Notes under the pieces: generated by a model | Told to the model about the DNA's origin: nothing | Databases searched by the model: none | Seen by the model: only the letters and a program-made list of their open reading frames with translations | Part shown: piece by piece, positions 1 through 64,000 of the stretch | Numbering within the stretch: the first letter of the stretch is position 1 | Layout: every line of letters starts with the position of its first letter | Made by a program: the position numbers and the translations under genes | Assembly: GCF_054482525.1 (NCBI RefSeq) | Contig: NZ_CM137006.1 | Strand: one strand, 5' to 3' | Length of the DNA stretch: 64,000 nt

Positions 1-1
1 A

Positions 2-481
<480 letters not shown>

Positions 482-555
482 ACTCCAGGCAAGTTAGTTT
501 TAAAAAATGACTCACAGGGACATCACGTCCTCAATTCAACTCGGGAAGAAATGCA

Positions 556-1143
556 ATGAAAAAAAAGGTTCTGGCAATAGCTCTGGTAACGGTGTTTACC
601 GGCATGGGTGTGGCGCAGGCTGCTGACGTAACAGCTCAGGCTGTAGCGACCTGGTCGGCAACAGCCAAAAAAGACACCACCAGTAAACTGGTTGTGACGC
701 CACTCGGTAGCCTGGCGTTCCAGTATGCCGAAGGCATTAAAGGTTTTAACTCACAGAAAGGTCTATTTGACGTAGCTATCGAGGGTGACTCAACGGCTAC
801 CGCCTTTAAACTGACCTCACGTCTTATAACCAACACCTTAACCCAGTTGGATACCTCAGGTTCCACACTGAATGTGGGCGTGGATTATAACGGCGCGGCA
901 GTCGAAAAAACTGGCGATACCGTGATGATCGATACCGCCAACGGCGTACTGGGCGGCAACCTTAGCCCACTGGCTAACGGTTACAATGCCAGCAATCGTA
1001 CCACCGCACAGGATGGTTTCACTTTCTCCATCATCAGCGGCACCACCAATGGTACCACCGCAGTAACCGATTACAGCACTCTACCGGAAGGCATCTGGAG
1101 CGGCGACGTTAGCGTACAGTTCGACGCTACCTGGACCAGTTAA
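556..1143 (+). CDS. ecpA: E. coli common pilus major subunit EcpA (MatB)
   Basis: 195 aa, signal peptide [22 protein letters not shown], Thr/Ser/Gly-rich pilin-like body; first structural gene after ecpR. Confidence 0.88.
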
Positions 1144-1199
1144 TTTCTCTGATGTACCAGCAGGGGTACCCCCCTGCTTTATTCCTGGACGGAATTGTT

Positions 1200-1868
1200 A
1201 TGAAAAAGCACCTTCTGCCTCTCACTCTGCTGTTTTCCGGAATATCTCCGGCCCAGGCGCTGGATGTCGGCGATATATCATCGTTTATGAACAGTGACAG
1301 CAGCACGCTGAGCAAAACGATCCAAAACAGTACCGACAGTGGCCGCCTCATCAATATCCGTCTCGAACGGCTCTCTTCACCGCTTGACGACGGGCAGGTT
1401 ATCGCAATGGACAAGCCGGATGAGTTGCTACTCACTCCCGCCAGCTTGCTGCTACCCGCCCAAGCCAGCGAAGTGATCCGCTTCTTCTATAAGGGACCAG
1501 CAGATGAAAAAGAGCGCTACTACCGCATTGTCTGGTTTGATCAGGCCCTCAGTGATGCGCAGCGCGATAATGCCAACCGTAGCGCTGTGGCCACTGCTTC
1601 CGCCCGCATCGGCACCATTCTGGTCGTCGCACCCCGCCAGGCGAACTACCACTTTCAGTACGCCAACGGCTCCCTGACAAATACAGGAAATGCGACGCTG
1701 CGGATCCTCGCCTACGGCCCCTGCCTGAAAGCCGCCAATGGTAAGGAGTGTAAAGAGAATTACTACCTGATGCCGGGCAAGTCGCGTCGTTTTACCCGCG
1801 TGGACACGGCGGATAACAAAGGACGGGTTGCACTTTGGCAGGGTGATAAGTTCATTCCCGTGAAATAG
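1200..1868 (+). CDS. ecpB: Periplasmic pilus chaperone EcpB
   Basis: Start trimmed to [20 protein letters not shown] signal peptide inside ORF 1152..1868; operon position; paralogous to ecpE (shared YYRI motif). Confidence 0.82.
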
Positions 1869-1893
1869 ATAGCTGTGCAGATGGATAACGACA

Positions 1894-4419
1894 ATGCCTT
1901 TACGACGGTTCTCCCCAGGACTGAAAGCCCAGTTTGCCTTCGGCATGGTCTTTTTGTTCGTTCAGCCCGATGCCAGCGCTGCTGACATAAGTGCGCAGCA
2001 AATAGGTGGGGTGATTATTCCGCAGGCCTTCAGTCAGGCGCTTCAGGACGGCATGAGCGTCCCGCTCTATATTCATCTTGCCGGTAGCCAGGGTCGCCAG
2101 GACGATCAGCGAATCGGCAGCGCTTTTATCTGGCTGGATGATGGACAGCTACGCATCCGGAAAATACAGCTTGAAGAGAGTGAAGATAACGCCAGTGTCA
2201 GCGAACAAACTCGACAACAGCTGATGGCTCTGGCGAACGCCCCGTTCAATGAGGCCCTTACCATCCCCCTGACTGACAACGCGCAGCTGGATCTCAGCTT
2301 GCGCCAACTGCTGCTGCAGCTGGTGGTCAAGCGCGAAGCGCTGGGCACTGTACTACGCTCACGTAGCGAAGACATCGGGCAGTCCAGTGTTAACGCCCTC
2401 AGCAGTAATCTGAGCTATAACTTCGGCATCTATAACAACCAGTTGCGTAACGGCGGGAGCAACACATCCAGCTATCTGTCGCTGAATAACGTTACAGCAC
2501 TGCGCGAACATCATGTGGTGCTCGACGGCTCGCTGTATGGGATCGGTAGCGGTCAACAGGACAGTGAATTATATAAAGCGATGTATGAACGCGATTTTGC
2601 TGGTCACCGATTTGCCGGTGGAATGCTCGACACCTGGAACTTGCAGTCCTTAGGGCCGATGACCGCCATTTCAGCAGGGAAGATTTACGGCCTTTCCTGG
2701 GGAAACCAGGCCAGCTCCACCATCTTCGACAGCAGCCAGTCAGCCACGCCAGTGATCGCCTTTTTACCGGCGGCGGGCGAAGTACATCTCACCCGTGATG
2801 GGCGGCTACTAAGCGTTCAGAACTTCACCATGGGCAATCATGAAGTGGATACCCGGGGTCTACCGTACGGTATTTACGATGTGGAAGTTGAGGTGATCGT
2901 TAACGGTCGCGTGATCAGCAAACGCACTCAACGGGTCAATAAGCTGTTTAGCCGGGGGCGCGGCGTCGGTGCACCACTGGCGTGGCAGATATGGGGTGGT
3001 AGCTTTCATATGGATCGCTGGTCGGAAAACGGGAAAAAGACGCGACCAGCTAAAGAGAGTTGGCTGGCAGGTGCCTCGACCTCCGGCTCACTGAGTACGC
3101 TTAGCTGGGCGGCAACGGGATATGGATACGATAATCAGGCGGTGGGTGAAACCCGTCTGACGCTGCCGCTTGGGGGAGCGATCAACGTTAACCTGCAAAA
3201 TATGCTGGCCAGTGACAGCTCATGGAGCAACATCGCCAGCATCAGCGCCACTCTACCGGGAGGCTTTAGTTCGCTGTGGGTTAACCAGGAAAAAACCCGC
3301 ATTGGCAATCAATTGCGACGTAGCGATGCCGACAACCGTGCAATCGGCGGCACACTCAACCTGAACTCACTGTGGTCGAAGCTGGGCACATTCAGCATCA
3401 GCTACAATGATGACCGCCGTTACAACAGCCATTATTACACGGCAGATTACTATCAAAATGTCTACAGCGGTCCCTTTGGTTCGCTTGGCCTGCGGGCCGG
3501 TATTCAGCGCTATAACAACGGCGACAGCAGCGCCAATACAGGGAAATATATCGCTCTCGATCTCTCGCTACCACTGGGCAACTGGTTTAGCGCAGGGATG
3601 ACCCATCAAAACGGCTACACCATGGCAAACCTGTCAGCACGCAAACAGTTTGATGAAGGAACCATTCGCACTGTTGGTGCCAATCTGTCACGAGCCATCT
3701 CCGGCGATACCGGTGATGACAAAACCCTCAGCGGTGGGGCGTATGCACAGTTCGACGCTCGTTACGCCAGCGGAACGCTGAACGTCAATAGCGCGGCGGA
3801 CGGCTACATCAATACCAATTTGACCGCCAACGGCAGCGTCGGCTGGCAAGGTAAAAACATCGCTGCCAGCGGGCGGACCGATGGCAATGCTGGGGTGATA
3901 TTCGACACTGGCCTGGAGAACGATGGTCAGATCAGCGCCAAAATCAACGGGCGGATTTTCCCGCTTAACGGCAAGCGTAACTATCTCCCGCTCTCTCCCT
4001 ATGGAAGATATGAGGTGGAGTTACAGAACAGCAAAAACTCACTCGACAGTTACGATATCGTCAGCGGTCGCAAAAGCCATCTGACTCTCTATCCAGGCAA
4101 TGTCGCTGTCATTGAGCCAGAGGTGAAGCAGATGGTTACCGTCTCCGGTCGTATCCGTGCGGAAGACGGCACACTGCTGGCTAACGCACGGATTAACAAC
4201 CATATCGGCCGAACCCGAACCGATGAAAACGGCGAGTTTGTCATGGACGTGGACAAGAAATACCCCACTATCGATTTTCGCTACAGTGGCAATAAAACCT
4301 GCGAAGTGGCACTGGAACTCAACCAGGCGCGCGGTGCCGTCTGGGTCGGTGATGTGGTCTGCAGCGGCCTCTCATCGTGGGCGGCGGTGACGCAGACAGG
4401 AGAAGAGAATGAGAGTTAA
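1894..4419 (+). CDS. ecpC: Outer-membrane usher EcpC
   Basis: 841 aa, signal peptide, usher-like size and Gly/Ser/Tyr-rich beta-barrel composition; operon position. Confidence 0.85.
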
Positions 4420-6052
4420 CCTACTGATAGCGATGATAATCTTTGCGCTAATCTGGCCTGCAACCGCGCTCAGAGCGGCAGTGAGCAAAACAACCTGGGC
4501 GGATGCTCCGGCACGCGAGTTTGTGTTTGTCGAAAACAACTCAGACGACAACTTTTTCGTCACGCCTGGCGGGGCGCTGGATCCGCGCCTGACCGGTGCC
4601 AACCGCTGGACCGGTTTAAAATACAATGGTTCAGGAACCATCTATCAGCAAAGTCTCGGCTACATTGATAACGGTTACAACACCGGCCTTTATACCAACT
4701 GGAAGTTTGATATGTGGCTGGAAAATTCACCAGTTTCATCTCCTTTAACTGGCTTGCGCTGCATCAACTGGTACGCAGGGTGTAATATGACCACCAGTCT
4801 TATCCTGCCGCAAACCACCGACGCCAGTGGATTTTATGGCGCGACGGTGACCAGCGGCGGCGCGAAGTGGATGCACGGCATGTTGTCAGACGCGTTTTAC
4901 CAGTATCTGCAACAAATGCCCGTCGGCAGCAGCTTTACAATGACCATCAATGCCTGCCAGACCTCTGTGAACTATGACGCCAGCAGCGGCGCACGCTGTA
5001 AGGATCAGGCCTCCGGCAACTGGTATGTTCGCAACGTCACCCATACGAAAGCAGCAAATCTGCGGTTGATAAATACCCACTCGCTGGCGGAAGTATTTAT
5101 CAACAGCGACGGAGTACCGACTCTGGGCGAAGGGAACGCCGACTGCCGGACGCAAACCATCGGCAGCCGTTCAGGATTAAGTTGTAAGATGGTTAACTAT
5201 ACCCTGCAAACAAACGGACTCAGCAACACCTCAATCCATATATTCCCGGCGATCGCCAACTCGTCGTTAGCCTCGGCCGTCGGGGCGTACGATATGCAGT
5301 TCAGTCTGAATGGCAGTTCATGGAAACCGGTGAGCAATACCGCCTATTACTACACCTTCAACGAGATGAAGAGCGCAGACTCGATCTATGTTTTCTTCTC
5401 GAGCAACTTCTTTAAGCAGATGGTGAACCTCGGGATCAGCGATATCAACACCAAAGATCTATTCAACTTTCGCTTTCAGAACACCACATCACCGGAGTCT
5501 GGCTGGTATGAATTTTCTACCTCCAACACGCTGATTATCAAACCCCGTGATTTCAGCATCAGTATTATCTCCGATGAATATACTCAGACACCGTCGCGGG
5601 AGGGATATGTCGGCAGCGGCGAGTCGGCACTCGATTTCGGCTATATCGTAACCACCAGCGGTAAAACAGCTGCCGACGAAGTGCTGATCAAGGTGACCGG
5701 ACCCGCGCAGGTGATTGGCGGACGCTCCTATTGTGTCTTCAGCTCCGATGACGGTAAGGCGAAAGTACCGTTCCCGGCGACGCTTTCCTTTATTACCCGC
5801 AACGGAGCTACAAAAACCTACGATGCCGGGTGCGATGATAGCTGGCGGGATATGACCGATGCGCTGTGGCTGACTACACCGTGGACTGATATCTCTGGCG
5901 AAGTGGGGCAGATGGATAAGACCACTGTCAAATTTTCGATTCCAATGGATAACGCCATTTCGCTGCGTACGGTAGATGATAACGGCTGGTTTGGCGAAGT
6001 CAGCGCTTCAGGAGAGATTCATGTTCAGGCGACGTGGCGTAACATTAACTAA
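4409..6052 (+). CDS. ecpD: Pilus tip adhesin EcpD
   Basis: 547 aa with signal peptide; overlaps ecpC stop (translational coupling); operon position. Confidence 0.82.
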
Positions 6053-6731
6053 GGCCCTGCTGACAGCGGTCTGTATGCTGGCGGCACCTTTGACACAGGC
6101 GATTTCGGTCGGCAATCTGACATTTTCGCTGCCGTCCGAGACTGACTTTGTCAGCAAACGTGTAGTGAATAACAACAAAAGCGCACGGATATACCGTATT
6201 GCCATCAGTGCTATTGATAGCCCGGGCAGCAGTGAATTGCGCACCCGACCGGTGGATGGTGAACTACTTTTCGCCCCCCGCCAGCTGGCGTTGCAGGCTG
6301 GTGAGAGCGAGTATTTTAAATTTTACTATCATGGTCCACAGGATAACCGCGAGCGCTACTACCGGGTCTCATTTCGCGAGGTCCCCACTCGCAACCAGAC
6401 AAGACGCAGCCCAACCGGCGGCGAGGTCAGCACGGAGCCGGTGGTGGTGATGGATACCATTCTGGTAGTACGACCACGTCAGGTTCAGTTTAAATGGTCC
6501 TTCGACCAGGTGACAGGAACGGTAAGTAACACCGGCAACACGTGGTTTAAGCTACTGATTAAACCAGGATGTGATTCGACCGAAGAGGAAGGCGACGCCT
6601 GGTATCTACGTCCGGGAGACGTTGTTCATCAGCCTGAGTTACGTCAGCCGGGGAATCATTATCTGGTCTATAACGACAAATTCATTAAGATTAGCGATTC
6701 CTGTCCGGCTAAGCCCCCTTCGGCGGACTAA
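6021..6731 (+). CDS. ecpE: Pilus chaperone EcpE
   Basis: Start trimmed to [27 protein letters not shown] inside ORF 5976..6731; paralog of EcpB. Confidence 0.78.
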
Positions 6732-7043
6732 GACTTATCCATCGGTCGAGGGAAGAACTCCACCTCAGAGACTCAAAAATCGTTTAAATAATGTGGAAGC
6801 GATCGTCAATGTCACCTGTAACGATGGGCTTTCTCATATGTACACCATAGTGTTCAGGAGACACGGAAAGGTACCAGGCAGCCTGCTAACGAGTGGTTTA
6901 TTCACGAATTAGTACGTAAAATCGGTAACGGCTGGAAATCATTCAATACTCACACTATCGAAAGTTCCCCAGCCAACCGCGGTACGTTCTTACATACGAT
7001 GTACCGCTGTTCTCTTTACGATTTAAAGCTGTACTGGTGAATT

Positions 7044-7373
7044 ATGAGCAATCTGAATCCATGCATGACGTGTGGTGCCTGTTGTGCATTTTTCCGCGTC
7101 TCTTTTTACTGGGCCGAAGCCGACGATGCTGGCGGTACCATTCCCGCCAGGCTCACGGAACAAATATCCCCTTTTCACCGATGCATGAGCGGTACCAATC
7201 AGAAAAACCCCCGATGTATTGCCCTTGCAGGAACACCGGGCAAAAATGCCTGCTGCACGATATATAAAAATCGATCGTCCACGTGCAGAGAATTCGCCAT
7301 GTCTGGTGAGAACGGAGTCGTCAATGAGGCTTGCAATCGTGCAAGAGCTAAATACGGGCTGACACCGTTATAA
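7044..7373 (+). CDS. ykgJ: Cys-rich UPF0153-family putative Fe-S/zinc protein YkgJ
   Basis: 109 aa with CxxCxxCC motif ([10 protein letters not shown]) and later CC pair; conserved position between ecp and yagU. Confidence 0.78.
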
Positions 7374-7396
7374 ATATGCAATAATTAATTGCACTG

Positions 7397-7430
7397 CCCC
7401 GCCAGCTATAATCGCGGGGCTTCGTTTTTC
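7397..7430 (+). terminator. Rho-independent terminator after ykgJ
   Basis: GC stem ccccgc...gcgggg followed by cttcgttttt. Confidence 0.5.
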
Positions 7431-7579
7431 AGGGATAACAAAACCCGAAACTTCTTCCATCTGCCAGCAACAATGCCTCTTCCTCTATAGTGTTCTCCGG
7501 ATCTACAGCATCCTGAAGTAGCGCGATGTACTCACTAGCTATCTGTTTCAGAAAGTAAAAAGCAATGTTTTTAACCTAT

Positions 7580-7612
7580 AAAAATGGCGCTGTATTTGCG
7601 CCATTTTTATTA
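7580..7612. terminator. Hairpin terminator downstream of yagU, probably bidirectional
   Basis: aaaaatggcgc-tgtatt-tgcgccattttt: perfect stem flanked by A-run and T-run. Confidence 0.5.
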
Positions 7613-7621
7613 TTCAATGCA

Positions 7622-8236
7622 TTATCTGTTTGAGCCTAAAGGGATCTCAGGGTCTGGCTCATGAGTAATTCTGTTTCGTAAATCTCTGCGAATAATTTCA
7701 ATGGACCAGAACCAGACTAAATGTCCAAAAATTTCAGAAACATTCTCATACCACGGGAGATCAAACAGAGGTGGCGTCAGTCCCATGAGAGGGAATGAAA
7801 TCATATGAACAAAAAGTTGGGCTAAAGCACCTGCCAGTAAGCCCTGCCAGAGTTTAATTTTTGGAAATACTTCAGCGACCACACAATAACCGACAGCAAA
7901 CACTATCGAAAAGATAATGTGCGTAACACCAACCCAGTTAAAGACATGCCCGGCAAAGGTATAAACAGCCGCATTGGGATCTGTCAGTCCCAACCAATCC
8001 CGAAGAAAAATGTACGGAGGATTGAGAAAGTTACGGGAGCAATCAATTTGGCCTGCAGCCCTGATTAATGATTCCGGGCCACACGCTGCATTAAACATAT
8101 CCACCGGGCTACGTGGCGGCAATGGAACTTCAGCCCCCCACTTCACAAATGCGGAAACAACGCCAGCAATCAGCCCAATGAATGCAGCAAGACCATAACG
8201 TCTGCGGTTCGGTGGAGTTTGTTCAAATATATTCAT
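7622..8236 (-). CDS. yagU: Inner-membrane protein YagU (DUF1440)
   Basis: 204 aa with several hydrophobic helices; matches remembered YagU; conserved position next to the pao operon. Confidence 0.82.
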
Positions 8237-8642
8237 ATCTACCCTGCTTGTACCATTATGTTATACACCTCTTCAGGAGTATTCATAAAACAAGACAAAT
8301 GTAAAGAACTGTATTGTTTTGTATAACAAAATAGTTTCCTAATCGCCAATGAATATAAGCACCATCATTTCTCCCTATTTTTATGTTAGAAGTGACAAAG
8401 ATTTGTAGGGTGATGCAGAGCTGACAATCACAGGTTTCCTTATCGGTTTTTGCATCGCACAACTAAAGCAATAAACGAGCTCCCGTCATCGGCGAATATG
8501 AATTAATTAGCCGGGCTCATAGCTGCATTCGCGTTTTAAGAATAATCCTCCTGCTCTCACCGACTATGCTTAACATTTAAAAAAGCATCAGCACTCTCGC
8601 AACGCTCTCTTATTTTCCCCTTTAGAATACCGGAGGCCTGGT

Positions 8643-9332
8643 ATGAGCAACCAAGGCGAATACCCCGAAGATAATCGGGTTGGGAAGCACGAGCCGCACG
8701 ATTTTAGTTTGACCCGTCGCGATCTGATTAAAGTCAGCGCCGCAACGGCGGCGACCGCCGTGGTTTATCCTCATTCTACGCTTGCAGCAAGCGTTCCGGC
8801 AGCTACACCCGCGCCCGAGATAATGCCCCTGACACTTAAGGTGAACGGCAAAACCGAGCAGTTGGACGTTGATACCCGAACCACGCTACTGGACGCTTTG
8901 CGTGAAAATCTGCATCTGATCGGTACCAAGAAAGGTTGCGATCACGGGCAGTGCGGAGCCTGTACCGTGCTGGTCAATGGTCGCAGGCTTAATGCCTGCC
9001 TGACGCTTGCAGTCATGCATCAGGGGGCAGAGATCACCACCATTGAAGGCCTGGGTTCACCAGAGAATCTTCACCCCATGCAGGCGGCCTTTATCAAGCA
9101 TGATGGCTTCCAGTGCGGCTACTGCACCTCCGGGCAAATTTGCTCATCAGTTGCGGTGCTAAAAGAGATTCAGGACGGCATTCCCAGTCACGTCACGGTC
9201 GATTTGGTTTCCCCTCCAGAAAGAACGGCCGATGAGATCCGTGAACGTATGAGCGGCAACATCTGTCGCTGTGGTGCATACGCTAACATCCTTGCCGCCA
9301 TTGAAGATGCTGCGGGGGAGATAAAATCATGA
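8643..9332 (+). CDS. paoA: Periplasmic aldehyde oxidoreductase 2Fe-2S subunit PaoA
   Basis: Tat signal ([16 protein letters not shown]), ferredoxin-type cysteine motifs ([24 protein letters not shown]). Confidence 0.9.
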
Positions 9333-10285
9333 AGGCGTTTACCTATGAACGAGTGAACACCCCGGCCGAGGCGGCACTTAGCGCTCAGCGCGTACCCGGC
9401 GCAAAATTTATCGCTGGCGGGACCAATCTGCTGGACCTGATGAAGCTGGAAATTGAAACGCCAACCCACCTTATCGATGTGAACGGGCTCGGGCTCGATA
9501 AGATTGAAGTGATCGACGCGGGTGGGCTGCGCATCGGCGCACTGGTACGGAACACCGACCTGGCAGCTCACGAGCGCGTGCGTCGTGATTACGCGGTACT
9601 CTCCCGCGCCCTGCTCGCTGGCGCGTCTGGTCAGTTACGCAATCAGGCAACCACCGCAGGTAATCTGCTCCAGCGCACGCGCTGCCCCTATTTTTACGAC
9701 ACCAATCAGCCCTGCAATAAGCGCCTGCCCGGGAGCGGCTGCGCGGCACTTGAAGGCTTTAGCCGTCAGCACGCGGTGGTAGGCGTAAGCGAAGCCTGCA
9801 TTGCCACCCATCCGAGCGATATGGCGGTCGCAATGCGGTTGCTGGATGCGGTGGTGGAAACCATCACGCCGGAGGGAAAGACTCGCAGTATCACACTGGC
9901 TGATTTTTATCACCCTCCGGGAAAAACGCCGCACATTGAAACCGACCTGCTTCCCGGTGAGCTTATCGTTGCGGTGACGTTACCTCCGCCGCTCGGCGGA
10001 AAACATATTTACCGTAAGGTGCGCGATCGCGCCTCCTACGCCTTTGCCCTGGTATCGGTCGCAGCGATTATTCAGCCTGACGGCAGCGGGCGCGTCGCGC
10101 TGGGCGGAGTAGCACATAAGCCCTGGCGCATTGAGGCTGCGGATGCTCAGCTATCCCAGGGGGCGCAGGCCGTATATGACGCGCTGTTCGCCAGCGCCCA
10201 TCCCACCGCTGAAAACACCTTTAAACTCCTGTTGGCGAAGCGAACGCTTGCCTCCGTACTGGCTGAAGCGAGGGCACAGGCATGA
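9329..10285 (+). CDS. paoB: Aldehyde oxidoreductase FAD-binding subunit PaoB
   Basis: 318 aa, start overlaps paoA stop; FAD-binding CO-dehydrogenase-like medium subunit ([13 protein letters not shown]). Confidence 0.9.
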
Positions 10286-12480
10286 AATTTGATAAACCCG
10301 CAGGGGAAAACCCGATCGATCAGCTGAAGGTTGTCGGTCGTCCCCATGACCGCATCGACGGACCGCTGAAAACTACCGGCACGGCACGCTACGCCTACGA
10401 ATGGTATGAAGAAGCTCCCAACGCCGCCTATGGCTATATCGTCGGTTCCGCCATTGCCAAAGGACGCCTCACCGCCCTCGATACGGACGCCGCGCAAAAA
10501 GCGCCGGGCGTACTGGCTGTCATTACCGCCAGTAACGCCGGGGCACTCGGCAAAGGCGACAAAAACACCGCCAGCCTGTTAGGCGGCCCCACTATTGAGC
10601 ACTATCATCAGGCCATTGCGCTGGTAGTGGCTGAGACCTTCGAACAGGCGCGAGCGGCGGCCTCGCTGGTGCAGGCGCACTATCGCCGTAATAAAGGAGC
10701 TTACTCCCTGGCGGACGAAAAACAGGCCGTCAGTCAGCCGCCGGAAGACACGCCCGATAAAAACGTTGGTGACTTTGACGGGGCTTTCACCTCCGCTGCG
10801 GTGAAGATTGATGCTACCTACACGACCCCGGACCAGAGCCATATGGCGATGGAGCCGCATGCCTCGATGGCCGTCTGGGATGGAAATAAGCTTACCCTCT
10901 GGACCTCAAATCAGATGATTGACTGGTGCCGCACCGATCTGGCAAAAACGCTGAAAGTGCCCGTGGAGAATGTGCGTATTATCTCCCCGTATATCGGTGG
11001 AGGGTTTGGCAGCAAGCTGTTCCTGAGAAGCGATGCGCTGCTGGCGGCCCTCGCCGCCCGTGCGGTGAAACGTCCGGTTAAAGTGATGCTCCCCCGCCCC
11101 ACTATTCCCAATAACACCACGCACCGCCCCGCCACCCTTCAGCACTTGCGTATCGGTGCCGACCAGAGCGGGAAAATCACTGCTATCTCACATGAAAGCT
11201 GGTCCGGAAACCTGCCCGGCGGCACGCCGGAAACGGCGGTACAGCAAAGCGAATTTCTTTACGCAGGGGCGAATCGTCATATCGGCCTGCGGCTCGCCAC
11301 GCTTGATTTGCCGGAAGGGAACGCCATGCGTGCGCCCGGCGAAGCCCCCGGTCTGATGGCGCTCGAAATCGCGATCGATGAACTGGCGGAAAAAGCGGGC
11401 ATCGATCCCGTCGAGTTTCGCATCCTGAATGACACTCAGGTTGACCCCGCCGACCCGACGCGCCGCTTCTCTCGCCGTCAGCTTATCGAGTGCTTGCGCA
11501 CCGGAGCGGATAAATTTGGCTGGAAGCAGCGCAACGCCACACCCGGACAGGTACGCGACGGAGAGTGGCTAGTCGGCCACGGCGTCGCGGCGGGCTTTCG
11601 CAATAATCTGCTGGAAAAATCGGGGGCTCGGGTTCACCTCGAACCAAACGGCACCGTTACCGTGGAAACGGACATGACCGACATTGGCACCGGCAGCTAC
11701 ACCATTCTGGCCCAGACGGCAGCGGAAATGCTTGGCGTACCGCTGGAGCAGGTTGCGGTTCACCTCGGCGATTCCAGTTTCCCGGTTTCTGCGGGGTCTG
11801 GTGGACAATGGGGCGCAAATACCTCCACCTCCGGCATTTACGCCGCCTGTGTGAAGCTTCGCGAAATGATTGCCTCGGCAGTCGGGTTTGATCCTGAGCA
11901 GTCGCAGTTTGCCGACGGCAAGATTACCAACGGTACCCGAAGCGCCATGCTACATGAGGCCACCGCAGGCGGCAGACTGACAGCGGAAGAGAGCATTGAA
12001 TTCGGAACACTGAGCAAGGAGTACCAGCAGTCGACCTTTGCCGGGCATTTTGTGGAGGTCGGCGTGCATAGCGCGACGGGAGAAGTTCGGGTCCGGCGTA
12101 TGCTCGCTGTGTGTGCTGCAGGACGCATCCTGAATCCGAAAACTGCACGCAGCCAGGTCATTGGCGCAATGACTATGGGCATGGGTGCGGCACTGATGGA
12201 GGAGCTGGCGGTGGATAACCGTTTGGGCTACTTCGTTAATCACGATATGGCGGGGTATGAGGTGCCGGTCCATGCGGATATCCCAAAACAGGAGGTGATT
12301 TTCCTGGATGATACCGACCCCATCTCCTCCCCGATGAAGGCCAAAGGTGTCGGTGAGCTGGGCCTGTGCGGCGTGAGCGCGGCTATCGCCAACGCGGTGT
12401 ATAACGCCACCGGTATTCGGGTACGGGATTATCCCATCACTCTGGATAAGCTGCTCCATAAACTGCCGGATGTGGTTTAA
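10282..12480 (+). CDS. paoC: Aldehyde oxidoreductase molybdopterin subunit PaoC
   Basis: 732 aa xanthine-dehydrogenase-family large subunit; start overlaps paoB stop. Confidence 0.9.
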
Positions 12481-12489
12481 GGAGGAACA

Positions 12490-13446
12490 ATGTCATACTC
12501 GCTTTTTGACAAAGACGAGCACTGGCATAAGCCAGAGCAGGCGTTTCTCACCGATGACCACCGGACCATTCTGCGCTTCGCCGTAGAGGCGCTAATGTCC
12601 GGTAAAGGAGCGGTGCTGGTGACGCTGGTGGAGATACGCGGCGGCGCGGCGCGCCCGCTCGGGGCTCAGATGGTGGTGCGCGAAGATGGTCGTTACTGCG
12701 GTTTTGTCTCTGGCGGCTGCGTGGAGGCCGCTGCCGCTTTTGAAGCGCTGGAGATGATGGGCTCAGGCCGCGATCGCGAAATTCGCTATGGCGAAGGTTC
12801 GCCGTGGTTTGACATCGTTCTGCCCTGCGGCGGTGGGATCACGCTGACGCTCCATAAACTACGCTCGGCACAGCCTCTGCTCGCCGTGCTGAACCGCCTG
12901 GAACAGAGAAAACCGGCGGGTCTGCGCTACGATCCGCAAGCACAATCGTTGGTGTGCCTGCCCACGCAAACCCGGACGGGCTGGAATCTCAATGGCTTTG
13001 AGGTGGGGTTCAGGCCATGCGTCAGGCTGATGATTTACGGACGTTCTCTTGAGGCGCAGGCAACCGCGAGTCTTGCAGCAGCCACAGGCTATGACAGCCA
13101 TATCTTCGATCTTTTTCCGGCCTCAGCCAGCGCTCAGATCGATACCGATACGGCGGTCATTTTGCTGTGCCATGATCTCAACCGGGAGCTGCCAGTGTTG
13201 CAGGCCGCGCGAGAAGCAAAACCCTTTTATCTCGGCGCATTGGGCAGCTATCGAACCCACACTTTACGTCTGCAAAAGCTCCACGAGCTGGGATGGTCCA
13301 GGGAGGAGACAGCGCAAATCCGGGCACCCGTCGGGATATTCCCCAAAGCCCGGGATGCGCATACTCTGGCACTCTCCGTGCTGGCAGAAGTCGCCTCTGT
13401 ACGTCTCCATCAGGAGGAGGATTCATGCCTGCCCCCGTCGTCCTGA
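12490..13446 (+). CDS. paoD: Molybdenum cofactor insertion chaperone PaoD (XdhC family)
   Basis: 318 aa XdhC/CoxI-like; last gene of the pao operon. Confidence 0.85.
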   Translation: MSYSLFDKDEHWHKPEQAFLTDDHRTILRFAVEALMSGKGAVLVTLVEIRGGAARPLGAQMVVREDGRYCGFVSGGCVEAAAAFEALEMMGSGRDREIRYGEGSPWFDIVLPCGGGITLTLHKLRSAQPLLAVLNRLEQRKPAGLRYDPQAQSLVCLPTQTRTGWNLNGFEVGFRPCVRLMIYGRSLEAQATASLAAATGYDSHIFDLFPASASAQIDTDTAVILLCHDLNRELPVLQAAREAKPFYLGALGSYRTHTLRLQKLHELGWSREETAQIRAPVGIFPKARDAHTLALSVLAEVASVRLHQEEDSCLPPSS

Positions 13447-13520
13447 TCCTTGCGGCCGGGCGTGGAGAGCGCTTTCTCGCCTCCGGGGGAAATACCCATA
13501 AATTAAGAGAAAAATCTGCA
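13437..13520 (+). pseudogene. N-terminal remnant of a MobA/MocA-like molybdenum cofactor nucleotidyltransferase
   Basis: Frame starting at ATG 13437 reads MPAPVVLILAAGRGERFLASGG (LAAGxGxR nucleotidyltransferase signature), then loses similarity and terminates; overlapped by 3' end of the convergent MFS gene. Confidence 0.35.
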
Positions 13521-13625
13521 GTAGCCGTTTTAGAAAATCACCTAAATCGTTTAAAAGAGCACCCAACCCATAGTGGGCGCTCATCGCCTTGTGTAACTTA
13601 TTCAGCAACGCGCGCCCTCGCCGGA

Positions 13626-14819
13626 CTAAAGCGCACCGGCCTTCTGGCGTGCGGTAACAAAGGTCAGTACGCCAGCGCAAAGGAGCAGCACGCTACTCAT
13701 AGCAAACGTGCTCTGCCAGCCAAGGCGGTCAAATACGATGCCTCCTGCTGTTGATCCAAGGGCGATGGAGAGCTGAATCACCGCGACCATGAGCCCGCCT
13801 CCGGCTTCGGCGTTGTCAGGCAACGTACGCGCAATCCATGTCCACCATCCGGTTGGCGCGGCGGTGGCCAGCATGCCCCAGAGTCCTAACAGCAGCGAGA
13901 CCGTCCAGACGTGATGCCCGGTCAGCATCAGACCGATAGCAATGACGGCCATCAGTCCGGGTATGGCCATCAGCGTGGGGTAGAATTTTCTGTTGAGAAA
14001 TGCCGAAACAACCAGCGTGCCAATAAAACCGGCCACGCCGATAATCAGCAAAATCAACGACAAGCCTAAGGAATTAACCCGTGTCACCGACTCCAGAAAC
14101 GGGCGCACATAGGTGAATAGTGCAAACTGCCCCATGAAAAACAGGCAGCAGGCTATCATGCCGACCACAACCATGCGGCGGCTAAATAAGCGGAATACCG
14201 CGCCACATGAAGTGTGGCTTTTATTCGCATCCATGCTTGGCAGGCTGATGCACTGCCAGATAAAGGCGACAACCGCGATGGGCACCAGGCACAAGAAAGC
14301 GCCTCGCCATCCGACCGTAGCCCCCAGATAGCTTCCCAGCGGTGCGGCCACGACCGTCGCCAGCGCATTACCGGCGTTGAAAATTGCCAGCGCACGCGTG
14401 ACCTGATGCTGCGGCACCAGACGAATCGCCGTTGCCGCTGACATCGACCAGAATCCGCCAATAGCCACACCAATCATCGCACGACCGACCATATACATCA
14501 GATAACTGGAAGCCAGCGCAATAATAAGCCCCGATACGGCCATCAGAACCGTCATCCCCAGCAGCAGGAACTTACGATTCATCTTTCCAGCTAGCGTTGA
14601 AAGCGTCAGGCTGGTCAGAACCGCCAGCGCGCCGGAGATAGCAATCCCCTGCCCTGCCAGCCCCTCCGTCACGCCTAAATCGCGGGTAATCGGCGTGAGC
14701 AGGCTGACGGGCATAAATTCAGAAGCAATCAGCACAAACACGCACAGGGTCATGGCAAAAATACCGCCCCAGTATGCGCGCTGATGATGAGGTGATAGTG
14801 TTTGGCTTAGTGTCGACAT
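13626..14819 (-). CDS. MFS family transporter, about 12 TM
   Basis: 397 aa, highly hydrophobic with regularly spaced helices, MFS-like motifs. Confidence 0.8.
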   Translation of the reverse strand: MSTLSQTLSPHHQRAYWGGIFAMTLCVFVLIASEFMPVSLLTPITRDLGVTEGLAGQGIAISGALAVLTSLTLSTLAGKMNRKFLLLGMTVLMAVSGLIIALASSYLMYMVGRAMIGVAIGGFWSMSAATAIRLVPQHQVTRALAIFNAGNALATVVAAPLGSYLGATVGWRGAFLCLVPIAVVAFIWQCISLPSMDANKSHTSCGAVFRLFSRRMVVVGMIACCLFFMGQFALFTYVRPFLESVTRVNSLGLSLILLIIGVAGFIGTLVVSAFLNRKFYPTLMAIPGLMAVIAIGLMLTGHHVWTVSLLLGLWGMLATAAPTGWWTWIARTLPDNAEAGGGLMVAVIQLSIALGSTAGGIVFDRLGWQSTFAMSSVLLLCAGVLTFVTARQKAGAL

Positions 14820-14894
14820 AGTGAAATTTCACAAAGATCAGGATAAAAGCCACCAGCCTATGGCCGGTGGCTTTGCATCAATTCAGGAGAGGTT

Positions 14895-16031
14895 TTATTT
14901 CAGTTTGGTCTGGAAAAATTGTTCGAACTTCGCGAAAGGTATTTTTCCGGCCACGTTATCGTACAGGTCCACGTGATTTGCCCCTGGTACCACCACCAGC
15001 TCTTTGTCGTTACTGCCAACCACCTTGTAAGCATCTTCAGCAAAATAGCGTGAATGCGCTTTCTCACCGGTCACAATCAGCGTCGGGATGGTGATTTCAC
15101 TGGCGTAGCTCAACAGCGGCATATTCATAAATGACAGCGGCATCGTTGCCGTCCACGCCCCGGTAGAGTTAACGGAACGTTCGTGGAAGCCGCGCGGCAT
15201 GCGATAGTAGTCAAAGAACTCTTTCAGTACCGGATGAGGATTTGCCGGCAGCGTTTCTGGCAGAATGCGCTCGCCCGCACTGACCTTGCCGTTGCTGTCG
15301 ACATTAATATCATGACCACCGTGAGCGAACGTTCCGCTCTGCGCATCCTTCCAGCGCTGTTCATTCAGATATTGCAGAACGGCACGACGGTCGGCGGTAG
15401 AATAACGGTCTTTGCCATCCCCCACACCATGACCCATCGCCCGGCTCATGTCATACATCACGCTGGTAGCTACCGCTTTAACGCGGGTATCCATCGCCAC
15501 GTCGTTCAGCGCCATGCCGCCCCAGCCACAAATACCGAGCAGCCCGATACGGTTGCGATCTACCTCTTTTTGCAGCCCTAAGAAATCCACCGCCGCGCTG
15601 AAATCTTCAGTGTTGATATCCGGTGAGGCGACGTTTCGCGGATAGCCGCCGCTTTCCCCGGTGTAAGAAGGATCGAACGCCAGGGTAACAAACCCTCGTT
15701 CCGCCAGCGTCTGCGCATACAAGCCGCTGGATTGCTCTTTCACCGCGCCAAATGGCCCACTGACCGCAATCGCCGCCAGCTTGCGATCGCCACGGTCTTT
15801 AGGCAGGTAAAGATCGCCCACTAAGGTGATGCCATATCGGTTCGGGAACGAGACTTTACGGTGATCGACTTTCTGGCTCTCGGCGAACGTTTTATCCCAT
15901 TTATCTGCCATGGACACAGGGGCATTAGGATTGGTTGAATCAGCATAACTCATTGTCGTGACTCCACTTAATGATGCGAAAAGCAGCATGGTCGGCATCG
16001 CGGTTTTTAGCGTGCGGGTGAAGGCTTTCAT
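14895..16031 (-). CDS. Secreted alpha/beta-hydrolase fold protein
   Basis: Start trimmed to MKAFTRTL signal peptide; GxCxWGG nucleophile-elbow-like motif (GICGWGG); 378 aa. Confidence 0.65.
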   Translation of the reverse strand: MKAFTRTLKTAMPTMLLFASLSGVTTMSYADSTNPNAPVSMADKWDKTFAESQKVDHRKVSFPNRYGITLVGDLYLPKDRGDRKLAAIAVSGPFGAVKEQSSGLYAQTLAERGFVTLAFDPSYTGESGGYPRNVASPDINTEDFSAAVDFLGLQKEVDRNRIGLLGICGWGGMALNDVAMDTRVKAVATSVMYDMSRAMGHGVGDGKDRYSTADRRAVLQYLNEQRWKDAQSGTFAHGGHDINVDSNGKVSAGERILPETLPANPHPVLKEFFDYYRMPRGFHERSVNSTGAWTATMPLSFMNMPLLSYASEITIPTLIVTGEKAHSRYFAEDAYKVVGSNDKELVVVPGANHVDLYDNVAGKIPFAKFEQFFQTKLK

Positions 16032-16218
16032 AAAAATCCCCATAAAAAACAACAGAGAGATACAGGTTTCCGACGGACAACGCTGCGGTGCTTTACTTTG
16101 ATGGGGTCATTATAGTGAGCAGAATTAGTGCTGATTAGGGGGCGATTAATGCTAAGATTAATACCATATTGTTATAAATTAATGCGGAGATTGCCGGCAT
16201 GAAGGGGGGGATGTTTCA

Positions 16219-17103
16219 ATGGCGAAAAGGGAGAACTACAACGAGCTGTACCTGTTTATGCAGGTGGTGCGGGAAGGCAGCTTTACCGCAGCGGCTCAGC
16301 GGCTGGGTCTTGCTCAGTCAGGAGTCAGCCGTTCTGTTCGCGAGCTTGAAGAAAGGCTGGGCGTCCAGCTGCTAGTGCGCACCACGCGTAAACTGTCGCT
16401 GACACAAGCAGGCGAGCAGCTCTACCAGAAGACGGCATCTGGATTTGAAATGTTAGATCTTGGGCTTGCCACGCTGGCGCACTATCGAGAGACGCCCTCC
16501 GGCACGGTGCGTATCAATGCCAGCCAGCACGCGATTGATAAATGCCTGCTGCCAAAGCTGGCGGTATTTAAACAGAGATATCCTGATATCCGGCTTGAAC
16601 TGATAAATGAGAGCCGGTTCGTCGATATCATCGAGGAAAGATTCGATGCAGGTGTCCGCCTGGGGCCTGAAGTCGGCCAGGGTATGGTCGCGGTACGCAT
16701 CACGCCCGATATGGAGATGGCAATTGTGGGGACTCCGGAACATTTTCGTCGTTATGGTTTTCCGCAAACCCCGGCGGATTTAAAGGCGCATCCCTGTATC
16801 GCCTATCAGTTTGCCGACGGCAGCGTATACCAGTGGGAACTCAATCAGGATGATAAAAAAATCACTCATCGCCCTGAAGGGCAATGGGCCCTATCCGACA
16901 GCTATATGGAAGCAGAAGCCGCCCGGCTGGGCCTCGGATTGGCCTATGTTCCTGTTGAACTGGTCGCGGATGATTTAGAACACGGTAACCTTATCAGGGT
17001 GTTGCAGCGTTACAGCCTGCGAATGGAGGGATTGTTTCTCTATTACCCTCATCGCAACGTCTCCCCCGCTCTGCGGATGGTCATTGATACATTGAAAATC
17101 TGA
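16219..17103 (+). CDS. LysR-family transcriptional regulator
   Basis: N-terminal HTH (FMQVVREGSFTAAAQRLGLAQSGVSRSVRELEERLGVQLLVR), 294 aa; divergent from the hydrolase gene. Confidence 0.85.
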   Translation: MAKRENYNELYLFMQVVREGSFTAAAQRLGLAQSGVSRSVRELEERLGVQLLVRTTRKLSLTQAGEQLYQKTASGFEMLDLGLATLAHYRETPSGTVRINASQHAIDKCLLPKLAVFKQRYPDIRLELINESRFVDIIEERFDAGVRLGPEVGQGMVAVRITPDMEMAIVGTPEHFRRYGFPQTPADLKAHPCIAYQFADGSVYQWELNQDDKKITHRPEGQWALSDSYMEAEAARLGLGLAYVPVELVADDLEHGNLIRVLQRYSLRMEGLFLYYPHRNVSPALRMVIDTLKI

Positions 17104-17793
17104 ACGTTAACAACGACCGACTCTTTACTGTGCAAAATTGTGTCAGGTAGTCCCTCTGCGTTCAATTCCAGGGTCTGTACACCCTGCTTTGAGCGAGAAA
17201 GAGGGGACTATCCAGCAATGGAGATCACCCAAAAGAAAAAACCACCTGGCTCCCTCGACAACCTTCATCCAGGCATTTAGCCTCAATCAACATTTTTATA
17301 TCTGTCAGGTTACTTCATGATGAAAACTGATCATTATCGTTGTTTTTGTTGCAATAGTAGAATACGCGTATTTATTCCTCCATCTCTATTAATAACGGCA
17401 ATAAACTGTTCACTTCACTGATATTTAAAATATGTATCCTTTTCAAGCTGTTCAGCGGCGTAAGAAAAAGCATTAATTATGAATTCGACGATTTAACCAT
17501 TTCAGTCTGATTGGTAATCATCTGTGATTAATGCTGGTCTATTGATTACGCCAGCATTAACCGCTTAGGGATGTATTCTTCCTGTTCATATAGCCCTCGA
17601 AAAAGAGAGAAAATAAAACTGTGTCCAATATTAATTTACCACTCCAGACCGAAGCATCGGTGGGATTAGCAGGACGACTGGTACAGAAGGATGGTATAGC
17701 GTCATTTGTCGGGCATTCCATTGCCATAATAATGACAATTTTGAATCAATAGACATGCTTCTTGATCATGTCTTAAAAATTAGACCATGAGCC

Positions 17794-18024
17794 TTACGAA
17801 GCATCATTTTTACTGACTGGTATTAACTTTGCTATCATATAAACTCTATTCTTAAAAAACGCGCCCAGAATTTTATATGATTTTCCTTGTTTTGCTGCCT
17901 GTAAAGAAATTTCTTTTTCAGTGCTGTCGATGGTTGAACCGACGGCAGTAATCGTTTTGGCGACGCTACTGAAGGATATTAAAGACAGTGTAACCACAAC
18001 AATTAAAGAATAGATAATATTCAT
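17794..18024 (-). CDS. Small secreted DUF1471 (YhcN/BhsA-like) protein
   Basis: Start trimmed to MNIIYSLIVVVTLSLISFSSVA signal peptide; about 76 aa; AT-rich context. Confidence 0.4.
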   Translation of the reverse strand: MNIIYSLIVVVTLSLISFSSVAKTITAVGSTIDSTEKEISLQAAKQGKSYKILGAFFKNRVYMIAKLIPVSKNDAS

Positions 18025-18239
18025 GCTAATTCTCCTGACAATTGAGAGGATGAGTTTTATATACAAAGGCATTAAATATGAGTCATGTTTACTCCCTGTG
18101 AAAATAATCTTACTGTAATTAAACCTTCATCTCCTTCGGAGTGAGCAATGCATAATATAATGCATCTTGCTATTCAAAACAGTGGATATAAATTTTCCTT
18201 CCGACCTATTTAATAAAACGTGAATATAAAAGTTATTCT

Positions 18240-18791
18240 TCAGTTTGCAGATGCAGTAGGTCTGATGGTAATTTCGGTTGTATCAACGCTTTCGGGAGAT
18301 TCAATAATATGCCTTACAGCACGGGCAATATCCGCGGGTTGAAGTGCAACAGAACGGTAGGCGTCTATTGACTTCATGGTTTCCACATGGGTAATGGTTG
18401 AAGCCAGTTCACTTTCTACAACCCCAGGATTTACGCAGGTCACACGGATTTTCGAGCTTTCCTGCCGTAAGCCATCCGAAATAGCCCGTACTGCAAATTT
18501 TGACGCGCAATAGACTGCGCCTGTGGGCACAACAGAAAGGGCACCAATAGAACCAAGATTGATTATCTGACCGGAACCCTGTGCTTCCATCACCGGAAGT
18601 ACAGCGCCAATTCCCCAAAGTACACCTTTGATATTCACGTCAATAGTGAGTTCCCATTCATCTTGTTTTCCTGCTGCAAGCGGTGAAAGCGGCATAACGC
18701 CCGCATTATTGATAAGAACATCAACTCGCCCCCAGCTATCCAGCGCTGCTTGCACGAAATCTGCCATGGACTGTCGGTCTGTGACATCCAA
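18240..18791 (-). pseudogene. 5'-truncated short-chain dehydrogenase/reductase (SDR)
   Basis: Carries central and C-terminal SDR motifs (NNAG, catalytic YxxxK as YCASK) but lacks the N-terminal TGxxxGxG Rossmann segment; abuts the integrase fragment. Confidence 0.7.
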
Positions 18792-18796
18792 CTTGC

Positions 18797-18962
18797 ATTT
18801 TCAGAAATGGGAGGCTGGGAGTCTATCGAAATGGTTCGTCGATATGCTCACCTCGCGCCTAATCACCTTACCGAACACGCACGGCAAATAGACTCAGTCC
18901 TGAACCCATCGGTCCCAAATTTGTCCCAGTCAAAAAAAAAGGAAGGTACTAATTATGTGTAA
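18797..18962 (+). pseudogene. C-terminal fragment of a tyrosine integrase
   Basis: [28 protein letters not shown] matches the conserved integrase C-terminus (catalytic Tyr in RYAHL); only about 55 codons remain. Confidence 0.6.
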
Positions 18963-18970
18963 CTTATTGA

Positions 18971-18992
18971 TTTAAATGGTGCGATAATAGGA
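18971..18992. repeat. Distal att-like direct repeat (degenerate copy of tRNA-Thr 3' end)
   Basis: tttaaatggtgcgataatagga matches tttgaaatggtgccgataatagga at 42535..42558 with two single-base gaps. Confidence 0.5.
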
Positions 18993-19170
18993 ATATAACA
19001 CACCACATATATTCTTTGATAAATATGACTATTTTCTTGTTTCATCTTTATAAATGCCCCCTTTTGTGCCCCCACCTTGTTTTTCATGCGACTCGATGAG
19101 ACTTTCATCGAGTCGTTAATCTCATCAAATTCTTCACGTATCGTGGAAACCTTCGCAGATCTCCATCCCC

Positions 19171-19539
19171 TCACAGCCGTGATCGGCTAAGAACAATATT
19201 ACTTACCTCCCTGTAAGAACACCGGCTCATCAGCCCGCACGCTTTCCTGGCTTGAAGAATGTCTGTCGCAGTCAAATATGGTGCTTGTACCTGAGAGGTA
19301 AATCCATTGCGATCAATACGAACTAACTCATATTTCTCTACCAGAAAGTTAACGGCATTAGCCAGAGTGATACCGGCATCGATATGCTCCTTTATAACGG
19401 TTTCATCGCTAAAAGGTGTGTCGCTTAGCATTAGGCCATAGTGCTGCTCAAGCAGACGAGTAAGTAACATTTGCCAGATTGCAACGGGCGACAGACAGGG
19501 CTTCGCCGCCCGCGAAATTGTAGCAGGTAGATTTTTCAT
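19171..19539 (-). CDS. cbtA: CbtA/YeeV/YkfI-family toxin (type IV TA)
   Basis: Start trimmed to [36 protein letters not shown], closely resembling remembered CbtA/YeeV; ATGA overlap with upstream antitoxin. Confidence 0.8.
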
Positions 19540-19877
19540 GTTTGCTCTCGTGAAATTTGTTTGCGCTGAGGGGGATAAATGGCGATGTATACGTAGCCGC
19601 AACTACCAAGGGTATCGGCTTCGCAGGTGAAACCGTTGTGGTACAGGGTGACACAGTGGGCATGGCGGGGATTCATTTCACCAGTGGTCAGCATCGATTC
19701 CATCTGACTGATAAAATGTGGAAATACGACATCCAACTTCAGGCTTTCGGCATCACTAAACTTACCGGTGATACTTGCCCGGTCAGCCAGATAGTGCAGC
19801 CGGTTGCCCTCCTGCACCAGACGTGCTCCCAGGCACGGCGTGATATCCCGCTGCAGGCCCCATGTGGGGTTGCTCAT
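19536..19877 (-). CDS. cbeA: CbeA/YeeU/YfjZ-family antitoxin
   Basis: 113 aa; [20 protein letters not shown]...[14 protein letters not shown] matches the YeeU family. Confidence 0.8.
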
Positions 19878-19894
19878 TTATAACCTCTTTATTG

Positions 19895-20116
19895 TCAGTT
19901 CAGGGTAATACTCACCAGACAGGTATAAGGTCCGTTGCGATCCTGGCGGCGTTCGACGTATACCGCCAGCACACTGGAAATGTCAGGAACCACCTTAACG
20001 GTGTATTGACAGACACTGCCATGCCACTGGTATCTGCCAGTGCAGAATCGAACAATGCGGGAGGCCGGATGCTGACGGTAAATCGTCATCGCCAGGCGTT
20101 TACTGATAATTTTCAT
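19895..20116 (-). CDS. DUF987 protein (YeeT/YkfH-like)
   Basis: MKIISKRLAMTIYRQHP...YQWHGSVCQYT resembles YeeT; conserved position upstream of cbeA. Confidence 0.65.
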   Translation of the reverse strand: MKIISKRLAMTIYRQHPASRIVRFCTGRYQWHGSVCQYTVKVVPDISSVLAVYVERRQDRNGPYTCLVSITLN

Positions 20117-20124
20117 GTAATACC

Positions 20125-20604
20125 TCAAAGCAGACCATGTTCAGCGAACGACAATATCTGCGTACCACCGACGATAAGGTGGTCGAGCACCCGGATCTCC
20201 ACCAGCATCAGTGCATGTAACAGTCGTTGAGTGATAGCCTTGTCGGCCTGGCTTGGAGTCACTTCTCCGGACGGGTGGTTATGGGCAAATATCACCGCCG
20301 CCGCATTAAAGTACAGCGCGCGTTTCACCACCTCGCGAGGATGAACCTCAGTGTGACTGATGGTGCCGGTAAAGAGCGTTTCGTGGGCAAGCAGCTGGTT
20401 CTGGTTATTGAGGTACAACACGACAAACACTTCGCGCTCAAGGGGGCCCATTTTCAGCCTGAGCCAGTCGCGGGCAGCCTGAGTCGAGGTGAATGCCACA
20501 CCCGGTTCTAGCAAGTGCTGGTCAAGCAGAACCAAGGCTCGCTTAATGGTACGCAGTGCTGGTAACGGCAGTTCAGGTGTAAACATAGTCAGTTGTTTCG
20601 CCAT
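20125..20604 (-). CDS. RadC-like JAB-domain protein (YeeS/YkfG-like)
   Basis: JAMM-like motif HNHPSGEVTPSQADKAIT; 159 aa. Confidence 0.75.
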   Translation of the reverse strand: MAKQLTMFTPELPLPALRTIKRALVLLDQHLLEPGVAFTSTQAARDWLRLKMGPLEREVFVVLYLNNQNQLLAHETLFTGTISHTEVHPREVVKRALYFNAAAVIFAHNHPSGEVTPSQADKAITQRLLHALMLVEIRVLDHLIVGGTQILSFAEHGLL

Positions 20605-20980
20605 AGCAAATATCCTTAATTAAAGGTGGTGAGAATGACACTGGATTCGGCACGACAGGCGTGATGGTCGTATTCGAGTAGGAAGATGGTAATATGATTG
20701 CGGAATGCATGAGGAAACGAAGCCAGCAATGACCCAGTGACTCACACCCAATCACAGTGTTAAAAATAAAAAAATCCCGCAATCCAGCGAGGATTGCATT
20801 GGGATAATATCTATCTGTAATTATTTAGAAAAAATGTTTTTTTTCTGAGGTCTATTATAAATTTTTTTCGTTCAGAAACTTCTCGGATATGATCATCTGC
20901 TGAGTACCAAGAACGGACATTGTACCCAATAGTGAGTTAATCATTGGAACGTTGATCACCCCAATTGAAAATTTTCACAA

Positions 20981-21003
20981 TATCCAATATCCAATATCCA
21001 ATA
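20981..21003. repeat. Short tandem repeat (tatccaa x3)
   Basis: tatccaatatccaatatccaatat read directly from sequence. Confidence 0.6.
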
Positions 21004-21032
21004 TATCGGTGTAGAGGGCTTCTCTCTTAAAC

Positions 21033-22230
21033 TGATCCTACCCGCGTAATGTGGACACGCTCCTAAGCGAGATTCTGGTTTTCAAACTGTTTCGGGCTGA
21101 GGCCGCCATAATCGCTGTGACGCCGCCAGCGATTGTAATCGCACTTAATCCGCCGTCCGCATGATTTCCCGGCTGATAAAGCGTTCTCCGTGGATACACT
21201 CGACTTTTAACGAGTGTAAGAAGCTTTCCGCACAGGCATTATCATAACAGCAACCTTTTGCGCTCATGCTGCCATGCAGATTATGTCGTTTCAGCAGAGC
21301 CTGATAATCCGCTGAGCAGTACTGCCCGCCACGGTCGGTGTGAATTCGCCGCCACAGCGCCATCTGCAGTGCATCACAGGCAAGTTCTGCCGTTATTTGC
21401 GAGGACACCAACTAGCCAATAATAGCACGCGACCACCAGTCTATAACCACGGCAAAGTATAACAAGCTTTCATCGATGCGAAGGTACGTGATGTCACCAG
21501 CCCACTTCTGGTCCGAGCCACTAGATCTGAAGTCCTGCTTCAGCAGATTCTCCGGCACTGGCTGGTCGTGAGCACAGTAGATTAACGGGCTGAACAGACG
21601 TGAGGTTTTTGCCCGCAGGCCCTGACGACGCGAACTGTTGCTATCGTTTTGATGTTGTATTCCGGCGGCTCGTCTGCAAGACGAGCCGCACCATAACGCT
21701 GTTTTGCCTCAACGAATACCTTACAGACAGCTTCATTGAAGACGCACCGGAACTGTTGCCGATGGCTCAGTTGGGGACGACGCAGACACCAGGTATACCA
21801 GCAGCTGTGCGCCACGCACAGCACCCGACACATAGCTTTGATACTGAACTCAACCTGATATTTTTCGATAAAGATATACTTCATTTCAGGCGCTACGCGA
21901 AGTATGTCGCGCCCTTTTGGAGAATAGCCAACTCATTATCCCGCTCAGCCAGTTGACGTTTGAGGCAGGCAATCTCCGCTGCTTGTGCGCTCTCTCTCAG
22001 AGGATATTGTCTGGTGCAGTTGTTTGTAGAGCTGGGAATCGTAAAGGCTGAGTTCACGGGCGGTAGTGGCCACACCGAGACGTTCGGCCAACTTAAGGGC
22101 TTCTTCACGAAATTCAGGCGTGTGTTGTTTGCGTGACTTTTGTTGATTGATGCTGATTTTGTCATGTGAGCTACCTCTGATTGAGAGTTTACTCGCTTAG
22201 TCCCGTGTCCACTATTGGTGGGTAGGATCA
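21033..22230 (-). mobile_element. Degraded IS3-family insertion sequence (frameshifted orfA, interrupted orfB)
   Basis: Terminal inverted repeats tgatcctaccc (21033) and gggtaggatca (22220); ORFs 21893..22231, 21582..21884 and 21145..21411 match InsE C-terminus ([23 protein letters not shown]) and InsF N- and C-terminal parts, but not as continuous frames. Confidence 0.75.
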
Positions 22231-22579
22231 TTATTGATCAAAGATCAAGATGTGCAAAAATTCCCAAGTAAAGCCTTATCTGAACCTTCCGTTTTGTTAG
22301 CACATCTGACATTATTATTCAGTCAAATCCCTTCAGTTGATTGAGTTCAAAGGCGGTAGCTATGCTGATTTGCATTACTGTAAAACTTTTAAAGCAGAGG
22401 TTTATATAGAATTGCTCTGTTGAATAAATTAGTAGGTTCACATGGATTTTGAGTTCACCAAGCATGACAACTTGCGTTCTTCAAGCGATCCTGAGAAGCC
22501 TATTATATTAGTGTACAAGATGCCTCACGTGGCACCACTGAATTTTACATTAGACTCTATCCATTAAAACGATAAAATT

Positions 22580-24313
22580 ATGTACATAGCAAAAATTAAA
22601 TTTACAAATTTCAAATCATTCAAAGAGATGTCTTTTGAGTGCAATGATAAATTCAACATAATTGTTGGTGAAAATAATATTGGTAAAAGCACATTATTTG
22701 AGGGGGTAAGTTTATGGAAATATGCTTATGACAACCTTATTCAAGAAAAAAACAAAAACAAATTCTACAAAGCTTCAACTAACTACTACATTACCTATTC
22801 TACACTCGATCAAATAAGACTTGTTGACGATATTGATATTTTTAACGACCCAAAGAATAGCTCCGCATCAATATGCATTACAATTAAAGATGAACAAAAT
22901 GAATTTGATTTAGAGATTAGATTTGAAAAGCCAGGGATTAAAAATTCATACTTACGGATATTTAATAGCAATGGTTCTGATAATGACACACAGTTTTCAA
23001 ACTTTGAACGATTCTCAAACTATATAAAAGAAAAGGATTGCACTCTAAAAGATGCCATTTACATTTACCAAACAAGACCAATATCAACTATTTTTAGAGA
23101 TGAGCCATTTTACAATAATGCGCAGATAGAGAAAAAAATAAATATTGGAAAGTCACATGATGTCTTAAGGAATAAAATATTAAAAACCGAAAATACTCAA
23201 GCCACAAGGGTTGCACAAAAATTTGAAAATCTTGAGATTCGCCTACAAAAAGTCCTTGGTGAAAACTATATCTTAAAATTTAAGAATAGAAATCGAATCG
23301 ATGATGAGTATGTTAAAATAACTGCAACAAAGGAAAACGGGAAAGAATTGGAAATATCACTTATGGGTAGTGGTTTTTTGCAAGTCTTAGAGATATTTTC
23401 AACAATTGAGTATATGGAAAAGAATTCAACCGGTATTAACCTCATTCTTATCGATGAGCCTGATTCACATATCCACTCAAATTTACAAGCAAATTTAATT
23501 GACGAACTAAAGCAACAAACAGCATGTCAAATTTTTGTCATAACACATAATGACAGACTAACATCAAAAGCTAATGAAGGTGAGCTTTTTTATCTAAATC
23601 AGATAGTTAAGGATCTTGGTTTATTGTCTCACCTTGAAATATCTGATTATTCAAAAGTTAAAGATGGTCTAGCTAATGTACTAACAGCTATAAATGATGG
23701 AGATGAAACACCCATTGTTATAACTGAAGGAAAAACGGACCAGAAAATTTTAACAACTGCTTGGGAAAAGCTAAACCCAGGAACTCCTATGCCTTTTAAA
23801 ATAATTTCATCCGGCATTCAAATTGAAGAGGAAAAAAGAACTGGGTGCGCAGAGGCAGTTAGAAGATCTTTAGAATACATTTCAACATTAACTGATAGAA
23901 CAATTATCGGTTTATTTGATAATGATCGGGAGGGAAATGAGCAGTTCAAAGGATTAAATCGTTCTATTTTTGAACCTCATGACCTGCAAAATAACTCCCG
24001 AAAACATCAGATAAAAAATATCTATGGGCTTATTCTTCCCGTTCCTGTGCATAGAGAACGTTTTGTACAAAACAATTCTTTAACGCAGCGTTACTTCGTA
24101 ATTGAACAATATTTCCAAGATGAAATATTACTACAGCATAACATGAAAGGTGAGTCAATATTAGGTACTGAGGTATTTTTTGTTAATGACTCAAGAAAGA
24201 ATGAGTTTTCAGAGTCAACCAATGACCTTCCGGTAGAATGCTTTGGGGATTTTAGTATTTTATTCGATAAAATTTCCGATTTATTGGCTAACAATAGACC
24301 AGAAAACACTTGA
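22580..24313 (+). CDS. OLD-family ATP-dependent endonuclease (ABC-type ATPase + C-terminal TOPRIM)
   Basis: Walker A GENNIGKST, Walker B/H-loop LILIDEPDSHIH, TOPRIM glutamate IVITEGKTD and DxD motif FDNDREG; 577 aa; strongly AT-rich codon usage. Confidence 0.7.
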   Translation: MYIAKIKFTNFKSFKEMSFECNDKFNIIVGENNIGKSTLFEGVSLWKYAYDNLIQEKNKNKFYKASTNYYITYSTLDQIRLVDDIDIFNDPKNSSASICITIKDEQNEFDLEIRFEKPGIKNSYLRIFNSNGSDNDTQFSNFERFSNYIKEKDCTLKDAIYIYQTRPISTIFRDEPFYNNAQIEKKINIGKSHDVLRNKILKTENTQATRVAQKFENLEIRLQKVLGENYILKFKNRNRIDDEYVKITATKENGKELEISLMGSGFLQVLEIFSTIEYMEKNSTGINLILIDEPDSHIHSNLQANLIDELKQQTACQIFVITHNDRLTSKANEGELFYLNQIVKDLGLLSHLEISDYSKVKDGLANVLTAINDGDETPIVITEGKTDQKILTTAWEKLNPGTPMPFKIISSGIQIEEEKRTGCAEAVRRSLEYISTLTDRTIIGLFDNDREGNEQFKGLNRSIFEPHDLQNNSRKHQIKNIYGLILPVPVHRERFVQNNSLTQRYFVIEQYFQDEILLQHNMKGESILGTEVFFVNDSRKNEFSESTNDLPVECFGDFSILFDKISDLLANNRPENT

Positions 24314-25088
24314 TACTGTACTGCATTTTCCATATCGAGCTAAAACGGACCATTCGCTTTTAAAGTGATTACGGCATACGGGACAGATTTTCCTTAAAGC
24401 AAACGTCTCCTTCACGCCCTGAGACATTCGACATTAAGTAAGAACGGGGGTGCGCCTCGAGTGCCAGCAAATATTTTGCTTCGTCGTAGCGGGTTCTGGT
24501 CATCCAGCAGCTGTAAATGATCCTTATCCATTTATACGCCAGAGCCCAAATGGCTGATTGATGCGATTTTCCTTTTCTTCGCAGCTCTTACTAATAAAGT
24601 CTGGCCCAGAATGATGAGTTAATCGTCTTTGCAGCCCATTCCACGAATGTCTGTCGGACGAGCTCCGCACATTGCCAACATCAGTGTACCCAAGATTTCT
24701 GGCCGCTTTGTTCTGTCACCGGAAAAATACCTGCGTAGTTTTGAATTTCTTCAGCGCAGTTTAACTGGTCACGGTTACTTGAAGAAAGAAACTGACCACT
24801 GCGCTCGTCGTTCGGAAGTGCCAGGGCTATCGGTGGATATTAAGGGAAACCTGACAGCCGGAGGTAATCAGGGTTATTAATGCCGTCAGTGTGGGCCCCG
24901 CTACCAGTGAAACACTAATGTATTGATTAAGTTTCATATTCTTCCTTAATGAAAATAAGCATGTTTTCTTTTGCTAAATCAGTCGTCGTTGGCGATGAAA
25001 CCGGCTCACACATCACGCGATTGTTAAATGAAAAAGCCCCTATTGCGTGAGCAACAGGGGCTATATTTATTTTGTGTCTATAGAGGCA

Positions 25089-25499
25089 TCAGTAACCAGT
25101 TTTAACCTTGTACATCAATAGTGTTTTACTGCCCCGGACAATTTTCACATACAGGGCATTATCTTTCGTGCCTCGCACAAAACCGGCCTGCACATCGCCC
25201 TTACAGTCACCACCGTCGTAAGGAATATTGACACCTGTCTGACGCACCAGATCAATAACCCCGAAGCTTAAGTCCTCACAGGCCGGGCCCGGCAGGTCCT
25301 GAATCAGGGCAAATTTATGGTCGTCGCTGACACCGGTCAGTGAGCACATGGAGGTATTGATGTCGTTTCCCTGGCACCAGTACTCCTGACCGGGATTATC
25401 TTTATCCATCAGACTTGCCGGAAGCTGAGCGGCACCGGCACTGAAGGCGGCAAGTGACAGAATGAGGGCGGGTACAGCAGAGGTCATTATTTTCAGCAT
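25089..25499 (-). CDS. Hypothetical secreted Cys-containing protein
   Basis: Signal peptide MLKIMTSAVPALILSLAAFSAGAA; 136 aa. Confidence 0.5.
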   Translation of the reverse strand: MLKIMTSAVPALILSLAAFSAGAAQLPASLMDKDNPGQEYWCQGNDINTSMCSLTGVSDDHKFALIQDLPGPACEDLSFGVIDLVRQTGVNIPYDGGDCKGDVQAGFVRGTKDNALYVKIVRGSKTLLMYKVKTGY

Positions 25500-25565
25500 G
25501 GTTTTCTTCCTGAATTAATCCAGCCCGCTGTCGGGCAAAATGAGGGAGGTTGGTATCGGGTATTA

Positions 25566-26003
25566 TCAGAAGCGCCGGTAGCGAAACAGCTCTTTGCCCT
25601 GGTAAAGTGCCACCAGGTCGTCATATTCCGGCTTCTTCTGGTTGGGCTTAAAGGTCACTACCGTGCCCGGACGGCACAGATCTTTTACGGTGAGACCGAA
25701 TTTCCTATCCGGAGTAATGGTGAATCCCTTCGACACATCGTTGTGCATGATAGTTATCCAGCCCCACAGGCCGCCTTCGCAGTCCTTAAAGGGTGCTGAA
25801 CGAACTGTTACCATCCCACCCAGGCGGTCAACAGACATGGCTTCACATTTTCCGGTAACCTGTCGATGCGCATCACACCAGAAAATATTCCCGTTGTTGT
25901 CATTGACGACTGCAGGTAGCGTTCGGTTATAAGGCTGAGCCTGAGCGCCCACACAGAGCAGAAGGCTGCCGGTAATACCCAGTACTTTAATCAGTGTTTT
26001 CAT
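25566..26003 (-). CDS. Hypothetical secreted Cys-containing protein (possible paralog of 25089..25499)
   Basis: Start trimmed to MKTLIKVLGITGSLLLCVGAQA signal peptide; similar size and Cys/Trp spacing to the neighbour. Confidence 0.5.
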   Translation of the reverse strand: MKTLIKVLGITGSLLLCVGAQAQPYNRTLPAVVNDNNGNIFWCDAHRQVTGKCEAMSVDRLGGMVTVRSAPFKDCEGGLWGWITIMHNDVSKGFTITPDRKFGLTVKDLCRPGTVVTFKPNQKKPEYDDLVALYQGKELFRYRRF

Positions 26004-26044
26004 TACGTTGGTCCTTAACAGAGAAAGAATCAGGTAGCAGTCAT

Positions 26045-26581
26045 TCAGGCCCAGACGGTCAGGCCCAGCATCAAAAGCCATACCCAGAAGTAAGCCGGTT
26101 TCTGACCGAGAGTTTTCGCCCGCCGCCACAAATAGAACGGCACCAGCCAGGCCAGTTTGCCGAACGTGGTAGTGTCCACTCCGGCCTTACGAAGGCGTCG
26201 TTCATCGAGATACCCCAGAGCGATATTGAGCAGCAGCGTGATAAACCAGTACTGCCCACCCGAGACGGCATCATATGCCTCGTCAAATGACATCCCGCTC
26301 AATCCTGCAGTCCACAACTCCAGCGCGTAGCCAATGAAGGGAGCAAATGCAAGCGTCCACACAACGCCACCCGGAATGCGGTTCCCCGTCAGCGCTGGCG
26401 GTGTGGTGCTGTGGAGCAGCGCCGAAGCCAGCGGGGTGGCGGAGACCGGTTGCCAGTCCGGCATGCCCTGTCGCCACACCAGCGTGGCAGCGGTGAGTTC
26501 ACCGCGCTTAATCAGGTTAGTGATGTCGTCTTCGGTCACATTGTCGTGACGTATGCCATTTTTCTCGTAATGCCAGGTCAT
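26045..26581 (-). CDS. Membrane protein with N-terminal DUF4339/GYF-like domain
   Basis: N-terminus WHYEKNGIRHDNVTEDDITNLIKRGELTAATLVWRQGMPDWQPV followed by hydrophobic helices. Confidence 0.5.
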   Translation of the reverse strand: MTWHYEKNGIRHDNVTEDDITNLIKRGELTAATLVWRQGMPDWQPVSATPLASALLHSTTPPALTGNRIPGGVVWTLAFAPFIGYALELWTAGLSGMSFDEAYDAVSGGQYWFITLLLNIALGYLDERRLRKAGVDTTTFGKLAWLVPFYLWRRAKTLGQKPAYFWVWLLMLGLTVWA

Positions 26582-26606
26582 TGTTTTTCCTTCTTAACAG
26601 AGGTAA

Positions 26607-27317
26607 TTAAATCAGTGTATTGCCATGCTCCTCCTCAGAGGGCCCATGAGACAGGACTTCGCGAATACAGCTGAAGTGCGGAAGAGCCCGAATAAAGCCC
26701 GCCTGTGTGGTTAACTGGCTGAGACGTTTTCGCGGGGTAAAAGTGGTGTTCAGGACTGTCACCGCATGGATGGTCGCCAGAGGGTGCACAGTGATATGCC
26801 CGTTAAGTTCACCGGTGAGGTACCAGCAGCCGTCGAGTGATATCAGGCGGTACGGAGCCAGCCCGTCACAGCGCTCTCCCTCGGCCAGCAGCAGTACCCG
26901 CTGGCAGGCGGTAATGGCACTGACGAGACGGTAGAACACCAGTGAGATGGTCGGTGACACAGACTGTGGCGGCTGCCATACCAGACACGGCATCCCTCCC
27001 GCAGTGAGCAACATGCCCGCCAGACGCCGGTCCAGCCCCGGAAAAATATCGGCCAGTCCGGCCCGGTGTGCGAAGGTCAGCGCATCAAGCTCCCCCTGTA
27101 CGCCCCCACCGGTGCTGCGCAGGCGGCATTGCCCCCGTCGATACTCAAGGTCGAGGTACATCAGCCGTTCGCGAAAATCCCGTCGCAGGGTACGGACTGA
27201 CACACCAAACTCTGCAGCCAGCCGCGCCATGTTCAGCGTTTCACCGGCAACCAGGCGGCTGATTATCAGTGACAGCCTGACAGCCAGCCGGTCATGACGG
27301 CGATCTGCCTGTGTCAT
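26607..27317 (-). CDS. HTH + WYL-domain transcriptional regulator
   Basis: N-terminal HTH (LNMARLAAEFGVSVRTLRRDF) and WYL motif (LISLDGCWYLTGE). Confidence 0.7.
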   Translation of the reverse strand: MTQADRRHDRLAVRLSLIISRLVAGETLNMARLAAEFGVSVRTLRRDFRERLMYLDLEYRRGQCRLRSTGGGVQGELDALTFAHRAGLADIFPGLDRRLAGMLLTAGGMPCLVWQPPQSVSPTISLVFYRLVSAITACQRVLLLAEGERCDGLAPYRLISLDGCWYLTGELNGHITVHPLATIHAVTVLNTTFTPRKRLSQLTTQAGFIRALPHFSCIREVLSHGPSEEEHGNTLI

Positions 27318-27525
27318 CTTAAATCTCCGTAATAATTAACTGACTGAATATGAAATGATTCTAAAGAGGGGGGCGGACAGGGTATGGACACGGAATGAAC
27401 TATTTTTTATCTGCCACCGGAAGCAGGTCTGACGCGGTGCTCCGTGAAATACGATGAAAAAACACCCAATCAAATGGAGGTAAAACGGACAGGGAGTGTC
27501 CTTTCCCAACATACTGATAACAAGC

Positions 27526-28365
27526 TCAGGACTGAAATCCACTCAACATCGCTTCTGCCATCACCCAGAGAGCCCGGTTGAGCTTCACATCTCCGTCGAT
27601 ACCACGCACGGCGCGGGTATGCGTTCGCCCGCCTTTCGCACTCCGACCACTGAGCCCGCCCTTAATCAGGTTCTCCTGAATACGCTGATATGTGGTCCAC
27701 AGATCATTGCTCTCATCCTGCCAGCGGCGTGGGGAGAGTATCTGAGGTGCTGTCACTGGCTGGTGGTCCTCACCGAAACGGTACGTCAGTGCAGCCTGTG
27801 CCAGAGCCTGTTGTGCAGGTGGCGGCAGCATCAGCGACTGCATGGCATCCCGCTTCTCTTCCACACGGTCAAAAATACCCAGTACTTCATACGCCCCCTC
27901 AATCACCTGACTCACAACATCTCCTTTGTGCGGCACACGCACCTCGCCAAACGACTCACCGCAGACAAGCCCGTTCTGGCATACCGCGCGGAATAATCCC
28001 GGCAGCATCTGATACGAGCTGGTGCCGTCATGAGAGTTGAGCAGAATGATTTCCGGGACTTGCTTGCCGGTAATTTGCCCCTCCCGACGCAGGCGCAGCA
28101 TGTGCTTTGTGTGGTCGCGGCGACCTGGGTCACGCACTCTGGTCTGACAGGCAAAGAAGGGCTGAAAGCCTTCGCGCTGCAGACTGTCGAGGAGAGAAAT
28201 CGTGGGTATATATGTGTACCGTTCACTGCGAGATTCGTGTTTGTCCTCGCTGAAAACACTGGGCACTACACGAAATAGCTCTTCGCGGGTTAACGGACGG
28301 TCACGACGGATAAGATTTGATGCGCCAAAGCGCGAAGCCAGACGGGTCATAAGCAGACTCCTCAT
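27526..28365 (-). CDS. DUF932-family protein (YfjQ/YafZ-like)
   Basis: 279 aa; resembles the CP4-type prophage proteins YfjQ/YafZ; sits next to the YfjP-like GTPase as in CP4-57. Confidence 0.55.
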   Translation of the reverse strand: MRSLLMTRLASRFGASNLIRRDRPLTREELFRVVPSVFSEDKHESRSERYTYIPTISLLDSLQREGFQPFFACQTRVRDPGRRDHTKHMLRLRREGQITGKQVPEIILLNSHDGTSSYQMLPGLFRAVCQNGLVCGESFGEVRVPHKGDVVSQVIEGAYEVLGIFDRVEEKRDAMQSLMLPPPAQQALAQAALTYRFGEDHQPVTAPQILSPRRWQDESNDLWTTYQRIQENLIKGGLSGRSAKGGRTHTRAVRGIDGDVKLNRALWVMAEAMLSGFQS

Positions 28366-28445
28366 GATGGGAAAATAAAGACAGAAAAGCCCTACCGCTC
28401 AATCGCGGCAGGGCTCAGGAAACTACGGGTTAGAAGGGTTAATGT

Positions 28446-29309
28446 TCAGAAGAAGAAGTTCCAGACTGCACGAGCGACCGATACCACGATGTCGCGTACA
28501 GACTGGATGACAGTCCGAACCGGGGACGGTATCAGGGGCATGGAACTTACTGTATCCAGTACCGAGCCGACCGTTTCACCAAAATCGTCGCGGGCTTTTT
28601 TATTAATGGCATCGGTACGAAGTGGATCACTAAGCTGTACCGCCACCGGACTACTGGCCTCCCGCGGCAGGCAATGAATCATCCGTTCAGCCATTACCCG
28701 CAGCCCCCATTGCAAACGTACCGACACCGCACAGACAGGGTTAACAGGTTGGAACAACTCATGCAGTAGACAGATTTTGCGGCTGATATTTTGTTTCTGC
28801 TCTGTAGACAGCTTTTCACCACCGCTGGTGGGTTCAACCTTGTCGGACTGACTGATAACAAACAACACCTTATGCCGGTATGCTTCACCAATCACCTGCA
28901 GGTAAAAATGTTCATCCACCGCTAGTGCTCGATCATCGGCCTTAATCAGCCACAGTACCAGATCGAGTTGCGTCAGTTGCTGGCGATACATCGCAGCATA
29001 TTCCGCATCACGACTTTTGCTTTCACCGACACCGGGCAGATCTACTATGGTCATAAAGCGTTCGCCAACTTGCAGGCGAAAGCGCAAAGGTTCGCGTGTG
29101 CAGGCGCTCACATCGCTGACCGGAGAGATTTTTCCGGCAAACAGCGCATTACAGAGTGATGATTTACCCGACCCGGTTTTCCCCATAATGCCGATCACCG
29201 GCTCATAGTGAGTAAGCTGGTTTACCTGTTGCAGAATACGCTCTGATGCCCACTGCGGCAGGCCAGAAAGCGATTGCTGCAGCGACTGCAAACCTTCAGA
29301 TTTTTTCAT
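28446..29309 (-). CDS. GTPase, YfjP/YkfA/YeeP family
   Basis: P-loop GIMGKTGSGKSSLCNALF, DLPG switch motif; start trimmed to MKKSEGL. Confidence 0.75.
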   Translation of the reverse strand: MKKSEGLQSLQQSLSGLPQWASERILQQVNQLTHYEPVIGIMGKTGSGKSSLCNALFAGKISPVSDVSACTREPLRFRLQVGERFMTIVDLPGVGESKSRDAEYAAMYRQQLTQLDLVLWLIKADDRALAVDEHFYLQVIGEAYRHKVLFVISQSDKVEPTSGGEKLSTEQKQNISRKICLLHELFQPVNPVCAVSVRLQWGLRVMAERMIHCLPREASSPVAVQLSDPLRTDAINKKARDDFGETVGSVLDTVSSMPLIPSPVRTVIQSVRDIVVSVARAVWNFFF

Positions 29310-29431
29310 CACGGTTCCTCTGAAATAAAAAAAACGGCAGAACAATGGAGTTCAGCCGTTAATGAGGTATGTTCAGGGTAATGATATATATCTGTTTCTT
29401 TTTCAGATAAACCCGCGCAATCGATTAGAGA

Positions 29432-30490
29432 TCAGGAATGCGCCCTGACTTTTTCTGTTTTTACCATTAATCCGGCATACTCACGTTCAATAAGTGAGGA
29501 CATTAAATCTGACTCAGACTCACCATATATTTCTGACAGTCTGGCGAGTTTCTTTTTAGTTCTGGCTGAAATTTTTATTGTCATATCGTTCTCTTTAGAC
29601 TGTCTGCGAAACAGTTTCTGATCCCAGGCTTTTTGCAGTTCACCCATCAGGACTGCTTTATGTCGCAGGGGAGAGCGCGGAAGCGTCAGTAAATCAGCGA
29701 AGTTCTGACTCATTTTTTTTCGATTTCCCTTTAAATAACTCAGTTGCTCATGAGTCCAGCCCTCCCACTGATCAAAAGTAGCACAAATAAAAAGCCAGCG
29801 TTGATAGTTATTCAGCGGATTTATCGGAGGGCAAACCGCCTTCTTTTTCATCAGGTTCCATACCCACAAGCACTGTTTTTCATCATTGATATCCAGCCAT
29901 GAAAAAGCTTCAGGAAAGTCACCACAGGCCTGTCCCCATGCAGTATTTATTGCTTTTATTAGCTTGCGCCGGGTTTCAGTTTCTGCATCACAGAGTTCTC
30001 TTAATACACACTCAAAAACATCATCAACTCCAGTTGCCATTTCCCTCATGAATGGTGAGTAAATCCCATTGGCGTAATAAAAATCTGGCGGCATCATCTT
30101 TTTTGGAGTGGACATTTTACCCAGGGTTGATTTTTCAGAAGCTGATTCAAGGTTTGTGTTTAATATGTTTTCTAACAGCTCATCACCTTCATAACCCTTA
30201 CCTTCATTTGTTTGATTAAAATTAAATTCTGGCATCATTCCTGGAAGTGTTGCTGCTTTATTTTTTTCAATACTTAGCTCAATTGACTCCGTCCCCAGAG
30301 CCCTAGCAGATATCTGACTGGGTTCGTCTATATGATCCTGGCGAACAACTGCTGACCTCCACTCACTCAGAAAACGAGCAATATAGAAAAAATAGAAACA
30401 TGCGGCACGGGGATTTTTATCAAGCCACCTCAGCTTCTTTTTTAATAACTTGTATTTTTCTTGAGCGCCCAGCGCCTTCTCTTTGCTCAT
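29432..30490 (-). CDS. Hypothetical protein with C-terminal ribbon-helix-helix-like segment
   Basis: 352 aa; C-terminus MTIKISARTKKKLARLSEIYGESESDLMSSLIEREY looks like a CopG/RHH fold; no other recognisable motif. Confidence 0.45.
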   Translation of the reverse strand: MSKEKALGAQEKYKLLKKKLRWLDKNPRAACFYFFYIARFLSEWRSAVVRQDHIDEPSQISARALGTESIELSIEKNKAATLPGMMPEFNFNQTNEGKGYEGDELLENILNTNLESASEKSTLGKMSTPKKMMPPDFYYANGIYSPFMREMATGVDDVFECVLRELCDAETETRRKLIKAINTAWGQACGDFPEAFSWLDINDEKQCLWVWNLMKKKAVCPPINPLNNYQRWLFICATFDQWEGWTHEQLSYLKGNRKKMSQNFADLLTLPRSPLRHKAVLMGELQKAWDQKLFRRQSKENDMTIKISARTKKKLARLSEIYGESESDLMSSLIEREYAGLMVKTEKVRAHS

Positions 30491-31466
30491 TATTCACCCA
30501 GATTCAGTTTCCATTAATGATGTCATTATGATGTAAAACCATAGGCAATCAACAGGAAAAAATGTAATTTCAAGAGTGAGTAATGATGAATCAATGTATT
30601 TTTTTCGTAGTAGATTCGTAGTAAGATATCGCGTGGCAAAACACTAATTATCAACAGGTTGTAAGTGCTCCCTTCCTCAGACTACCATTACCAATATGGG
30701 ACTGCAGTATGAAGACCCTGGCATGTGAAGTTAAACAACAACGACATGACATTCGTGATGTTGCCATGCGTTGGGGAGTGCAAATCAAACGACCTGCGTC
30801 ATTCCTTCATCAGGATTTCTGCTACCCTGATAGGGTCAGCACCTCCGCACACTTCGTGACAATCGCAACATCAGATGACACCCGATGCGATTGCTGATAT
30901 CGCATTCGTGTTGTTTTCGATAATTAAGGTTAATTAATAATATAGTGCATAGTGCCTGCCCTTTCTCATCCATGCCCCATTTTACCCTTGGACCGTGTTT
31001 CAACATATTTACATTCAGTACCTGTTTCTCCACGCGCTATCTTCCCTGCAAAAAAAAACAGTACCAGGCAATCCTTTGAGCAAAAACCAAAGGATTACTG
31101 AAATACAAAAACACTACCCATCTTTCCAGAATATTATCCCTGATGATTGCCTTCTCAACATGATTAATCACCACCTTAATCAGATGCTGGAACGTTACTC
31201 AAAGATTCTGGCTTTTCGCATGGACTTCAGTTACCGGAAAGGAATCAATAGGTATATCCGTAATTCCGCCCTTGAAATATAGGATGTTCTTCGCGAGTTA
31301 ATGCCATCCATTTTAACCAAAGATGCGTCTGTGGCTGTTTTTGGGCGTTAGAATGGACAAGAGAAGGTGCAGTGCACTCACATGCCATTTTTTATATCAA
31401 TGGACAAAATCATAAGAAATCATTCCCTTTTGTACTGGAGGCAAAAAGCATGTGGTTAAAAATCTC

Positions 31467-31490
31467 GAAGGAAGAAGGAAGAAGGAAGAA
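31467..31490. repeat. Tandem hexamer repeat (gaagga x4)
   Basis: gaaggaagaaggaagaaggaagaa read directly, in the non-coding region upstream of alpA. Confidence 0.6.
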
Positions 31491-31783
31491 TAAAATGGTG
31501 TCCGGCGGATAGTTATCACAGGGATACTATAAACAGAATAGTGGAATAAAAAAATGAGGTTGATGTGCAGAGTTTGAGACGGATAGCCAGCTATCAGACA
31601 AAAGAAGACCAGAAATATGGATTACCAATATGGGGATACAACGAAATTAATTTGCCCGCCAGACAGGGCAGACCGAGGAAGTTTAGTTAGTTTTTTACAG
31701 CAGCACCGGTTGCTATGCCGGAGTGGGTAGTAGTAATTCATCACTGGACTCCGGTACTTATTTAGCTACCGGAGAATCAAATC

Positions 31784-31996
31784 ATGACCAGTAAACCTTC
31801 CTTGTCCGAAGACCAGTTCGTTGATATGGCTTTTATCACCCGCCTGCTGGGGGTCAGCGATAAATGGATTTACCGACTCATTAAGGATGGCATATTTCCA
31901 AAACCCATCAAACTGGGACGAAGCTCCCGCTGGTTACAAAGCGAAGTCGAAGCCTGGCTGCAGGCCCGTATTGATGCATCCCGCCCTCAACACTAA
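31784..31996 (+). CDS. alpA: AlpA-family phage regulatory protein / excisionase-like
   Basis: 70 aa; VDMAFITRLLGVSDKWIYRLIKDGIFPKPIKLGRSSRW is the classic AlpA HTH. Confidence 0.8.
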   Translation: MTSKPSLSEDQFVDMAFITRLLGVSDKWIYRLIKDGIFPKPIKLGRSSRWLQSEVEAWLQARIDASRPQH

Positions 31997-32097
31997 ACCC
32001 TTTCCCGTTCGTTAACAAACAAGTGCGCCATCTCATATCCGCTCCTTGCGGAGGCTTACGTCTGCATGTCAGTTACTCATTAAAGGAATATCAGAAA

Positions 32098-32630
32098 TGA
32101 ACAATTCACCCTTACTCAACCATTACCAGGCCTGGCTGGATGATTTTACCCGCGTCAGTCTGTTCCACGGTTTATGCCAGAAGCACATCTCGCAGTGGCA
32201 CAGGCTGGCGATAACCGCCTGCCCGATGCCAGGCAGTAGCGTAACAGAAGTCGTCATTCCACAGTGTCTGCTGCCGGTTACCCGCACCAGTCGACTGGGA
32301 TCATGTACTGTCGCCCCCGGTCTGACTAAACACATCGATTATGCCCTTCTGCCCGGTGTGCTGCTCAGCGAATGTTATCGACTGGGGAAAAGTCGGCTGG
32401 CAGACCAGTTACAGATGTTATTCCGGCTTAATGTACAGTCCGGTATGCGCCAGGCGCTGATCCTGCTGTGCTGGTGTGAGCTGGCAACAGGTAAGGATAT
32501 GGAGGAATGGTATGCGCTGCATCTGCCACTGCCTGACACGCTGACGCAATGGTTGGCAGTAAAACAGCGGGCATACCGGGGACTGAAGACGCTGACTGAC
32601 GGTTACATTCGTGCCACCCAGCCGATGTGA
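32098..32630 (+). CDS. Hypothetical protein
   Basis: ORF with start trimmed to MNNSPLLNHY; no recognisable domain; operonic with alpA. Confidence 0.4.
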
Positions 32631-32640
32631 GGGACGGATA

Positions 32641-33024
32641 ATGCTGATACCAAAATGCTATATTGCACAGCGTAAAACCGGTGAGATTTTCGCTGTCAGC
32701 CAACTGAATTCAGGCGATGAAGAGTGGTTCTGCCATCACTGCCAGTGCCCGTTGATTTTCCATTCCCCCACCATAACGTCACCGCCCTGGTTCGAACACG
32801 ACATACTTCAGGGACAACCAGAAGCACTGTTGCAATGCCCCTATCTGGCCCCCGTCAATGCAAAGCCTTCAGCGGTGGCTAAGCTACAGCGCCTTCTGGC
32901 ACAACTCCCACCGGTCATCACGACCACACAATGGCAATGTACCATGTGCGGCCTGTCATATTGCGGCGAGAAGTGCTGCCCTCAATGTAGAAAAGGGATA
33001 TATAGTCGGGAGATACGAATTTAG
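32641..33024 (+). CDS. Cys-rich putative zinc-ribbon protein
   Basis: CHHCQC and CTMCG...CCPQC cysteine pairs; 127 aa. Confidence 0.4.
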   Translation: MLIPKCYIAQRKTGEIFAVSQLNSGDEEWFCHHCQCPLIFHSPTITSPPWFEHDILQGQPEALLQCPYLAPVNAKPSAVAKLQRLLAQLPPVITTTQWQCTMCGLSYCGEKCCPQCRKGIYSREIRI

Positions 33025-33351
33025 TGATACGTACCAGGCAATCATGGGATTGATTGGTACACCAGAAAGTTATTATATGGGGGCATATAACTTCGGAGTA
33101 AAAATCAATCACTTTCTATCATCCGGCCCCTGGTGCTTGTGGATTCGTAATTCATAAACCATGACGGGTTGGTAATATTAATTAACCAACTGATATATAA
33201 ACAATATTATCTCATTGTCACGCTCATATACGGTTACTCATACACGACAGCCTTAATTGCTGGCATCACCCTTTAAATCCTTAATCCCTTTAACAGCCCA
33301 TTGCGGGTAAGGCTTTGCCCTGCCCGTAATTTATTACCCAAGGAAAATTAT

Positions 33352-33963
33352 ATGTTTGACAATATCTGTCTCGATAGACGGCATGCACCATTCAACACCA
33401 CTTACCTACAGCGTATTCTACGCGTTATAGATAACGCGACTGCAGAGCATGCACGGACGATGGCAGTTCGGGTAGACCTGCGTCTTCCTGACAATATGCT
33501 CATTAACCGACAGGGCCTGATATCTCGTTTCATTGAATCCCTTGATGCAAAGATTGCAGCGCGCTACAGAAGTAAGTTGAAGCAGGGTAAACGAACATAT
33601 CCATGCCACCTTCGCGATGCCTGGGTTCGGGAGGTGGGTGAGATTAATCAGAAATCGCATTACCACATGGTGTTGTTCGTGAATAACGATACATTCAATG
33701 GGCTGGGGAGTTACAAAGAAGATGGGACGGGCCTGGCGTCCTTGATACGAGAGGCCTGGCTGAGTGCTTTACAGCTTAGTCACCGCCCAGAGCACTGGAC
33801 GCTAGCCCACTATCCCGATAATCCACTTTATTTTCTGGATATTAATTCCGCTGGCTACAAAGAGTCTTATGACCAACTGACGTTTCGGTTAAGTTATTTT
33901 GCGAAGGAACGCACCAAAGATTACAACAGGGAGGAACGTTCATTCGGATGTAGCCAGGGCTGA
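33352..33963 (+). CDS. YagK/YfjJ-family (inovirus Gp2-like) protein
   Basis: Start trimmed to MFDNICLD; resembles CP4-57 YfjJ / CP4-6 YagK. Confidence 0.55.
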   Translation: MFDNICLDRRHAPFNTTYLQRILRVIDNATAEHARTMAVRVDLRLPDNMLINRQGLISRFIESLDAKIAARYRSKLKQGKRTYPCHLRDAWVREVGEINQKSHYHMVLFVNNDTFNGLGSYKEDGTGLASLIREAWLSALQLSHRPEHWTLAHYPDNPLYFLDINSAGYKESYDQLTFRLSYFAKERTKDYNREERSFGCSQG

Positions 33964-34753
33964 ATTCGGTACATCGTTTTGCTGGTGGCACTATATTTGC
34001 GCCACAACGCCATAGTGTGTCAACCACACCGCTATTCCCCTCACAATACCGTTAAACCATTCAACCACATGGCGTCAGTCTGCCCATCAAGGGCGGCTTA
34101 CACCTGCTTGCAGAAGTCGGATTATATTTGACGCCAACGACGGTAATAGTCGTTTGACGAGCGCCAGAACGGTACAGAAAGATATATAGTATCGTAGGCA
34201 GGCTTGATACCCCTGTTATCGTGCAGTCTTGGCACTGCGCTTGGTTCGGATACCATTACTAGGGCAAAAAGCACTGTGTGGTCTGTGGTATCGGGAAATA
34301 TAGCACGGAAGAATCAAACTGGCTGATGAATGACACCAGAGCGCCTGCGTGAGGTCCACCGTATTTCCTCCAACCAACACAGAGAAAAAATCATAATGAG
34401 CTACCACCAGTTAATCATCACAAATACAAAGTCGGCGGACAGTGCACGCATTCACCACGTATTACAGCAACCCGGATGGTTTCGAAATACAATTGGCAGC
34501 GTTGAAAGAGGTTGCATTGCAAATGGTTTTTTCAGTGATGACTGCCTGCAGTGACCTGTTTAAATGATCACTGTCACGTTATCTGGATTGCGCAGTTGCT
34601 TGGGTTGCAGTATGTCTCATCTTAGACTGTGTTGATGTTATTGTTGAGATCAGCACTCCGGCAGATGGCCAAATTCAGTAAACCACTTCAAAAGGCACAT
34701 TTATGCAACCTCATCAGCGGTGACCCGTAAAAATTGCAAATTAAGGAGCAATA

Positions 34754-36853
34754 ATGAACCGAGAGCAAGCCCAACAACTGCTGCAGACTGCTTTGGCTAA
34801 CCCTGCTGCTGAATTTCGTGATGGTCAGTGGGAAGCCATTGATGCATTGGTTAATCGTCGTCAGAAACTACTGGTTGTACAGCGTACCGGCTGGGGTAAG
34901 AGCTCGGTTTATTTTATTAGTACTAAAATCTTCCGTGACCGCGAGATGGGGCCTACGATTATTGTATCGCCACTGCTTGCATTAATGCGTAACCAGATTG
35001 ATTCAGCGCAGCGTTTGGGAATAGTTGCCGAAACAATGAATTCGGCTAATAGGGAGGATTGGCAGGCTGTAACTCAACGAATTCTCAATAACCAAATAGA
35101 CTGTTTGCTCATTTCCCCAGAGCGGCTAGCAAATGATACCTTTATTGAGACGGTCCTTCAGCCCATTGCCGATCGAATCGCCCTAATGGTAATTGACGAA
35201 GCACACTGTATTTCAGATTGGGGTCATGATTTTCGTCCTGATTATCGCCGTATCGTAAATATCCTTCGTCAATTGCCCGCCAACACCCCAGTACTAGGTA
35301 CGACTGCAACTGCCAATAACCGAGTTGTTGACGATATCCAAGCCCAGCTTGGGGATATACAAATCCACCGAGGTCCTCTTACTCGCGAAAGCCTCGCTCT
35401 GCATACAATGTCTTTACCCGATCAGGCATCTCGTTTAGCTTGGCTCGCCCAAGTTATTCCGATGCTACATGGAACAGGCATTATTTACGCATTAACAGTT
35501 CGTGATGCCGAGCAGGTGGCAGAATGGTTGAGCATGCACGGTATAGTTGCCATGGCATACCACGGTAGCATCGAGGCTGAAGGTTTTGAGAACAGCAATG
35601 CTTACCGTCAGTACTTAGAAGAATTGTTACTTAACAACCAGCTTAAGGTTTTAGTAGCAACGACCGCGTTGGGTATGGGTTATGATAAACCTGATTTAAG
35701 TTTTGTAATCCATTACCAAGCTCCGAGTTCAATTGTTGCATACTACCAGCAGGTGGGTCGGGCTGGGCGCGGTATTGCTCATGCAACAGGTGTACTGATG
35801 TCGGGGATAGAAGATAACGACATCCATGATTTTTTCCGTGATTCTGCATTTCCATCGGAGGATCAAGTTAACGATATTCTTCGAGTGTTGGAAAATAATG
35901 ATGGTCTATCACTCCGCAACATCGAGGAAAAAACTAACCTACGCCACGGCCAGATTGAGAAAGTACTTAAGTTACTGAGTGTAGAAAATCCAGCCCCCAT
36001 CATTAAAAATGAAAATCGTTGGGTTAGGACCACAGTTCGCTATCAAATGGATCATGCCCGAATTGCTCATTTGACAGGACAACGTATTCAGGAATGGGAA
36101 GAGGTTCAAGCGTACCTTACCGACACTGGATGCAAAATGGCATTTCTACGTCGTTCTCTGGACGATCTCGACCCAACTCCATGTGGTAAATGCTCGTCCT
36201 GTATTGGTCAACCAATTATAAATCAAATCATTGACCCTGCTTTGGTACATCGTGCAGGGACTTTCCTAAAACATGCAGAAATGCCGATTACTCCAAAAGC
36301 TCAGGTAGCAGCTAATGCTTTTTTGCAATATGGCTTCAGCGGCAATTTGCCACAGCAGATTAGAGCACAAGAAGGTCGAGTGTTGTCTCGCTGGGGAGAT
36401 GCTGGTTGGGGACGGTTAGTAGCCGATAATAAACGTGCAGATCACTTTGATGATGAGCTAGTGGTTGCTATGGCCGAGATGATTCAGCAGCGTTGGCAAC
36501 CGAATCCAGCGCCACAATGGGTATGCTGTGTACCTTCACGCAATCATGTACAATTAGTCCCTGATTTCGCTCGCCGCTTGGCGGCATGTTTGAGGTTGCC
36601 TTTTTTCAATGCCATCAGCAAGGTTAGAGATAACCAACCTCAAAAGGGGCAACAAAACCGTTTCCATCAATGCCGCAATCTGGACGGTGCTTTTGAGATA
36701 AATCAACCTCTACCTAACACACCGGTTCTACTTGTAGATGACATTGTAGATTCAGGCTGGACGTTAACTGTCATCGCAGCACTCCTACAACGCGCAGGTA
36801 GTGGTAAAGTATACCCTGTTGCACTTGCTTCATCTTCGGTAAAAGACTCATGA
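34754..36853 (+). CDS. RecQ-family helicase fused to a C-terminal phosphoribosyltransferase-like domain (PsyrT-like)
   Basis: Helicase motifs GWGKS (I), DEAH (II), TATA (III), QQVGRAGR (VI); C-terminal type-I PRTase motif VLLVDDIVDSGWTLT. Confidence 0.8.
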   Translation: MNREQAQQLLQTALANPAAEFRDGQWEAIDALVNRRQKLLVVQRTGWGKSSVYFISTKIFRDREMGPTIIVSPLLALMRNQIDSAQRLGIVAETMNSANREDWQAVTQRILNNQIDCLLISPERLANDTFIETVLQPIADRIALMVIDEAHCISDWGHDFRPDYRRIVNILRQLPANTPVLGTTATANNRVVDDIQAQLGDIQIHRGPLTRESLALHTMSLPDQASRLAWLAQVIPMLHGTGIIYALTVRDAEQVAEWLSMHGIVAMAYHGSIEAEGFENSNAYRQYLEELLLNNQLKVLVATTALGMGYDKPDLSFVIHYQAPSSIVAYYQQVGRAGRGIAHATGVLMSGIEDNDIHDFFRDSAFPSEDQVNDILRVLENNDGLSLRNIEEKTNLRHGQIEKVLKLLSVENPAPIIKNENRWVRTTVRYQMDHARIAHLTGQRIQEWEEVQAYLTDTGCKMAFLRRSLDDLDPTPCGKCSSCIGQPIINQIIDPALVHRAGTFLKHAEMPITPKAQVAANAFLQYGFSGNLPQQIRAQEGRVLSRWGDAGWGRLVADNKRADHFDDELVVAMAEMIQQRWQPNPAPQWVCCVPSRNHVQLVPDFARRLAACLRLPFFNAISKVRDNQPQKGQQNRFHQCRNLDGAFEINQPLPNTPVLLVDDIVDSGWTLTVIAALLQRAGSGKVYPVALASSSVKDS

Positions 36854-38175
36854 ATGTATCTAACTTATTGTCAAAAACAGCCCAGGCGACCTTACTTCTG
36901 ACTAGTTATTTTTCTAAAGCAACTAGCGAAAACGCCAAACCACTTTCCAACGCCGAATGGGGACGTTTTGCGCTATGGTTGAAAGAAAAAGCAGTTACGC
37001 CAGCTGACTTGTTGGACTCTGATCCTCAAACCTTACTGAATGGCTGGTACGACTCCCGTATCAGTACGGATCGGATCATTGAGTTGATGAATCGAGGACA
37101 TAGCCTCGCTTTGGCTATGGAGAAATGGCAACGGGCAGGCTTGTGGGTAGTGACACGTTCTGATCCAGAATATCCATGGAGATTAAAACATCGGCTTAAA
37201 ACAGACTCTCCCCCTGTTTTATTTGGCTGTGGCAATAAAGCCTTATTAAATAGAGGGGGATTGGCTGTCATTGGTTCTCGAAATGCCAATGCATCAGACC
37301 TTACTTTTACTGATCACATCGGCGTTAAAGCTGCGGACGAAAATATAGCTGTTGTATCTGGTGCTGCACGTGGAGTAGACGAAACAGCCATGTTAGGTGC
37401 AATGAGGCAAGGTGGAGTTGTAATCGGGATTTTGGCAGATAGCCTGTTAAAAGCTGCGACTAGTGCCAAATGGCGCAAGGGGCTTATGAATGACCATGTT
37501 GTGCTAATATCCCCTTTTTACCCTGAGGCTGGTTTCTATGCGGGAAATGCCATGGCTCGCAATAAATATATCTATTGCTTGTCGGATAGTGCATTGGTTA
37601 TTCATTCTGGTCGAAAAGGTGGAACAATTAGTGGGGCAGAGGAAAATCTTAAGAAAGGATGGGTGCCACTATGGGTCAATCCAACAACCGATCTAGATTC
37701 AGCTAATGCTGACTTAGTGAGCAAAGGGGGACATTGGTTGCCAAGTGATAGTAATGGCCTATCCATCGAGAATTTGCTTAAAAATAATGACAGATCAAAA
37801 ATGCAGTTAAAAGCAGAGCCCCAAGATCTTTTTTCAGAATTGTCGCATCCAGAATTAATTATTGGATCTGCAGAGAAATCGTCAACTCAAGCTCTCGAAA
37901 AAGATTGGACTGCTACTATTAATGAAGAAACTCCCAACCTAATAACTACGGAAAAAAAATTAGAGGAAAAAGAGTTAGATGTAAATCCTATAGACTTTTA
38001 TCTGCTATTCAGGACAGAATTACAGCGATTGGCCGAACATCCAATTACAGTAGATAGGTTGACAGAAGTCACTGGGTTGAATAAATCGCAAGTGCTTGAT
38101 TGGTTGAAACGTGCTGAACAAGATGGTTTGGTAAAAAAACTAAACCGTCCTACAAGATATCAATTAAATGAGTAG
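36850..38175 (+). CDS. DprA/Smf-like Rossmann-fold protein with C-terminal winged helix (PsyrA/ShosA-like)
   Basis: DprA core LAVIGSRNA...VVSGAARGVDETAMLGA...GGTI; ATGA start/stop overlap with the upstream helicase gene. Confidence 0.75.
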   Translation: MNVSNLLSKTAQATLLLTSYFSKATSENAKPLSNAEWGRFALWLKEKAVTPADLLDSDPQTLLNGWYDSRISTDRIIELMNRGHSLALAMEKWQRAGLWVVTRSDPEYPWRLKHRLKTDSPPVLFGCGNKALLNRGGLAVIGSRNANASDLTFTDHIGVKAADENIAVVSGAARGVDETAMLGAMRQGGVVIGILADSLLKAATSAKWRKGLMNDHVVLISPFYPEAGFYAGNAMARNKYIYCLSDSALVIHSGRKGGTISGAEENLKKGWVPLWVNPTTDLDSANADLVSKGGHWLPSDSNGLSIENLLKNNDRSKMQLKAEPQDLFSELSHPELIIGSAEKSSTQALEKDWTATINEETPNLITTEKKLEEKELDVNPIDFYLLFRTELQRLAEHPITVDRLTEVTGLNKSQVLDWLKRAEQDGLVKKLNRPTRYQLNE

Positions 38176-38356
38176 TAACAGGCTTTAATGAAGCAACTAT
38201 AACCGGTTTGGCCTTAATGATTTTTAGTTAAGCTTGGGCATATAAAAGTTTAGAATTGATATAATGGTATTCAATTACATTAGTGTTGAGCTAATGTAAT
38301 TGATCCTGATTTAAATATCATCTATCAGAATTGAACAATTTTACATAGTTTATACT

Positions 38357-39346
38357 TTATGTCTTTCTTTCAAGTGCAACTCCTAGATCCGCTGCCATTT
38401 TTTGGATTAGCCTCCAATCTAGCGGCCATTCTTTTTCTAAAGTAGATCTCCGTCTTTTGATTAACCAGTAAACGAAAATAACAACGCTTTGTTCAAAGAA
38501 ACTACTCCCTTCTTTGCCATCCTGAATTAGTAGTTCGAGCTCAGGAGTCTCTTCTATAAATTGATGTAATCTTTCTATCGTATCGGGTTTGATCACTTCT
38601 TTAAATGTATCTAGAATTAATAAAGTCGATTTTTGATTGTTTGGTTTATTCTTTGTTAAAGCTATGTAGATATTATCTAAAGTTCGCTGAATTCCTGCGT
38701 AACCATCAGATGCTGCGTTAATTGCTTTCGATACTGAACAGAAAAAATCATCCGTAGTTTCTATTAACGCCATGCTTTTTGCTACAGTTCTATGTATATC
38801 TGGTTCAACTATAGTTTTTGCTTTATATATGGCATCATGAGTTAACTCGGCATAGGCATGTTGTAATAAAGATCTAACCTGTATCTCACATGGAATGCCT
38901 TGTTCAATGATAACTCCATTATAATCAAAGGATTCTTTTGCAGTTACTATAAAATGTACGGATTGATACGTGAAAATTAATGGTGTATTTAATCTTTCTT
39001 CTTCGTAGTGTCTTGATGTCTTATAATGCCATTTATTACTACTTTTTATTATTTCACATATTTCATCTATATCTGAAGTAAGTAAAACGACAAACCTGAT
39101 GCCAACTTTATCTTCAATCTCTTGGTAGGGGTTTTTGTATGATTTTTCTTTTCGATGAAAAGCTTTATCGATTAGAGATGTCTTTTCTTTTATTCTCGGT
39201 GTCGCAGGTTGCTTGAGAAAGCTATTGAGGTCCCGCTCTTTATTTTCTGAGAGTTCTTTGCAAATATTTGAGACGACAAAATCTCCCCATGCTTTATACA
39301 TGGGTAGTTCTTTTTCCCAAAGTTGCGAAAACTCTAATTCATTCAT
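38357..39346 (-). CDS. RelA/SpoT-fold nucleotidyltransferase (toxSAS-like)
   Basis: Synthetase-domain signature PRIKEKTSLIDKAFHRKE, GIRFVV, YQSVHFIV and CEIQVRSLLQHAYAELTHDAIYK (EIQIRT..QHxWAE..H..YK); AT-rich. Confidence 0.7.
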   Translation of the reverse strand: MNELEFSQLWEKELPMYKAWGDFVVSNICKELSENKERDLNSFLKQPATPRIKEKTSLIDKAFHRKEKSYKNPYQEIEDKVGIRFVVLLTSDIDEICEIIKSSNKWHYKTSRHYEEERLNTPLIFTYQSVHFIVTAKESFDYNGVIIEQGIPCEIQVRSLLQHAYAELTHDAIYKAKTIVEPDIHRTVAKSMALIETTDDFFCSVSKAINAASDGYAGIQRTLDNIYIALTKNKPNNQKSTLLILDTFKEVIKPDTIERLHQFIEETPELELLIQDGKEGSSFFEQSVVIFVYWLIKRRRSTLEKEWPLDWRLIQKMAADLGVALERKT

Positions 39347-39354
39347 TAATTAGC

Positions 39355-40446
39355 TCATTCCTGAAGGGTTATCTTGTCCTTGATGAGGATTGTTGTCCAC
39401 TCAGCAGGTTTACCATCTTTATCGAGTTCACCTATAGTAGATTCAATTACAATATGGCTTTTAAAAACTTCCGCAGGGGCTGTGATTTTTATATTTTTAC
39501 TAAAGTTAAGCTTTCTTGTTTTTAATTTGCTTTCAATATGCTCGTTGTCTCTTGTGAAAGAGGTTTGTGGTATACCAGATTCATGAGCATACTCAAGATA
39601 AAGATCCTTAATACTATCATCAAAAAATCTTTCAGCATAATCTTTAGCTGAAATTACATCCGATTTTTCATGTTTAAGATATGTAACTAATGCATTTTTA
39701 AGCACATTTTTCTTTTCCTCGCTGACATCCAATTCATTAAGAAATTCACTCGTTTTTTCATAGAAATTCTTTGTTGTGCGGGCACTTGTTTCTGGGTAAC
39801 CGCAACCTAAAAAATTTTGATAAAAATATTGTGCTGCAGCTTTACCATCCGACTTACTGATTTGATAGTCAGAAATCATCACATCCCAAGATTTATTAAG
39901 ATCAGTATTATCAAGAGAATTGGTTGATTGGAAAAAACCGGCAGTTTTATAAAGTTTTGTGGATGGTGTAAGTAATATTTCTTCAACGAATTTTAATGAT
40001 ATTTGGCCCGTTTTATCGTCGATTACTTTTTCATATGCACTATAAATATCAGCCTTGATAATTCCAATGAATTTTCTTTTATTTACACCATAGTCGCCAG
40101 AAAAGATTACTACAATTCCGCCTGGAATTGCTCGTCTTGTCTGCGCATCTGCCAGTTTATTAGCTATTGTGTAAGTCTCATCAATATAATCCTCTCCCTC
40201 TTTATCAATTAAAGTTGTAGCAATATAAGGAACATAATCTTTTCCATGCTCCTTTATTTGCATTTTTACGGCTTTAGAACCATCACCTAAAGCGTCGATT
40301 ACTCGTGATTTAAAACCTTGCAAGGCATCAGCATCAAATTTTATAAATGAAGAACCTCTTGTTGGTTCTATTTTGTTTCCTTCTTCGTCGCGCTGATGAA
40401 TTTGGTGGATAATTATTTTGTTAATATTCATTTTGCTGATATTCAT
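39355..40446 (-). CDS. NA37-family nucleoid-associated protein homolog (YejK/NdpA-like)
   Basis: Similarity along the whole length to remembered YejK: N-terminus INKIIIHQIHQRDE vs INQIALHQLIKRDE, and central and C-terminal blocks; AT-rich. Confidence 0.65.
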   Translation of the reverse strand: MNISKMNINKIIIHQIHQRDEEGNKIEPTRGSSFIKFDADALQGFKSRVIDALGDGSKAVKMQIKEHGKDYVPYIATTLIDKEGEDYIDETYTIANKLADAQTRRAIPGGIVVIFSGDYGVNKRKFIGIIKADIYSAYEKVIDDKTGQISLKFVEEILLTPSTKLYKTAGFFQSTNSLDNTDLNKSWDVMISDYQISKSDGKAAAQYFYQNFLGCGYPETSARTTKNFYEKTSEFLNELDVSEEKKNVLKNALVTYLKHEKSDVISAKDYAERFFDDSIKDLYLEYAHESGIPQTSFTRDNEHIESKLKTRKLNFSKNIKITAPAEVFKSHIVIESTIGELDKDGKPAEWTTILIKDKITLQE

Positions 40447-40463
40447 TTCTGTGTAGTTCCATC

Positions 40464-40931
40464 TTATTGATTATCTGATTTTATATTTTTGCTTTCAATA
40501 TATTCTTTGTGAATATTATTCCATTCTTGACTGTCTTTTTCCCAAATAGATTTATATTCATCAAAAAGACTATCAATATCTGACTGGGTTACATCTTCTT
40601 TGGATTTTAAGTAATTAACTTTGTTTCTAAGTTGATACATGGCTAGCAAAGTAGCTTTTTGCCTAAACCATAATTTTTGATAATCAAATCTTGCAGTCCA
40701 CCCACTAACTAGAGTAAGACAGGCACTCACAATAAGAGCAGAATTTTTCTGTATTTTTTCATATCCAGATAAATCGAAGGCTAATATCAGTGTAGTAATA
40801 GTGCTCAAAAATATAGTCATGAAAAAAAATATTTTTAATTTTTTTTTATTCCATTTCGCCTTGCACTTTATTATGTTGATACTTTTATGGATTTCATCCA
40901 GTAAAAACTGTTGAGAAGATGTTATAGACAA
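40464..40931 (-). CDS. Small 2-TM membrane protein, SLATT-like
   Basis: Two hydrophobic helices (FFFMTIFLSTITTLILAF, ALIVSACLTLVSGW) followed by a charged helical tail; first gene of the three-gene operon. Confidence 0.5.
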   Translation of the reverse strand: MSITSSQQFLLDEIHKSINIIKCKAKWNKKKLKIFFFMTIFLSTITTLILAFDLSGYEKIQKNSALIVSACLTLVSGWTARFDYQKLWFRQKATLLAMYQLRNKVNYLKSKEDVTQSDIDSLFDEYKSIWEKDSQEWNNIHKEYIESKNIKSDNQ

Positions 40932-41175
40932 TTATCTCACCTGAAATATTTTCACATTGGTAATAAAACTACTCGCACTAACTGGTATGAGCTCATACCA
41001 GTTAGTGCGAGCATGGCTACCGCATTTGATGTGCTCAACAGCTTTGTATTGAGATACTTTTAACAATGTTGTATTTAACTAGCTGATACTATTAATTATA
41101 AATGAGAATCAGAGCAAAAACGAGCGGTAGGTAAGATATAGACCGAAAGCATATAAAACCATAAATATCAAATCA

Positions 41176-42378
41176 TTACACTACCGCATGTAAGATTCTA
41201 CGTACAGAGTGTAGATCAATCAAATAGTCTGAATACCACTGCATCATCTCTCTTCGCCCCTCCAGATATTGCGCATGGTTGTACGTCCCACGAATCGCAT
41301 TCTTATCGACATGCGCAAGCTGGGTTTCAATCCATGCCGTGTTGAACCCTTCCTCGTGCAAAATCGTACTCATCGTGTGACGGAAACTATGCCCCGTTAC
41401 CTTCCCCGTATACCCAATCCGTTTGAATACCTGATTAATACTCGCTTCACTCATCGTTTTACGTGGATCATTGCGCCCTGGGAACACCAAAGGATATTGC
41501 CCGGACATTACTTTGAGCTGTTGTACGATTTCTAGCGCTTGGGTAGAGAGGGGTACAAGATGGGGCCGTTTCATCTTCATACGCTCTGCAGGTATTTCCC
41601 ACACCGCTTTCTCAAGATCAAACTCACTCCAGAAAGCACCTCGAAGCTCGCCAGTACGAACTCCCGTAAGGATAAGCAGACGAGCGGCAAGAACAACTAA
41701 CGGGCTTCCTGTATAACCTGCGAGAGCTTTAAAGAAGTCTGGTAACTCCTCTACTGACAGGAAGGGATAATGCTTCGATTCATGCCCTGACATCGCGCTG
41801 GTTAGGTCCGCTGCAGGATTGTATTCCGCGCGACCTGTAACGATGGCATAACGAAAGACTTCGCTGCAGCGCTGGCGAACCTTCTTGGCCTTCTCTGTCG
41901 CGCCACGGCTTTCGATTCGACGCAGCACATTAAGCAGAACCAGCGGTTTGATTTCATTCACTGGCAGTTGGCCGATATAGGGGAAAATATCTTTATTGAA
42001 GGCTTCGATAATATCGGAGGCATAGCCTTCTGACCACCGGCTCACCTTAGTACCGTGCCACTCAAGCGCCACAGACTGGAACGTGTTGTTGAGCTGCACA
42101 TCGCGAACCAGCTTTTCTTCTTTCTTTGCGAAAGACGGGTCGATACCCTCGGCCAGCTTTTTCTTGGCTTCATCACGCAGAGCCCTCGCTTGTGCAAGGG
42201 AAACAGCCGGATAGACCCCAAAAGCCATACGCTTCTCTTTTCCATTGAAGCGATATTTCATTCGCCAGTATCGAGAACCAGAGGGAACGACTTCAAGATA
42301 CAAGCCAGCACCATCTGCCAGCTTATAGGCTTTCTCTTTGGGTTTAGCAGCGTCTACCTGTCGCGCATTAAGCTTCAT
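41176..42378 (-). CDS. P4-type tyrosine integrase
   Basis: Start trimmed to MKLNARQV; catalytic motifs GVRTGELRG, HSFRHT, LAHVD..RGTYNH; immediately adjacent to the tRNA-Thr 3' end. Confidence 0.85.
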   Translation of the reverse strand: MKLNARQVDAAKPKEKAYKLADGAGLYLEVVPSGSRYWRMKYRFNGKEKRMAFGVYPAVSLAQARALRDEAKKKLAEGIDPSFAKKEEKLVRDVQLNNTFQSVALEWHGTKVSRWSEGYASDIIEAFNKDIFPYIGQLPVNEIKPLVLLNVLRRIESRGATEKAKKVRQRCSEVFRYAIVTGRAEYNPAADLTSAMSGHESKHYPFLSVEELPDFFKALAGYTGSPLVVLAARLLILTGVRTGELRGAFWSEFDLEKAVWEIPAERMKMKRPHLVPLSTQALEIVQQLKVMSGQYPLVFPGRNDPRKTMSEASINQVFKRIGYTGKVTGHSFRHTMSTILHEEGFNTAWIETQLAHVDKNAIRGTYNHAQYLEGRREMMQWYSDYLIDLHSVRRILHAVV

Positions 42379-42534
42379 TGGGGGCATCTCCCTGGACCGA
42401 ACACAGAATGCCCCCACTTATGCCCCCAACTGCGACTTGATTTCGGTTGAGTCCAGTTGATAACAGGAGATAAGATACGGGCCAGAAACCGCAGTATACG
42501 GGCTTTTAGTTGATTTCGGTAGACTTGGGAAGAG

Positions 42535-42558
42535 TTTGAAATGGTGCCGATAATAGGA
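42535..42558. repeat. Proximal att-like repeat overlapping the tRNA-Thr 3' end
   Basis: tttgaaatggtgccgataatagga; partner at 18971..18992. Confidence 0.5.
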
Positions 42559-42617
42559 GTCGAACCTACGACCTTCGCATTACGAATGCGCTGCTCTACC
42601 AACTGAGCTATATCGGC
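42542..42617 (-). tRNA. thrW: tRNA-Thr (anticodon CGU)
   Basis: Reverse complement reads GCCGATATAGCTCAGTTGGTAGAGCAGCGCATTCGTAATGCG...TTCGACTCC...CACCA: cloverleaf arms, CGT anticodon in the loop, encoded CCA. Confidence 0.85.
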
Positions 42618-42731
42618 CCTGAAAGGACATGTTCACGAACGTGAATCACGGTGGACAAGGTTAAAACTAACCGGGCGATGCGTCAATGGCCTTGTGAATC
42701 AAATGGCTACTTTTGCATCACCCGATTTTAT

Positions 42732-43985
42732 TTACGCACGAATGGTGTAATCACCAATGCCGATCCACTTGTAAGTGGTCAGCGCTTCCAGCCCCATTGG
42801 GCCACGCGCGTGGAGTTTTTGTGTGCTTACCGCCACTTCCGCGCCCAGTCCAAACTGGCCGCCGTCGGTAAAACGCGTAGAGGCGTTAACGTAAACAGCG
42901 GATGAATCTACTTCATTAACAAAACGCTGGGCGTTGCGCATATCGCGGGTCAGGATCGAATCGGAGTGTTGTGTGCCGTGTTCACGAATATGAGCGATGG
43001 CATCGTCAAGATCGCTGACGATTTTGACGTTCAAATCTAATGACAGAAACTCATCGTCATACTCTTCAGCTTTAACAGCAACCACCTTCGCGGGACCTGC
43101 CTGCAATTGCGTCAGTGCGGTAGCATCGGCGTGTAACGTCACACCGCTTTCAGCCATCTGTTTGCTTAACACAGGCAGGAAGCTATCGGCGATGTTTTTA
43201 TTCACCAGCAACGTTTCTACCGTATTACATGTGCTCGGACGCTGAGTTTTCGCGTTGACGATTACTTTCAGGGCTTCAGCGATCTCTGCACTTTCATCAA
43301 CGTAAATATGGCATACGCCTATACCGCCTGTGATCACCGGGATTGTCGACTGTTCGCGGCACAGCTTATGCAGGCCAGCGCCTCCACGCGGGATCAGCAT
43401 GTCGATGTATTTATCCATACGCAGCATTTCACTGACCAGCGCGCGGTCAGGATTATCAATCGCCTGTACTGCACCTGCCGGTAAACCACAAGAGTTCAGG
43501 GCGTCCTGAATCACCGCCACCGTTGCAGCGTTAGTGCGGCAGGTTTCTTTGCCACCACGCAGGATCACCGCGTTACCCGTTTTCAGGCACAGCGAAGCGA
43601 CATCAACCGTCACGTTCGGGCGCGCTTCATAAATCACGCCAATCACCCCCAGCGGTACGCGACGACGCTCCAGACGCAGACCGCTGTCCAGCACACTACC
43701 ATCAATCACCTGCCCCACCGGATCGGCGAGATTACACACCTGGCGCACATCGTCGGCGATGCCTTTCAGCCGTGCGGGCGTCAGTGCCAGACGGTCAAGC
43801 ATCGCTTCGCTAAGGCCATTGGCACGCGCGTCAGCAACATCCTGGGCGTTAGCGTTGAGGATGATTTCGCTTTGAGCTTCCAGTTCATCGGCGATTTTTT
43901 CCAGCACACGATTTTTTTCGCGGCTGGAGAGTTGCGCTAATTTATACGAGGCTTGCTTCGCGGCAATGCCCATTTGTTCCAGCAT
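42732..43985 (-). CDS. proA: Gamma-glutamyl phosphate reductase
   Basis: 417 aa aldehyde-dehydrogenase-like; matches ProA; adjacent to proB. Confidence 0.9.
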
Positions 43986-43996
43986 CGGCCTGCTCC

Positions 43997-45100
43997 TTAA
44001 CGGGTAATCATGTCATCACGGTGAACGGCAACCGGGCCGTATTCATATCCCAGTATTGCATCAATTTCTTGCGAGTGGTGTCCGGCAATGCGGCGTAATG
44101 CATCGCTGTTGTAACGACTGACGCCGTGGGCGATATCGCGACCTTCGAGGTTGCAAATGCGGATGACTTCACCACGCGAGAAATTGCCAGTCACGCTTTT
44201 AATACCTTTCGGCAACAGGGAGCTGCCGCGTTCAAGAATGGCGGCGGTTGCCCCTTCATCTACCGTGATTTCACCCGCAGGTGGTGCACCGAAAATCCAG
44301 CGTTTACGGTTTTCAAGCGGAGTCGCCTGGGCATGAAACAGCGTACCGACGGAAATGCCTTCCATCACATCACCAATAACGCCCGGCTTGCTGCCCGCGG
44401 CAATAATGGTGTCGATACCCGCACGGCAAGCCACGTCCGCGGCCTGCAATTTGGTACTCATGCCGCCAGTTCCGAGGCCTGAAACGCTGTCACCGGCAAT
44501 CGCGCGCAGTGCGTCATCAATGCCGTAAACATCTTTAATCAGTTCTGCCTGCGGATTGCTGCGCGGGTCAGCGGTATACAAACCTTTTTGATCGGTCAGC
44601 AGCAACAGTTTATCGGCACCCGCCAGAATCGCCGCCAGCGCAGAAAGGTTATCGTTATCGCCGACCTTAATCTCTGCAGTAGCGACAGCATCGTTCTCAT
44701 TGATCACCGGAACGATATTGTTATCGAGCAACGCACGCAGGGTGTCGCGGGCGTTCAGGAAGCGTTCACGGTCTTCCATATCAGCACGGGTCAGCAGCAT
44801 TTGCCCGACGTGAATGCCATAAATAGAAAACAGCTGTTCCCACAGTTGAATCAGTCGACTCTGCCCTACCGCCGCCAGCAGTTGTTTCGAGGCGATAGTC
44901 GCTGGCAGTTCCGGGTAACCCAGGTGCTCACGTCCGGCGGCGATCGCGCCCGACGTCACAATAACAATCCGATGCCCGGCGGCATGTAACTGCGCGCACT
45001 GGCGAACAAGTTCAACGATATGGGCACGGTTCAGACGGCGCGATCCGCCTGTTAGCACACTGGTGCCGAGTTTTACCACCAGCGTCTGGCTGTCACTCAT
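43997..45100 (-). CDS. proB: Glutamate 5-kinase
   Basis: 367 aa amino-acid kinase domain with C-terminal PUA; matches ProB. Confidence 0.9.
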
Positions 45101-45387
45101 GATTCTCTGCCATTCAATTTTAGGAAAAATGATATCAAACGAACGTTTTAGCAGGACTGTCGTCGGTTGCCAACCATCTGCGAGTAAAGCATGGTGTTTT
45201 GTTGCGCGGGATCAGCAAGCGTAGCGGCAGTTGTTTACGCTTTTATTACAGATTTAATAAATTACCACATTTTAAGAATATTATTAATCTGTAATATATC
45301 TTTAACAATCTCAGGTTAAAAACTTTCCTGTTTTCAACGGGACTCTCCCGCTGAATATTCGCGCGTTAATTAAAATCAGGAATGAAA

Positions 45388-46443
45388 ATGAAAAAGAGCA
45401 CTCTGGCATTAGTGGTGATGGGCATTGTGGCATCTGCATCCGTACAGGCCGCAGAAATATATAACAAAGACGGTAATAAACTGGATGTCTATGGCAAAGT
45501 TAAAGCCATGCATTATATGAGTGATAACGACAGTAAAGATGGCGACCAGAGTTATATCCGTTTTGGTTTTAAAGGCGAAACACAAATTAACGATCAACTG
45601 ACGGGTTATGGTCGTTGGGAAGCGGAGTTTGCCGGTAATAAAGCGGAGAGTGATACTGCACAGCAAAAAACGCGTCTCGCTTTTGCCGGGTTGAAATATA
45701 AAGATTTGGGTTCTTTCGATTATGGTCGTAACCTGGGCGCGCTGTATGACGTGGAAGCCTGGACCGATATGTTCCCGGAATTTGGTGGCGACTCCTCGGC
45801 GCAGACCGACAACTTTATGACCAAACGCGCCAGCGGTCTGGCTACTTACCGTAACACTGACTTTTTCGGCGTTATCGATGGTCTGAACTTAACCCTGCAA
45901 TATCAAGGGAAAAACGAAAACCGCGACGTTAAAAAGCAAAACGGCGATGGCTTCGGCACGTCATTGACATATGACTTCGGCGGCAGCGATTTCGCCATCA
46001 GTGGGGCCTATACCAACTCCGATCGCACCAACGAGCAGAACCTGCAAAGCCGTGGCACAGGCAAGCGTGCAGAAGCATGGGCAACAGGTCTGAAATACGA
46101 TGCCAATAATATTTATCTGGCAACTTTTTATTCTGAAACGCGTAAAATGACGCCAATCTCTGGCGGCTTTGCCAATAAGACACAGAACTTTGAAGCGGTC
46201 GCCCAATACCAGTTTGACTTTGGTCTGCGTCCGTCGCTGGGTTATGTCTTATCGAAAGGGAAAGATATTGAGGGCATCGGTGATGAAGATCTGGTTAATT
46301 ATATCGACGTCGGTGCTACGTATTATTTCAACAAAAATATGTCGGCATTTGTTGATTATAAAATAAACCAACTGGATAGCGATAATAAGCTGAACATCAA
46401 TAATGATGATATTGTCGCGGTTGGCATGACCTATCAGTTTTAA
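45388..46443 (+). CDS. phoE: Outer-membrane phosphoporin PhoE
   Basis: Signal peptide [37 protein letters not shown] porin N-terminus, C-terminal F. Confidence 0.9.
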
Positions 46444-46450
46444 TGGATAT

Positions 46451-46473
46451 TGCCGGATGTGATGCATCCGGCA
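46451..46473. terminator. REP-like hairpin between convergent phoE and crl
   Basis: tgccggatg-tgat-gcatccggca palindrome; no clear T-run. Confidence 0.35.
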
Positions 46474-46481
46474 CATTTCAC

Positions 46482-46940
<459 letters not shown>

Positions 46941-48185
46941 TTAACACAAACGTTTTTCGATCCAGTCTGTGATTTCCTGAAGACCTTTGTCAAAATTCCG
47001 ATACACCGGGTTAAATGGGATCTCTAATAATTTACCGTCAGCAGATGATGAGGTGATTAAGCGTGAGTCCTCTTCCGGGCTGAACGGATCGTTCTTCCAG
47101 TAGCCTGATAACATTGGCGTTGGGCAGCGACGCCCCAGCAATCCTTGCACTTTTAATGAATAACGATTCAGCTCCACGCGTAACGCTTCGTCGGAAGCAT
47201 CATGCATCCCCAAACGACTCGCCAGAACGTCAAGATACATTTCCGGCACCTGTTGCTGGCACTTAAAATCACTCAACAGGGTATGAACTACCGGACCAAG
47301 ACAGGCAACCGCTTTCAGACGCGGCGATTCAAGGTATGCCAGACGCACGGCAACGTTAGCGCCGAAACGGAAACCAAAGGCCGCGACGCGAGTATGATCT
47401 ACCCACGGTACGTTAGGCAGCGCCTTTAAGACGTGCTGATGCAACAGGCTGGAGTCCTGGGTGAGCTTCCATTTTGAAGAAAAGCCCACCGACGGCATAT
47501 CAATAGTCAGCATCGCAATGCCGCGCGGCGCAAAATAACGTTCATACAGGCTGTAATAGTCCGTCTGCATCGCATCCAGACCACCACACATTAATACTGT
47601 CGGGAACGGGCCATCGCCTTTCGGCATATGCAAAAAGCCGGTGATGGGCGCACCGCCGGGTACGGTAAACTCCATCTGCCGCATCGTGCCCGGCAGACGT
47701 TGGGCGGCCTCTTCATAGGCACGGTTTGACAAAGCCTGCGCTTGCTCGGCCAGATCATCTCCTTTCAGATGAGGATAGGCGGCAATGTTGTACAACGTAG
47801 CCGCATGCAACCAGTGACGACCACTGAGTTGCGGATCTTCTTCCGCACAGGCTTTTTGTTGCCACACCATCGCCTGGGTGGCCCACTCATAAATCCAGTT
47901 GCCGCCGCGGTAGCCAATTACCGTATCGTATAAATCATCGTCGGTACGTTCGGCATCGCTCATCACAATACGCGCCTGGACGTCGAGGATTTCACGTGGG
48001 TCAATGCCGCGCCAGATCCACATCAGACGGTTAATCATGCGATACCAGTGAGGGATGGTTTTACCATCAAGGGCCGACTGCACAGGCGGTTGTGCGCCGT
48101 GATTAAAGCGGCGAACTAGCGTCGAGGTTTCAGGATGTTTAAAGCGGGGTTTGAACAGGGTTTCGCTCAGGTTTGCCTGTGTCAT
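46941..48185 (-). CDS. frsA: Esterase FrsA
   Basis: 414 aa alpha/beta hydrolase; matches FrsA; conserved synteny. Confidence 0.85.
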
Positions 48186-48276
48186 GGATGCAGCCTCCAG
48201 AATACTTACTGGAAACTATTGTAACCTGCCTGAAGTTAAAAAGAACAACGCCCGGCAGTGCCAGGCGTTGAAAAGA

Positions 48277-48735
48277 TTAGCGACCGGAGATTGGCGGGAC
48301 GAATACGACGCCCATATCCCACGGCTGTTCGATCCAGGTATCTTGCGGGATATCAACAACATAATCATCAACCAGCGGGCGACCGGCCGGTTTTGCGAAG
48401 ATGGTGACAAAGTGCGCTTTTGGATACATTTCACGAATCGCAACCGCAGTACCACCGGTATCCACCAGGTCATCAATAACGATGAAGCCTTCGCCATCGC
48501 CTTCTGCACGTTTCAGCACTTTAAGCTCGCGCTGGTTGTCGTGATCGTAGCTGGAAATACAAACGGTATCGACATGACGAATACCCAGTTCACGCGCCAG
48601 TAACGCACCCGGTACCAGACCGCCACGGCTTACGGCAATAATGCCTTTCCATTGTTCAGAAGGCATCAGTCGGCTTGCGAGTTTACGTGCATGGATCTGC
48701 AACATGTCCCAGGTGACGATGTATTTTTCGCTCAT
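48277..48735 (-). CDS. gpt: Xanthine-guanine phosphoribosyltransferase
   Basis: 152 aa; PRTase motif [13 protein letters not shown]. Confidence 0.9.
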
Positions 48736-48995
48736 GTGAAGTGTCCCAGCCTGTTTATCTACGGCTTAAAAAGTGTTCGAGGGGAAAATAGGTTGCGCGA
48801 GATTATAGAGATCTGGCGCACTAAAAACCAGTATTTCACATGAGTCCGCGTCTTTTTACGCACTGCCTCTCCCTGACGCGGGATAAAGTGGTATTCTCAA
48901 ACATATCTCGCAAGCCTGTCTTGTGTTGACAACATTTTCTGCTAACCCTGTGACCTGCAATACTGTTTTGCGGGTGATCGACAAGGAGACTTAAC

Positions 48996-50453
48996 GTGTC
49001 TGAACTGTCTCAATTATCTCCACAGCCGCTGTGGGATATTTTTGCCAAAATCTGTTCTATTCCTCACCCGTCCTATCATGAAGAGCAACTCGCTGAATAC
49101 ATTGTTGGTTGGGCAAAAGAGAAAGGTTTCCATGTCGAACGCGATCAGGTAGGTAATATCCTGATTCGTAAACCTGCTACCGCAGGTATGGAAAATCGTA
49201 AACCGGTCGTCTTGCAGGCCCACCTCGATATGGTGCCGCAGAAAAATAACGACACCGTGCATGACTTCACTAAAGATCCTATCCAGCCTTATATTGATGG
49301 TGAATGGGTTAAAGCGCGCGGCACCACGCTGGGTGCGGATAACGGCATTGGTATGGCGTCTGCGCTGGCGGTTCTGGCTGACGAAAACGTGGTTCACGGC
49401 CCGCTGGAAGTGCTGCTGACCATGACCGAAGAAGCCGGTATGGACGGTGCTTTTGGCTTACAGAGCAACTGGTTGCAGGCTGATATTCTGATTAACACCG
49501 ACTCCGAAGAGGAAGGTGAAATCTACATGGGTTGCGCGGGGGGTATCGACTTCACCTCCAACCTGCATTTAGATCGTGAAGCGGTTCCAGCTGGTTTTGA
49601 AACCTTCAAGTTAACCTTAAAAGGTCTAAAAGGCGGTCACTCCGGCGGTGAAATCCACGTTGGCCTGGGTAATGCCAACAAACTGCTGGTGCGCTTCCTG
49701 GCGGGTCATGCGGAAGAGCTGGACCTGCGCCTTATCGATTTCAACGGTGGCACACTGCGTAACGCCATCCCGCGTGAAGCCTTTGCGACGATTGCTGTCG
49801 CAGCTGATAAAGTCGACGCACTGAAATCTCTGGTGAATACCTATCAGGAGATCCTGAAAAACGAGCTGGCAGAGAAAGAGAAAAATCTGGCATTGCTGCT
49901 GGACTCTGTTGCGAACGATAAAGCTGCCCTGATTGCGAAATCTCGCGATACCTTTATTCGTCTGCTGAACGCTACCCCGAACGGTGTGATCCGCAACTCC
50001 GACGTGGCAAAAGGTGTGGTCGAAACCTCCCTGAACGTCGGTGTGGTGACCATGACTGACAATAACGTAGAAATTCACTGCCTGATCCGTTCTCTGATCG
50101 ACAGCGGTAAAGACTACGTGGTGAGCATGCTGGATTCGCTGGGTAAACTGGCTGGCGCGAAAACCGAAGCGAAAGGCGCGTATCCAGGCTGGCAGCCGGA
50201 CGCTAATTCTCCGGTGATGCACCTGGTGCGTGAAACCTATCAGCGTCTGTTCAACAAGACGCCGAACATCCAGATTATCCACGCGGGCCTGGAATGTGGT
50301 CTGTTTAAAAAACCGTATCCGGAAATGGACATGGTTTCTATCGGGCCAACCATCACCGGTCCGCACTCTCCGGATGAGCAGGTTCATATCGAAAGCGTTG
50401 GTCATTACTGGACACTGCTGACTGAACTGCTGAAAGAAATTCCGGCGAAGTAA
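48996..50453 (+). CDS. pepD: Cytosol non-specific dipeptidase PepD
   Basis: 485 aa M20-family peptidase; GTG start. Confidence 0.9.
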   Translation: MSELSQLSPQPLWDIFAKICSIPHPSYHEEQLAEYIVGWAKEKGFHVERDQVGNILIRKPATAGMENRKPVVLQAHLDMVPQKNNDTVHDFTKDPIQPYIDGEWVKARGTTLGADNGIGMASALAVLADENVVHGPLEVLLTMTEEAGMDGAFGLQSNWLQADILINTDSEEEGEIYMGCAGGIDFTSNLHLDREAVPAGFETFKLTLKGLKGGHSGGEIHVGLGNANKLLVRFLAGHAEELDLRLIDFNGGTLRNAIPREAFATIAVAADKVDALKSLVNTYQEILKNELAEKEKNLALLLDSVANDKAALIAKSRDTFIRLLNATPNGVIRNSDVAKGVVETSLNVGVVTMTDNNVEIHCLIRSLIDSGKDYVVSMLDSLGKLAGAKTEAKGAYPGWQPDANSPVMHLVRETYQRLFNKTPNIQIIHAGLECGLFKKPYPEMDMVSIGPTITGPHSPDEQVHIESVGHYWTLLTELLKEIPAK

Positions 50454-50509
50454 TTATTTGATTTGCTGCCGGATGGCGTTTAATCGCCTTCCGGCAGTTT
50501 CATCCTTCA

Positions 50510-50767
50510 TTATCCTTCGATAAAAGCCATCCCTGTAAATGTCCGTCGCGGGTTGCCACGTTCAATTTGATGATGGAACATTCGCCACTGCGATTTCAGC
50601 GCCGCGCTATTTTCCTGTTGCTGTTGTTCCAGCTTCCAGGCAATCAGCAATCGCGCCAGCCGCTTGTTAGCATGCCCAGAAACCAGTTTTTGCGCCCATG
50701 ATGAGGCCGATACGGACTCGGACAAATCCACTGAATAGTGCCGCACCAACTTTCGCTTAATGCCCAT
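50510..50767 (-). pseudogene. prfH: Possible release-factor-homolog (prfH-like) fragment
   Basis: Short ORF in the position where K-12 carries truncated prfH; no GGQ motif seen, so assignment is positional. Confidence 0.3.
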
Positions 50768-50809
50768 GCGTTATCGCCATCCAGAGAAATCAGCGCCGAA
50801 CGCAGCGTG

Positions 50810-51076
50810 TCAGAGTAGCGGCCCGTTTCTGTTTCCAGCACCGTTACCGCGACGTCTTGCCGGGTAAAAACGGCCTGCGGAGAAGAACGCTGCGCCAATC
50901 GGGTAGCCGCGTCCGGGGTGTAAATCTGGCATCCCTACTACGCGCTGCATGTTGGGTAAATTTGCCGTGGTGTGTAATTGTTGGATCGCTAAACTCTCGA
51001 TCCACAGGCCATCAGATGCGATGGTAAATACCGCATCGGATAAGGGACGAATAGATTTGCCCATGTACCATCCCAT
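50810..51076 (-). pseudogene. ykfJ: RtcB-like RNA ligase fragment (ykfJ-like)
   Basis: [17 protein letters not shown] resembles a conserved RtcB active-site segment; ORF only 88 codons. Confidence 0.5.
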
Positions 51077-51308
51077 TTATACTCGTCATACTTCAAGTTG
51101 CATGTACTGCGACTCGAATTATTTAGAGTATATAAATATAAAAATCAGGAAATGGCAGACGAATCCAGGGCAAGAAAAAAGAATTAATCCTGGAAAGGTC
51201 TGCAAAGAGTCATTGATAAAGGATTTGTCATGATTTACCTCCTTGCAGTTTGTGGAATAAGAAAACGCGCACATACCAGGCGGGTGTTATTTTCATTGCA
51301 AGCTGAAT

Positions 51309-51761
51309 TTAATGTTGCGGTTTATATCGCATAGAAAAATTAGTAAACCACGCTCCCCTGCATTCAACGCGCTGCTGCTTAACTGTCTGAAAACCATAAC
51401 GTTCAAAAAAGGGTTTTGCGGTTATGCTTGCGTCCACCGTAAGTTCGGATTCAGACTTAATCAAAGGTTTTAACAAAGCGCTGGCAACCCCACGGCGGGT
51501 GTATTCAGGGTCAACAAATAACATATCGATATAGTGTTCAATGCGGGAAATAAAACCAACCGGTTGTGCATTAATGATCGCAACCCATACTTGTGATTTC
51601 GCGAGTTTCTCCTTCCAGCGAGATTCGTCAATCTGCGCCCAGGCGGCAATTTGTTGTGGTGAATAATGCTGACTGGCGGTCATCGTAACCGCTCTAAGGA
51701 AAATAGCGCATAGTTGCTGAAAATCGCCAGGCTGATAGTTTCTTATTTGTATGTTATTCAT
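51309..51761 (-). CDS. yafP: GNAT acetyltransferase YafP
   Basis: 150 aa GNAT fold; conserved dinB-yafNOP position. Confidence 0.8.
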   Translation of the reverse strand: MNNIQIRNYQPGDFQQLCAIFLRAVTMTASQHYSPQQIAAWAQIDESRWKEKLAKSQVWVAIINAQPVGFISRIEHYIDMLFVDPEYTRRGVASALLKPLIKSESELTVDASITAKPFFERYGFQTVKQQRVECRGAWFTNFSMRYKPQH

Positions 51762-51770
51762 AATATAAAT

Positions 51771-52169
51771 TCAAAAACGCATGCGAAACGCTTCTGCCAT
51801 TTTCCCAATTTTATGCATTTGGTTGTTATCTCGAGCCAGTTTATGAGGTTCAGGTTTCAGAATGGCAATGAGCAACCATGCTTGCTCATCAAACGCACCC
51901 TGACAATATACCAAATGCGCTTCGTCATTCGTTCTGCTGAATTGGCGCAACTGTGGCGGAAATGGATTATTCACATTTGCCAGATGAATATGAGCAACTC
52001 GCTCAAATTTGATTAATGGCCAGGTAAACGAGTCGTCGTAGAGTGCATCGCGACCAAATATATCTGGCAAAACACCGTCACGCTTATAGGAAATAAAATC
52101 CGCCGTTAACGCATCAAGTTCCTCTGCTGTAAGTTGCAGGCAAATAAGTTTTGTTTTGAATACCCGCAT
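51771..52169 (-). CDS. yafO: Ribosome-dependent mRNA interferase toxin YafO
   Basis: 132 aa; matches YafO; follows yafN. Confidence 0.8.
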   Translation of the reverse strand: MRVFKTKLICLQLTAEELDALTADFISYKRDGVLPDIFGRDALYDDSFTWPLIKFERVAHIHLANVNNPFPPQLRQFSRTNDEAHLVYCQGAFDEQAWLLIAILKPEPHKLARDNNQMHKIGKMAEAFRMRF

Positions 52170-52171
52170 CC

Positions 52172-52465
52172 TTATTCCTTAAAGTCATTGAAATCATCAT
52201 CCGTCATATCATTAAGATATTGTTCAGCGCGGCGTGTAATTTCCTCTAATCTTGCGGCACTCGGACGGAAGCGCGCCTTAACCAGTTTTTTCTCCTCTTG
52301 TTCAGCAAGCATGTCCATTAACGCTTCGAATGCGCTGGCACTTAAGAGATATCCTGCGGGGCGATTATTAGAAAGAACCGCAACTGGTTGATCAATAAAG
52401 TATTTAGCTGGGTTTTTACGTAACTCAGTGATATTGACCGATTTTTCAGCGAGAATTCGATGCAT
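52172..52465 (-). CDS. yafN: Antitoxin YafN (Phd/YefM family)
   Basis: 97 aa; N-terminal Phd-like fold. Confidence 0.8.
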   Translation of the reverse strand: MHRILAEKSVNITELRKNPAKYFIDQPVAVLSNNRPAGYLLSASAFEALMDMLAEQEEKKLVKARFRPSAARLEEITRRAEQYLNDMTDDDFNDFKE

Positions 52466-52516
52466 ACAGTGATCCCCTCATAATAATGCACATCAGAATA
52501 GACATAATAGTATACA

Positions 52517-53572
52517 TCATAATCCCAGCACCAGTTGTCTTTCCATTTGAGGGTCAAGCAACGTCACATGCAGCCCCACCAGTCGCACACCGCGCCCGCC
52601 GCGGCGTTCATCCCAGGTTTTACGCGCGGTGGCGATTAGATCAGCTTTATTCAGCCGCGGCCAGACGTGCTCCTGAGTGGTTTGCTGAAAATCATCAAAC
52701 TTTAATTTCACCCCCTGGCGAGCAATCAGTAAATCAGGTTTCACCTTTGCCAGACGGCGTTCAAGTTCCGGATACAGCCGCTCGATAATCGCTTCACATT
52801 CAGACCAGTGATGAATATCTTCCGCCATCGTGCGTTCCACGCCGACGGATTTTCGCAACCGTTCGCTGTTAACATCGCGTTCGTCAATCCCCTGACTACG
52901 CTCCCACAAAATGCGGCCAAATTTGCCAAAGCGTTTAAGCAGCATCACCAGATCACACTTTTGTACATCACCGCAGGTCCGCAGCCCCATCGCTTCCAGT
53001 TTTGCCGCCGAGACTTTGCCGACGCCGGGGATTTTTGCCAGTGGTAAGGTTTGTAAAAATGCCGGAACTTCTGCCGGCGTAATCACAAACTGGCCGTTGG
53101 GTTTATTCATGTCGGAGGCGATTTTGGCGAGAAACTTTACTGGTGCCACGCCCGCAGACGCCGTCAGTTGCAGCTCGCTGAAAATCGTCTGGCGGATTTC
53201 CTGGGCGATGAGGGTCGCAGAACCGTGGCAATGGACGCTATCAGTGACATCGAGATAGGCTTCATCCAGTGACAACGGTTCAATACGCGAGGTGTAGCGC
53301 GAGAAGATTTCACGGATATGATTTGAGGCTTCTTTGTAGGCGTCAAAGCGCCCCGGAAGCAAGGTGAGATGTGGGCATAATTTGAGCGCCATCCCTGTCG
53401 GCATAGCGCTACGTACGCCAAATTTACGCGCGGGATAATTGGCGGTGCTGATCACCCCCCGACGTTCGCGGCTGCCGCCAATAGCAATAGGGATATCGCG
53501 CAGGGCGGGATTGTCGCGCATCTCCACCGCTGCGAAAAAGCAGTCCATATCCACATGAATGATTTTACGCAT
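52517..53572 (-). CDS. dinB: DNA polymerase IV
   Basis: 351 aa Y-family polymerase, N-terminal [19 protein letters not shown]. Confidence 0.9.
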
Positions 53573-53586
53573 TGCTCACCTCTCAA

Positions 53587-53606
53587 CACTGGTAAAGTAT
53601 ACAGTG
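53587..53606 (-). promoter_or_regulatory. LexA (SOS) box upstream of dinB
   Basis: Minus-strand reading cactgtatactttaccagtg fits CTGT-N8-ACAG with one mismatch. Confidence 0.6.
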
Positions 53607-53642
53607 ATTTCAGGGTTTGAGAAATGCGTAAAGATTCAGCAT

Positions 53643-54533
53643 CTAGCGCGTTCGCTGCGAATGCACCTGCTGCTTATCCAGCTTTTGCACCAGCGGCTGC
53701 ACCACTTTATCCCCATGCTGACCAAAGTATTGATACAGCGTATCGGACGCACTTTTGGTCAGCACCATAATCTCAATGCGTCGGTTGCCCGCGCTTTGCG
53801 GATTTTTCGCGTCCAGCAGCATCTGGTCCGCCATCGCGCTCACCTGCATCACTTTATCTTCCGGCATTCCGGCCTCTTCCAGCACCCGACGAGCCGAAAG
53901 CGCGCGATCGCCCGAAAGGTTCCAGTTGTTGTAGATATTGTTTTTGTAGGCCATCGCATCGGTATGCCCGGTAATAATAATTTTGTTATCGAGCGAGTCG
54001 AACACTGGCGCGAGCTCCACCAGCAAAGTTTTAAAGAACGGCATAATCTGTGCGCTGCCGCGTTCAAACATATTGCGGTTCTGGTCATCTTTAATCAGCA
54101 CGCGCAGTCCCTGGGGAACAATCTCCATCTCCAGATTCGCTTCCATATGTGCATCACGGGCAATGGTGTTGATACTGGTCGCCAGCTCGCCAAGCTCAGT
54201 GGCTGATTTCTTCTTCAGCAGCGCCGTTTTCTCATTGACGTCACGCGCTTTTTTCTCCGTCTCTTCCGGCACCGCCACGGTGGCAGGTTTTGGCGGATGA
54301 GACGGGCTGATTTTATTTAACGGCGACAACCCGCCGCCATTGAAAATCGACTGCCCGTGCAGCGCGGCGATAATGCTTTCACGCTCGGATTTACTGACGC
54401 TGTTGACAATCAACTTTATCGTCGTCACCAAAGGGGCCGAGCGTATTTCCGAGGTTTCTGCCCGCTTTACCTTAGACGCGATGCCCGGTAAACAGATGGC
54501 GATTGACGCCGATCTTAACGCTGGGTTGATCAA
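53643..54533 (-). pseudogene. lafU: Flag-2 lateral flagellar motor MotB-like relic (lafU)
   Basis: OmpA/MotB-like C-terminal domain present but N-terminal TM segment absent; 5' end runs into the lfhA fragment. Confidence 0.6.

Positions 54534-64000: not shown

Follow-up and report, generated by a model that had tools for sequence, protein, structure and literature searches.

The aldehyde oxidoreductase PaoABC contains the cytosine dinucleotide form of the molybdenum cofactor (MCD), which is made by MocA, a protein that also interacts with PaoD, and paoD has been described as the last gene of its operon. Pairs of an xdhC gene and a mocA gene are common in operons of the enzyme family to which PaoABC belongs (PMC2997495), and both in pucA-pucB of B. 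subtilis and in xdhC-mocA of Arthrobacter nicotinovorans pAO1 the chaperone gene is followed by a co-transcribed MocA homolog (PMC2997495). The relatives described below, in which paoABCD is followed by a transferase gene, have exactly this layout, whereas the pao operon of E. coli appears to have lost the second partner and to rely on an unlinked MocA.

Two further comparisons are close at hand. Like MocA (YgfJ) and other members of Pfam family PF12804, the intact relatives of the sequence described here are single-domain proteins of ~184 aa, and the sequence itself keeps the N-terminal nucleotide-binding loop LAAGxGxRF...HKL; it differs from MocA in that only 27 of ~184 residues are left and in that the intact relatives reach 72-85 bits against an equivalog cutoff of 186 bits. 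Neumann et al. in 2011 reportedly took the xAAG form of this loop as the MocA type, as opposed to the LAGG type of MobA. YagP (b0282) of K-12, a LysR-family substrate-binding fragment or pseudogene, shares the start codon, the Shine-Dalgarno sequence and the first 25 codons with this truncated frame (hereafter the stub), but the K-12 stub continues in frame into a LysR sequence, whereas in the DNA analyzed here (a 64-kb stretch, referred to as the window) it is joined to the tail of a hydrolase gene. The names given to YagP in the sources do not reflect a transferase origin of its N-terminus; in the literature that we searched there was no description of the stub, and no paper combined yagP with the word 'pseudogene'.

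A truncated nucleotidyltransferase frame overlapping the end of paoD

The region belongs to the E. coli chromosome, and window positions 13000-14000 are 100% identical to strain 1190, where RefSeq gives the gene order ykgJ, yagU, paoA, paoB, paoC and paoD, followed by an MFS transporter and an alpha/beta hydrolase on the opposite strand and then by a LysR regulator. No feature is annotated by RefSeq between paoD and the MFS gene at this identical locus. An open frame of 109 codons nevertheless begins at the end of paoD (Table 1). The original prediction had this frame starting at 13437; the frame is real, but its start is the ATG at 13425-13427, 12 nt earlier, so that 22 nt are shared with the 3' end of paoD; an AGGAGG at 13412-13417 precedes this ATG by 7 nt.

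Table 1. Features around the 3' end of paoD in the window.
Feature	Position	Strand	Basis or remark
paoD (XdhC-family molybdenum cofactor insertion chaperone)	12490..13446	+	ORF list; RefSeq annotation of strain 1190
Shine-Dalgarno-like AGGAGGAGGA	13412..13421	+	inside paoD, 3-7 nt 5' of stub start; read from sequence
MocA-like (PF12804) nucleotidyltransferase gene remnant, codons 1-27, MPAPVVLILAAGRGERFLASGGNTHKL	13425..13505	+	family HMM, nt identity, blastn
Whole 109-aa open frame	13425..13754	+	stub, then hyd2 tail, spacer, antisense MFS 3' end
CATAA microhomology of K-12-lineage deletion	13497..13501	+	deletion itself absent from window
Last 20 nt of alpha/beta-hydrolase gene hyd2: AA GAG AAA AAT CTG CAG TAG, (K)EKNLQ-stop	13505..13524	+	L097 alignment
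hyd2 3' flank	13525..13603	+	alignment to L097
MFS transporter gene, 375 aa in RefSeq (longest ORF to 14819)	13626..14753	-	ORF list, RefSeq; first gene of module

To assign the stub to a family, an HMM of 26 full-length enterobacterial homologs was searched against 2,426 six-frame pieces of the window. The single match was the stub (E = 2e-10), which covers profile positions 2 to about 28 only, with the next best piece at E = 0.65; no other pieces of the transferase gene were found in the 64 kb by this search. The claim of an LAAGxGxR nucleotidyltransferase N-terminus of about 25 residues is borne out at a length of 27 codons, and the stub peptide VVLILAAGRGERFLASGGNTHKL shows the hydrophobic strand, AAGxGxR[FM] and the downstream HKL/K motif of a nucleotide-binding loop. 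Its residues are identical to those of P0004 (from Enterobacter oligotrophicus), P0005 and P0008 at 25 of the 27 positions, and its DNA matches nt 1-81 of the intact gene in L003 by blastn (E = 2e-18).

The alignment with intact-gene genomes that had been suggested as a check places 13300-13505 at 87-91% nucleotide identity to the closest loci (L003, L083-L087 and L089-L092). All of these alignments stop at 13502-13505, and those with more distant loci stop no later than 13505. Past this point there is no transferase-family homology, and the 109-aa ORF has no Pfam or NCBIfam match at E <= 0.01, in keeping with the earlier remark that the frame 'then degenerates'. A complete domain (about 160 residues, above the Pfam gathering threshold) is absent from the 109-aa ORF, whereas the intact relatives, with 85-91 bits, exceed the cutoff of 27. 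The window thus carries syntenic homology to one end of a gene whose remainder is absent, and, judged by its sequence, the stub is a remnant that would not count as a PF12804 member in the functional sense.

An exact-sequence look-up placed the 109-aa ORF in a cluster of 133 member sequences on >1,000 contigs, all of them E. coli, where the sources name it 'hypothetical protein' or, in a few records, 'LysR-type regulator'. The ORF is without any LysR sequence despite its public name 'transcriptional regulator LysR-type', and this name is probably an error that spread from YagP via the common 25-residue N-terminus.

The intact gene in enterobacterial relatives

That a full gene once followed paoD is supported by at least 26 enterobacterial genomes, among PaoD-relative loci taken from one genome per species, in which paoD is directly followed by a codirectional full-length gene of 180-199 aa whose start overlaps it in the same way; the 22-nt overlap of the window was observed in L083, L089 and L091 as well. 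The intact protein of Leclercia begins MSSPVVLILAAGRGERFLASGGKSHKLDALL..., nearly the same residues as the stub, and the intact gene after paoD is also found in Enterobacter oligotrophicus, in an 'unidentified bacterial endosymbiont' genome, in two metagenome contigs and in a Salmonella contig. A protein search with the closest full-length relative retrieved a tight group of 184-aa proteins (mutual identity 82-98%), on whose contigs (E. oligotrophicus, the endosymbiont genome and the metagenome contigs) the gene is part of a five-gene operon, paoA-paoB-paoC-paoD-transferase. Over their entire length these five-gene operons are 88-91% identical in nucleotide sequence to the window up to 13502-13505, while the gene content 3' of the transferase varies among them and often includes integrases. 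The plasmid collection held no informative intact copy, only distant homologs from Pantoea and Ralstonia and E. coli stubs.

The intact relatives match PF12804 at E of about 1e-25, and their best NCBIfam model is MocA/YgfJ (TIGR03310), followed by the DVU_1551-family and PucB. The TIGR03310 scores, 84.7 bits for L003 and 72.2 bits for L004, stay below the equivalog cutoff of 186.45 bits, by which the relatives are to be regarded as MocA-like paralogs of a distinct subfamily rather than as MocA equivalogs or orthologs. Of the predicted identity as a cofactor cytidylyltransferase, assignment to the MocA-like PF12804 family stands; cytidylyltransferase activity of the lost gene is something that we infer from the family, from the neighboring XdhC-family gene paoD and from the dependence of PaoC on MCD. 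On these grounds the intact relative would most likely convert Mo-molybdopterin to the MCD needed by PaoC. That E. coli tolerates the loss of the gene would be explained by its unlinked MocA (YgfJ), which synthesizes MCD and, according to published work, passes it on to PaoD, a redundancy that we presume rather than observe.

The pao operon of the window (8458-13505) is 88-91% identical in nucleotide sequence to those of E. oligotrophicus and other non-Escherichia genomes (L003, L083-L085, L089, L091), and a species-representative scan found no other Escherichia paoD relative at >=90% identity. The distribution of these sequences suggests that the operon may have moved horizontally.

The right side of the junction

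The identity of the DNA to the right of the stub was settled by a closer E. coli comparator, L097 (CU532-9). Local-alignment and shuffle tests of 13506-13628 against L086, L094 and L003 gave scores that 1-17% of shuffles equaled. Window 13505-13603, in contrast, aligns with L097 9001-9099 at 83.8% identity (E = 8e-21), and the matching site belongs to the annotated gene of an alpha/beta hydrolase of 354 aa, which we call hyd2, and consists of its last 20 nt (...FLKEKNLQ-stop) and the 79 nt that follow the stop. In the window, 13507-13524 encodes EKNLQ-stop, the typical end of hyd2 homologs, out of frame relative to the stub; in L086/L087 and in L094 a hyd2 homolog and the MFS gene converge. 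The junction therefore lies at 13504-13506, with transferase nt 1-81 as the left parent, hyd2 from its sixth-from-last codon as the right parent and the A at 13505 common to both (1 nt of microhomology).

Two other placements of the junction were considered and rejected. Further transferase sequence past 13505 was suggested by the family HMM alignment, which extended to '...AVLENHL', and by GTTTTAGAA at 13527-13535, which matches nt ~106-114 of the gene and keeps the frame if a gap of one codon is allowed, but the same string occurs in the 3' flank of hyd2 in L097 (CCATTTTAGAAGATCAC), within the 83.8% alignment. A junction at GG(A/G)AATACCCA(T/C) was suggested because GNTH in stub codons 21-25 recurs in hyd2 around its catalytic His (KGNTHFPF), but the following CATAAATTA matches the transferase, and hyd2 homology begins at 13505.

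Both parents of the junction occur together in L086/L087, a contig labelled Salmonella enterica that carries TraI and an integrase. Here a truncated paoD is followed by the transferase, a hydrolase (-), a response regulator, a histidine kinase, a cupin, a carboxymuconolactone-decarboxylase (CMD)-family gene and a flavodoxin-like gene, then by hyd2 and by the MFS (-), hydrolase (-) and LysR (+) trio as in the window. L086 4819-5674 aligns with window 12647-13505 at 92.9%, and L086 12881-16148 with window 13638-16919 at 84.6%; transferase and hyd2 are 7.1 kb apart, and the segment missing from the window, measured on L086, is 5675-12775 (7,101 bp). Transferase, hyd2 and MFS gene thus stand in L086/L087 in the same order and orientation as their remains in the window. 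Since transferase, hyd2 and trio are colinear in L086/L087, one deletion would have taken the rest of the transferase together with roughly seven genes.

The proposed loss by deletion has therefore both of its ends visible, in transferase codon 27 and in the last 20 nt of hyd2. The accompanying idea that the MFS/hydrolase/LysR segment was juxtaposed to paoD is correct insofar as the deletion accounts for its present place; the trio was probably not an import but already a downstream neighbor, which the deletion brought up to paoD, and about seven other genes would have been lost as well. The list of deleted genes is read from L086, L097 and L003, which differ in the middle genes, and the content of the E. 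coli ancestor may differ from it; the order and timing of events proposed here likewise rest on other genera and on the L086 contig with its mobile-element character. The MFS gene was also said to end inside the frame, which is true of the open frame to 13754, but the stop codon of the MFS gene (13626-13628, minus strand) lies 120 nt beyond the stub.

The hyd2 remnant and the MFS gene, which converge, are separated by an imperfect hairpin, GAGCACCCA (13557-13565) and TGGGCGCTC (13574-13582), which in a fold of the minus strand forms a 9-bp stem followed by UUUU. A terminator function of this hairpin is possible on the predicted fold; a consensus terminator and promoter scan of 13300-13800 called nothing, the hairpin included.

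L097 itself, from E. coli O4:H5 CU532-9, carries a second, partial copy of the lost block at 5930-9244, near ydeP-ydeS and beside a filamentous-phage-like gene set (Zot-family). In this copy a truncated hydrolase gene, a cupin and a CMD-family gene are followed by an intact hyd2 and by what is left of the MFS 3' end; the block is colinear with L086 at 83-86%. Such a partial copy is carried by 64 E. coli records, which match window 13505-13603 at 80-90% identity at this other locus.

Distribution in E. coli and the YagP fusion

To assess the occurrence of the transferase in E. coli, we used the intact L003 gene as the query of a sensitive blastn search of 5,426 complete genomes, in none of which was transferase sequence found beyond the first 81 nt. 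The 3' end of paoD is present in 3,598 of the 5,426, with the window-type junction in 912 of these and a K-12-type junction in 2,685. Because no match extends past 81 nt and these two junctions account for 912 and 2,685 genomes, loss of the transferase is fixed among the sampled E. coli; the intact arrangement was not found in any Escherichia genome. About a third of the complete E. coli genomes are without the paoD 3' end.

K-12 matches the window only up to 13501 and continues with a C-terminal fragment of a LysR gene. The O157-type locus L088 has the arrangement of the window and, a few kb further, an intact 299-aa LysR gene (WP_000687183). At the point of fusion the intact LysR gene of L088 reads ...GAATCATAAGTGTATC, the stub ...ACCCATAAATTA and K-12 ...ACCCATAAGTGTATC; the two BLAST segments of the K-12 fusion overlap by 5 nt (CATAA), and the fusion is in frame. 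Taken together, the sequences of L088, the stub and K-12 at CATAA indicate that a second deletion, in a genome of the window/O157 type, gave rise to the K-12 type; mapped against L088, this deletion spans 6,130 bp between two CATAA pentamers. The resulting K-12 yagP ORF (L002 6426-6836) has 136 aa and consists of the first 25 transferase codons and the C-terminal 111 residues of the LysR regulator; the sources name it YagP, 'putative LysR family substrate binding domain-containing protein'.

Variants of the stub were compared among three lineages only, with one nucleotide deleted and two residues substituted in the O157 type and, in K-12, a single substitution, R16C, in the motif. In the O157-type stub, a change from ACCCAT to ACCAT (L088 about 5860, window about 13496) shifts the frame, and the substitutions are E15K and A19T. 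Such changes are as would be expected without selection, in what is a small sample of three lineages.

Origin of the remnant and alternative explanations

Collectively, the family, synteny and junction data make it very probable that 13425-13505 is the non-functional remnant of a fifth pao-operon gene left by deletion, with YagP as a later product of the same locus. The fifth gene would have encoded a ~184-aa MobA/MocA-like nucleotidyltransferase, translationally coupled to paoD via the 22-nt overlap. In the E. coli lineage a single deletion would then have joined transferase codon 27 to the sixth-from-last codon of hyd2, taking with it the hydrolase, the two-component pair, the cupin, the carboxymuconolactone-decarboxylase-family gene, the flavodoxin-like gene and nearly all of hyd2, and bringing the already neighboring MFS/hydrolase/LysR module beside paoD. 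The leftover start codon and ribosome-binding site would open the 109-aa frame, which bears no family signature, and in the K-12-type lineage the second deletion of 6,130 bp between CATAA pentamers would have fused 25 codons of the stub to LysR, giving YagP.

If so, the pao operon was originally one of five genes, and the sampled E. coli genomes have lost a cofactor-modifying transferase, a loss that fits the dependence of PaoABC maturation on the unlinked MocA. This explanation would also account for the yagP start and its first 25 codons and for the mis-annotation of the 109-aa ORF as a LysR-type regulator, and it implies that two nested deletions shaped the variable region between pao and thrW. 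Pseudogene fragments left by deletion are an ordinary kind of feature; this one is unannotated in RefSeq, and its annotation as a pseudogene fragment would be useful.

The preservation of the start region raises the question of whether something there is still used. It is very unlikely, in our estimate, that a chimeric fifth product (109 aa, or the 136-aa YagP) is still translated from the pao operon and that one of the two has acquired a role; were it so, a LysR effector-domain fragment could be expressed in step with the aldehyde oxidoreductase, and selection to keep the coupled start region would be the reason why deletions ended repeatedly at codons 25-27. The broader reading, in which the stub is kept as a coupled small ORF, as a 3' element for paoD termination or mRNA stability, or for an active 109-aa or 136-aa product, draws on a strong Shine-Dalgarno sequence and ATG that are preserved, on two independent deletions whose ends are no more than 4 nt apart (13501/2 and 13504-6) and which left 13447-13501 untouched, and on frames that remain open for 109 aa in the window and 136 aa in K-12, each ORF occurring on >1,000 contigs. 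However, the first 22 nt of the stub and its Shine-Dalgarno sequence are also paoD sequence and under constraint from that gene anyway, the nearness of the two junctions is explained by the CATAA microhomology, the read-through part runs opposite to the MFS gene as antisense sequence with no family signal, and both the O157-type stub (frameshifted, with two amino-acid replacements over its 27 codons) and the K-12 stub (R16C in the motif) have changed within the coding part. With these points in hand we judge retention for function highly improbable.

Insertion, too, could separate the start of a gene from its end: the MFS/hydrolase/LysR segment, or a larger island beside thrW, might have entered an intact transferase gene whose 3' part survives downstream. 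The roughly 29 kb from paoD to the tRNA-Thr gene vary between strains and hold mobile and defence genes, and the LysR/hydrolase/MFS trio occurs in many unrelated contexts, both of which are compatible with such an event. Yet the 3' part of the transferase gene is missing from the 64-kb window and from all complete E. coli genomes searched. The right flank is the end of hyd2, a gene that L086 has 7 kb downstream of the transferase with strand and order unchanged, and this is the signature of an internal deletion; an insertion is accordingly very improbable. Finally, a chance match of the LAAGxGxR-like string in the out-of-frame paoD 3' end and intergenic DNA, for which one could cite the shortness of glycine-rich nucleotide-binding motifs and the lack of a Pfam or NCBIfam match for the 109-aa ORF, is in effect excluded by a run of 27 consecutive matching residues (25 of 27 identical to P0004, P0005 and P0008), a start position relative to paoD as in the relatives, colinear nucleotide identity of 87-91% to the closest intact genes and a family HMM hit (E = 2e-10) that is unique in the window.

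The MFS/hydrolase/LysR module and the region toward thrW

Deletion of the transferase and its downstream neighbors leaves the trio (window 13626-17103) as the next genes after paoD. Its conserved sequence starts at about 13601, and alignments with L086, L093, L094 and L096 begin at 13601-13638 with 84.6-88.5% nucleotide identity. Among the loci compared (L028, L036, L054, L093, L094 and L096), the LysR/alpha-beta hydrolase/MFS trio occurs in unrelated neighborhoods on several enterobacterial contigs, and by this distribution it appears to behave as a portable three-gene module. It also lies directly beside a paoD homolog in Frateuria (on the downstream side, inverted relative to E. coli) and in Pseudoxanthomonas (on the upstream side). 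From these positions next to paoD homologs, a functional connection of the module to the aldehyde oxidoreductase may be suspected.

Just 3' of the intact LysR gene, RefSeq (L001) marks a ykgR fragment (17314-17382) and a LysR substrate-binding fragment (17671-17901), the latter with no nucleotide similarity to K-12 yagP. The tRNA-Thr(CGT) gene (thrW) is at 42542-42617 (-), about 29 kb downstream of paoD, and K-12 retains a 54-nt copy of the thrW end beside intF (CP4-6 prophage junction). The stretch between paoD and thrW (13506-42540) is strain-variable; strain 1190 carries there a RipA-family protein and a retron St85 reverse transcriptase with its effector.

Follow-up and report, generated by a model that had tools for sequence, protein, structure and literature searches.

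At the distal end of a genomic island in the Escherichia coli chromosome, a short-chain dehydrogenase (SDR) gene lacking its 5′ part, the 3′ end of an integrase gene and a repeat of the 3′ end of a tRNA-Thr gene lie side by side, raising the question of whether they are the decayed end of that island or the record of an older event at the same site. The window (the whole 64,000-nt stretch of DNA analyzed here) covers the E. coli chromosome from the pao region as far as thrW–proA–proB, and ARAGORN found thrW (tRNA-Thr CGU; 42542–42617, minus strand) as its sole tRNA gene. We conclude that the arrangement is a non-functional scar left, very probably, by one deletion and by two mobile elements that used the thrW attachment site in succession.

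The truncated SDR gene and its surroundings

Comparison of related genomes shows that the starting backbone had the order paoD – MFS – alpha/beta hydrolase – LysR – ykgR′ – small ORF – SDR – LysR (the K-12 yagP homologue) – thrW – proA. The window is closest here to strain PCN033, which is 99.95% identical to positions 17001–18992, and to SCU-102, which is 99.9% identical to positions 17800–19300. The feature at the left of the scar is the following.

18240–18793, minus strand: 5′-truncated SDR pseudogene (Pfam, blastp, DNA homology, PGAP annotation of relatives)

The pseudogene consists of codons 57–240 and the stop codon of a gene for a 240-aa classical short-chain dehydrogenase. The intact SDR of strain 2020CK-00188, a comparison that the first-pass annotation had proposed, is 240 aa long, and the window fragment is 97.8% identical at the amino acid level to its residues 57–240. 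The Pfam profile adh_short covers the fragment at profile positions 56–191 of 195 only (E = 3.8e-38), and the TGxxxGxG Rossmann (dinucleotide-binding) motif is absent; in 2020CK-00188 this motif, TGASSGIG, occupies residues 8–15, inside the 56 residues missing from the window. The N-terminal nucleotide-binding segment has thus been lost, as first noted, while LINNAGV (NNAG), GSIGA (catalytic Ser) and YCASK (YxxxK) are retained. Because DNA homology between the window and the intact gene ends at 18793, no alternative start codon can restore a full-length SDR. Consistent with this, PGAP annotates the same segment in PCN033 and SCU-102 as 'incomplete; missing N-terminus'. The fragment differs from the 2020CK-00188 gene by 4 synonymous and 3 non-synonymous changes over 552 nt, counts too small to speak to selection. 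The intact SDR gene, together with a divergent 299-aa LysR gene, was found in 2020CK-00188 and in O157:H7 F8952, and a query spanning the SDR 5′ end, LysR and flank was covered to at least 80% in 385 of 5426 complete genomes.

Two small features lie to the left of the SDR fragment. Between it and the LysR gene there is a ykgR fragment, at about 17325–17393, whose N-terminus is missing according to the annotation of relatives. A 92-aa ORF (17794–18072, minus strand) has a hydrophobic N-terminus, is "hypothetical" in RefSeq genomes and had no Pfam match. A scan of 17700–19300 revealed no terminators, and promoter-like sites at the level of shuffled sequence; an Rfam scan of 17000–20000 gave sub-threshold chance matches only (CyVA-1, E = 0.066; osmY, E = 0.73).

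An integrase remnant of the P22/SfII family

To the right of the SDR fragment lie two features of phage origin.

18794–18962, plus strand: 3′ remnant of a P22/SfII-family tyrosine integrase gene (tblastn, blastp, codon mapping)
18963–18973, plus strand: phage-derived spacer from the int stop codon to the att core (alignment)

The remnant comprises 55 sense codons (18795–18959) and a TAA stop codon and matches residues 333–387 of the 387-aa SfII Int, in agreement with the original description of an integrase C-terminal fragment of roughly 55 codons. An absence of homology to recombinases would have refuted the original reading, but the homology is strong: in tblastn against phage genomes the remnant matched Int of the Shigella phages SfII, SfI and SfIV and of phi458 at 94% on the amino acid level (E = 6e-27) and P22 Int at 86%, and blastp gave 90.7% to residues 319–372 of the full-length integrases encoded by Sanji and ET490. 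Pfam found no match in the 52-aa integrase piece, probably because the piece is so short. Only GGW and RRYAHL, with the catalytic Tyr, are kept; the HDLRHT box is missing together with the whole of the protein N-terminal to it, so that neither the R-K-H-R-H/W-Y set nor the N-terminal arm- and core-binding domains of a functional tyrosine recombinase are complete. The remnant does possess the high C-terminal identity and the collinear downstream attP arm that define descent from the P22/SfII group. The RefSeq annotation of near-identical genomes likewise gives the integrase fragment as 'incomplete; missing N-terminus'.

In an alignment of the window, PCN033, the SfII int–attP region and the Sanji lysogen, the spacer was collinear with SfII attP, and the whole block 18794–18992 matched SfII int–attP in order, from the int stop codon across the 15-nt spacer into the 46-nt thrW 3′ segment. 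Integration at thrW with a 46-bp attP has been reported for the SfII phage group (PMC3851460). The same geometry is seen in Sanji and 30COLEC, two lysogens in which a full-length integrase gene of the P22/SfII family converges on thrW. This collinearity and this shared geometry identify the integrase fragment as the phage-derived arm of an old attL.

Upstream of codon 336, the remnant belongs to a diverged integrase allele (CTTGCATTTTCAG, GGCTGGTTCAGTCCAGTGTTTCTCTTCTTGCATTTTCAGAAATGGG), the counterpart of which reads VPLSVLQEMGGW elsewhere. Among the genomes inspected, no full-length integrase carried the exact diverged allele (CTTGCATTTTCAG), which was present only in truncated remnants. Besides the window, the allele was observed as a 204-nt remnant in 15.TR.026_OXA (locus L006, 4966–5169) and as a remnant of about 190 nt, interrupted by an internal stop, in MS1494, a B2 strain (locus L007, about 4975–5158). 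The left ends of these remnants are nested yet different (169, about 190 and 204 nt). A single truncation point shared across lineages, as expected of a module boundary, was considered and is refuted by these alignments. The nested ends suggest that int may have been lost stepwise, from an already decayed remnant, rather than in one event. A 182-bp query covering the int′/att segment had matches in 2328 of the 5426 genomes, many of them as short fragments. The 439-aa integrase beside the SDR–LysR pair in 2020CK-00188 was considered as the undeleted counterpart of the remnant and rejected, as blastn and blastp found no homology between the two; the 439-aa integrase is IntF-like, belongs to an island and has a partial copy of thrW, about 47 nt long, next to it.

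The deletion junction

The two fragments meet at a single point.

18792–18793: deletion junction with 2-bp CT microhomology (multiple alignments)

On the SDR side the sequence at the junction is CATCCAACT, which continues as cccgcg in the intact gene; on the integrase side, CTTGCATTTTCAG is preceded by tctctt in a longer remnant. The CT at 18792–18793 is common to both sides, and homology to longer int remnants begins at 18792–18794, so the fragments abut directly. The 5-bp gap that had been described between them comes from the bookkeeping of ORF start codons. The junction alignments contained neither filler DNA nor an IS remnant between the SDR and integrase fragments. To judge from this direct abutment at a CT microhomology, free of filler and IS sequence, the junction is the signature of a deletion by illegitimate recombination. 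The proposal that the locus carries the scar of an earlier integration or deletion is borne out: a deletion that followed an earlier integration made the junction.

The chromosome lost about 1.3 kb, comprising SDR codons 1–56, the intergenic region, LysR and flank and corresponding to positions 6991 to about 8283 of the 2020CK-00188 locus (L002). The prophage attR is also gone, together with the whole prophage except the last 169 nt of int. The DNA downstream of the SDR-paired LysR gene is the native thrW flank: in 20AR0300 thrW is directly adjoined by what remains of LysR, and in K-12 the native flank is found just beyond the partial copy of thrW that closes CP4-6. We also observed that K-12 yagP (locus L004, 36200–36800) is a C-terminal remnant of the LysR regulator that is paired with SDR in intact loci, and that in K-12 the whole MFS–hydrolase–LysR–SDR block is absent between paoD and yagP.

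The present island and its attachment repeats

The element that now separates the scar from thrW, with its repeats, is made up as follows.

18974–18992, minus strand: attR of the present island, a 19-nt direct repeat (pattern search, PCN033-type comparison)
18993–42538: 23.5-kb integrative island (direct repeats, Pfam, PADLOC, absence from PCN033)
41176–42417, minus strand: the island's own intact P4-type integrase, 413 aa (Pfam)
42539–42617, minus strand: thrW with attL (ARAGORN, pattern search)

Pfam and PADLOC identified as cargo CbtA/CbeA, DUF987, RadC, IS3 fragments, an AAA_21 ATPase, DUF932, a YkfA-like GTPase, a YagK-like protein, PsyrTA, RelA_SpoT/NA37/SLATT and the P4-type integrase. 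The integrase has all of its domains (Arm-DNA-bind_3, E = 3e-29; Phage_int_M, E = 6e-34; Phage_integrase, E = 6e-23), adjoins thrW and is transcribed away from it. In PCN033 the island region is absent and int′ abuts thrW. The element thus shows the distal tRNA 3′-end repeat, the internal integrase and the empty site in relatives by which tRNA-flanked islands are recognized, and the scar lies at its thrW-distal end, the boundary to which it had originally been assigned. The integrase fragment is not part of the present island: it lies outside the direct repeats, and blastp detected no similarity between it and the island's own intact 413-aa integrase. Upon excision of the island, the circle junction is predicted to read GTTATATTCCTATTATCGCACCATTTCAAACTC, and the restored site is predicted to have the same sequence as PCN033.

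Several genes of the island may be mentioned for themselves. The PsyrT/PsyrA pair (34754–38175, plus strand; PADLOC E = 0 and 7e-170) consists of a DEAD helicase–PRTase fusion followed by a DprA/SLOG protein. Beside the island integrase (38357–40931, minus strand) lie three adjacent genes for RelA_SpoT, NA37 (nucleoid-associated) and SLATT_4 (2TM effector) proteins, which look like a conflict or defence module and had only weak PADLOC matches (PDC-S33, 2TM effector). A 577-aa AAA_21/AAA_15 ATPase (22580–24313, plus strand) gave GajA-, AriA-, PtuA- and NsnB-like PADLOC matches with E of about 1e-20, and its gene adjoins a broken IS3 transposase, the IS3 fragments being located at 21145–22231; the scans revealed no partner gene for it.

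The distal repeat, AAATGGTGCGATAATAGGA at 18974–18992, repeats the 20-nt AAATGGTGCCGATAATAGGA at 42539–42558 with one base missing, and the latter copy is made up of 3 nt of flank and the last 17 nt of thrW. Read in the tRNA sense, the attR is TCCTATTATCG-CACCATTT, with one G missing. The repeat pattern was matched twice in the window and in none of 100 shuffles. In PCN033-type genomes the real thrW stands exactly where the window has the distal repeat, and homology breaks inside the repeat. A degenerate tRNA-Thr 3′-end repeat had been placed within 10 bp of the integrase fragment: the repeat is indeed there, but the distance from the int stop codon is 11 nt to the shared AAA and 15 nt to the tRNA-derived part.

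The same description is probably wrong in calling the repeat degenerate on account of its one missing base. The one-base gap (TGGTG-CGATAATA) is common to the attR of the window, Res13, ET490, SE11 and Z1323HEC0462. In SE11 the attR is flanked by native DNA, not by a phage arm, yet has the same gap, and in Z1323HEC0462 the gap occurs with an unrelated P4-like satellite. Independent insertions with the gap are found at loci L008, L009, L010 and L014, and thrW itself was intact in every case inspected alongside a gapped attR. Since it is common to independent insertions in other genomes, the gap is probably not the result of decay. Most likely, the missing G is carried by the attP of the elements and strand exchange takes place 3′ of the gap, within CACCATT(T), to which an attP-borne gap would confine it. 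More speculatively, the gap would then define a group of thrW-targeting P4-type integrases with a strand-exchange region of only 7–8 nt. The attP origin is not watertight, because SCU-102, otherwise 99.9% identical, has an attR without the gap, with an intact GCCG; its extra C could be a sequencing error or the product of gene conversion.

Distribution of the junction and order of events

The SDR′–int′ junction was counted over 5426 complete genomes and was found in identical form in 19 of them, all E. coli. It might be used to mark a lineage. In 15 of the 19 an annotated tRNA-Thr abuts int′, which was confirmed at the sequence level for PCN033, and the remaining 4 have four different inserts between the int′ fragment and thrW.

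SCU-102: island as in the window
Res13: related island, diverging on the island side
Z1323HEC0462: P4-like satellite with ogr/Delta, DUF927 and YoeB/YefM genes
19KM1776: element encoding a 357-aa integrase, preceded by 49 nt from the 3′ part of thrW

Res13 and the window are about 91% identical over a 121-nt attR query, as against 98–100% across the scar junction. In 19KM1776, PGAP annotates a 112-nt 'tRNA-Ser' (locus L016, 2678–2789) that is the 49-nt thrW 3′ part fused to the end of the inserted element. A further occupant of the hot spot was observed in O157:H7 F8952 (locus L011, 17900–30100), where the intact SDR–LysR pair is followed by a P4-like satellite with genes for a primase-helicase, an Icd-like protein, a polarity suppression protein, ogr/Delta, an ABC-three-component system and its own integrase.

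Since the scar abuts thrW in 15 genomes and is followed by four different elements in the others, the scar would have formed first, and the regenerated thrW would then have been re-used repeatedly. We propose the following course. A temperate phage with a P22/SfII-type integrase would have entered thrW through the 46-nt core, so that int and the tRNA gene converged, their 3′ ends 15 nt apart. As the junction suggests, one or more illegitimate-recombination deletions at the 2-bp CT would then have joined 18793 to 18794, removing int codons 1 to about 332, the remaining prophage and attR, as well as SDR codons 1–56 and a stretch of chromosome of about 1.3 kb with the LysR gene and intergenic DNA; the product would have been the state seen in PCN033, with SDR′–int′ directly against thrW. 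Finally, as comparison with such genomes shows, the 23.5-kb island with its own P4-type integrase entered thrW in the lineage of the window, displacing the scar 23.5 kb from thrW and leaving a 19-nt attR copy at 18974–18992.

The order could also have been reversed, the island being already present at thrW in tandem with the prophage when the deletion occurred, and the PCN033-type state arising later by precise excision. Such a tandem is known from ET490, where a lambdoid prophage with a full integrase, without any deletion, is followed by the same attR and then by a CbtA island, and excision is plausible because the island integrase is intact. However, the four insert-bearing scar genomes contain four different elements, and even the related island of Res13 diverges from that of the window on the island side. 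This pattern fits repeated insertion into an empty scar site better than a single ancestral island, and we regard the reversed order as improbable.

Is the scar functional?

Function is not to be expected of either fragment. The SDR fragment lacks both the Rossmann motif and its own promoter and upstream side, and the integrase fragment has only the Tyr and one other active-site position and no DNA-binding domains. Minus-strand read-through from the cbtA operon may occur.

That a stub of the int 3′ end and attL arm beside thrW might be maintained for some function seems very unlikely to us. If it were maintained, the stub could shape the integration and excision of thrW-targeting elements, for example as an arm-site decoy or partner for P22-like Int/Xis, or it could alternatively supply downstream sequence for thrW expression. 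The corresponding account of its persistence, in which the old arm has been kept by selection for thrW termination or processing or as a recombination arm for P22-like phages, draws on the abundance of the 182-bp segment (2328 of 5426 genomes, many short fragments) and on several independent deletions that end within about 50 nt of one another (169, about 190 and 204 nt). We hold it to be highly unlikely. The int′ region contains no terminator-like structure on either strand and no Rfam match above chance level, the fragment in the window cannot serve the tRNA because it lies 23.5 kb from thrW, the B2 copy is interrupted by an internal stop and its repeat has decayed further, and genomes with the native thrW flank lack the fragment altogether; moreover, counter-selection of deletions that reach thrW or proA is by itself enough to explain surviving short stubs.

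Weakest of all is the reading of the 55-codon fragment as the present island's own integrase, decayed like an intF-type gene of CP4-6 by a deletion that immobilised the island at its distal end: the fragment does adjoin the att repeat at the distal boundary, and K-12 and 2020CK-00188 do have an integrase gene at the thrW-distal end of an island, but it lies outside the island's direct repeats, resembles neither the island integrase nor IntF in blastp, duplicates a role already filled by the intact 413-aa integrase beside thrW, abuts thrW in island-free PCN033 and an annotated tRNA-Thr in 15 scar genomes altogether, and is missing from SE11, which has the same island family and attR, so that we give this reading almost no chance.

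The SDR′–int′ scar is ordinary decay at a well-known integration hot spot, and both of its parts are already pseudogenes in PGAP/RefSeq. Its importance beyond annotation is little. Because the integrase fragment has no relation to the present island, an island boundary or a 'defective island' inferred from this fragment would be wrong. What the locus offers is a worked example of the layered history of thrW, with phage integration, deletion into flanking genes and re-use by at least four different elements.

Comparison with known systems

The distal end of CP4-6 in K-12 (intF – partial thrW copy – yagP′), with which the first-pass annotation had compared the locus, is only loosely alike. Both are thrW-distal boundaries with a partial thrW direct repeat and decayed backbone beyond it, and K-12 yagP′ is a remnant of the same LysR gene that is deleted in the window. 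The geometry is opposite, however: IntF is full-length (466 aa) and encoded inside the island on the minus strand with its 5′ end toward the repeat, whereas the window fragment is external to the repeats and turns its 3′ end toward the 19-nt copy. No similarity between the fragment and IntF was detectable by blastp (best E = 8.6), so that an intF-type island end of the CP4-6 kind is not what the window has. The K-12 thrW repeat is about 48 nt long and reaches the anticodon loop, compared to 19 nt in the window, and the CbtA-family module is thrW-proximal in K-12 (ykfI) and distal in the window.

Another similar case is found in B2/APEC strains such as MS1494, where a stub of int lies next to the Vat island. 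This stub is an N-terminally truncated piece of the same diverged allele, followed by a thrW repeat, even more decayed, and then by an island (IS1 and the vat island). It differs from the window in its left partner, which is the yagU side, the pao operon and SDR region being absent, and in the stub itself, which is about 190 nt long, contains an internal stop and is about 90% identical.

The integrase side can be compared with the attL of P22/SfI/SfII/SfIV/SfV-type prophages at thrW, of which Sanji, 30COLEC and ET490 are full examples in E. coli. That attL shares with the window the Int C-terminus (94% on the amino acid level), the position of the stop codon, the 15-nt spacer, the start of the thrW core and an int gene converging on the tRNA 3′ end. 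By contrast, the window keeps just 169 nt of int and no other prophage DNA, has upstream of codon 336 the diverged allele not seen full-length in the inspected genomes, and, owing to recombination of a second element at this point, is left with just 17 (minus 1) of the 46 core nucleotides.

The locus as a whole resembles tandem accretion at tRNA genes; thrW has been listed with the tDNAs that are targeted most often in E. coli (PMC7545054). In such arrays, as in the window, a newer element enters the tRNA gene regenerated by an older one, so that the older attL becomes the flank of the newer attR. The window departs from this scheme in that its older element has been cut down to 169 nt and an att arm by a deletion that also removed chromosomal genes.

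Follow-up and report, generated by a model that had tools for sequence, protein, structure and literature searches.

Organisation of the thrW region

The window (the whole stretch of 64,000 nucleotides analysed here) carries an intact thrW gene for tRNA-Thr(CGT) on the minus strand (42542-42617; predicted by ARAGORN, Rfam tRNA score 71.8 bits), adjoined by an integrase gene in the same orientation as the tRNA. The features that delimit the region are as follows.

42542..42617, minus: thrW, tRNA-Thr(CGT), the integration target (ARAGORN, Rfam tRNA)
42539..42558: proximal, attL-like att core, AAA and the final 17 nt of thrW
42379..42538: integrase-proximal arm, 160 nt, from the int start codon to the core
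41176..42378, minus: intact P4-type tyrosine integrase, 400 aa (Pfam architecture, identity to P4 Int)
40970..41013, minus: perfect 20+20-nt palindrome followed by GTTTTATT (inverted-repeat detection)
18993..19170: distal arm, 178 nt, from the core to the cbtA stop codon, with copies of the ATGCCCCC/TGCCCCCA motif
18974..18992: distal, attR-like att core, the displaced thrW 3' end AAATGGTGC-GATAATAGGA, one C fewer in the window

The 20-nt core AAATGGTGCCGATAATAGGA at 42539-42558 comprises the last 17 nt of thrW and AAA, and the second copy, AAATGGTGC-GATAATAGGA at 18974-18992, has the same orientation and lacks one C. A search for the core 20-mer with one edit allowed gave exactly two matches in the whole 64-kb window and none in 200 shuffles; the two copies are 23,566 nt apart from start to start. 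Across 48.7 kb, the window differs from the RefSeq record NZ_CP051753.1 by four substitutions and one deletion; this sole deletion is the missing C at 18982, and since the public record carries the perfect 20-mer, the repeat is imperfect in this window only. E. coli SCU-102 in RefSeq has the perfect core repeat at this locus. The ATGCCCCC/TGCCCCCA motif is also found in the integrase-proximal arm, and 8-9-mers are common to both arms. The related, independent island of XH992 has a near-identical distal arm and ends in the same core, likewise 178 nt past cbtA.

The integrase contains the Arm-DNA-bind_3, Phage_int_M and Phage_integrase domains of Pfam, aligns with P4 Int at 44% identity over 404 aa and retains the catalytic residues R241, H330-x-x-R333, H356 and Y366. 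Its identity to the integrase carried by the BREX island of E. coli HS is 96%, and it is unrelated to IntF of CP4-6, with which only 88 aa align at 26%. The core is located 160 nt upstream of int, as compared with 151 nt in P4. The palindrome, located just upstream of the SLATT operon described below, is likely to be the intrinsic terminator of int, and its dyad is maintained in Pectobacterium by changes on both arms.

Empty site and distribution

A query for the empty site, in which window positions 18400-18992 were joined to 42559-43150, aligned in one piece to 15 complete E. coli genomes, with a coverage of 100% and an identity of up to 99.9%. In one of these, PCN033, the truncated SDR gene, the integrase fragment (see below), thrW and proA follow one another without interruption, and the accessions of the flanking proteins are identical. 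As the flanks are joined at thrW in the 15 genomes, the island proper (18993-42558) is a precise insertion of 23,566 bp. The initial annotation had placed an island of about 23.6 kb at thrW, from 18971 to 42558, bracketed by an imperfect direct repeat of the tRNA 3' end and beginning with an intact P4-type integrase beside the tRNA; each of these statements holds, the limits being right to within 3 nt.

The alignment to K-12 and to genome collections that it had proposed, besides defining the att sites and the 15 empty sites, located the island in just one of the 5,426 complete E. coli genomes. The island is present in hundreds of draft and other assemblies, at the same position in those examined; in its description as a strain-specific variant of a known hotspot, the term strain-specific was therefore too strong. 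Integrases with about 91-93% nucleotide identity occur in 214 of the 5,426 genomes, and the cassette at 34246-40512 is found again, at 98.8% identity, in chromosomal surroundings unrelated to these.

Left flank and an older prophage scar

On the outside the region is flanked by paoABCD and proAB, which is also the case in K-12. This earlier observation stands in a refined form, in that about 5.3 kb of chromosomal genes absent from K-12 (an MFS transporter, a hydrolase, a LysR regulator, ykgR', a hypothetical gene and a truncated SDR gene) lie between paoD and the island. Two features adjoin the distal core.

18240..18793, minus: truncated SDR-family oxidoreductase gene without its N-terminus, chromosomal flank outside the island (RefSeq annotation)
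18804..18962, plus: 3' fragment (159 nt) of an SfII/SfV/SfI-type (P22-related) phage integrase, outside the island (sequence identity)

Window positions 18804-18992 are 96% identical to the integrase 3' end and attP of the Shigella phages SfII, SfV, SfI and SfIV, and P22 is 79.5% identical. FORC_082 has an entire prophage whose integrase gene runs towards thrW, and its integrase-thrW junction matches that of the window. The SDR gene is intact in O157:H7 strain 7636, while PCN033, with its empty site, has the identical truncation; it is at the truncated gene that the deletion meets the scar of the old prophage. On these identities, the integrase fragment fused to the truncated SDR gene is what an earlier prophage left behind at thrW, a scar older than the island. 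The fragment, just left of the repeat, had been missed in the initial annotation. In O157:H7, a true P4-like satellite with primase-helicase, psu and ogr/delta genes occupies the space between the same flanks.

Backbone genes

19171-19539, minus: CbtA toxin of a type IV toxin-antitoxin pair (RefSeq name; Pfam CbtA_toxin on the identical protein)
19536-19877, minus: CbeA/YeeU antitoxin of the same pair (RefSeq name; Pfam CbeA_antitoxin on the identical protein)
19895-20116, minus: DUF987 gene
20125-20586, minus: RadC-like JAB protein gene
21033..22230, minus: decayed IS3-family element with 39-nt terminal inverted repeats (annotation)
24453..24776, minus: transposase fragment, a pseudogene flanking the OLD gene opposite the IS3-family element (annotation)
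25089..29309, minus: backbone block (annotation, PHROGs, Pfam)
29432..30490, minus: hypothetical protein, 352 aa, no family match
31784..31996, plus: AlpA-type helix-turn-helix protein (PHROG 'excisionase and transcriptional regulator'; Pfam Phage_AlpA)
32097..33963, plus: 177-aa hypothetical protein, zinc-ribbon protein and YagK/YfjJ protein
33352-33963, plus: the YagK/YfjJ ('inovirus Gp2') family protein

The block at 25089..29309 encodes two paralogous hypothetical proteins (phrog_8968), a GYF_2/DUF4339 protein, a DeoR-like regulator, a DUF932 protein (YafZ/YfjQ-like) and a GTPase (YkfA/YfjP-like). The 352-aa protein has no match in PADLOC, NCBIfam or PHROGs and its DNA is found in one of the 5,426 complete genomes; its C-terminus, judged by eye, looks like a ribbon-helix-helix domain. 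The AlpA-type protein is likely to be the excisionase or activator of the integrase. The IS3-family transposase carries a frameshift and an internal stop, and a YagK/YfjJ-like pseudogene remnant lies near 31000-31300. Among the genes of the island, none was recognised as serving replication, packaging or conjugation.

In its backbone the island belongs to the CP4-57/CP4-44 type. It shares with these K-12 elements and with the modules of CP4-6 a tRNA or tmRNA target with an adjoining P4-type integrase, the AlpA, YagK/YfjJ, GTPase, DUF932, RadC-like and DUF987 genes, and the CbeA/CbtA pair at the far end. However, the antirestriction and DUF905 genes of these relatives are missing, IS debris and an OLD-type nuclease being found where they stood. 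Just two backbone modules are common to the island and CP4-6, namely the CbtA/CbeA pair (19171..19877; about 79% nucleotide identity to ykfI-yafW) and 27140-29394 (79% identical to yafZ-ykfA), and in CP4-6 their orientation relative to thrW is opposite. As K-12 also lacks the defence cargo and IntF is a different integrase, the proposal of a content distinct from CP4-6 is upheld.

Putative defence cargo

Three sets of putative anti-phage genes are carried by the island, and the G+C content drops to 31-35% across this cargo.

34754..38175, plus: PsyrTA (RqlHI) system (PADLOC, NCBIfam)
34754-36853, plus: PsyrT, RecQ-like helicase with a C-terminal phosphoribosyltransferase-like region
36850-38175, plus: PsyrA, DprA-like
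38357..40931, minus: three-gene operon fitting type I PANGU (Pfam RelA_SpoT, NA37, SLATT)
38357-39346, minus: RelA/SpoT small alarmone synthetase, 329 aa (Pfam RelA_SpoT)
39355-40446, minus: NA37 nucleoid-associated protein (Pfam NA37)
40464-40931, minus: SLATT protein with two TM segments (Pfam SLATT; NCBIfam SLATT_1, 1e-24)
22580..24313, plus: solitary OLD-type nuclease, 577 aa, ABC-type ATPase and Toprim (Pfam, PADLOC, Foldseek)

PsyrT matches its PADLOC model over almost its full length (E=0; residues 2-698 against model positions 2-688 of 689), as does PsyrA (E=7e-170), and the NCBIfam matches are to the RecQ family, the ComF/GntX region and DprA. The two genes overlap by 4 nt, and no difference from known PsyrTA/RqlHI systems was noted. 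The allele was not found at the DNA level among the remaining 5,425 complete E. coli genomes.

The genes of the SLATT operon (G+C 31-34%) are separated by 17 and 8 nt, their catalytic motifs are conserved, and the SLATT, NA37 and RelA/SpoT trio is kept together in Ferrimonas sp. and Pectobacterium. Type I PANGU is described as a Pag1A NAP with a Pag1B GRel toxSAS, a SLATT gene being optional and present in 'several Cluster1 operons' (bioRxiv 10.64898/2026.04.06.716658, 2026 preprint). Likened by description, the two share an NA37 gene adjoining a synthetase of about 330 aa with an extra C-terminal domain, and the described family is gammaproteobacterial, as here; in contrast, the C-terminal domain of the island synthetase is not net acidic by residue count. 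The operon fits the description of a type I PANGU defence system.

The OLD-type nuclease gene (G+C 32-35%) is flanked by IS debris on both sides. Residues 1-345 match AAA_21, AAA_15 and SMC_N of Pfam, with Walker A (GENNIGKST) and Walker B (LILIDEPDSH) motifs, and the Toprim motifs are ITEGKTD and FDNDREG, the E, DxD and G being invariant in 26 homologues. PADLOC matches include GajA, AriA and a PtuA-type ATPase, and Foldseek matches include PtuA, GajA and Thermus OLD. P2 Old, Gabija GajA and Thermus OLD have the same order of an ABC ATPase and then a Toprim domain bearing the E and DxD motifs, and the single-gene locus is like that of class 1 OLD; in Aeromonas, a homologue is found on its own with core genes on either side. 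However, whole-chain TM-scores against GajA and OLD are low (0.27-0.30), and as no tblastn match was obtained in 50,697 phage records, the protein is not close to P2 Old. IS remnants, CbtA/CbeA and these genes together account for the mobile, toxin-antitoxin and defence-like cargo predicted earlier.

A close parallel is the E. coli HS BREX island, which has the same thrW site, the closely similar integrase, the zinc-ribbon backbone gene and defence cargo directly downstream of the integrase, this cargo being BREX type 1 and an HsdM-like cluster instead of the trio and PsyrTA. The integration module resembles that of P4 in its 20-nt att core 150-160 nt upstream of int and its tRNA 3'-end target; however, P4 targets leuX, and its replication, capsid-size and transactivation genes are absent from the island.

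Origin of the island

These data are best explained by a single integrative island, inserted at thrW by its own P4-type integrase after an earlier prophage had left its scar, and carrying phage-defence genes (probability about 0.9). An SfII/SfV-type prophage had integrated at thrW first and was later almost wholly deleted, leaving 159 nt of its integrase fused to the truncated SDR gene, and the island then inserted beside this scar. By site-specific recombination, the integrase most probably joined a copy of the thrW 3' end carried by the element to the chromosomal thrW, regenerating the tRNA gene and displacing the old 3' end to the far side as the distal repeat. The low-G+C segment beside the integrase is a variable slot, now holding the type I PANGU-like operon and PsyrTA, whereas the OLD-type nuclease probably entered the backbone together with IS elements. 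The decayed backbone (IS3 pseudogene, transposase fragment, YagK/YfjJ-like remnant, missing genes) counts against this explanation, as do the base missing from the distal core and the lack of recognised genes for replication, packaging or conjugation.

The same decay is consistent with a fixed remnant that arrived long ago by means of the integrase and has since been passed on vertically or transferred only through homologous recombination between flanking core genes, a less probable reading that fits the lack of recognised transfer and replication genes, the single site in all assemblies examined and the one-base deletion in the distal core, which could hamper excision in the window. It is countered by the full-length integrase with all catalytic residues, the intact alpA gene, the identical cores in RefSeq and the genomes that have the very same flank and scar without the island, which imply that it was gained, or cleanly lost, within a short time. 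Excision is known for K-12 relatives such as CP4-57. The island may still be able to excise, probably driven by AlpA, and CbtA/CbeA may stabilise it.

Two tandem elements, a small integrase and defence island at thrW and a separate CP4-type element beyond it, are improbable. Such a structure would agree with the mosaic G+C, the cassette (34246-40512) that travels without the backbone in another organism, and the arrays that form at thrW, as in HS and XH992, with a P22-like prophage on the far side of the integrase, and in L022 and L023, with a further prophage adjoining the island. However, no third core copy exists inside the region with up to three mismatches or one indel allowed, there is a single integrase, presence or absence is all-or-none at the two cores, and XH992 and HS show this integrase joined to this backbone as well. 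A P4-like satellite or defective prophage, as suggested by the K-12 name 'CP4-6 prophage', the P4-type integrase, the AlpA-type regulator and the O157:H7 satellite, is very improbable, as the annotated and scanned genes include no homologues of primase-helicase, sid, psu or delta and no capsid, tail, terminase or lysis genes. Chance similarity of the repeat at 18974-18992, with the true boundary elsewhere, was a concern of the initial annotation; it would be favoured by the shortness of the repeat and its one indel in the window, but is refuted by the shuffles, the XH992 end, the contiguity in PCN033 and the empty-site alignments, which break exactly at the core in 15 genomes.

The thrW island is an ordinary mobile genomic island, well delimited, and not a new kind of element. 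Each of its cargo systems is predicted from its family membership to have anti-phage activity, and the island would act as a carrier of phage-defence genes.

Boundaries of the island and the empty integration site

ARAGORN and Rfam identify a single tRNA gene, thrW, encoding tRNA-Thr(CGT) (minus strand, 42542-42617); an Rfam search of 17000-43500 at gathering thresholds returned thrW alone, the long intergenic stretches giving no match to a known ncRNA. A 20-nt core, AAATGGTGCCGATAATAGGA, which comprises AAA and the last 17 nt of thrW, occupies 42539-42558, and a second copy, likewise oriented and one C short, occupies 18974-18992. With at most one edit allowed, the core occurs twice in the window and not once in 200 shuffles. 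Thus, the initial annotation was correct in observing that a repeat of the thrW end brackets the region, and the coordinates that it gave (18971-42558) are off by no more than 3 nt. Compared with RefSeq NZ_CP051753.1 (E. coli SCU-102, a rectal-swab isolate), the window has 4 substitutions and 1 single-base deletion over 48.7 kb, the five positions being 18982 (the deletion), 7537, 21808, 24011 and 52153. As the sole deletion is the missing C, the core repeat is a perfect 20-mer in NZ_CP051753.1. A thrW remnant with the identical missing C is present in an O157:H7 strain (locus L004, 15691-15711).

The comparative alignment proposed earlier for defining presence or absence and the att sites was performed with an empty-site query, in which window 18400-18992 was joined to 42559-43150, against 5,426 complete E. 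coli genomes. The joined query was recovered as one unbroken alignment in 15 genomes, with identities of up to 99.9% and with the two flanks meeting at the core. Therefore, the island is a precise insertion of 23,566 bp, 18993-42558, a size equal to the spacing of the repeats, and the reading of the region as an integrative island with a P4-type integrase at thrW is supported. In PCN033, an empty-site genome, the gene order is MFS transporter, hydrolase, LysR, truncated ykgR, hypothetical, truncated SDR, integrase fragment, thrW and proA, and the flank protein accessions are identical to those of SCU-102. The island regenerates the tRNA 3' end and carries a direct repeat at its far end, the arrangement of tRNA islands with P4-type integrases. 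In XH992, an independent relative whose integrase has 93.5% nucleotide identity, the island end likewise runs from cbtA through a near-identical 178-nt arm to a thrW-derived core.

The integrase lies next to the tRNA gene:

41176-42378, minus strand: P4-type tyrosine integrase, 400 aa, recognised by its Pfam domains

These domains are Arm-DNA-bind_3 (DUF4102), Phage_int_M and Phage_integrase (6e-29, 1e-33 and 8e-23, respectively), and the catalytic residues R241, H330, R333, H356 and Y366 (R, H-x-x-R, H, Y) are all present. P4 Int is 44% identical to the protein over 404 aa (E=2e-119), and the distance from the core to the int start codon is 160 nt here and 151 nt in P4. The integrase of the E. 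coli HS BREX island is 96% identical, IntF of K-12 CP4-6 is essentially unrelated, and relatives are found in 214 of the 5,426 genomes.

The motif ATGCCCCC/TGCCCCCA recurs in both arms of the island: the distal arm (18993-19170) has two copies and the integrase-proximal arm (42379-42538) three, one of them inverted, along with two copies of TTGATTTCGGT. These repeats are candidate arm-type binding sites of the integrase. A perfect palindrome of 20+20 nt with a T-rich tail lies at 40970-41013, between the int stop codon and the start codon of the SLATT gene, and scores as an intrinsic terminator; the arms of the Pectobacterium palindrome are unlike those of E. coli in sequence, yet pair with each other.

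An older phage scar and the chromosomal flanks

A second integrase sequence adjoins the distal core:

18804-18962, plus strand: integrase fragment, from annotation

In SfII, SfV, SfI and SfIV, which are Shigella serotype-converting phages, the 3' end of the integrase gene with attP is 96% identical to the fragment and its neighbouring core; for P22, the identity is 79.5%. An origin of the fragment as a remnant of K-12 IntF was rejected, the DNA having no similarity to the K-12 locus there and a 96% match to the Sf-type phage integrase. In FORC_082, an entire prophage of the Sf kind is present at thrW, its integrase converging on the tRNA gene, and in a three-way alignment the left junction of the island matches the phage-thrW junction as far as GATAATAGGA, beyond which it departs into island sequence. 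Fused to the fragment is an SDR gene that lacks its N-terminus and has an intact counterpart in O157:H7. As the junction between the truncated SDR gene and the integrase fragment also occurs in empty-site genomes, the sequence of events is that an Sf-type phage integrated at thrW and its prophage was deleted down to a 159-nt scar, after which the island integrated at thrW; read inversely, the island was later lost precisely.

The flanks had been described as those of K-12, which holds for paoABCD on one side and proAB on the other and is refined by chromosomal genes between paoD and the island. These genes, at 13626-18072, encode an MFS transporter, an alpha/beta hydrolase, a LysR regulator, a ykgR fragment and a small hypothetical protein, and are absent from K-12, which retains the yagP LysR fragment only. 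At least 80% of window 13400-19250 is found in 423 complete genomes. On the right flank, RefSeq annotation places prfH and rtcB pseudogene fragments and lateral-flagella remnants (lafU and an flhA fragment) at 50510-51065 and 53643-54700.

Backbone and class of the element

From thrW outward, the island consists of the integrase, a cargo slot, YagK/YfjJ ('inovirus Gp2'), a zinc-ribbon protein, a 177-aa protein and an AlpA-type HTH protein; a 352-aa orphan, a GTPase, DUF932, a DeoR-like regulator, a GYF_2 protein and two small paralogues; and IS debris with an OLD-type gene, RadC, DUF987, CbeA, CbtA and the distal core. AlpA, YagK/YfjJ, the GTPase, DUF932, RadC, DUF987 and a terminal CbeA/CbtA together make up the CP4-57/CP4-44-type layout. 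The backbone identities are taken from annotation or RefSeq names and precomputed Pfam families; NCBIfam gave no match for CbtA, CbeA, DUF987, the DeoR-like protein or the hypotheticals.

Neither the annotation nor a PHROG scan of the island revealed primase, capsid, tail, terminase, relaxase or mating-pore genes. Thus, the island is not a P4-like satellite, a prophage or an ICE. The P4 satellite genes for the primase-helicase (alpha) and sid/psu/delta were likewise absent from the annotation and the scan, whereas the O157:H7 occupant of the same site does carry P4-satellite genes.

The content had been considered distinct from that of K-12 CP4-6, and this holds, only two modules of the backbone being shared, at ~79% nucleotide identity and in the opposite orientation relative to thrW. 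The antirestriction (YafX/YfjX) and DUF905 (YkfF) genes of K-12 and XH992 are missing from the island, their position being filled by an IS3 pseudogene, the OLD gene and a transposase fragment. In CP4-6 itself (K-12 locus L002, 3899-38206), the CbtA-type end abuts thrW and intF at the far end points to thrW, the reverse of the canonical arrangement seen in the island; IntF may use its att site in another orientation, or the locus may have been rearranged.

The 352-aa orphan (29432-30490) has no match in PADLOC, NCBIfam, PHROGs or precomputed Pfam, and its C-terminal 40 residues resemble, by eye, a ribbon-helix-helix DNA-binding motif. Upstream of alpA, a 1.3-kb stretch without an annotated gene contains a 95-aa ORF (30995-31282; remnant to ~31570) resembling the start of YagK/YfjJ (inovirus Gp2-type). 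Elsewhere such a gene lies directly upstream of the HTH gene, and the ORF is probably a decayed second YagK/YfjJ copy.

Defence-related cargo

The mobile, toxin-antitoxin and defence-like cargo noticed in the initial annotation is indeed present, in the form of the IS debris, CbeA/CbtA, PsyrTA, an OLD-type gene and a set of three close-set genes on the minus strand of the cargo next to the integrase:

40464-40931, minus strand: SLATT two-transmembrane protein (NCBIfam SLATT_1, 1e-24)
39355-40446, minus strand: NA37/YejK-type nucleoid-associated protein (NAP; Pfam NA37 2e-17, residues 12-326)
38357-39346, minus strand: RelA/SpoT synthetase, 329 aa (RelA_SpoT, residues 51-177)

The gap between the NA37 and synthetase genes is 8 nt. 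The synthetase carries an extra C-terminal domain and is a member of a large gammaproteobacterial family; the motifs RxKxxxS, DxxGxR, FTYQSVH (with the G-loop Tyr, Y127), EIQxR and HDxxYK are kept in 7 homologues. The NA37 and synthetase gene pair is kept in three genera, and the full trio occurs in Ferrimonas sp. and Pectobacterium, with order and close spacing kept at protein identities of 45-74%. In Ferrimonas sp. SCSIO 43195, the homologue of the synthetase shares 51% identity with it and lies in the identical three-gene context, and the Pectobacterium trio resides in another P4-integrase island.

The trio was not recognised as a set by PADLOC v2 (2023). Type I PANGU is described as an NA37 protein with a GRel-type small alarmone synthetase, in which the NAP turns an inactive synthetase tetramer into an active heterotrimer, pppGpp is made and infection is aborted, the trigger being genome degradation induced by phage; some PANGU operons also have a SLATT gene, which is mentioned and untested there (bioRxiv 10.64898/2026.04.06.716658). 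The systems examined in that study come from Ferrimonas futtsuensis (PANGU-Ff) and E. coli (PANGU-Ec). A simple residue count of synthetase residues 215-329 gave 17 acidic and 17 basic residues, with homologues alike, and so lent no support to the acidic DNA-mimicking C-terminal domain of the type I PANGU effector. A PDB sequence search returned no deposited PANGU chains, weak matches only to RelQ/RelP-type synthetases and nothing for the NAP. The trio is probably a type I PANGU system, its assignment being kept at that level because the residue count shows no acidic C-terminal domain.

A tentative reading, to which we assign roughly one chance in three, is that the SLATT gene serves the NA37 and RelA/SpoT system as a functional third component and is not a passenger. 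As one possibility, the SLATT protein may act at the membrane as an effector that the alarmone, or the activated complex, opens. If true, this would amount to a two-pronged abortive response, combining nucleotide depletion with membrane damage, which is absent from the published two-gene PANGU systems.

PsyrTA is a toxin-antitoxin pair and a defence system. PsyrT, the toxin of such pairs, is a 699-aa RecQ-like helicase that is covered over its full length by the PADLOC PsyrT model (E=0, residues 2-698) and has a C-terminal ComF/GntX-like (PRTase-like) region at residues 606-692; PsyrA, the antitoxin, is a 441-aa DprA-like protein (PADLOC PsyrA, E=7e-170), and the two genes overlap by 4 nt. Judged by these family models, the island pair is PsyrTA. 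Its G+C content is ~45%, compared with 31-35% for the other cargo blocks.

The OLD-type protein (577 aa) is the product of a solitary gene, with IS remnants on both sides and no partner helicase. It matches the Pfam AAA_21, AAA_15 and SMC_N ATPase families, with Walker A GENNIGKST and Walker B LILIDEPDSH; the Pfam search gave no Toprim match, and the Toprim motifs ITEGKTD (E383-G384) and FDNDREG (D447-x-D449) are invariant in 26 homologues. An ABC ATPase, the Toprim Glu and DxD and a stand-alone gene are the features of class 1 OLD proteins. In Foldseek, the structure predicted for the protein (mean pLDDT 78) finds PtuA, GajA and Thermus OLD as matches, the full-length alignments to GajA and Thermus OLD having E ~1e-12 and low TM-scores. 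An Aeromonas homologue stands solo amid core genes. Searching 50,697 phage records with tblastn gave no match, and the protein is therefore not a close relative of P2 Old.

Distribution and the exchangeable cargo slot

Nucleotide searches of the 5,426 complete RefSeq E. coli genomes placed each of four parts of the island, namely the trio, PsyrTA, the OLD gene and the orphan region, in just 1 genome, and megablast of the PsyrTA and trio cassette against 72,556 plasmids gave no match and so pointed to no plasmid source. Among public assemblies, the identical synthetase protein is indexed in 631 blocks, which, where read, share the context proA-thrW-int-trio-PsyrTA-backbone; for the identical OLD protein the index has 51 blocks, in which the left flank is the same. 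Since many assemblies share the context, the island is lineage-associated and not unique to one strain; of the earlier description as a strain-specific variant of a known hotspot, the hotspot stands and the strain specificity does not. The first reading is thus refined by an older phage scar, extra chromosomal genes absent from K-12 and a wider distribution.

A 6.3-kb cassette (34246-40512) with PsyrTA, the NAP and the synthetase is 98.8% identical to positions 1-6266 of a Logan contig (L011, SRR22895661), where its neighbours are a MalT-like regulator and acetoin-dehydrogenase-type genes, the contig ending before the SLATT gene. This is a different chromosomal setting, probably in another genus. 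Behind the same integrase family, the HS thrW island carries BREX, in contrast to the trio and PsyrTA here, and XH992 likewise has different cargo behind its integrase. The cassette in the Logan contig, the Pectobacterium trio island and the differing cargo of HS and XH992 show that the integrase-proximal slot is exchangeable, in agreement with the report that defence hotspots of E. coli are in many cases tRNA loci with varied mobile elements (PMC10121019).

Elements also gather in tandem at thrW. HS and XH992 have a P22-like prophage beyond the island integrase, and two public assemblies with this very island (L022 and L023) have, beyond its integrase, a prophage carrying an EcoRII restriction-modification system.

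Significance of the locus

At this locus, defence-gene delivery to E. coli can be followed cleanly and to the base: one P4-type integrase family brings different defence cargoes to thrW and one tRNA end is reused successively by unrelated phages and islands. The island-free genomes with an identical flank and scar are near-natural controls for the effects of the island. The island belongs to a well-known kind and leaves the current understanding of genomic islands unchanged; its fresh part is a three-gene SLATT variant of a defence class, PANGU, described only in 2026, and it supplies a native E. coli copy of an operon for a SLATT protein, a nucleoid protein and an alarmone synthetase.

Follow-up and report, generated by a model that had tools for sequence, protein, structure and literature searches.

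A radC-DUF987-cbeA-cbtA block at the integrase-distal end of a CP4-type island at thrW in Escherichia coli

We conclude that the DNA at 19171–20604 is very probably an intact operon, radC-DUF987-cbeA-cbtA, of the kind that is standard at the integrase-distal end of P4-like (CP4-type) islands in Enterobacteriaceae; here it ends a thrW island of about 23.6 kb. This P4-like integrative island occupies 18.97–42.56 kb of the window, the 64,000-nucleotide stretch of contig NZ_CM137006.1 (assembly GCF_054482525.1) that was analysed, and carries the block at the end away from its integrase. The four minus-strand genes are tightly packed at exactly the coordinates first given (Table 1); from radC to cbtA, the genes are separated by 8 nt (radC stop to DUF987 start, with a GAGG ribosome-binding site) and 17 nt, and the last two overlap by 4 nt. 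The agreement of protein families, gene order and coordinates far exceeds chance. The module is very common in E. coli and already annotated, and the finding is correct but ordinary.

Table 1. Coordinates (window positions) of the four-gene block, the island that carries it and the neighbouring features
Feature	Position	Strand	Remarks
3' remnant of a lambdoid-prophage integrase gene	18804-18962	plus	Just outside the island end; 'integrase, incomplete' in SCU-102
Probable attR, imperfect direct repeat of the thrW 3' end (TCCTATTATCG-CACCATTT)	18974-18994		About 180 nt beyond cbtA
cbtA/yeeV-family toxin gene	19171-19539	minus	122 aa
cbeA/yeeU-family antitoxin gene	19536-19877	minus	113 aa: 105-aa core and 8-aa C-terminal extension
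DUF987 gene	19895-20116	minus	73 aa; homologue of YkfH, YpjJ, YeeT
radC-like JAB/MPN gene	20125-20604	minus	159 aa; homologue of LfgB/YfjY, YkfG, YeeS
3'-end remnant of antirestriction (lfgA/yfjX/yafX-like) gene and radC ribosome-binding site	20605-20648	minus	Homology to the L012 radC allele ends at 20648
Intrinsic-terminator-like hairpin and U7 run	20778-20798	minus	174 nt upstream of radC, on the coding strand
Degenerate IS3-family element	21034-22290	minus	'IS3 family transposase, frameshifted; internal stop' in SCU-102
CP4 backbone genes	26607-29309	minus	GTPase 28446-29309, DUF932 27526-28350, DeoR-type regulator 26607-27317; tblastn and Pfam
P4-type tyrosine integrase	41176-42378	minus	Arm-DNA-bind_3, Phage_int_M and Phage_integrase domains
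thrW, tRNA-Thr(CGU), attL side of the island	42542-42617	minus	ARAGORN; Rfam tRNA 71.8 bits

The initial annotation had recognised the conserved four-gene block of CP4-44, CP4-57 and CP4-6, and Pfam, BLASTP and gene order all bear this out. Pfam E values range from 6e-33 to 2e-57 over the four proteins, order and orientation are those of all three elements, and BLASTP identity to the three K-12 copies is 57–90%, the nearest being YpjF/YfjZ of CP4-57. The alignment that had been proposed as a check gives 57% and 65% identity to YeeV/YeeU and 77% and 85% to YkfI/YafW, so the low identity that was to refute the reading is not seen. NCBIfam has no model for CbtA, CbeA or DUF987. Against the K-12 copies, dN/dS is 0.06–0.18 in all four genes, which are thus under purifying selection.

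The RadC-like protein matches RadC JAB PF04002 (152.3 bits against a cut-off of 22.1, E 7e-45) and exceeds the cut-off of TIGR00608 (152.6 bits). It is 77% identical to LfgB(YfjY), 73% to YkfG and 75% to YeeS, and the residues of its JAMM motif (E...HxH...S..D), E86, H108, H110, S118 and D121, are all invariant in the alignment. The next protein matches DUF987 PF06174 (113.1 bits against 25, E 6e-33), with 82% identity to YkfH, 76% to YpjJ and 58% to YeeT; to our knowledge it has no known role. Its gene lies between radC and cbeA here, but this is not universal, since in close relatives of this radC the gene is followed directly by cbeA. The antitoxin matches CbeA_antitoxin PF06154 (179.6 bits against 27, E 2e-53), is 90% identical to YfjZ, 85% to YafW and 65% to CbeA, and finds the solved structures of YfjZ (2JN7/2EA9, E ~1e-63) and YeeU (2H28, E 6e-44). 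Its gene lies directly upstream of that of the toxin. The toxin matches CbtA_toxin PF06755 over model positions 1–111 of 112 (192.4 bits against 25, E 2e-57) and is 79% identical to YpjF, 77% to YkfI and 57% to CbtA; a PDB sequence search with it as the query returned no solved relative. In a five-sequence toxin alignment F65, which CbtA, YpjF and YkfI require for FtsZ binding (PMC5624674), is invariant, and C15 is as in YpjF and YkfI. A 73-aa ORF at 18953–19174, whose start overlaps the cbtA stop, was considered as a YeeW-like fifth gene and rejected: it has no Pfam match, is not annotated in RefSeq and spans the attR repeat. A tblastn search of the window with YeeW found no match.

Toxicity, targets, neutralisation mechanism and protease activity are taken over from work on K-12, where toxicity, cross-neutralisation and a shared five-gene region near the attachment sites have been described (PMC5371832), as has the action of the toxin on FtsZ and MreB (PMC5624674). 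By homology, the 122-aa toxin would bind FtsZ at its H6/H7 loop and MreB at its flat face and would thereby block both division and elongation, giving lemon-shaped cells on overproduction. The CbeA-family antitoxin may counteract it without binding it, through stabilisation and bundling of the filaments of FtsZ and MreB, a type IV mechanism; K-12 CbeA is the only antitoxin for which such neutralisation is known (cited in PMC5624674 and PMC5371832). A homologue of JAB/MPN zinc metalloproteases is encoded by the radC-like gene, and its K-12 orthologue LfgB, from the operon lfgAB-ypjJ-yfjZF, is reported to degrade the antitoxin MqsA (PMC10846083).

The surroundings of the block identify the island. 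An Rfam scan of 17–43 kb found thrW only, and the island integrase lies directly downstream of this gene, 164 nt away. Its identity to CP4-57 IntA is 39%, and it scores 300 bits with NF007246, below the cut-off of that model. With tblastn, backbone homologues were found for YfjP (81%), YkfA (79%), YfjQ (94%), YafZ (96%) and YfjR (58%), and Pfam matches include Phage_AlpA and YagK_YfjJ_C, the latter in a YagK/YfjJ-family protein. The island showed neither virion genes nor genes for P4 replication. The initial annotation held that the presence of the block confirms the CP4 lineage. The lineage itself stands, through the integrase, AlpA and the YfjJ, YfjP, YfjQ and YfjR homologues; "confirms" was too strong a word. 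Because the block also occurs on plasmids and is a recombination mosaic, the assignment rests on the other backbone genes.

This arrangement is widespread. E. coli SCU-102, in which RefSeq already gives the block genes the same names, matches the window at 99.99% identity, and about 300 public contigs carry the exact proteins (328 for the RadC-like protein, 305 for the 113-aa CbeA). All 24 contigs that were read have the identical arrangement. DNA resembling cbeA-cbtA is present in 5000 of 5426 complete E. coli genomes, and at least 80% of the block is covered in 20 plasmid records, one of them an Enterobacter hormaechei plasmid at 84%. A search of 50,697 phage records, as a test for a bona fide prophage, gave one partial match.

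Upstream of radC, this copy has been altered. The closest uninterrupted radC allele (L012) has Antirestrict and DUF905 genes upstream, and alignment with K-12 and with the thrW island of ET490 (NZ_CP100947.1) agrees that only about 44 bp 5' of radC are still homologous here. At the place where ET490 has its DUF905 and antirestriction genes stand the IS3 element, a nuclease gene (22580–24313) and an IS110-like fragment, and no tblastn match to LfgA, YafX or the ET490 antirestriction protein was found in the window. The conserved unit of CP4-57 and CP4-6 has five genes, the first being the antirestriction gene (PMC5371832, PMC10846083); the absence of that gene is a secondary loss in this copy and not evidence against the CP4 lineage. 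The spacer at 20649–21033 is held only by SCU-102 among complete E. coli genomes, the others giving a match of about 100 bp at 76–80%. We also observed that the nuclease gene replacing the upstream region is OLD-like, and that a repeat search of 18.7–21.1 kb returned nothing beyond a 7-bp tandem repeat and short repeats at chance level.

These changes could mean that the block is a relic that is no longer transcribed, its antirestriction gene and operon promoter having been lost to the IS3/nuclease insertion, with the terminator insulating radC and the reading frames intact only because the event is recent. Besides the loss of DUF905, the antirestriction gene and the upstream region, the hairpin upstream of radC would fit this reading (−16.5 kcal/mol, z −4.0, none of 200 shuffles equally stable), as would the fact that from the end of the IS3 element to radC the coding strand has no sigma-70 consensus match of at least 9/12; the K-12 homologues are themselves transcribed only at low levels (PMC5371832). 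The significance of the hairpin, however, is uncertain because K-12 and ET490 have similar terminator-like hairpins just upstream of the module, and the missing promoter match is uninformative because the same scan also fails on the sense strand of the K-12 CP4-57 operon, where it misses the experimentally supported lfgA promoter region. Silence is thus not inferable from these scans. Moreover, all four reading frames are intact, and hundreds of assemblies whose protein sequences are identical share the whole arrangement, insertion included, as a fixed feature. We consider a silent relic unlikely.

Together with a change in cbeA, the same losses could instead be read as a rewiring of the module in this E. 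coli lineage. The ancestral cbeA stop codon has changed from TAA to AAA, and this substitution causes read-through of a 20-nt spacer that adds eight residues to CbeA and leaves its new stop overlapping the cbtA start (ATGA). The IS3/nuclease insertion separates the module from its antirestriction gene and from the promoter that MqsA regulates, and an extended CbeA is translationally coupled to CbtA. If a new promoter still drives the operon, its regulation and its toxin-to-antitoxin stoichiometry would depart from the K-12 paradigm, and the pair might then act as an addiction module holding the thrW defence island in place. We regard this full scenario as distinctly unlikely, and local changes are unsurprising for a highly recombinogenic module. 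With its lost antirestriction gene and promoter region, coupled extended antitoxin and mosaic radC, the block offers a natural variant for testing the expression balance of type IV toxin-antitoxin pairs.

For the CbtA/CbeA pair, the most likely role is low-level addiction (island stabilisation) and/or stress modulation. A primarily anti-phage function by abortive infection, or an anti-restriction/establishment function as a "moron" of the defence island, seems very unlikely in place of addiction. Such a function would suit the island cargo, which includes PsyrTA, an OLD/GajA/AriAB-like nuclease and a SLATT/RelA-SpoT cluster, and in a 2025 preprint RadC/ArdB and CbtA/CbeA are grouped with the phage-like morons that defence mobile elements carry as modules (PMC12458937). 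However, CbtA/CbeA are not known from experiment to act in defence, no PADLOC defence model matched RadC, CbeA or CbtA (three of the four block proteins were scanned), and the antirestriction partner has been deleted here.

The island boundary bears on a last alternative. Just beyond the block, the integrase remnant is fused to a 5'-truncated SDR gene (18240–18791, minus strand) and has 91–96% DNA identity to the end of the full-length integrase of a complete ET490 prophage at the same position; an origin as a remnant of IntF (CP4-6) was rejected, IntF having no match. The attR repeat matches the thrW 3' end at 20 of 21 positions, with one 1-nt deletion, lies in the thrW orientation and is also present in ET490; it is short and weak alone (BLAST E 0.35 within the window). 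That the block is foreign to the thrW island and without lineage information, having arrived with an adjacent, now deleted lambdoid prophage or by independent recombination, is highly improbable: although the prophage integrase remnant lies 209 nt from cbtA, the block is found on plasmids, and identity to ET490 falls from 96–100% over the integrase remnant, attR, cbtA and cbeA to only 72–80% over radC, the ET490 and P0038 contigs run uninterrupted through GTPase-DUF932-DeoR-...-antirestriction-radC-...-cbeA-cbtA, the block is essentially absent from sequenced phages, and the probable attR repeat, which separates cbtA from the integrase remnant, places it within the island.

We therefore retain the reading of an intact integrase-distal module of a CP4-type island. 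The block matters little beyond its correct annotation. It does mark the integrase-distal end of the island and so helps to set the limits of the variable cargo, which is rich in defence genes and of more interest than the block.

Among known systems, CP4-57 (YpjF/YfjZ, LfgB(YfjY), YpjJ) shares the gene order, the orientation and the integrase-distal position near the attachment site, and likewise has an IntA-type integrase next to a tRNA-type gene, followed by AlpA, YfjJ, YfjP, YfjQ and YfjR homologues. In contrast to the present island, its attachment site is ssrA rather than thrW, it has lfgA (antirestriction) and the MqsA-bound promoter region, both absent here, and its K-12 YpjJ is truncated (66 aa), whereas the DUF987 gene here has its full length of 73 aa. 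K-12 also keeps the 20-nt spacer where the present CbeA runs eight residues further, and the toxin C-terminus is 13 aa longer here. CP4-6 (YkfI/YafW, YkfG, YkfH) has the same tRNA target, thrW, and the same block, and the DUF987 protein is closest to YkfH. However, its K-12 block adjoins thrW and is inverted relative to it, its integrase IntF lies at the far end and has no detectable match in the window, and its cargo is entirely different. Despite the shared tRNA, the island is not CP4-6 itself, given the unmatched IntF and the opposite orientation relative to thrW.

The founding type IV system, CbtA/CbeA (YeeV/YeeU) of CP4-44 with YeeS and YeeT, has the four Pfam families in the same order, but identity is only 57–75%, CbtA has R at position 15 where the present toxin has C, and CP4-44 has an 88-nt cbeA-cbtA spacer, a downstream yeeW and no integrase. 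Modules of RadC/ArdB and CbtA/CbeA (with DUF genes) have been located at the integrase-distal repeat of defence islands (PMC12458937), and the present block is alike in adjoining a direct repeat opposite the integrase of a defence-loaded island, although the ArdB-type antirestriction component is deleted in this copy. The thrW island of ET490 occupies the same site with the same backbone and other cargo (Dnd/Dpt, next to a complete prophage). It keeps its DUF905 and antirestriction genes, a 105-aa CbeA and the 20-nt spacer, and its radC is another allele, 72–80% identical, the block being a recombination mosaic. The two islands are nevertheless collinear over two blocks with 91–93% DNA identity, from the integrase remnant to radC and over GTPase/DUF932/DeoR/DUF4339; cbtA and cbeA are 96–100% identical, and past attR both have the same prophage integrase, complete in ET490 and a remnant here.

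The initial annotation described the interval 19171–20604 as a CbtA/CbeA type IV toxin–antitoxin pair with YeeT- and RadC-like genes, and this observation and its interpretation were correct. Four minus-strand ORFs occupy exactly these coordinates, a Pfam search assigned each protein to one family with a score far above the curated cut-off, and BLASTP matched them to the K-12 copies. The ORFs are closely spaced, with gaps of 8 nt (radC to DUF987) and 17 nt (DUF987 to cbeA), each containing a ribosome-binding site, and the cbtA start overlaps the cbeA stop as ATGA.

Features of the thrW island and its borders (window positions)
Feature	Position	Strand	Product	Remarks
Deletion scar	18240–18962			just outside attR
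thrW 3'-end repeat (probable attR)	18974–18994			20/21 positions, one deletion
cbtA-family toxin gene	19171–19539	minus	122 aa	CbtA_toxin PF06755, E 2e-57
cbeA-family antitoxin gene	19536–19877	minus	113 aa	CbeA_antitoxin PF06154, E 2e-53
DUF987 gene	19895–20116	minus	73 aa, from the ATG matching YkfH	PF06174, E 6e-33
radC-like gene	20125–20604	minus	159 aa	RadC PF04002, E 7e-45
Replacement segment	20649–25087			4.5 kb
AT-rich spacer	20649–21033			385 bp
Terminator-like hairpin	20778–20798	minus		U7 run
Tandem repeat	20975–21004			ATATCCA x3.5
ABC-ATPase/TOPRIM-like nuclease gene	22580–24313	plus	577 aa	strand opposite to block
Backbone ORFs	25089–26581, 29432–30490	minus	
AlpA-family regulator	31784–31996			farther into island than integrase
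YagK/YfjJ-family protein	33352–33963			farther into island than integrase
PsyrT/PsyrA-type pair	34754–38175	plus		inside island
Three-gene cluster	38357–40931	minus		adjoins integrase
P4-type integrase	41176–42378			after thrW; Arm-DNA-bind_3, Phage_int_M, Phage_integrase; 39% identical to IntA
G5/C5-containing short motifs	19040–19075, 42380–42430			by eye
thrW, tRNA-Thr(CGU)	42542–42617	minus	

The window proteins were compared by BLASTP with those of CP4-57, CP4-6 and CP4-44 of MG1655. Identities were, in that order, 79% (YpjF), 77% (YkfI) and 57% (CbtA) for the toxin; 90% (YfjZ), 85% (YafW) and 65% (CbeA) for the antitoxin; 76% (YpjJ), 82% (YkfH) and 58% (YeeT) for the DUF987 protein; and 77% (LfgB/YfjY), 73% (YkfG) and 75% (YeeS) for RadC. 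Alignment to YeeV/YeeU and YkfI/YafW, the check that had been proposed, thus spans 57–85% identity, which is clearly not low. The antitoxin matches solved structures of YfjZ (2JN7, 2EA9; E ~1e-63) and YeeU (2H28), and a PDB sequence search returned no structure related to the toxin. All four genes show dN/dS values of 0.06–0.18 against the K-12 copies (Nei-Gojobori), which indicates long-term purifying selection.

According to work in K-12, toxins of the CbtA family have two independent binding targets, the H6/H7 loop of FtsZ and the protofilament interface of MreB, and so stop cells from dividing and elongating (PMC5624674). Antitoxins of the CbeA family bundle FtsZ and MreB filaments, neutralize without binding the toxin and cross-protect among paralogues (PMC5624674, PMC5371832). 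Neither toxin nor antitoxin autoregulates the operon, transcription is low, and YkfI is not neutralized by its three upstream genes (PMC5371832). The window toxin keeps F65, the residue at which a serine substitution prevents CbtA, YpjF and YkfI from binding FtsZ (PMC5624674), and has Cys at position 15, as in YpjF and YkfI. JAMM residues are invariant in the RadC JAB domain; LfgB reportedly acts on MqsA as a zinc protease (PMC10846083). From the 57–90% identity and the conserved key residues, we infer that the K-12 mechanism would extend to this allele.

The window shares 99.99% identity with the E. coli SCU-102 chromosome, whose RefSeq annotation already gives the block genes the same names. 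The exact sequences of the four proteins occur in 305–328 public contigs, and the neighbourhood around radC was the same in 24 of the 24 contigs read; the arrangement is therefore fixed in the lineage rather than produced by assembly error. DNA resembling cbeA-cbtA is present in 5000 of 5426 complete E. coli genomes (median 3 copies, up to 13), and the four-gene block in 2307 at megablast level. The block is also found on some plasmids (20 records at ≥80% coverage) and is essentially absent from sequenced phages (one partial match in 50,697 records).

A change of the ancestral cbeA stop codon from TAA to AAA extends the antitoxin across the usual 20-nt spacer, adding KQISREQT before a TGA that overlaps the cbtA ATG. 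This extended 113-aa form occurs in 305 contigs. Compared with ET490, an E. coli with a related thrW island, the block is mosaic: identity is 96–100% over the prophage-integrase remnant, attR, cbtA and cbeA, and lower in the DUF987 gene (81–94%) and radC (72–80%). DUF987 itself appears dispensable, since contigs carrying close radC relatives (RadC at least 90% identical) have no DUF987 gene and place cbeA directly after radC. In these contigs the toxin is 106 aa, and other defence cargo (BrxC/PglY-like, ScoMcrA-like HNH) lies just past its gene.

ET490 and the contigs with a close radC allele carry DUF905 and antirestriction genes ahead of radC. In the window, homology to the closest allele ends at 20648, 44 bp upstream of radC, and backbone homology resumes at 25088; the intervening segment stands in place of those genes and comprises the spacer, a degenerate IS3-family element, the nuclease gene and an IS110-like fragment. 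Among the 5426 genomes it occurs in SCU-102 only, and it is fixed in draft assemblies of that lineage. The spacer, between an antirestriction remnant and the IS3 end, carries a 7-bp tandem repeat; in complete E. coli genomes other than SCU-102 it has just a ~100-bp match at 76–80% identity. The stand-alone ABC-ATPase, with a TOPRIM-like C-terminal half and insertion-sequence remnants (IS3-family and IS110-like) on either side, best matches NsnB, GajA and fused AriAB in PADLOC (E 1e-20 to 1e-22). In K-12 the operon runs lfgA-lfgB-ypjJ-yfjZ-ypjF, and a promoter region bound by MqsA precedes lfgA (PMC10846083); the window lacks this region. A stable coding-strand hairpin with a U7 run (−16.5 kcal/mol, z −4) lies 174 nt upstream of radC, and no sigma-70 match of ≥9/12 follows it. 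Since the same scan is also blank on the K-12 lfgA sense strand, and K-12 and ET490 likewise have terminator-like hairpins upstream of the module, these in silico results speak neither for nor against expression of the block.

Elsewhere in the island, a PsyrT-type RecQ-like helicase carrying a phosphoribosyltransferase domain at its C terminus (PsyrT, 1045 bits) is followed by a PsyrA-type, DprA-like protein (PsyrA, 563 bits), both very strong PADLOC scores. The three-gene cluster encodes a SLATT-domain 2TM protein (NF033634, 87 bits), an NA37/YejK-like nucleoid-associated protein and a RelA/SpoT-domain nucleotide pyrophosphokinase; with just a weak candidate PADLOC match (PDC-S33, E 2e-9), it may be an uncharacterised defence system. 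Several backbone ORFs (136, 145, 352 aa) have no Pfam family and a further one encodes a GYF_2/DUF4339 protein; they are ~93% conserved with ET490. Possible arm sites for an integrase or excisionase are the G5/C5 motifs near each end of the island (TGCCCCC and GTGCCCCC next to attR; repeated copies of TGGGGGCA downstream of thrW). The scar joins the final ~160 bp of a lambdoid-prophage integrase gene (plus strand), at ~18792–18804, to a 5'-truncated SDR oxidoreductase gene (minus strand); ET490 has a complete prophage there.

The block is a textbook module, already annotated, and its sole value here lies in delimiting the island. About 180 nt past the cbtA stop, a repeat of the thrW 3' end (TCCTATTATCG-CACCATTT) lies in thrW orientation, so the island probably spans ~18.97–42.56 kb (~23.6 kb), which would place the toxin–antitoxin block at its integrase-distal end. 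Membership of the CP4 lineage, first argued from the block, is borne out by the P4-type integrase at thrW, AlpA, YagK/YfjJ and homologues of YfjP/YkfA GTPase (81/79%), YfjQ/YafZ DUF932 (94/96%) and YfjR (58%). It cannot be equated with CP4-6, since the window contains nothing that matches IntF and the K-12 block sits right beside thrW in inverted orientation. The ET490 thrW island has the same architecture with different cargo (Dnd/Dpt). Published accounts put the K-12 systems in the same position as the block, "near the prophage attachment sites" (PMC5371832), and likewise the "moron" modules of defence islands that combine RadC/ArdB with CbtA/CbeA (PMC12458937).

Follow-up and report, generated by a model that had tools for sequence, protein, structure and literature searches.

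A perfect heptamer array beside a decayed IS3-family element in a CP4-like island: probable slippage expansion in an orphaned control region

Introduction

How did a perfect tandem heptamer come to lie just outside the end of a decayed insertion sequence (IS), and does it do anything there? The question is raised by a 64,000-nt stretch of contig NZ_CM137006.1 (RefSeq assembly GCF_054482525.1), hereafter the window, in which a first-pass annotation made from the letters alone had noticed three copies of tatccaa some 30 bp from the left end of an IS3-like element, and had proposed either a slipped-strand artefact or a recombination hotspot. Here we describe the array and the DNA that carries it, compare its copy number across strains and orthologous alleles, and weigh the functional and non-functional readings of this locus.

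Results

The array occupies positions 20978–21004 on the + strand of the window, where 27 nt (CAATATCCAATATCCAATATCCAATAT) form 3.9 perfect copies of CAATATC. Tandem Repeats Finder returned a period of 7, 3.9 copies, 100% matches, no indels, and a score of 54, and both this call and the sequence itself confirm the perfect tatccaa triple reported earlier at 20981–21003, now as part of a slightly longer array. In that first register (20981–21001) the units fall at 20981–20987, 20988–20994, and 20995–21001, followed by tat. The array end (21004) is separated by 28 nt from the inverted repeat of the IS3-family element (21033–21071), which fits the distance of 30 bp given previously. All units are identical to one another, pointing to a recent origin without independent divergence. 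Since 200 first-order Markov simulations of the 64-kb window contained no perfect repeat of period 4–12 and at least 20 nt, and the real window contains two, the array at 20978–21004 is beyond chance. The second of these repeats is another perfect heptamer array, GAAGGAA x3.4, at 31467–31490; it is intergenic, lies in the same island, and precedes a gene annotated in strain SCU-102 as an HTH regulator.

Over 40 kb, the window differs from the chromosome of Escherichia coli SCU-102 (NZ_CP051753.1) by 3 mismatches and one gap. The left-hand neighbor of the array is radC (20125–20604, − strand), a member of a CP4-like island (radC, DUF987, yeeU antitoxin, cbtA toxin), and an intrinsic terminator (20770–20798, − strand) of the island backbone sits between radC and the control-region remnant described below; backbone homologous to that at the terminator is present in E. 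coli NCTC9064. The right-hand neighbor is the gene for an OLD-family ATP-dependent nuclease (22580–24313, + strand), identified by its annotation and by PADLOC matches to NsnB, GajA, and AriAB. The segment running from upstream of radC to the nuclease is rare, being detected at the megablast level in 1 of 5,426 complete E. coli genomes. The nuclease likewise occurs in only one of these 5,426 genomes, and an identical protein was found in ~50 blocks of draft or metagenome contigs. Elsewhere in the same island (~34755–40930; 34155–40332 in locus L001), the SCU-102 annotation lists a RecQ-family helicase together with DprA as one set and, as another, a GTP pyrophosphokinase, a nucleoid-associated protein, and a SLATT-domain protein; both sets are candidate defense modules.

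The IS3-family element itself spans 21033–22230 (− strand) and was delimited from its inverted repeats, a transposase remnant, and the RefSeq annotation. Its inverted repeats (21033–21071 and 22192–22230) are imperfect, with 39 nt and 79% complementarity, and its termini are of the TG...CA type (starting TGATCC... and ending ...GGATCA). Matches to rve, rve_2, and rve_3 fall on a minus-strand ORF at 21148–21411 that represents the remnant of the transposase, the orfA-like ORF has no Pfam match, and RefSeq annotates an IS3 family transposase that is frameshifted and has an internal stop. Because the transposase remnants read on the minus strand, the end next to the array is the transposase-distal IRR: the earlier description of an IS3 left end is right in that an IS end adjoins the array, and "left" applies in window coordinates only. 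IS3-family elements duplicate 3–5 bp directly at the inverted repeat. No target-site duplication is present here (left flank AAC, right flank TTA), which points to a secondary deletion or an IS-associated rearrangement, and the sequence to the right of the IS does not continue the control region that the element interrupts. The IS, junctions included, is common to the window and to L038, a locus ~1% diverged from it, with 11-bp and 6-bp indels and 12 substitutions separating the two copies inside the element. The element is thus an old insertion followed by an adjacent deletion. It resembles other IS3-family insertions with an adjacent deletion in its TG...CA terminal inverted repeats, its DDE (rve) remnants, and its site in an intergenic control region, and differs from them in being a pseudogene, in the missing target-site duplication, and in having no close relative among 5,426 complete E. 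coli genomes outside the source lineage (SCU-102). The deleted DNA cannot be reconstructed, since the DNA to the right of the IS (22231–23000) has no homologues in E. coli genomes except SCU-102, and its only match among plasmids, at 71%, lies inside a nuclease gene of a Pseudoalteromonas plasmid.

The DNA to the left of the element, including the array, proved to be the remains of a control region. A sensitive search matched positions 20896–21032 (+ strand), at 73–82% identity, to an element that carries no annotation and occurs in 692 E. coli genomes and 503 plasmid records, the latter mainly from conjugative Klebsiella IncF plasmids. In these homologues the element runs into ...TTAAACCGTTAAAGGATAACTATCATG and an ORF, that is, ...GAGGGCTTCCCTCTTAAACCGTTAAAGGATAACTATC-ATG, a 42-codon ORF (MGLKPGPKPIAKSTGKPDQRRRDNKDTPGNTPGLKPSKSTGK), and then a hairpin. 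In the window, homology to the element ends at ...CTCTTAAAC, the inverted repeat of the IS follows directly, 18 nt before the expected ATG, and the Shine-Dalgarno sequence and the ORF are missing. No copy of the 42-aa ORF was found anywhere in the 64-kb window, nor was a second copy of the control region; the 9-mer GAGTTAATC at 24616 is a chance match within a transposase remnant. Positions 20896–21032 are therefore the leftover upstream region of the gene for the 42-aa protein, whose ribosome-binding site and ORF were removed by the IS or by the adjacent deletion. That the element does not resume on the right flank of the IS, that the target-site duplication is lacking, and that the ORF is absent all indicate an IS-associated gene loss, which places the repeat in an orphaned control region.

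Conservation among 14 enterobacterial orthologues extends roughly 135–180 nt upstream of the ATG. RNAalifold on the 14 orthologous 5' regions gave a weak consensus (−7.6 kcal/mol) with 0 compensatory pairs and no covarying structure, and Rfam, searched with two homologous loci and permissive E-values, had no match in the element, so the conservation acts at the level of DNA sequence. A structured leader or riboswitch is not supported, given the lack of compensatory pairs. A separate hairpin with a conserved loop (GTCCGCT-cagtgccaga-AGCGGAC type) forms the 5' edge of the conserved module, at 20897–20919 in the window and ~4005–4030 in locus L002. It also occurs in E. coli NCTC9064 (L046, ~3590–3615) without the small ORF, at the junction of the CP4-like backbone (radC upstream region) with unrelated cargo. 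This hairpin could act as a terminator or a site of recombination, or could belong to an upstream promoter, GTGCCA-N16-CACAAT.

To the right of this region, intact alleles carry the small ORF (L002 4142–4270, L007 6001–6129, L014 6055–6183, L015 6001–6144, and L013 6001–6153), which encodes a basic protein of 42–50 aa with the pattern M.LKPGPKPIAKSTGKPDQRRRDNK.TPGNTP.LKPSKS... Clustering of its homologues gives 340 groups at 90% identity and 230 at 50% identity, and an exhaustive HMM search returned 230 clusters, all of them small proteins, with no relatives in larger domains. By far most of the differences between alleles are synonymous and fall at third positions (for the Klebsiella and Acidovorax alleles, 22 of 39 codons differ synonymously and 4 non-synonymously); judged from these substitutions, the small ORF is a real gene under strong purifying selection. 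No family for the protein exists in Pfam, NCBIfam, or PADLOC, the match in PHROGs is at chance level (E = 0.1), no relative was found in the PDB, and a literature search found no papers on the peptide. AlphaFold modeled it essentially as coil (pLDDT 67, pTM 0.21), and the protein is probably disordered.

The small gene is not confined to Enterobacterales, where it stands alone with its own conserved upstream region: Vibrio (V. anguillarum), Acidovorax, and Chlorobium carry it as an integron-array cassette between attC-type repeats. Its neighbor in Enterobacterales is consistently the Shango defense system (10.1101/2022.05.11.491447), with which it is convergent. In Pectobacterium, in contigs with the Enterobacter roggenkampii-type allele, and in Klebsiella plasmids, three genes that PADLOC identifies as SngA/SngB/SngC (E = 3e-95 to 1e-280) form an operon on the opposite strand, its 3' end facing the small ORF from ~60–150 nt downstream (L005–L012, L021–L028, L002, L003). 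Directly upstream of the control region, each strain carries different defense-type cargo, including a retron-like RT with PRTase, Metallophos with an ORC/CDC6-like protein, DUF6119, a caspase-helicase, and NYN. The small gene looks like the fixed border of a defense-cargo hotspot. In E. coli O26:H11 11368 (L004, 4255–4265) an ISCro1-like element of the IS66 family interrupts the ORF at codon 40, and this interrupted allele is present in ~690 E. coli genomes; with the IS66-family cut in the O26-type allele, the small gene has been struck by insertion sequences in more than one lineage.

Within the control region, the array lies between two hexamers that match promoter consensus sequences, TTGAAA (−35-like, 20965–20970, + strand) and TATATC (−10-like, 21002–21007, + strand). 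Their spacing is 31 nt in the window vs 17 nt in orthologues. In our own PWM scan, TTGAAA-N17-TATAT[C/G/T], at −72 to −43 from the ATG, came out as the top sigma-70 candidate, at a conserved position, for 13 of the 15 orthologues that were scored, and the Pectobacterium version (L012, TTGAAA-17-TATATT) was called by a promoter scan tool at 10/12. The −10-like hexamer lacks the conserved final T in most alleles, a strict promoter scan found no site in L002 or in positions 20600–21100 of the window, and an alternative candidate, GTGCCA-N15/16-CACAAT, lies further upstream. We infer a promoter role for the TTGAAA-N17-TATAT[C/G/T] pair on these sequence matches, and refer to it as the putative promoter.

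Copy number was compared across strains through loci retrieved by exact look-ups of the RadC and nuclease proteins and by a metagenome scan for the allele-specific left flank. Ten further copies of the IS-interrupted locus were obtained in this way besides that of SCU-102. The array has 3.9 copies in all eleven near-identical alleles, namely the window and ten others (seven genome or metagenome loci from the protein look-ups, two metagenome contigs, and the complete SCU-102 genome, the first nine being retrieved loci). These sequences differ from the window by at most 5 SNPs per 10 kb, and such near-identity means that little evolutionary time was sampled. Position 21808 is T in the window and C in all nine of the other 3.9-copy sequences whose coverage extends across the full radC-to-nuclease interval, and this is the sole difference across the 1975 bp of that interval. 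The recombination hotspot proposed by the first-pass annotation finds no support, and the invariant repeat number that it had named as its refutation holds for the eleven near-identical alleles.

The ten other independent sequences carry the array unchanged, so it is not an assembly artefact. An assembly or sequencing error, for which nothing speaks beyond the general difficulty of repeats, has next to no chance of being the explanation: 27 nt is far below any read length, and the same array recurs across different projects, in a complete genome, in four drafts, and in five metagenome contigs.

A different state was found in the metagenome contig OKVQ01000002.1 (L038), which is 0.7–1.2% diverged from the window across radC, the IS, and the nuclease. 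It has 1.9 copies and the identical IS junction, ...CTCTTAAAC abutting TGATCCTACCC. Six indels distinguish it from the window. Three fall in T-runs (TT, TTT, and T), two are the 11-bp and 6-bp ones within the IS, and the sixth, of 14 bp, is exactly CAATATCCAATATC at window position 20978. The same 14-bp (2 x 7) gap separates the window from all orthologues in alignments including mafft, with flanks that are collinear on both sides. Among intact orthologues, ~1.9 copies (one unit and a partial copy) were counted in 13 distinct alleles, which cover six genera and come from Klebsiella, E. coli O26, Pectobacterium, Buttiauxella, Ewingella, Dryocola, and an Enterobacterales MAG. The site reads AATATCCAATAT (1.7–1.9 copies) in L038, L040, L002, L003, and L004, and ACATCCCATAT in Pectobacterium-type alleles. 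AATATCCAATAT, a 7-nt unit with a 5-nt partial copy, is the ancestral sequence of the site, and, as both the orthologues and L038 with its same IS junction keep 1.9 copies, parsimony places the expansion after the IS event. An intact small-gene allele of Photorhabdus heterorhabditis (L043, ~235–262) has a 7-nt deletion exactly at the heptamer site, so that it reads TTGAGA-N15-TAATAT rather than TTGAAA-N17-TATATC. This is the second case of a unit-sized indel arising independently here.

Other copy numbers were sought in the common alleles of ~500 plasmids and ~690 E. coli genomes by megablast with synthetic junction queries that match 0.9, 2.9, or 3.9 copies, share no 28-mer with the 1.9-copy allele, and were validated locally with DUST filtering on. 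No such variant was detected, either of the Klebsiella-type allele among 72,556 plasmids or, for the O26-type allele, among 5,426 complete E. coli genomes, both results being subject to the limit that variants with SNPs inside the 45-nt junction escape detection. A 2.9-copy intermediate was not seen among the sampled alleles.

These distributions bear on whether the heptamer could be an array of protein-binding sites, such as iterons, weak DnaA-box-like sites, or transposase or recombinase sites, acting as a recombination or replication hotspot near the IS. Three identical, evenly spaced units would suit such an array, the single copy of Klebsiella-type alleles (TTATCCAAT) agrees with the DnaA box (TTATCCACA) at 7 of 9 positions, and an IS without a target-site duplication signals some rearrangement nearby. 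However, no orthologue keeps multiple copies (all have a unit and a partial copy, and Photorhabdus one unit fewer), the unit of the window agrees with the DnaA box at only 6 of 9 positions, and IS3-family duplications arise directly at the inverted repeat, not 28 nt away from it. The junction is moreover identical in 1.9-copy and 3.9-copy alleles, indicating that the rearrangement preceded the expansion and is unrelated to it; a link between the repeat and IS3 transposition is ruled out on the same ground. We consider a binding-site array extremely unlikely, and dropped the DnaA-box or iteron reading of the heptamer, the extra copies not being conserved.

The position of the array between the hexamers also suggests a phase-variable (contingency) promoter repeat, in which gain or loss of heptamers would alter the −35/−10 spacing and switch the downstream gene. 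Known switches of this kind include the TA repeats between the −35 and −10 of hifA/hifB and the homopolymers in Neisseria porA/opc promoters, which move 1–2 nt between functional and non-functional spacings. The array shares with them a repeat between a putative −35 and −10 whose copy number sets the spacer length; unlike them, it has a step of 7 nt and a spacer that has gone from 17 to 31 nt, a change that is practically irreversible, and there is no gene to control. A 7-bp unit in a promoter region upstream of a gene has a documented counterpart in the hmw1A/hmw2A promoters of Haemophilus influenzae, a graded or phase-variable expression switch whose tracts of 9–28 copies differ from isolate to isolate, with transcript level tracking copy number (PMC2424069). 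Evolution has also produced length changes that are multiples of 7 nt at this very site, +14 in the window and −7 in Photorhabdus. Against a contingency locus, the gene that would be served has been deleted, with an IS pseudogene starting 28 nt beyond the array, the eleven near-identical alleles all agree in copy number, and no variants turned up among the plentiful plasmid and O26-type alleles. The 31-nt spacer would be off in every nearby state, and 3.9 copies fall short of both the hmw tracts and the length typical of high slippage rates: the array is too short for hypermutability and was stable over the timescale sampled. A phase-variable promoter is therefore very unlikely.

Discussion

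The reading we favor, with a probability of roughly 80%, is that slippage expanded the array in DNA without a function and that the change is neutral and fixed. The array has the features of slipped-strand indels at bacterial microsatellites, namely a length difference that is an exact multiple of the unit, identical copies, collinear flanks, and a pre-existing partial direct repeat (AATAT...AATAT, 7 nt apart) as substrate, and differs from them in nothing essential, being short (3.9 copies) and stable in the near-identical alleles sampled. The earlier idea of a slipped-strand artefact thus splits in two: a slippage origin agrees with the 1.9-copy orthologues and their collinear flanks, and a sequencing artefact is contradicted by the ten other independent sequences. 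During replication, nascent AATAT would have mispaired with the AATAT 7 nt upstream, adding one 7-nt unit per event, and the gain of two units, most simply in two steps, would have produced 3.9 copies. On parsimony, the order of events was the IS event first and the two added units later, in the SCU-102-type island lineage. A single unusual 14-bp duplication, or gene conversion, is a possible alternative to stepwise slippage, consistent with the lack of a 2.9-copy intermediate.

Neutrality is a further inference within this slippage reading. The extra 14 bp between the −35-like and −10-like hexamers would abolish the putative promoter by widening its spacing, and since no gene is left to express, this change was probably invisible to selection. 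The 14-bp indel is also one of six between the window and L038, the others being T-run slippages and indels in the IS pseudogene, a pattern of neutral decay.

Silencing could nevertheless have mattered, because the orphaned promoter is oriented in the direction of the OLD-family nuclease gene, which lies ~1.5 kb downstream. The promoter would then have been read antisense through the IS toward the nuclease, and the 14-bp expansion favored for shutting it off. Control-region remnant and nuclease gene share the + strand and are separated by the 1.2-kb IS pseudogene and 349 nt, the expansion falls precisely in the putative spacer, and the 3.9-copy allele is found in all E. coli assemblies sampled. 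Yet the 1.9-copy L038 persists with an intact nuclease ORF region at ~0.75% divergence, the argument depends on a promoter that is itself putative, and a neutral fixed indel covers the same data with fewer assumptions. We regard selected silencing as unlikely. The fuller scenario, in which the orphaned region would be the promoter of the strongly conserved 42-aa protein, 7-nt indels would recurrently reset its spacing, and the expansion would have been selected to silence transcription into the OLD-family nuclease, is quite improbable as a whole.

As a fixed slippage expansion, the repeat is of little importance: it is a textbook slippage indel in decaying intergenic DNA, and nothing suggests a function for it. 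At most, it may serve as a lineage marker of the island allele, with 3.9 copies in SCU-102-like E. coli and 1.9 in the diverged relative. What the analysis usefully delivers is a negative, in that the sampled alleles speak against a contingency locus and give no sign of a recombination hotspot. The context is worth more: the repeat led to a small gene (42 aa) that is strongly selected but missing from annotations and that moves in integron cassettes. This gene marks the border between the Shango operon and a variable defense-cargo slot in enterobacterial chromosomes and IncF plasmids, and it may merit separate study.

Follow-up and report, generated by a model that had tools for sequence, protein, structure and literature searches.

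What kind of element separates a toxin-antitoxin block from an OLD-like nuclease gene in an E. coli genomic island, is it dead, and did it help to bring its neighbours together? The question arose in a stretch of 64,000 nucleotides (contig NZ_CM137006.1 of assembly GCF_054482525.1; hereafter the window, whose coordinates we use throughout). A preliminary description, made from the letters alone, had seen an IS3-family element with both ends kept and its transposase frames decayed, probably immobile and perhaps marking a point of cargo exchange. Our analysis leads us to conclude, with a probability of about 90%, that the element is the dead remnant of an IS3-family insertion sequence, now carried passively in an island block. 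It is an ordinary insertion sequence pseudogene, already annotated in RefSeq, of a kind that is commonplace; it differs in nothing of substance from other pseudogenized IS copies annotated by PGAP. What we add to the annotation is a map of its lesions, its placement in a lineage, an orthologue in another genus and the context of the slot in which it lies.

The element is precisely delimited. It measures exactly 1198 bp between its outer ends, has a GC content of 52%, and its sequence starts with TGATCCTACCC and finishes with GGGTAGGATCA. Its inverted arms of 39 nt are 79% complementary according to a repeat finder, with 31 of 40 positions matching end to end. A degenerate IS3-type end pattern occurs at two sites in the 64-kb window, against a chance expectation of 0.01, and these two sites are the two ends of the element. 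Terminal imperfect inverted repeats with 5'-TG ... CA-3' are an IS3-family trait (PMC3219604, PMC4433286), and both termini conform. The coding content was read from minus-strand ORF fragments, which match the Pfam integrase-core domains rve (2.1e-20), rve_2 (1.2e-11) and rve_3. An OrfAB repaired in frame fits the family profile of HTH_Tnp_1 plus an rve DDE core, and scores 276 bits against the NCBIfam model NF033516, 'IS3 family transposase' (cutoff 160). Codons for D, D and E and for the downstream K are present in orfB. An AnG-type slippery motif in the orfA/orfB overlap, with orfB in the -1 frame, is a further mark of the family (PMC5009743, PMC5771124); here the order of the two ORFs and the slippery motif are collinear with IS3 and ISEc16, both ORFs being disrupted. 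In the E. coli genome SCU-102 (NZ_CP051753.1), PGAP labels this copy 'IS3 family transposase; frameshifted; internal stop'. Membership of the IS3 family by descent, as judged from the sequence, is firm.

Table 1. Features of the IS3-family remnant and its neighbours, in window coordinates.
Feature	Position	Strand	Basis or remark
Whole IS3-family element	21033..22230	-	39-nt inverted repeats; full-length ISEc16/IS3 alignments; PGAP annotation in SCU-102
Left inverted repeat (IRL), terminal 5'-TG	22192..22230	-	36/39 identical to ISEc16 IRL
Right inverted repeat (IRR), terminal CA-3'	21033..21071	-	36/39 identical to ISEc16 IRR
Flank beside IRR: AAC	21030..21032	.	mismatch with the other flank
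Flank beside IRL: TTA	22231..22233	.	identical in Klebsiella copies
orfA remnant, open 90-codon frame from ATG at 22165 to TAG at 21895-21893	21893..22165	-	codon-wise comparison, gap map, frames
-1 frameshift heptamer C_CAA_AAG, orfA/orfB overlap, intact	21914..21920	-	motif common to IS3 and ISEc16
orfB remnant (DDE catalytic domain), four pieces	21063..21884	-	frame and codon comparison; rve/rve_2/rve_3 matches
orfB piece 1	21884-~21638	-	starts at ATG 21884
orfB piece 2	~21636-21415	-	after -1 deletion ~21637, codon 83
orfB piece 3	21411-~21151	-	after TGG>TAG 21414-21412, codon 158; holds in-frame -21 deletion ~21345
orfB piece 4	~21149-21063	-	after -11 deletion ~21150, frame shifted before the C terminus
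CbtA toxin, CbeA/YeeU antitoxin, DUF987 and RadC block, downstream of the element, same strand	19171..20604	-	Pfam families; identical locus L008
OLD-like ATP-dependent nuclease gene, GC 31.5%, divergent from the element	22580..24313	+	Pfam, GC, ORF
IS110-family transposase fragment (ISEsa2-like, ~80% nt), far edge of low-GC block	24400..24780	-	

The canonical length of IS3 is 1258 bp. The element is shorter than both IS3, annotated at 1255 bp in K-12, and ISEc16 (1244 bp) because its deletions sum to 48 bp, taking an ancestor of about 1246 bp to 1198 bp. The preliminary description had likewise placed the repeats about 1198 bp apart, below the length of IS3, and the 39-nt arms do lie exactly at the ends it gave. 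Lesions were mapped by codon-wise comparison and by an alignment gap map against ISEc16 and IS3. They comprise deletions of 1, 12, 2, 1, 21 and 11 bp and two premature TAG stops, all derived relative to both IS3 and ISEc16. In orfA, the 1-bp deletion in codon 9 (~22140) puts the HTH codons out of frame, as had been suspected, although the HTH peptide AERLGVATTARELSLYDSQLY is readable in another frame (ORF 21945-22091). With the 12-bp deletion (~22027), codons 48-50 (A-W-C) are gone, among them the single Trp at the HTH end, which by its motif would correspond to the most conserved residue of IS3-family transposases (PMC3219604). The 2-bp deletion (~21997) returns orfA to its original frame through the leucine-zipper part, and an AAG>TAG change in codon 96 closes the frame four codons early. 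The intact orfA with in-frame HTH of an autonomous element is thus gone, and the 90-codon hybrid frame, in which 52 residues are out of frame, has no Pfam match. What survives unharmed is the shift site: C_CA(A) plus A_AAG is that of IS3 (PMC5009743).

Damage to orfB is more extensive than had been described: the frame is indeed broken, but into four pieces rather than two, by the second 1-bp deletion, a TGG>TAG change and the 11-bp deletion. In addition, the in-frame deletion of 21 bp removes seven residues just before HTDRG, beside the second catalytic Asp, and leaves a D-D spacing of 52 residues in place of 59; the codons for D, D and E themselves are kept. A functional orfB would be continuous, with D(57-60)D(35)E spacing (PMC5771124), whereas this one has two frameshifts, a stop and a spacing of 52. 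Because the coding of both the HTH and the catalytic domain is destroyed, the element cannot make a transposase. We regard it as dead and presumably immobile; the displaced HTH and the four-piece orfB both support the earlier suggestion that this copy is probably immobile, and nowhere did the alignment to IS3 and ISEc16 recover continuous orfA and orfB frames.

We asked to which lineage the element belongs. Its DNA is ~80% identical to ISEc16 of E. coli 536, ~80% identical to a copy on an Enterobacter asburiae plasmid and 76% identical to IS3A of K-12. In a sensitive search the closest intact elements were ISEc16-type copies of 1244 bp. The top protein match (P0001), nearer by bit score, was set aside because it is a form of ISEc16 that carries an internal duplication. 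Among 5.8 billion protein clusters, the best intact matches to the frame-repaired OrfB, from Yersinia aldovae and Dickeya, reach 75-76% amino acid identity, and no intact transposase above ~76% was found. By ISfinder convention, members of one IS species share roughly at least 95% of amino acids or at least 90% of nucleotides, and at these identities the element is of the same species as neither IS3 nor ISEc16. Canonical IS3 was also ruled out by megablast, which matched only one E. coli genome, and by the 76% identity to the K-12 copy. The element represents a separate lineage of the IS3 group (IS3 subgroup), with ISEc16 and IS3 as its nearest named relatives.

ISEc16, present in E. coli 536 and many Enterobacterales, shares the end-to-end layout, the 39-nt repeats, orfA, the C_CAA_AAG overlap and an orfB with DDE and the same stop position; it stands at 80% nucleotide and, after repair, ~69-73% amino acid identity. 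Unlike ISEc16, the element is disabled by six deletions and two stops, so that it encodes neither OrfA nor OrfAB. IS3 sensu stricto (E. coli K-12 insE/insF) has the same family and subgroup architecture; unlike the element, it is intact and multicopy in E. coli. Two base pairs before the orfA ATG are found in the element and IS3 and are absent from ISEc16, whereas a 12-bp insertion in IS3 orfB is missing from the element and ISEc16.

The pattern of substitution speaks of relaxed selection. We counted private changes at those codons whose amino acid is shared by three intact relatives; these are crude counts, with no fitted model. In the element, nonsynonymous and synonymous private changes number 39:30 in orfB and 12:11 in orfA, compared with 3:31, 5:17 and 11:35 in orfB of the intact elements. 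This roughly six-fold excess of replacements, crude as the counts are, indicates that a sizeable part of the divergence of the lineage built up without selection. A relative order of events comes from Klebsiella, where the orthologous copy is 1215 bp long and has identical flanks. It shares six of the eight lesions (-1, -12, -2, -1, TGG>TAG and -21); the 11-bp deletion and the orfA TAG are absent from it, and a 6-bp duplication, GATAAT, is its own. Since six lesions are common to both, the element was dead before the two island versions diverged, and each version has kept decaying after the split. The two copies have diverged by 1.0%, a figure compatible with neutrality since the split and with weak constraint alike, because it resembles that of the neighbouring genes.

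The element is confined to one place. Among 5426 complete E. coli genomes, a match of at least 85% was found in one, SCU-102, at a single site. Every contig that encodes the OLD-like protein, or a variant differing from it by one residue, has this copy in the same island segment (two, L010 and L014, begin inside the element), with one exception. The other recovered E. coli copies, that of SCU-102 included, differ from the window at a single base, 21808, where the window has T and they have C; this private T explains why the exact 100-aa orfB fragment is missing from the protein collection, and it shows that the window derives from a close relative of SCU-102 rather than from SCU-102 itself. 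In Klebsiella michiganensis and an uncultured Klebsiella the module occupies another chromosomal site (rpoD-mug / tRNA-Ile). The exception is contig L018 (GCA_038398975.1), which, compared with the window up to 22297, has an IS5-family element with an adjacent deletion. The deletion took the CbtA/CbeA-DUF987-RadC block and the whole remnant, leaving the OLD-like gene beside yagU/ykgJ. This loss is consistent with the remnant being dispensable.

A search for flanking target-site duplications, which the preliminary description had proposed, found none: the flanks read AAC and TTA in the window and in the Klebsiella copies alike. As a positive control, the intact E. asburiae relative has a 3-bp duplication, with ATG on both sides of the IS, as an autonomous element should. 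Just left of the IS, at 20978-21004, the 7-bp unit CCAATAT is repeated three times in tandem; its copy number differs in Klebsiella (14 gap columns).

The host island is of the CP4-6 type and is integrated at the tRNA-Thr gene thrW beside proA, which is the CP4-6 position; it extends from the integrase (window ~41.2-42.4 kb) to its CbtA end (~19.2 kb). Within it, the element does separate the toxin-antitoxin block from the OLD gene, as first described, with the two neighbours on opposite strands (Table 1). The RadC assignment in that block has a Pfam match of 6.9e-45. OLD-family nucleases combine an ABC ATPase at the N terminus with a Toprim nuclease domain at the C terminus. The OLD-like protein has a clear N-terminal ABC ATPase (AAA_21, 6.4e-17; AAA_15), and its C-terminal 245 aa have no Pfam match even at E<=10. 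When an AF2 model of it (pLDDT 78) was compared with known folds, only Gabija GajA entries (E ~1e-12) aligned over ~650 columns, near full length, with TM 0.31-0.33; stronger matches, to retron-associated ATPases and PtuA (E down to 3.8e-14), were to the ATPase head only. PADLOC matches (NsnB, GajA, AriAB) were weak. The nearest non-identical homologue, at 86% amino acid identity, comes from a metagenome, followed by proteins at ~65% in Aeromonas and marine gammaproteobacteria. The OLD label is plausible but not proven; the ATPase head is the only firm part of the classification, on Pfam, NCBIfam, PDB sequence and fold searches.

PGAP labels the IS110-family fragment beyond the OLD-like gene 'transposase; frameshifted; internal stop; incomplete'. 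We considered a composite transposon carrying the OLD-like gene, which would need a copy of the same IS on each side of the cargo, and ruled it out: the other flank is this IS110-family fragment, and the window holds no other IS3-type ends. Further right, at 24827-24937 on the minus strand, a 36-codon ORF (MKLNQYISVSLVAGPTLTALITLITSGCQV...) with the look of a signal peptide or lipobox is called as a gene on many contigs; ~100 bp around it have conserved counterparts (76%) both in NCTC9064 and in the CP4-57 region of K-12. Other defence-like cargo of the island lies at window ~30-42.6 kb (SCU-102 record 869675-878000), namely a SLATT-domain protein, a nucleoid-associated protein, a GTP pyrophosphokinase (RelA/SpoT-like), DprA and a RecQ-family helicase, all beside the tyrosine integrase.

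What occupies the corresponding slot in related islands? In close backbone relatives it holds DUF905 and an antirestriction gene, and homology to the window breaks off at 20529 and returns at 25089. In NCTC9064 it holds a YiiX-like hydrolase and a hypothetical gene, with no IS; there, homology stops at 20923 and resumes at 24775. Because its contents differ between related islands, the slot is a genuine variable-cargo position. The E. coli and Klebsiella (L013/L015) islands, which sit at different chromosomal sites (thrW versus rpoD-mug/tRNA-Ile), are ~99% identical over ~19800-25200, a block that contains the end of DUF987, radC, the remnant, the OLD-like gene and the IS110 fragment. Beside this block, identity is 92-96% on the right and 82-95% on the left. 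From this mosaic divergence we infer that the latest transfer took place by homologous recombination in backbone genes, with the remnant as a passenger: the latest breakpoints appear to lie in those genes (~19800 and ~25200) and not at the ends of the IS.

These data bear on the suggestion that the element marks a cargo-exchange point, which holds in part: the element lies inside the variable slot, without a target duplication, and GC drops beyond IRL. A specific form of this idea is that the element is a scar left when the OLD-like gene entered the island: an IS-mediated rearrangement would have linked foreign DNA of low GC to the backbone, and the IS end would be the true cargo junction. Recombination between two IS copies, an adjacent deletion or one-ended transposition could each have left such a scar, and all are compatible with an element that is now dead. 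The flanks, AAC and TTA, differ at all three positions, which is unlikely to result from point mutation, and an intact relative does have a clean 3-bp duplication. Directly past IRL, GC drops from the 52% of the IS to 36% and then to ~30%; another IS fragment, unrelated and of the IS110 family, stands at the other low-GC edge, where NCTC9064 homology resumes at 24775; and canonical relatives have DUF905 and the antirestriction gene at this very position. However, the 109 bp on the radC side (20924-21032) are also low in GC (36%) and not in NCTC9064, so the IS may itself be inside the imported segment, and in NCTC9064 the slot is filled by other cargo, without any IS. The latest exchange, moreover, has its breakpoints in backbone genes. 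Nor was an empty site found. The left-flank 24-mer had no match in 100,044 species-representative genomes, and in no complete E. coli genome were the flanks joined. In the metagenomic 86% homologue of the OLD-like protein, the shared DNA begins just 30 bp ahead of the gene. We consider a scar of cargo entry possible, but on balance doubtful.

A dead remnant that is merely carried along remains our preferred explanation, and it has to be set against the proposal that the element is non-autonomous yet still mobile, a MITE-like IS moved in trans by the transposase of related ISEc16 or IS3. Both inverted repeats are complete, with TG/CA termini and 36 of 39 positions each identical to the ISEc16 ends, and ISEc16-type elements are common in E. 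coli. MITE-like elements mobilized in trans would be expected as dispersed copies with duplications; instead we found one copy, which in E. coli and in Klebsiella occupies the same site between identical flanks and lacks a target duplication, and the 5426 complete E. coli genomes hold no second copy of the lineage. IS3-family transposases also prefer strongly to act in cis, that of IS911 being ~200-fold more active in cis than in trans (PMC5009743). Mobility in trans is accordingly very improbable.

Marginally less credible still is a use for the dead element: that the remnant and the IS110 fragment are retained as a portable homology or recombination scaffold through which the OLD-like defence gene is swapped into the slot next to radC in CP4-type islands, or that the ends are used in trans. 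If true, a 'dead' IS would in effect be a working adaptor for cargo exchange. Least probable of all, to the point that we set it aside, is co-option of the remnant, for example as promoter, insulator or source of a small regulatory protein, to act on the radC-TA operon or the OLD-like gene. In its favour, E. coli retains an open frame of 90 codons that starts at the orfA ATG, and the remnant is co-directional with the radC operon. Against it, that frame contains 52 out-of-frame residues and has no Pfam match, a stop, an 11-bp deletion and a 6-bp duplication distinguish the copies of Klebsiella and E. coli, the whole remnant was lost from the E. coli lineage of L018 through the IS5-associated deletion, promoter- and terminator-like sites in the remnant are no commoner than in shuffled sequence, an Rfam search of it returned nothing relevant, and a terminator-like hairpin separates it from radC. 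In these searches we found no sign of co-option. The hairpin, with its T-run, lies at 20798-20778 on the minus strand, in a segment common to NCTC9064, and could insulate the radC-TA operon from read-through.

Overall, the evidence suggests the following history for a passively carried, dead IS3-family element. By analogy with IS911 and IS2, which produce OrfA and, by -1 frameshifting, OrfAB with HTH, leucine zipper and DDE domain, and which move through figure-of-eight and circle intermediates with a strong cis preference (PMC3219604, PMC5009743), the live ancestor would have made OrfA, an HTH DNA-binding protein with a leucine zipper, and an OrfAB transposase by -1 ribosomal slippage at C_CAA_AAG. 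OrfAB would have bound both inverted repeats and driven copy-out/paste-in movement via a circular intermediate. None of these activities can be encoded by the remnant: the HTH is out of frame, the conserved Trp lost, and the catalytic domain broken by two frameshifts and a stop and deprived of seven residues. Inactivation preceded the divergence of the E. coli and Klebsiella versions of the island block and was probably followed by neutral drift. Since then the remnant would have been inherited passively in a block of ~5.4 kb (radC, remnant, OLD-like gene, IS110 fragment), which homologous recombination in the backbone genes on either side may carry from one CP4-6/CP4-57-type island to another.

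Two points are new, if minor. The remnant documents an IS3-group lineage of which a fossil is the only record and no intact member is known. Its lesions also date the assembly of a block of defence cargo: shared and private lesions together act as a relative clock, according to which radC, the remnant, the OLD-like gene and the IS110 fragment already formed a unit before the block spread between islands of Escherichia and Klebsiella. The defence cargo in this slot would be exchanged by recombination in backbone genes, and not by transposition.

Follow-up and report, generated by a model that had tools for sequence, protein, structure and literature searches.

A solitary OLD-type ABC ATPase–TOPRIM protein in the thrW island of Escherichia coli SCU-102

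An intact 577-aa open reading frame of Escherichia coli SCU-102 (22580–24313, + strand, in the 64,000-nt window of contig NZ_CM137006.1 analysed here) encodes WP_000275005.1, a solitary protein of the OLD type in which a canonical ABC ATPase is fused to a C-terminal domain with a predicted TOPRIM nuclease fold. The catalytic motifs of both halves are intact, and the gene lies in mobile or accessory DNA near defence genes. We consider it probable that this gene encodes a self-contained, single-protein abortive-infection nuclease, with the ABC ATPase as sensor or regulator and a two-metal TOPRIM site as effector. The protein is a branch of a well-known family, not a new kind of system, and, judged by sequence, the TOPRIM domain of its clade is nearest to the tRNA-cutting domain of retron Eco2. 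Within a very widespread defence architecture, the solitary OLD-type proteins form the class that has been studied least; in the literature considered, antiphage phenotypes are reported only for P2 Old, Vc OLD and YbjD, and a search by the accession WP_000275005 returned no citing paper.

The reading frame begins with ATG and coincides with a RefSeq CDS that PGAP names 'ATP-dependent nuclease'. At the composition of this CDS, 577 stop-free codons have a chance probability of ~3e-22, and homologues match the protein at E = 0. GC content is 31.5% (GC3 25.8%) against 49.3% for the window, in agreement with the AT-rich segment described in an earlier note made from the sequence alone. That note had also proposed the 577-aa frame and a set of ATPase and TOPRIM motifs (Walker A/B, H-loop, ITEGKTD and FDNDREG). 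Both proposals were borne out: every motif is present, and the key residues of all those quoted here are invariant in 30 homologues at 47–86% identity, the set on which invariance was judged. In the ATPase half (all + strand), these are the Walker A motif or P-loop GENNIGKST (aa 30–38, 22667–22693; G30, G35 and K36), the ABC signature-like LMGSGFLQ (aa 261–268, 23360–23383; G263, S264, G265 and Q268), the Walker B and D-loop region LILIDEPDSH (aa 288–297, 23441–23470; D292 and E293) and the H-loop VITHNDR (aa 320–326, 23537–23557; H323).

Pfam, Foldseek and AF2 secondary structure delimit the ABC ATPase domain to aa 1–345 (22580–23614, +). The Pfam matches are AAA_21 (aa 25–327, 3e-16), AAA_15 and SMC_N, while Foldseek with the full model returned PtuA, GajA (661 aligned columns), TsOLD, and SMC and Rad50 heads. 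The best PADLOC matches are defence ABC ATPases, consistent with the defence role proposed in the earlier note (NsnB, GajA, AriAB, MAD3, AriA and PtuA; 1e-22 to 1e-14), and the 25 best all score 79 bits or less. The top match, NsnB (1.8e-22), covers ATPase residues 3–327 only. As the NsnB of Menshen carries a C-terminal DUF3696 and has NsnA and NsnC as partner genes (PMC12065111), membership of Menshen (NsnABC) was rejected on the ATPase-only match and the lack of partner genes. Between the ATPase lobes, AF2 places helices at residues 137–151, 168–173, 180–201 and 211–226, a predicted helical insertion (~aa 137–226) in which pLDDT falls below 50 at residues 168–192. Relatives that share only the ATPase align as far as ~aa 397–406, the nearest of them (40% identity over aa 1–406) having a different C-terminal domain that starts with a VEGxxD motif, and relatives that share only the TOPRIM begin at aa 378. 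The intervening linker helix (aa 346–377, 23615–23710, +; AF2 helix 354–372) therefore travels with the ATPase.

The C-terminal module (aa 378–571, 23711–24292, +) comprises the TOPRIM nuclease and a terminal helical bundle. Pfam analysis of the full protein gave no TOPRIM, OLD-TOPRIM or DUF4435 match and left the C-terminal half without any family, so TOPRIM status was taken from structure. This domain is predicted to fold as a TOPRIM whose glutamate and DxD are conserved, in line with the earlier reading of the motifs. TOPRIM motif 1, ITEGKTD (aa 381–387, 23720–23740, +), and the DxD motif FDNDREG (aa 446–452, 23915–23935, +) together provide a tetrad of E383, D387, D447 and D449 that is invariant across the 30 homologues. 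Invariance extends to R474, H476, Q503, R504, Y505 and E509 of the module (23996–24115, +), which are candidate second-metal and transition-state ligands by analogy with TsOLD S478, E480 and R487.

Searches of PDB sequences, run both with the protein and using a C-terminal profile, returned ATPase matches only, plus sub-threshold matches to 1t6t and Eco2; the latter reached only E 0.22 with the profile of the C-terminal half, over one motif, and Foldseek did not recover Eco2. Among PADLOC families, RT-Toprim_I-C was the only one matched by the isolated module. Retron Eco2 (Ec67, type I-C; PDB 9I2F and 9LM3) has an identical ITEGKTD motif in which the catalytic E and D are placed alike, and it also carries a DxD. 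In an alignment to Eco2 residues 367–391, E383/D387 pair with Eco2 E374/D378, and D447/D449 are the counterparts of Eco2 D460/D462 and of TsOLD D431/D433; TsOLD E377/D381 has the same +4 spacing as E383/D387, a comparison of motif spacing and not of alignment. Eco2 differs in being regulated by an msDNA cage, whereas WP_000275005.1 has a fused ABC ATPase and no reverse transcriptase, msr/msd RNA or Rfam match nearby. Membership of retron type I-C was rejected, since Pfam found no RT domain in the protein, the neighbouring genes supply none and no RNA family was present; the TOPRIM module alone is shared. The same module also occurs in uncharacterised MazF/PemK–TOPRIM fusions (for example Acetivibrio thermocellus P0288), with 54% identity over aa 378–571 (E 1e-66). 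These differ in that a MazF/PemK fold replaces the ABC ATPase and a SIR2_2 gene lies directly upstream, and the shared module suggests that the TOPRIM is an exchangeable effector cassette.

Seven contexts were compared (E. coli, Aeromonas, V. cholerae, Acinetobacter, Tenacibaculum, Synechococcus and Pseudoalteromonas), from annotated genes in E. coli and from gene calls in the six other genera. They have no neighbour in common, and neither a helicase nor a reverse transcriptase is shared, which upholds the earlier description of a solitary ATPase–TOPRIM protein of the OLD type. [quoted passage not shown] It is also an OLD protein in the broad sense, with an N-terminal ABC ATPase carrying a P-loop, Walker B and H-loop and a C-terminal TOPRIM carrying the glutamate and DxD. 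Like the Class 1 proteins P2 Old, TsOLD of Thermus scotoductus (PDB 6P74) and Vc OLD, it is a single polypeptide of ~510–590 aa in which an ABC ATPase, here with a predicted helical insertion, precedes the TOPRIM (E, +4 D, DxD), encoded by a single gene in mobile or accessory DNA with no adjoining helicase or reverse transcriptase. GajA of Gabija, a Class 2 OLD, differs: no GajB/UvrD-like helicase follows the gene here or in the six other genera. In SCU-102 the gene is followed by an IS110 fragment and, beyond that, by island genes in the opposite orientation, and membership of Gabija was rejected, as the earlier note had concluded. GajA PADLOC matches that extend past the N-terminus stop by ~aa 344, short of the TOPRIM, whereas P2 Old matches GajA via its TOPRIM.

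By analogy with P2 OLD, PARIS and Eco2, the resting protein may be an auto-inhibited oligomer whose subunits are joined by their ATPase heads and helical insertions. A cue of phage origin, perhaps a protein or an aberrant structure in nucleic acid, would alter the ATPase or oligomer state and expose the TOPRIM site, which would then cut an essential nucleic acid so that the infected cell stops growing. We infer that tRNA or other RNA is favoured over DNA as the substrate, on the basis of the MazF–TOPRIM fusions and of the activities of Eco2 and P2 OLD. The Eco2 TOPRIM is an RNase that stays caged until its release and then cuts tRNAs, and mutants show that this cleavage requires E374/D378 and D460/D462 (PMC12916289). 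P2 OLD is an ATP-powered tRNase that acts on tRNA, not DNA, and its tetramer opens to expose the TOPRIM site (PMC12445682; bioRxiv 10.64898/2026.07.10.737580); mutation of H332 blocks an ATP-dependent second tRNA cut, and an E402A TOPRIM mutant has been described. The fold does not by itself reveal the substrate, because DNA is the target of other OLD-type enzymes: Vc OLD nicks DNA and blocks the replication of ICP1, Eco8 cuts dsDNA, and TsOLD relies on two-metal catalysis to degrade DNA.

We tentatively suggest that the clade could be a distinct, unnamed OLD-like branch in which an Eco2-type TOPRIM tRNase is under the direct control of a canonical AriA/NsnB-like ABC ATPase and works without a retron, a helicase or a separate partner. 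The TOPRIM would then be a portable RNA-cutting cassette borne on several N-terminal domains, and its partners would include two kinds of ABC ATPase, a MazF-like domain with SIR2, a receiver domain and a retron reverse transcriptase. If true, such a branch would be a minimal one-protein model of how ATPase state opens a TOPRIM RNase. The clade would enlarge the catalogue of one-gene defence systems and would offer a simple test of whether TOPRIM subtype predicts an RNA or a DNA target, as well as a means to address how an ABC ATPase gates a fused nuclease.

The main alternative to an RNA-cutting nuclease is a canonical Class 1 enzyme resembling P2 Old, TsOLD or Vc OLD that blocks phage genome replication by DNA nicking or 5'–3' exonuclease activity, which we regard as unlikely. 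Architecture and solitary context would be the same, the inhibition of ICP1 by a DNA-nicking Vc OLD and the two-metal chemistry of TsOLD, whose residues follow the same spacing logic, provide precedents, and BLASTP and hhalign both link the region from Walker B to TOPRIM motif 1 with P2 Old, aligning H323 and E383 with its H332 and E402. However, this similarity is marginal (24% identity over 132 aa by BLASTP; hhalign probability 65%), and P2 Old scores 712 bits on the PADLOC Old model, which is absent from the 25 best matches of WP_000275005.1. The P2 Old orthologous family (PADLOC 'Old') was rejected for lack of a full-length Old profile match, and the protein matches neither the Pfam nor the PADLOC OLD-type TOPRIM models. 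Its ABC motifs, including the signature and the D-E Walker B, are canonical, whereas those of Ts-type Class 1 OLDs include a degenerate signature, and several of their catalytic residues are replaced. In addition, P2 Old is phage-borne whereas no match to the WP_000275005.1 family was found in 50,697 phage records, and P2 OLD itself has been shown to target tRNA, not DNA. The numbering of Vc OLD residues K48, D313, D468 and D470 does not fit this family, and on this ground its V. cholerae homologue was treated as a protein distinct from the published Vc OLD. The earlier comparison to a class 1 OLD like P2 Old thus holds for the class, as defined by context, but the resemblance to P2 Old itself is only remote.

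The surroundings of the gene bear on another explanation, that of a silent or decaying passenger: an unexpressed and intact-looking relic, flanked on each side by a dead insertion sequence, that at present has no function in SCU-102. Upstream, RefSeq annotates an IS3-family transposase pseudogene with a frameshift and an internal stop (21063–22165, −), which is the IS3 remnant recognised in the earlier note. The downstream flank had been described as a non-coding gap, but it holds a degraded IS110/ISEsa2-like transposase fragment (24453–24776, −; a RefSeq pseudogene), ~82% identical to ISEsa2 copies by megablast. The upstream non-coding region, a 414-nt leader (22166–22579, +), has no recognisable Shine–Dalgarno sequence and no element kept in other genera. 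Promoter-like sites are not commoner there than in shuffled sequence, so no promoter is claimed, and a scan of the locus found no terminator. An upstream partner was rejected both as a small ORF, as the leader and its 41-aa ORF (22442–22567) have no counterpart in other genera, and as an RNA, as there is no Rfam match in 21000–25500. Klebsiella michiganensis carries the same 2.8-kb block at 98.7% identity in the same kind of island, and its orthologous copy has decayed into three pieces. Despite these signs of decay, the SCU-102 reading frame is full length and keeps all family-invariant residues, and many E. coli contigs encode the identical protein (84 member sequences, listed under 51 blocks of the collection). 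Moreover, it is common for AT-rich foreign genes to be without consensus signals, and such genes are often silenced, not dead; we consider a functionless passenger distinctly improbable. Horizontal acquisition, also proposed earlier, is supported, but 'recent' applies only in a relative sense given that the block is shared with K. michiganensis.

It is highly improbable that the protein is a fused PARIS, as the earlier note had offered, with AriA and AriB in one chain sensing anti-restriction proteins such as Ocr and cutting tRNA-Lys. The PADLOC AriAB model matches at 4.4e-20 with its best stretch (aa 233–453) reaching into the TOPRIM, AriA models match at 2e-18 and the VEGxxD-type domain of the nearest ATPase relatives could be read in the same direction. 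However, AriAB, at 70 bits, scores much as NsnB, GajA, MAD3 and PtuA do, so its match reflects generic ABC-ATPase similarity. The C-terminal half in isolation has no AriB or AriAB match at E < 0.1 and no Pfam family, and PARIS membership was rejected in the absence of an AriB-type (DUF4435) TOPRIM effector. PARIS is also described as often virus-encoded, whereas this family has no match in the 50,697 phage records.

The SCU-102 island lies at tRNA-Thr (thrW) and also carries PsyrTA (PsyrT E = 0, PsyrA 7e-170). In every genome examined the gene or its homologue lies in accessory DNA, be it an island, an integron cassette or some other region; the V. cholerae copy sits between 126-nt VCR-type repeats and adjoins the integron integrase, and one full-length copy is carried on an 855-kb Pseudoalteromonas replicon. 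A housekeeping or genome-maintenance role outside defence, as a RecF/Rad50/SbcC-like ABC ATPase or a cell-cycle OLD like archaeal Cran1, is scarcely credible: a cell-cycle role does exist for one archaeal ATPase of the OLD family, but the NCBIfam and PDB matches to RecF and Rad50 over the first 43–69 residues are weak and far under curated cut-offs (for example RecF, 30 bits vs 172), and the gene occurs in only one of 5,426 complete E. coli genomes, has an accessory location wherever it was examined and is a pseudogene in Klebsiella. Counted at 50% identity and E ≤ 1e-30, the clade comprises 111 representative clusters from Gammaproteobacteria, Bacteroidota and cyanobacteria. It is overlooked by Pfam TOPRIM models and by system-specific PADLOC models, and for SCU-102 the practical outcome is an improved annotation of the thrW defence island.

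The 577-aa ORF described in the earlier note was recovered at 22580-24313 (+) and corresponds to WP_000275005.1 in the RefSeq record, for which the PGAP name is 'ATP-dependent nuclease' (NZ_CP051753.1 annotation). A stop-free run of 577 codons has a chance probability of ~3e-22 at the composition of the ORF, which has a GC content of 31.5% (GC3 25.8%) compared with 49.3% for the whole window and coincides with an AT-rich trough in the window composition profile. All previously quoted motifs were found at the positions claimed for them, and an alignment of the protein with 29 homologues (47-86% identity) showed invariant P-loop (G30, G35, K36), signature (S264, G265), Walker B (D292, E293) and H-loop (H323) residues in the ATPase, as well as E383, G384, D387, D447, N448 and D449 in the C-terminal half. 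The only factual slip concerned a 'non-coding gap' downstream of the gene, which holds a 324-nt IS110/ISEsa2-like transposase fragment (24453-24776). Annotation of the gene as a nuclease is already known (ATP-dependent/OLD-family in PGAP, and likewise in JGI for some homologues), while a literature search by accession returned no paper mentioning WP_000275005.

A Pfam search with the full protein identified AAA_21 (residues 25-327), AAA_15, SMC_N and AAA_23, which are solely ABC-type ATPase families, and no family match in residues 345-577. PADLOC analysis provided a flat run of defence ABC ATPase matches (NsnB, GajA, AriAB, MAD3, AriA, PtuA and AbiLi; 1e-22 to 1e-14) that were confined to the first 345 residues, except for an AriAB stretch at residues 233-453, and NCBIfam matches to MAD3, PtuA, RecF, the Eco8 effector and Rad50 all fell far under curated cut-offs. 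The full-length protein was modelled with AlphaFold2 (mean pLDDT 79.5), and a Foldseek search with this model retrieved PtuA (Septu, retron I-A), GajA, Thermus scotoductus OLD (TsOLD) and SMC/Rad50 heads. These matches show that the ATPase is genuine and place it among the defence and SMC-like ATPases, but in no particular named family. Unlike Ts-type Class 1 OLDs, which have a degenerate signature and substitutions of several catalytic residues, the protein has a Walker B of the ordinary D-E type, and its signature-like motif is still recognisable.

The only PADLOC models matched by the C-terminal half in isolation were those for RT-Toprim_I-C (3e-6 to 2e-5), the RT-TOPRIM type of retron Eco2 (Ec67). 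These matches cover most of the half, and a stand-alone homologue matched the same models at 5e-8. Generic three-layer α/β folds ranked lower among its structural matches. In the C-terminal profile, ITEGKTD aligns to Eco2 residues 367-391, with E383/D387 on Eco2 E374/D378, which together with D460/D462 form a catalytic set whose mutation abolishes RNA cleavage (PMC12916289). The absence of a TOPRIM fold, named in the earlier note as grounds for rejecting its reading, is therefore not what the analysis found.

The proposal of a class 1 OLD like P2 Old was correct in its first part, as the protein is a Class 1 OLD under the published context-based definition of an ATPase and a TOPRIM encoded by a single gene (PMC10568477). 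The likeness to P2 Old (sequence from AF063097) did not extend to its orthologous group: alignment is limited to the region from Walker B through the first TOPRIM motif (24% identity, 132 aa, E 7e-5), with a profile-profile probability of 65%. The pairwise alignment places P2 Old H332 on H323 and E402 on E383. Furthermore, P2 Old scores 712 bits on the PADLOC Old model and matches GajA models via its TOPRIM, whereas the window protein has neither an Old-model match nor a GajA match through its TOPRIM. A fused PARIS-like AriA-AriB is unlikely, since the AriAB match (70 bits) is not above those that PADLOC gives for unrelated ABC ATPases, and AriB is not matched by the isolated C-terminal half. 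On this basis, the protein was not assigned to the orthologues of P2 Old, nor to Gabija, PARIS, Menshen or the retrons.

An exhaustive representative search yielded 111 clusters at E ≤ 1e-30, in which some proteins share the ATPase alone (to ~residue 400) and others the C-terminal module alone. The closest ATPase-only relatives show 40% identity across residues 1-406 (40-44% across the first ~400 for P0126 and P0130, metagenome and genome proteins of ~625 aa). Their C-terminal domain is a different one, which opens with a VEGxxD motif and has weak to modest matches to Pfam DUF3226. These relatives show that effectors are swapped on a single ATPase chassis. The C-terminal module is found behind a MazF/PemK domain in ~330-aa proteins (54% identity, E 1e-66), downstream of PtuA-like ATPases in other proteins and, more distantly, after a receiver domain (30% identity). 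Because it recurs behind different N-terminal domains, the TOPRIM module is a swappable effector cassette; among its partners are a domain with an RNase fold and, at a greater distance, the reverse transcriptase of retron Eco2.

A conserved two-gene unit, in which a gene for a 649-aa SIR2_2 protein precedes one for a 331-aa MazF/PemK-TOPRIM fusion, was observed in Acetivibrio thermocellus (L015 1954-4996) and on a metagenome contig (L016 418-3460), where the fusion TOPRIM is 54% identical to that of the window gene. The A. thermocellus unit adjoins a Tn7-like TniQ/TnsD, and the pair looks like an undescribed defence system.

For the ATPase-TOPRIM protein of the window, the anatomy is shown, and we infer a possible mechanism by comparison with the nearest systems that have been studied. 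P2 OLD uses ATP to power its endoribonuclease activity, which targets tRNA-Thr(UGU) in the anticodon stem; cleavage is lost in the E402A mutant, and H332A prevents the second, ATP-dependent cut (PMC12445682). A 2026 preprint (10.64898/2026.07.10.737580) describes a P2 OLD tetramer that is inactive and whose destabilisation into dimers exposes the TOPRIM site, with aberrant DNA structures as triggers. In Eco2, msDNA cages the TOPRIM, which cleaves tRNAs after its release (PMC12916289), and PARIS is reported to release AriB, which then cuts tRNA. The ATPase-TOPRIM protein would similarly rest as an auto-inhibited oligomer until its ABC ATPase detects a sign of infection and uncovers the TOPRIM, with abortive infection as the outcome. 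The substrate could instead be DNA, which is nicked by Vibrio cholerae OLD, degraded by TsOLD and reported to be cut as dsDNA by Eco8, but the Eco2 and MazF associations of the TOPRIM module point to tRNA/RNA, which we therefore consider about as probable as DNA, or slightly more so.

Homologue neighbourhoods were inspected in six genera besides E. coli: Aeromonas (flanked by thiH and an acetyltransferase gene), Vibrio (V. cholerae, L006 4832-8494, JBBBZZ010000079.1), Acinetobacter (beside ileS-lspA), Tenacibaculum, Synechococcus (an element carrying a resolvase) and Pseudoalteromonas (an 855-kb replicon). No neighbour was common to these loci and none had an adjacent helicase or reverse transcriptase, in agreement with the earlier argument that the gene has no helicase partner and hence is not part of a Gabija pair. 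In V. cholerae, the gene sits a short way beyond the integron integrase, which comes after infC-rpmI-rplT; it starts ~1.5 kb from the integrase and has VCR-type repeats of 126 nt on both sides, so this copy is a superintegron cassette. The 414-nt leader and 41-aa upstream ORF in the window are not conserved elsewhere, an Rfam search around the gene found no RNA family, upstream promoter-like sites were no more frequent than expected by chance, and there was no homologue among 50,697 phage records. This uncharacterised clade places an Eco2-like TOPRIM within a well-known architecture. It would not surprise specialists, but it is a plausible candidate one-gene defence system.

Megablast analysis of window 22000-25000 showed 100% identity to one complete E. 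coli genome, the human rectal isolate SCU-102 (NZ_CP051753.1), while the gene was absent from the other 5,425 complete E. coli genomes. It lies in a ~24 kb island inserted at a tRNA-Thr (42542-42617), with an intact tyrosine integrase at this end (41176-42378). At the other end, an integrase fragment (18803-18961) lies beside a truncated SDR oxidoreductase and ykgR. This CP4-type element occupies the thrW site and has a backbone of CbtA/YeeU/DUF987/RadC, DUF932, a YfjP-like GTPase and AlpA, and all examined E. coli contigs with the gene show this context. A complete PsyrTA pair at 34754-38175 (+) consists of a RecQ-like helicase (PsyrT, PADLOC E = 0) and, after it, a DprA-like protein (PsyrA, 7e-170); this known toxin-antitoxin/defence system marks the island as a defence island. 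Next to the integrase, a second AT-rich block (38357-40931, -; GC 0.32-0.34) encodes a SLATT-domain protein with a weak PADLOC match to '2TM effector', a nucleoid-associated protein, and a RelA/SpoT-like protein annotated as 'GTP pyrophosphokinase' with a weak match to PDC-S33. This block could represent a further defence or toxin module, as yet unclassified.

The same 2.8-kb IS3-gene-IS110 block, including the IS3 remnant, occurs at 98.7% identity in Klebsiella michiganensis (L018 4316-7112, KK036986.1, and L017), in a similar island that also carries McrBC. The island therefore captured this block before spreading between genera. The block is intact in the window and decaying in K. michiganensis, where the ATPase-TOPRIM gene is split in three (77, 287 and 174 aa). 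Just past the IS110 fragment, two adjoining small ORFs (25089-26129, -) encode proteins of 136 aa and 187 aa (145 aa as annotated) whose N-terminal stretches look like signal peptides; since the Klebsiella island has both as well, they form part of the island backbone.
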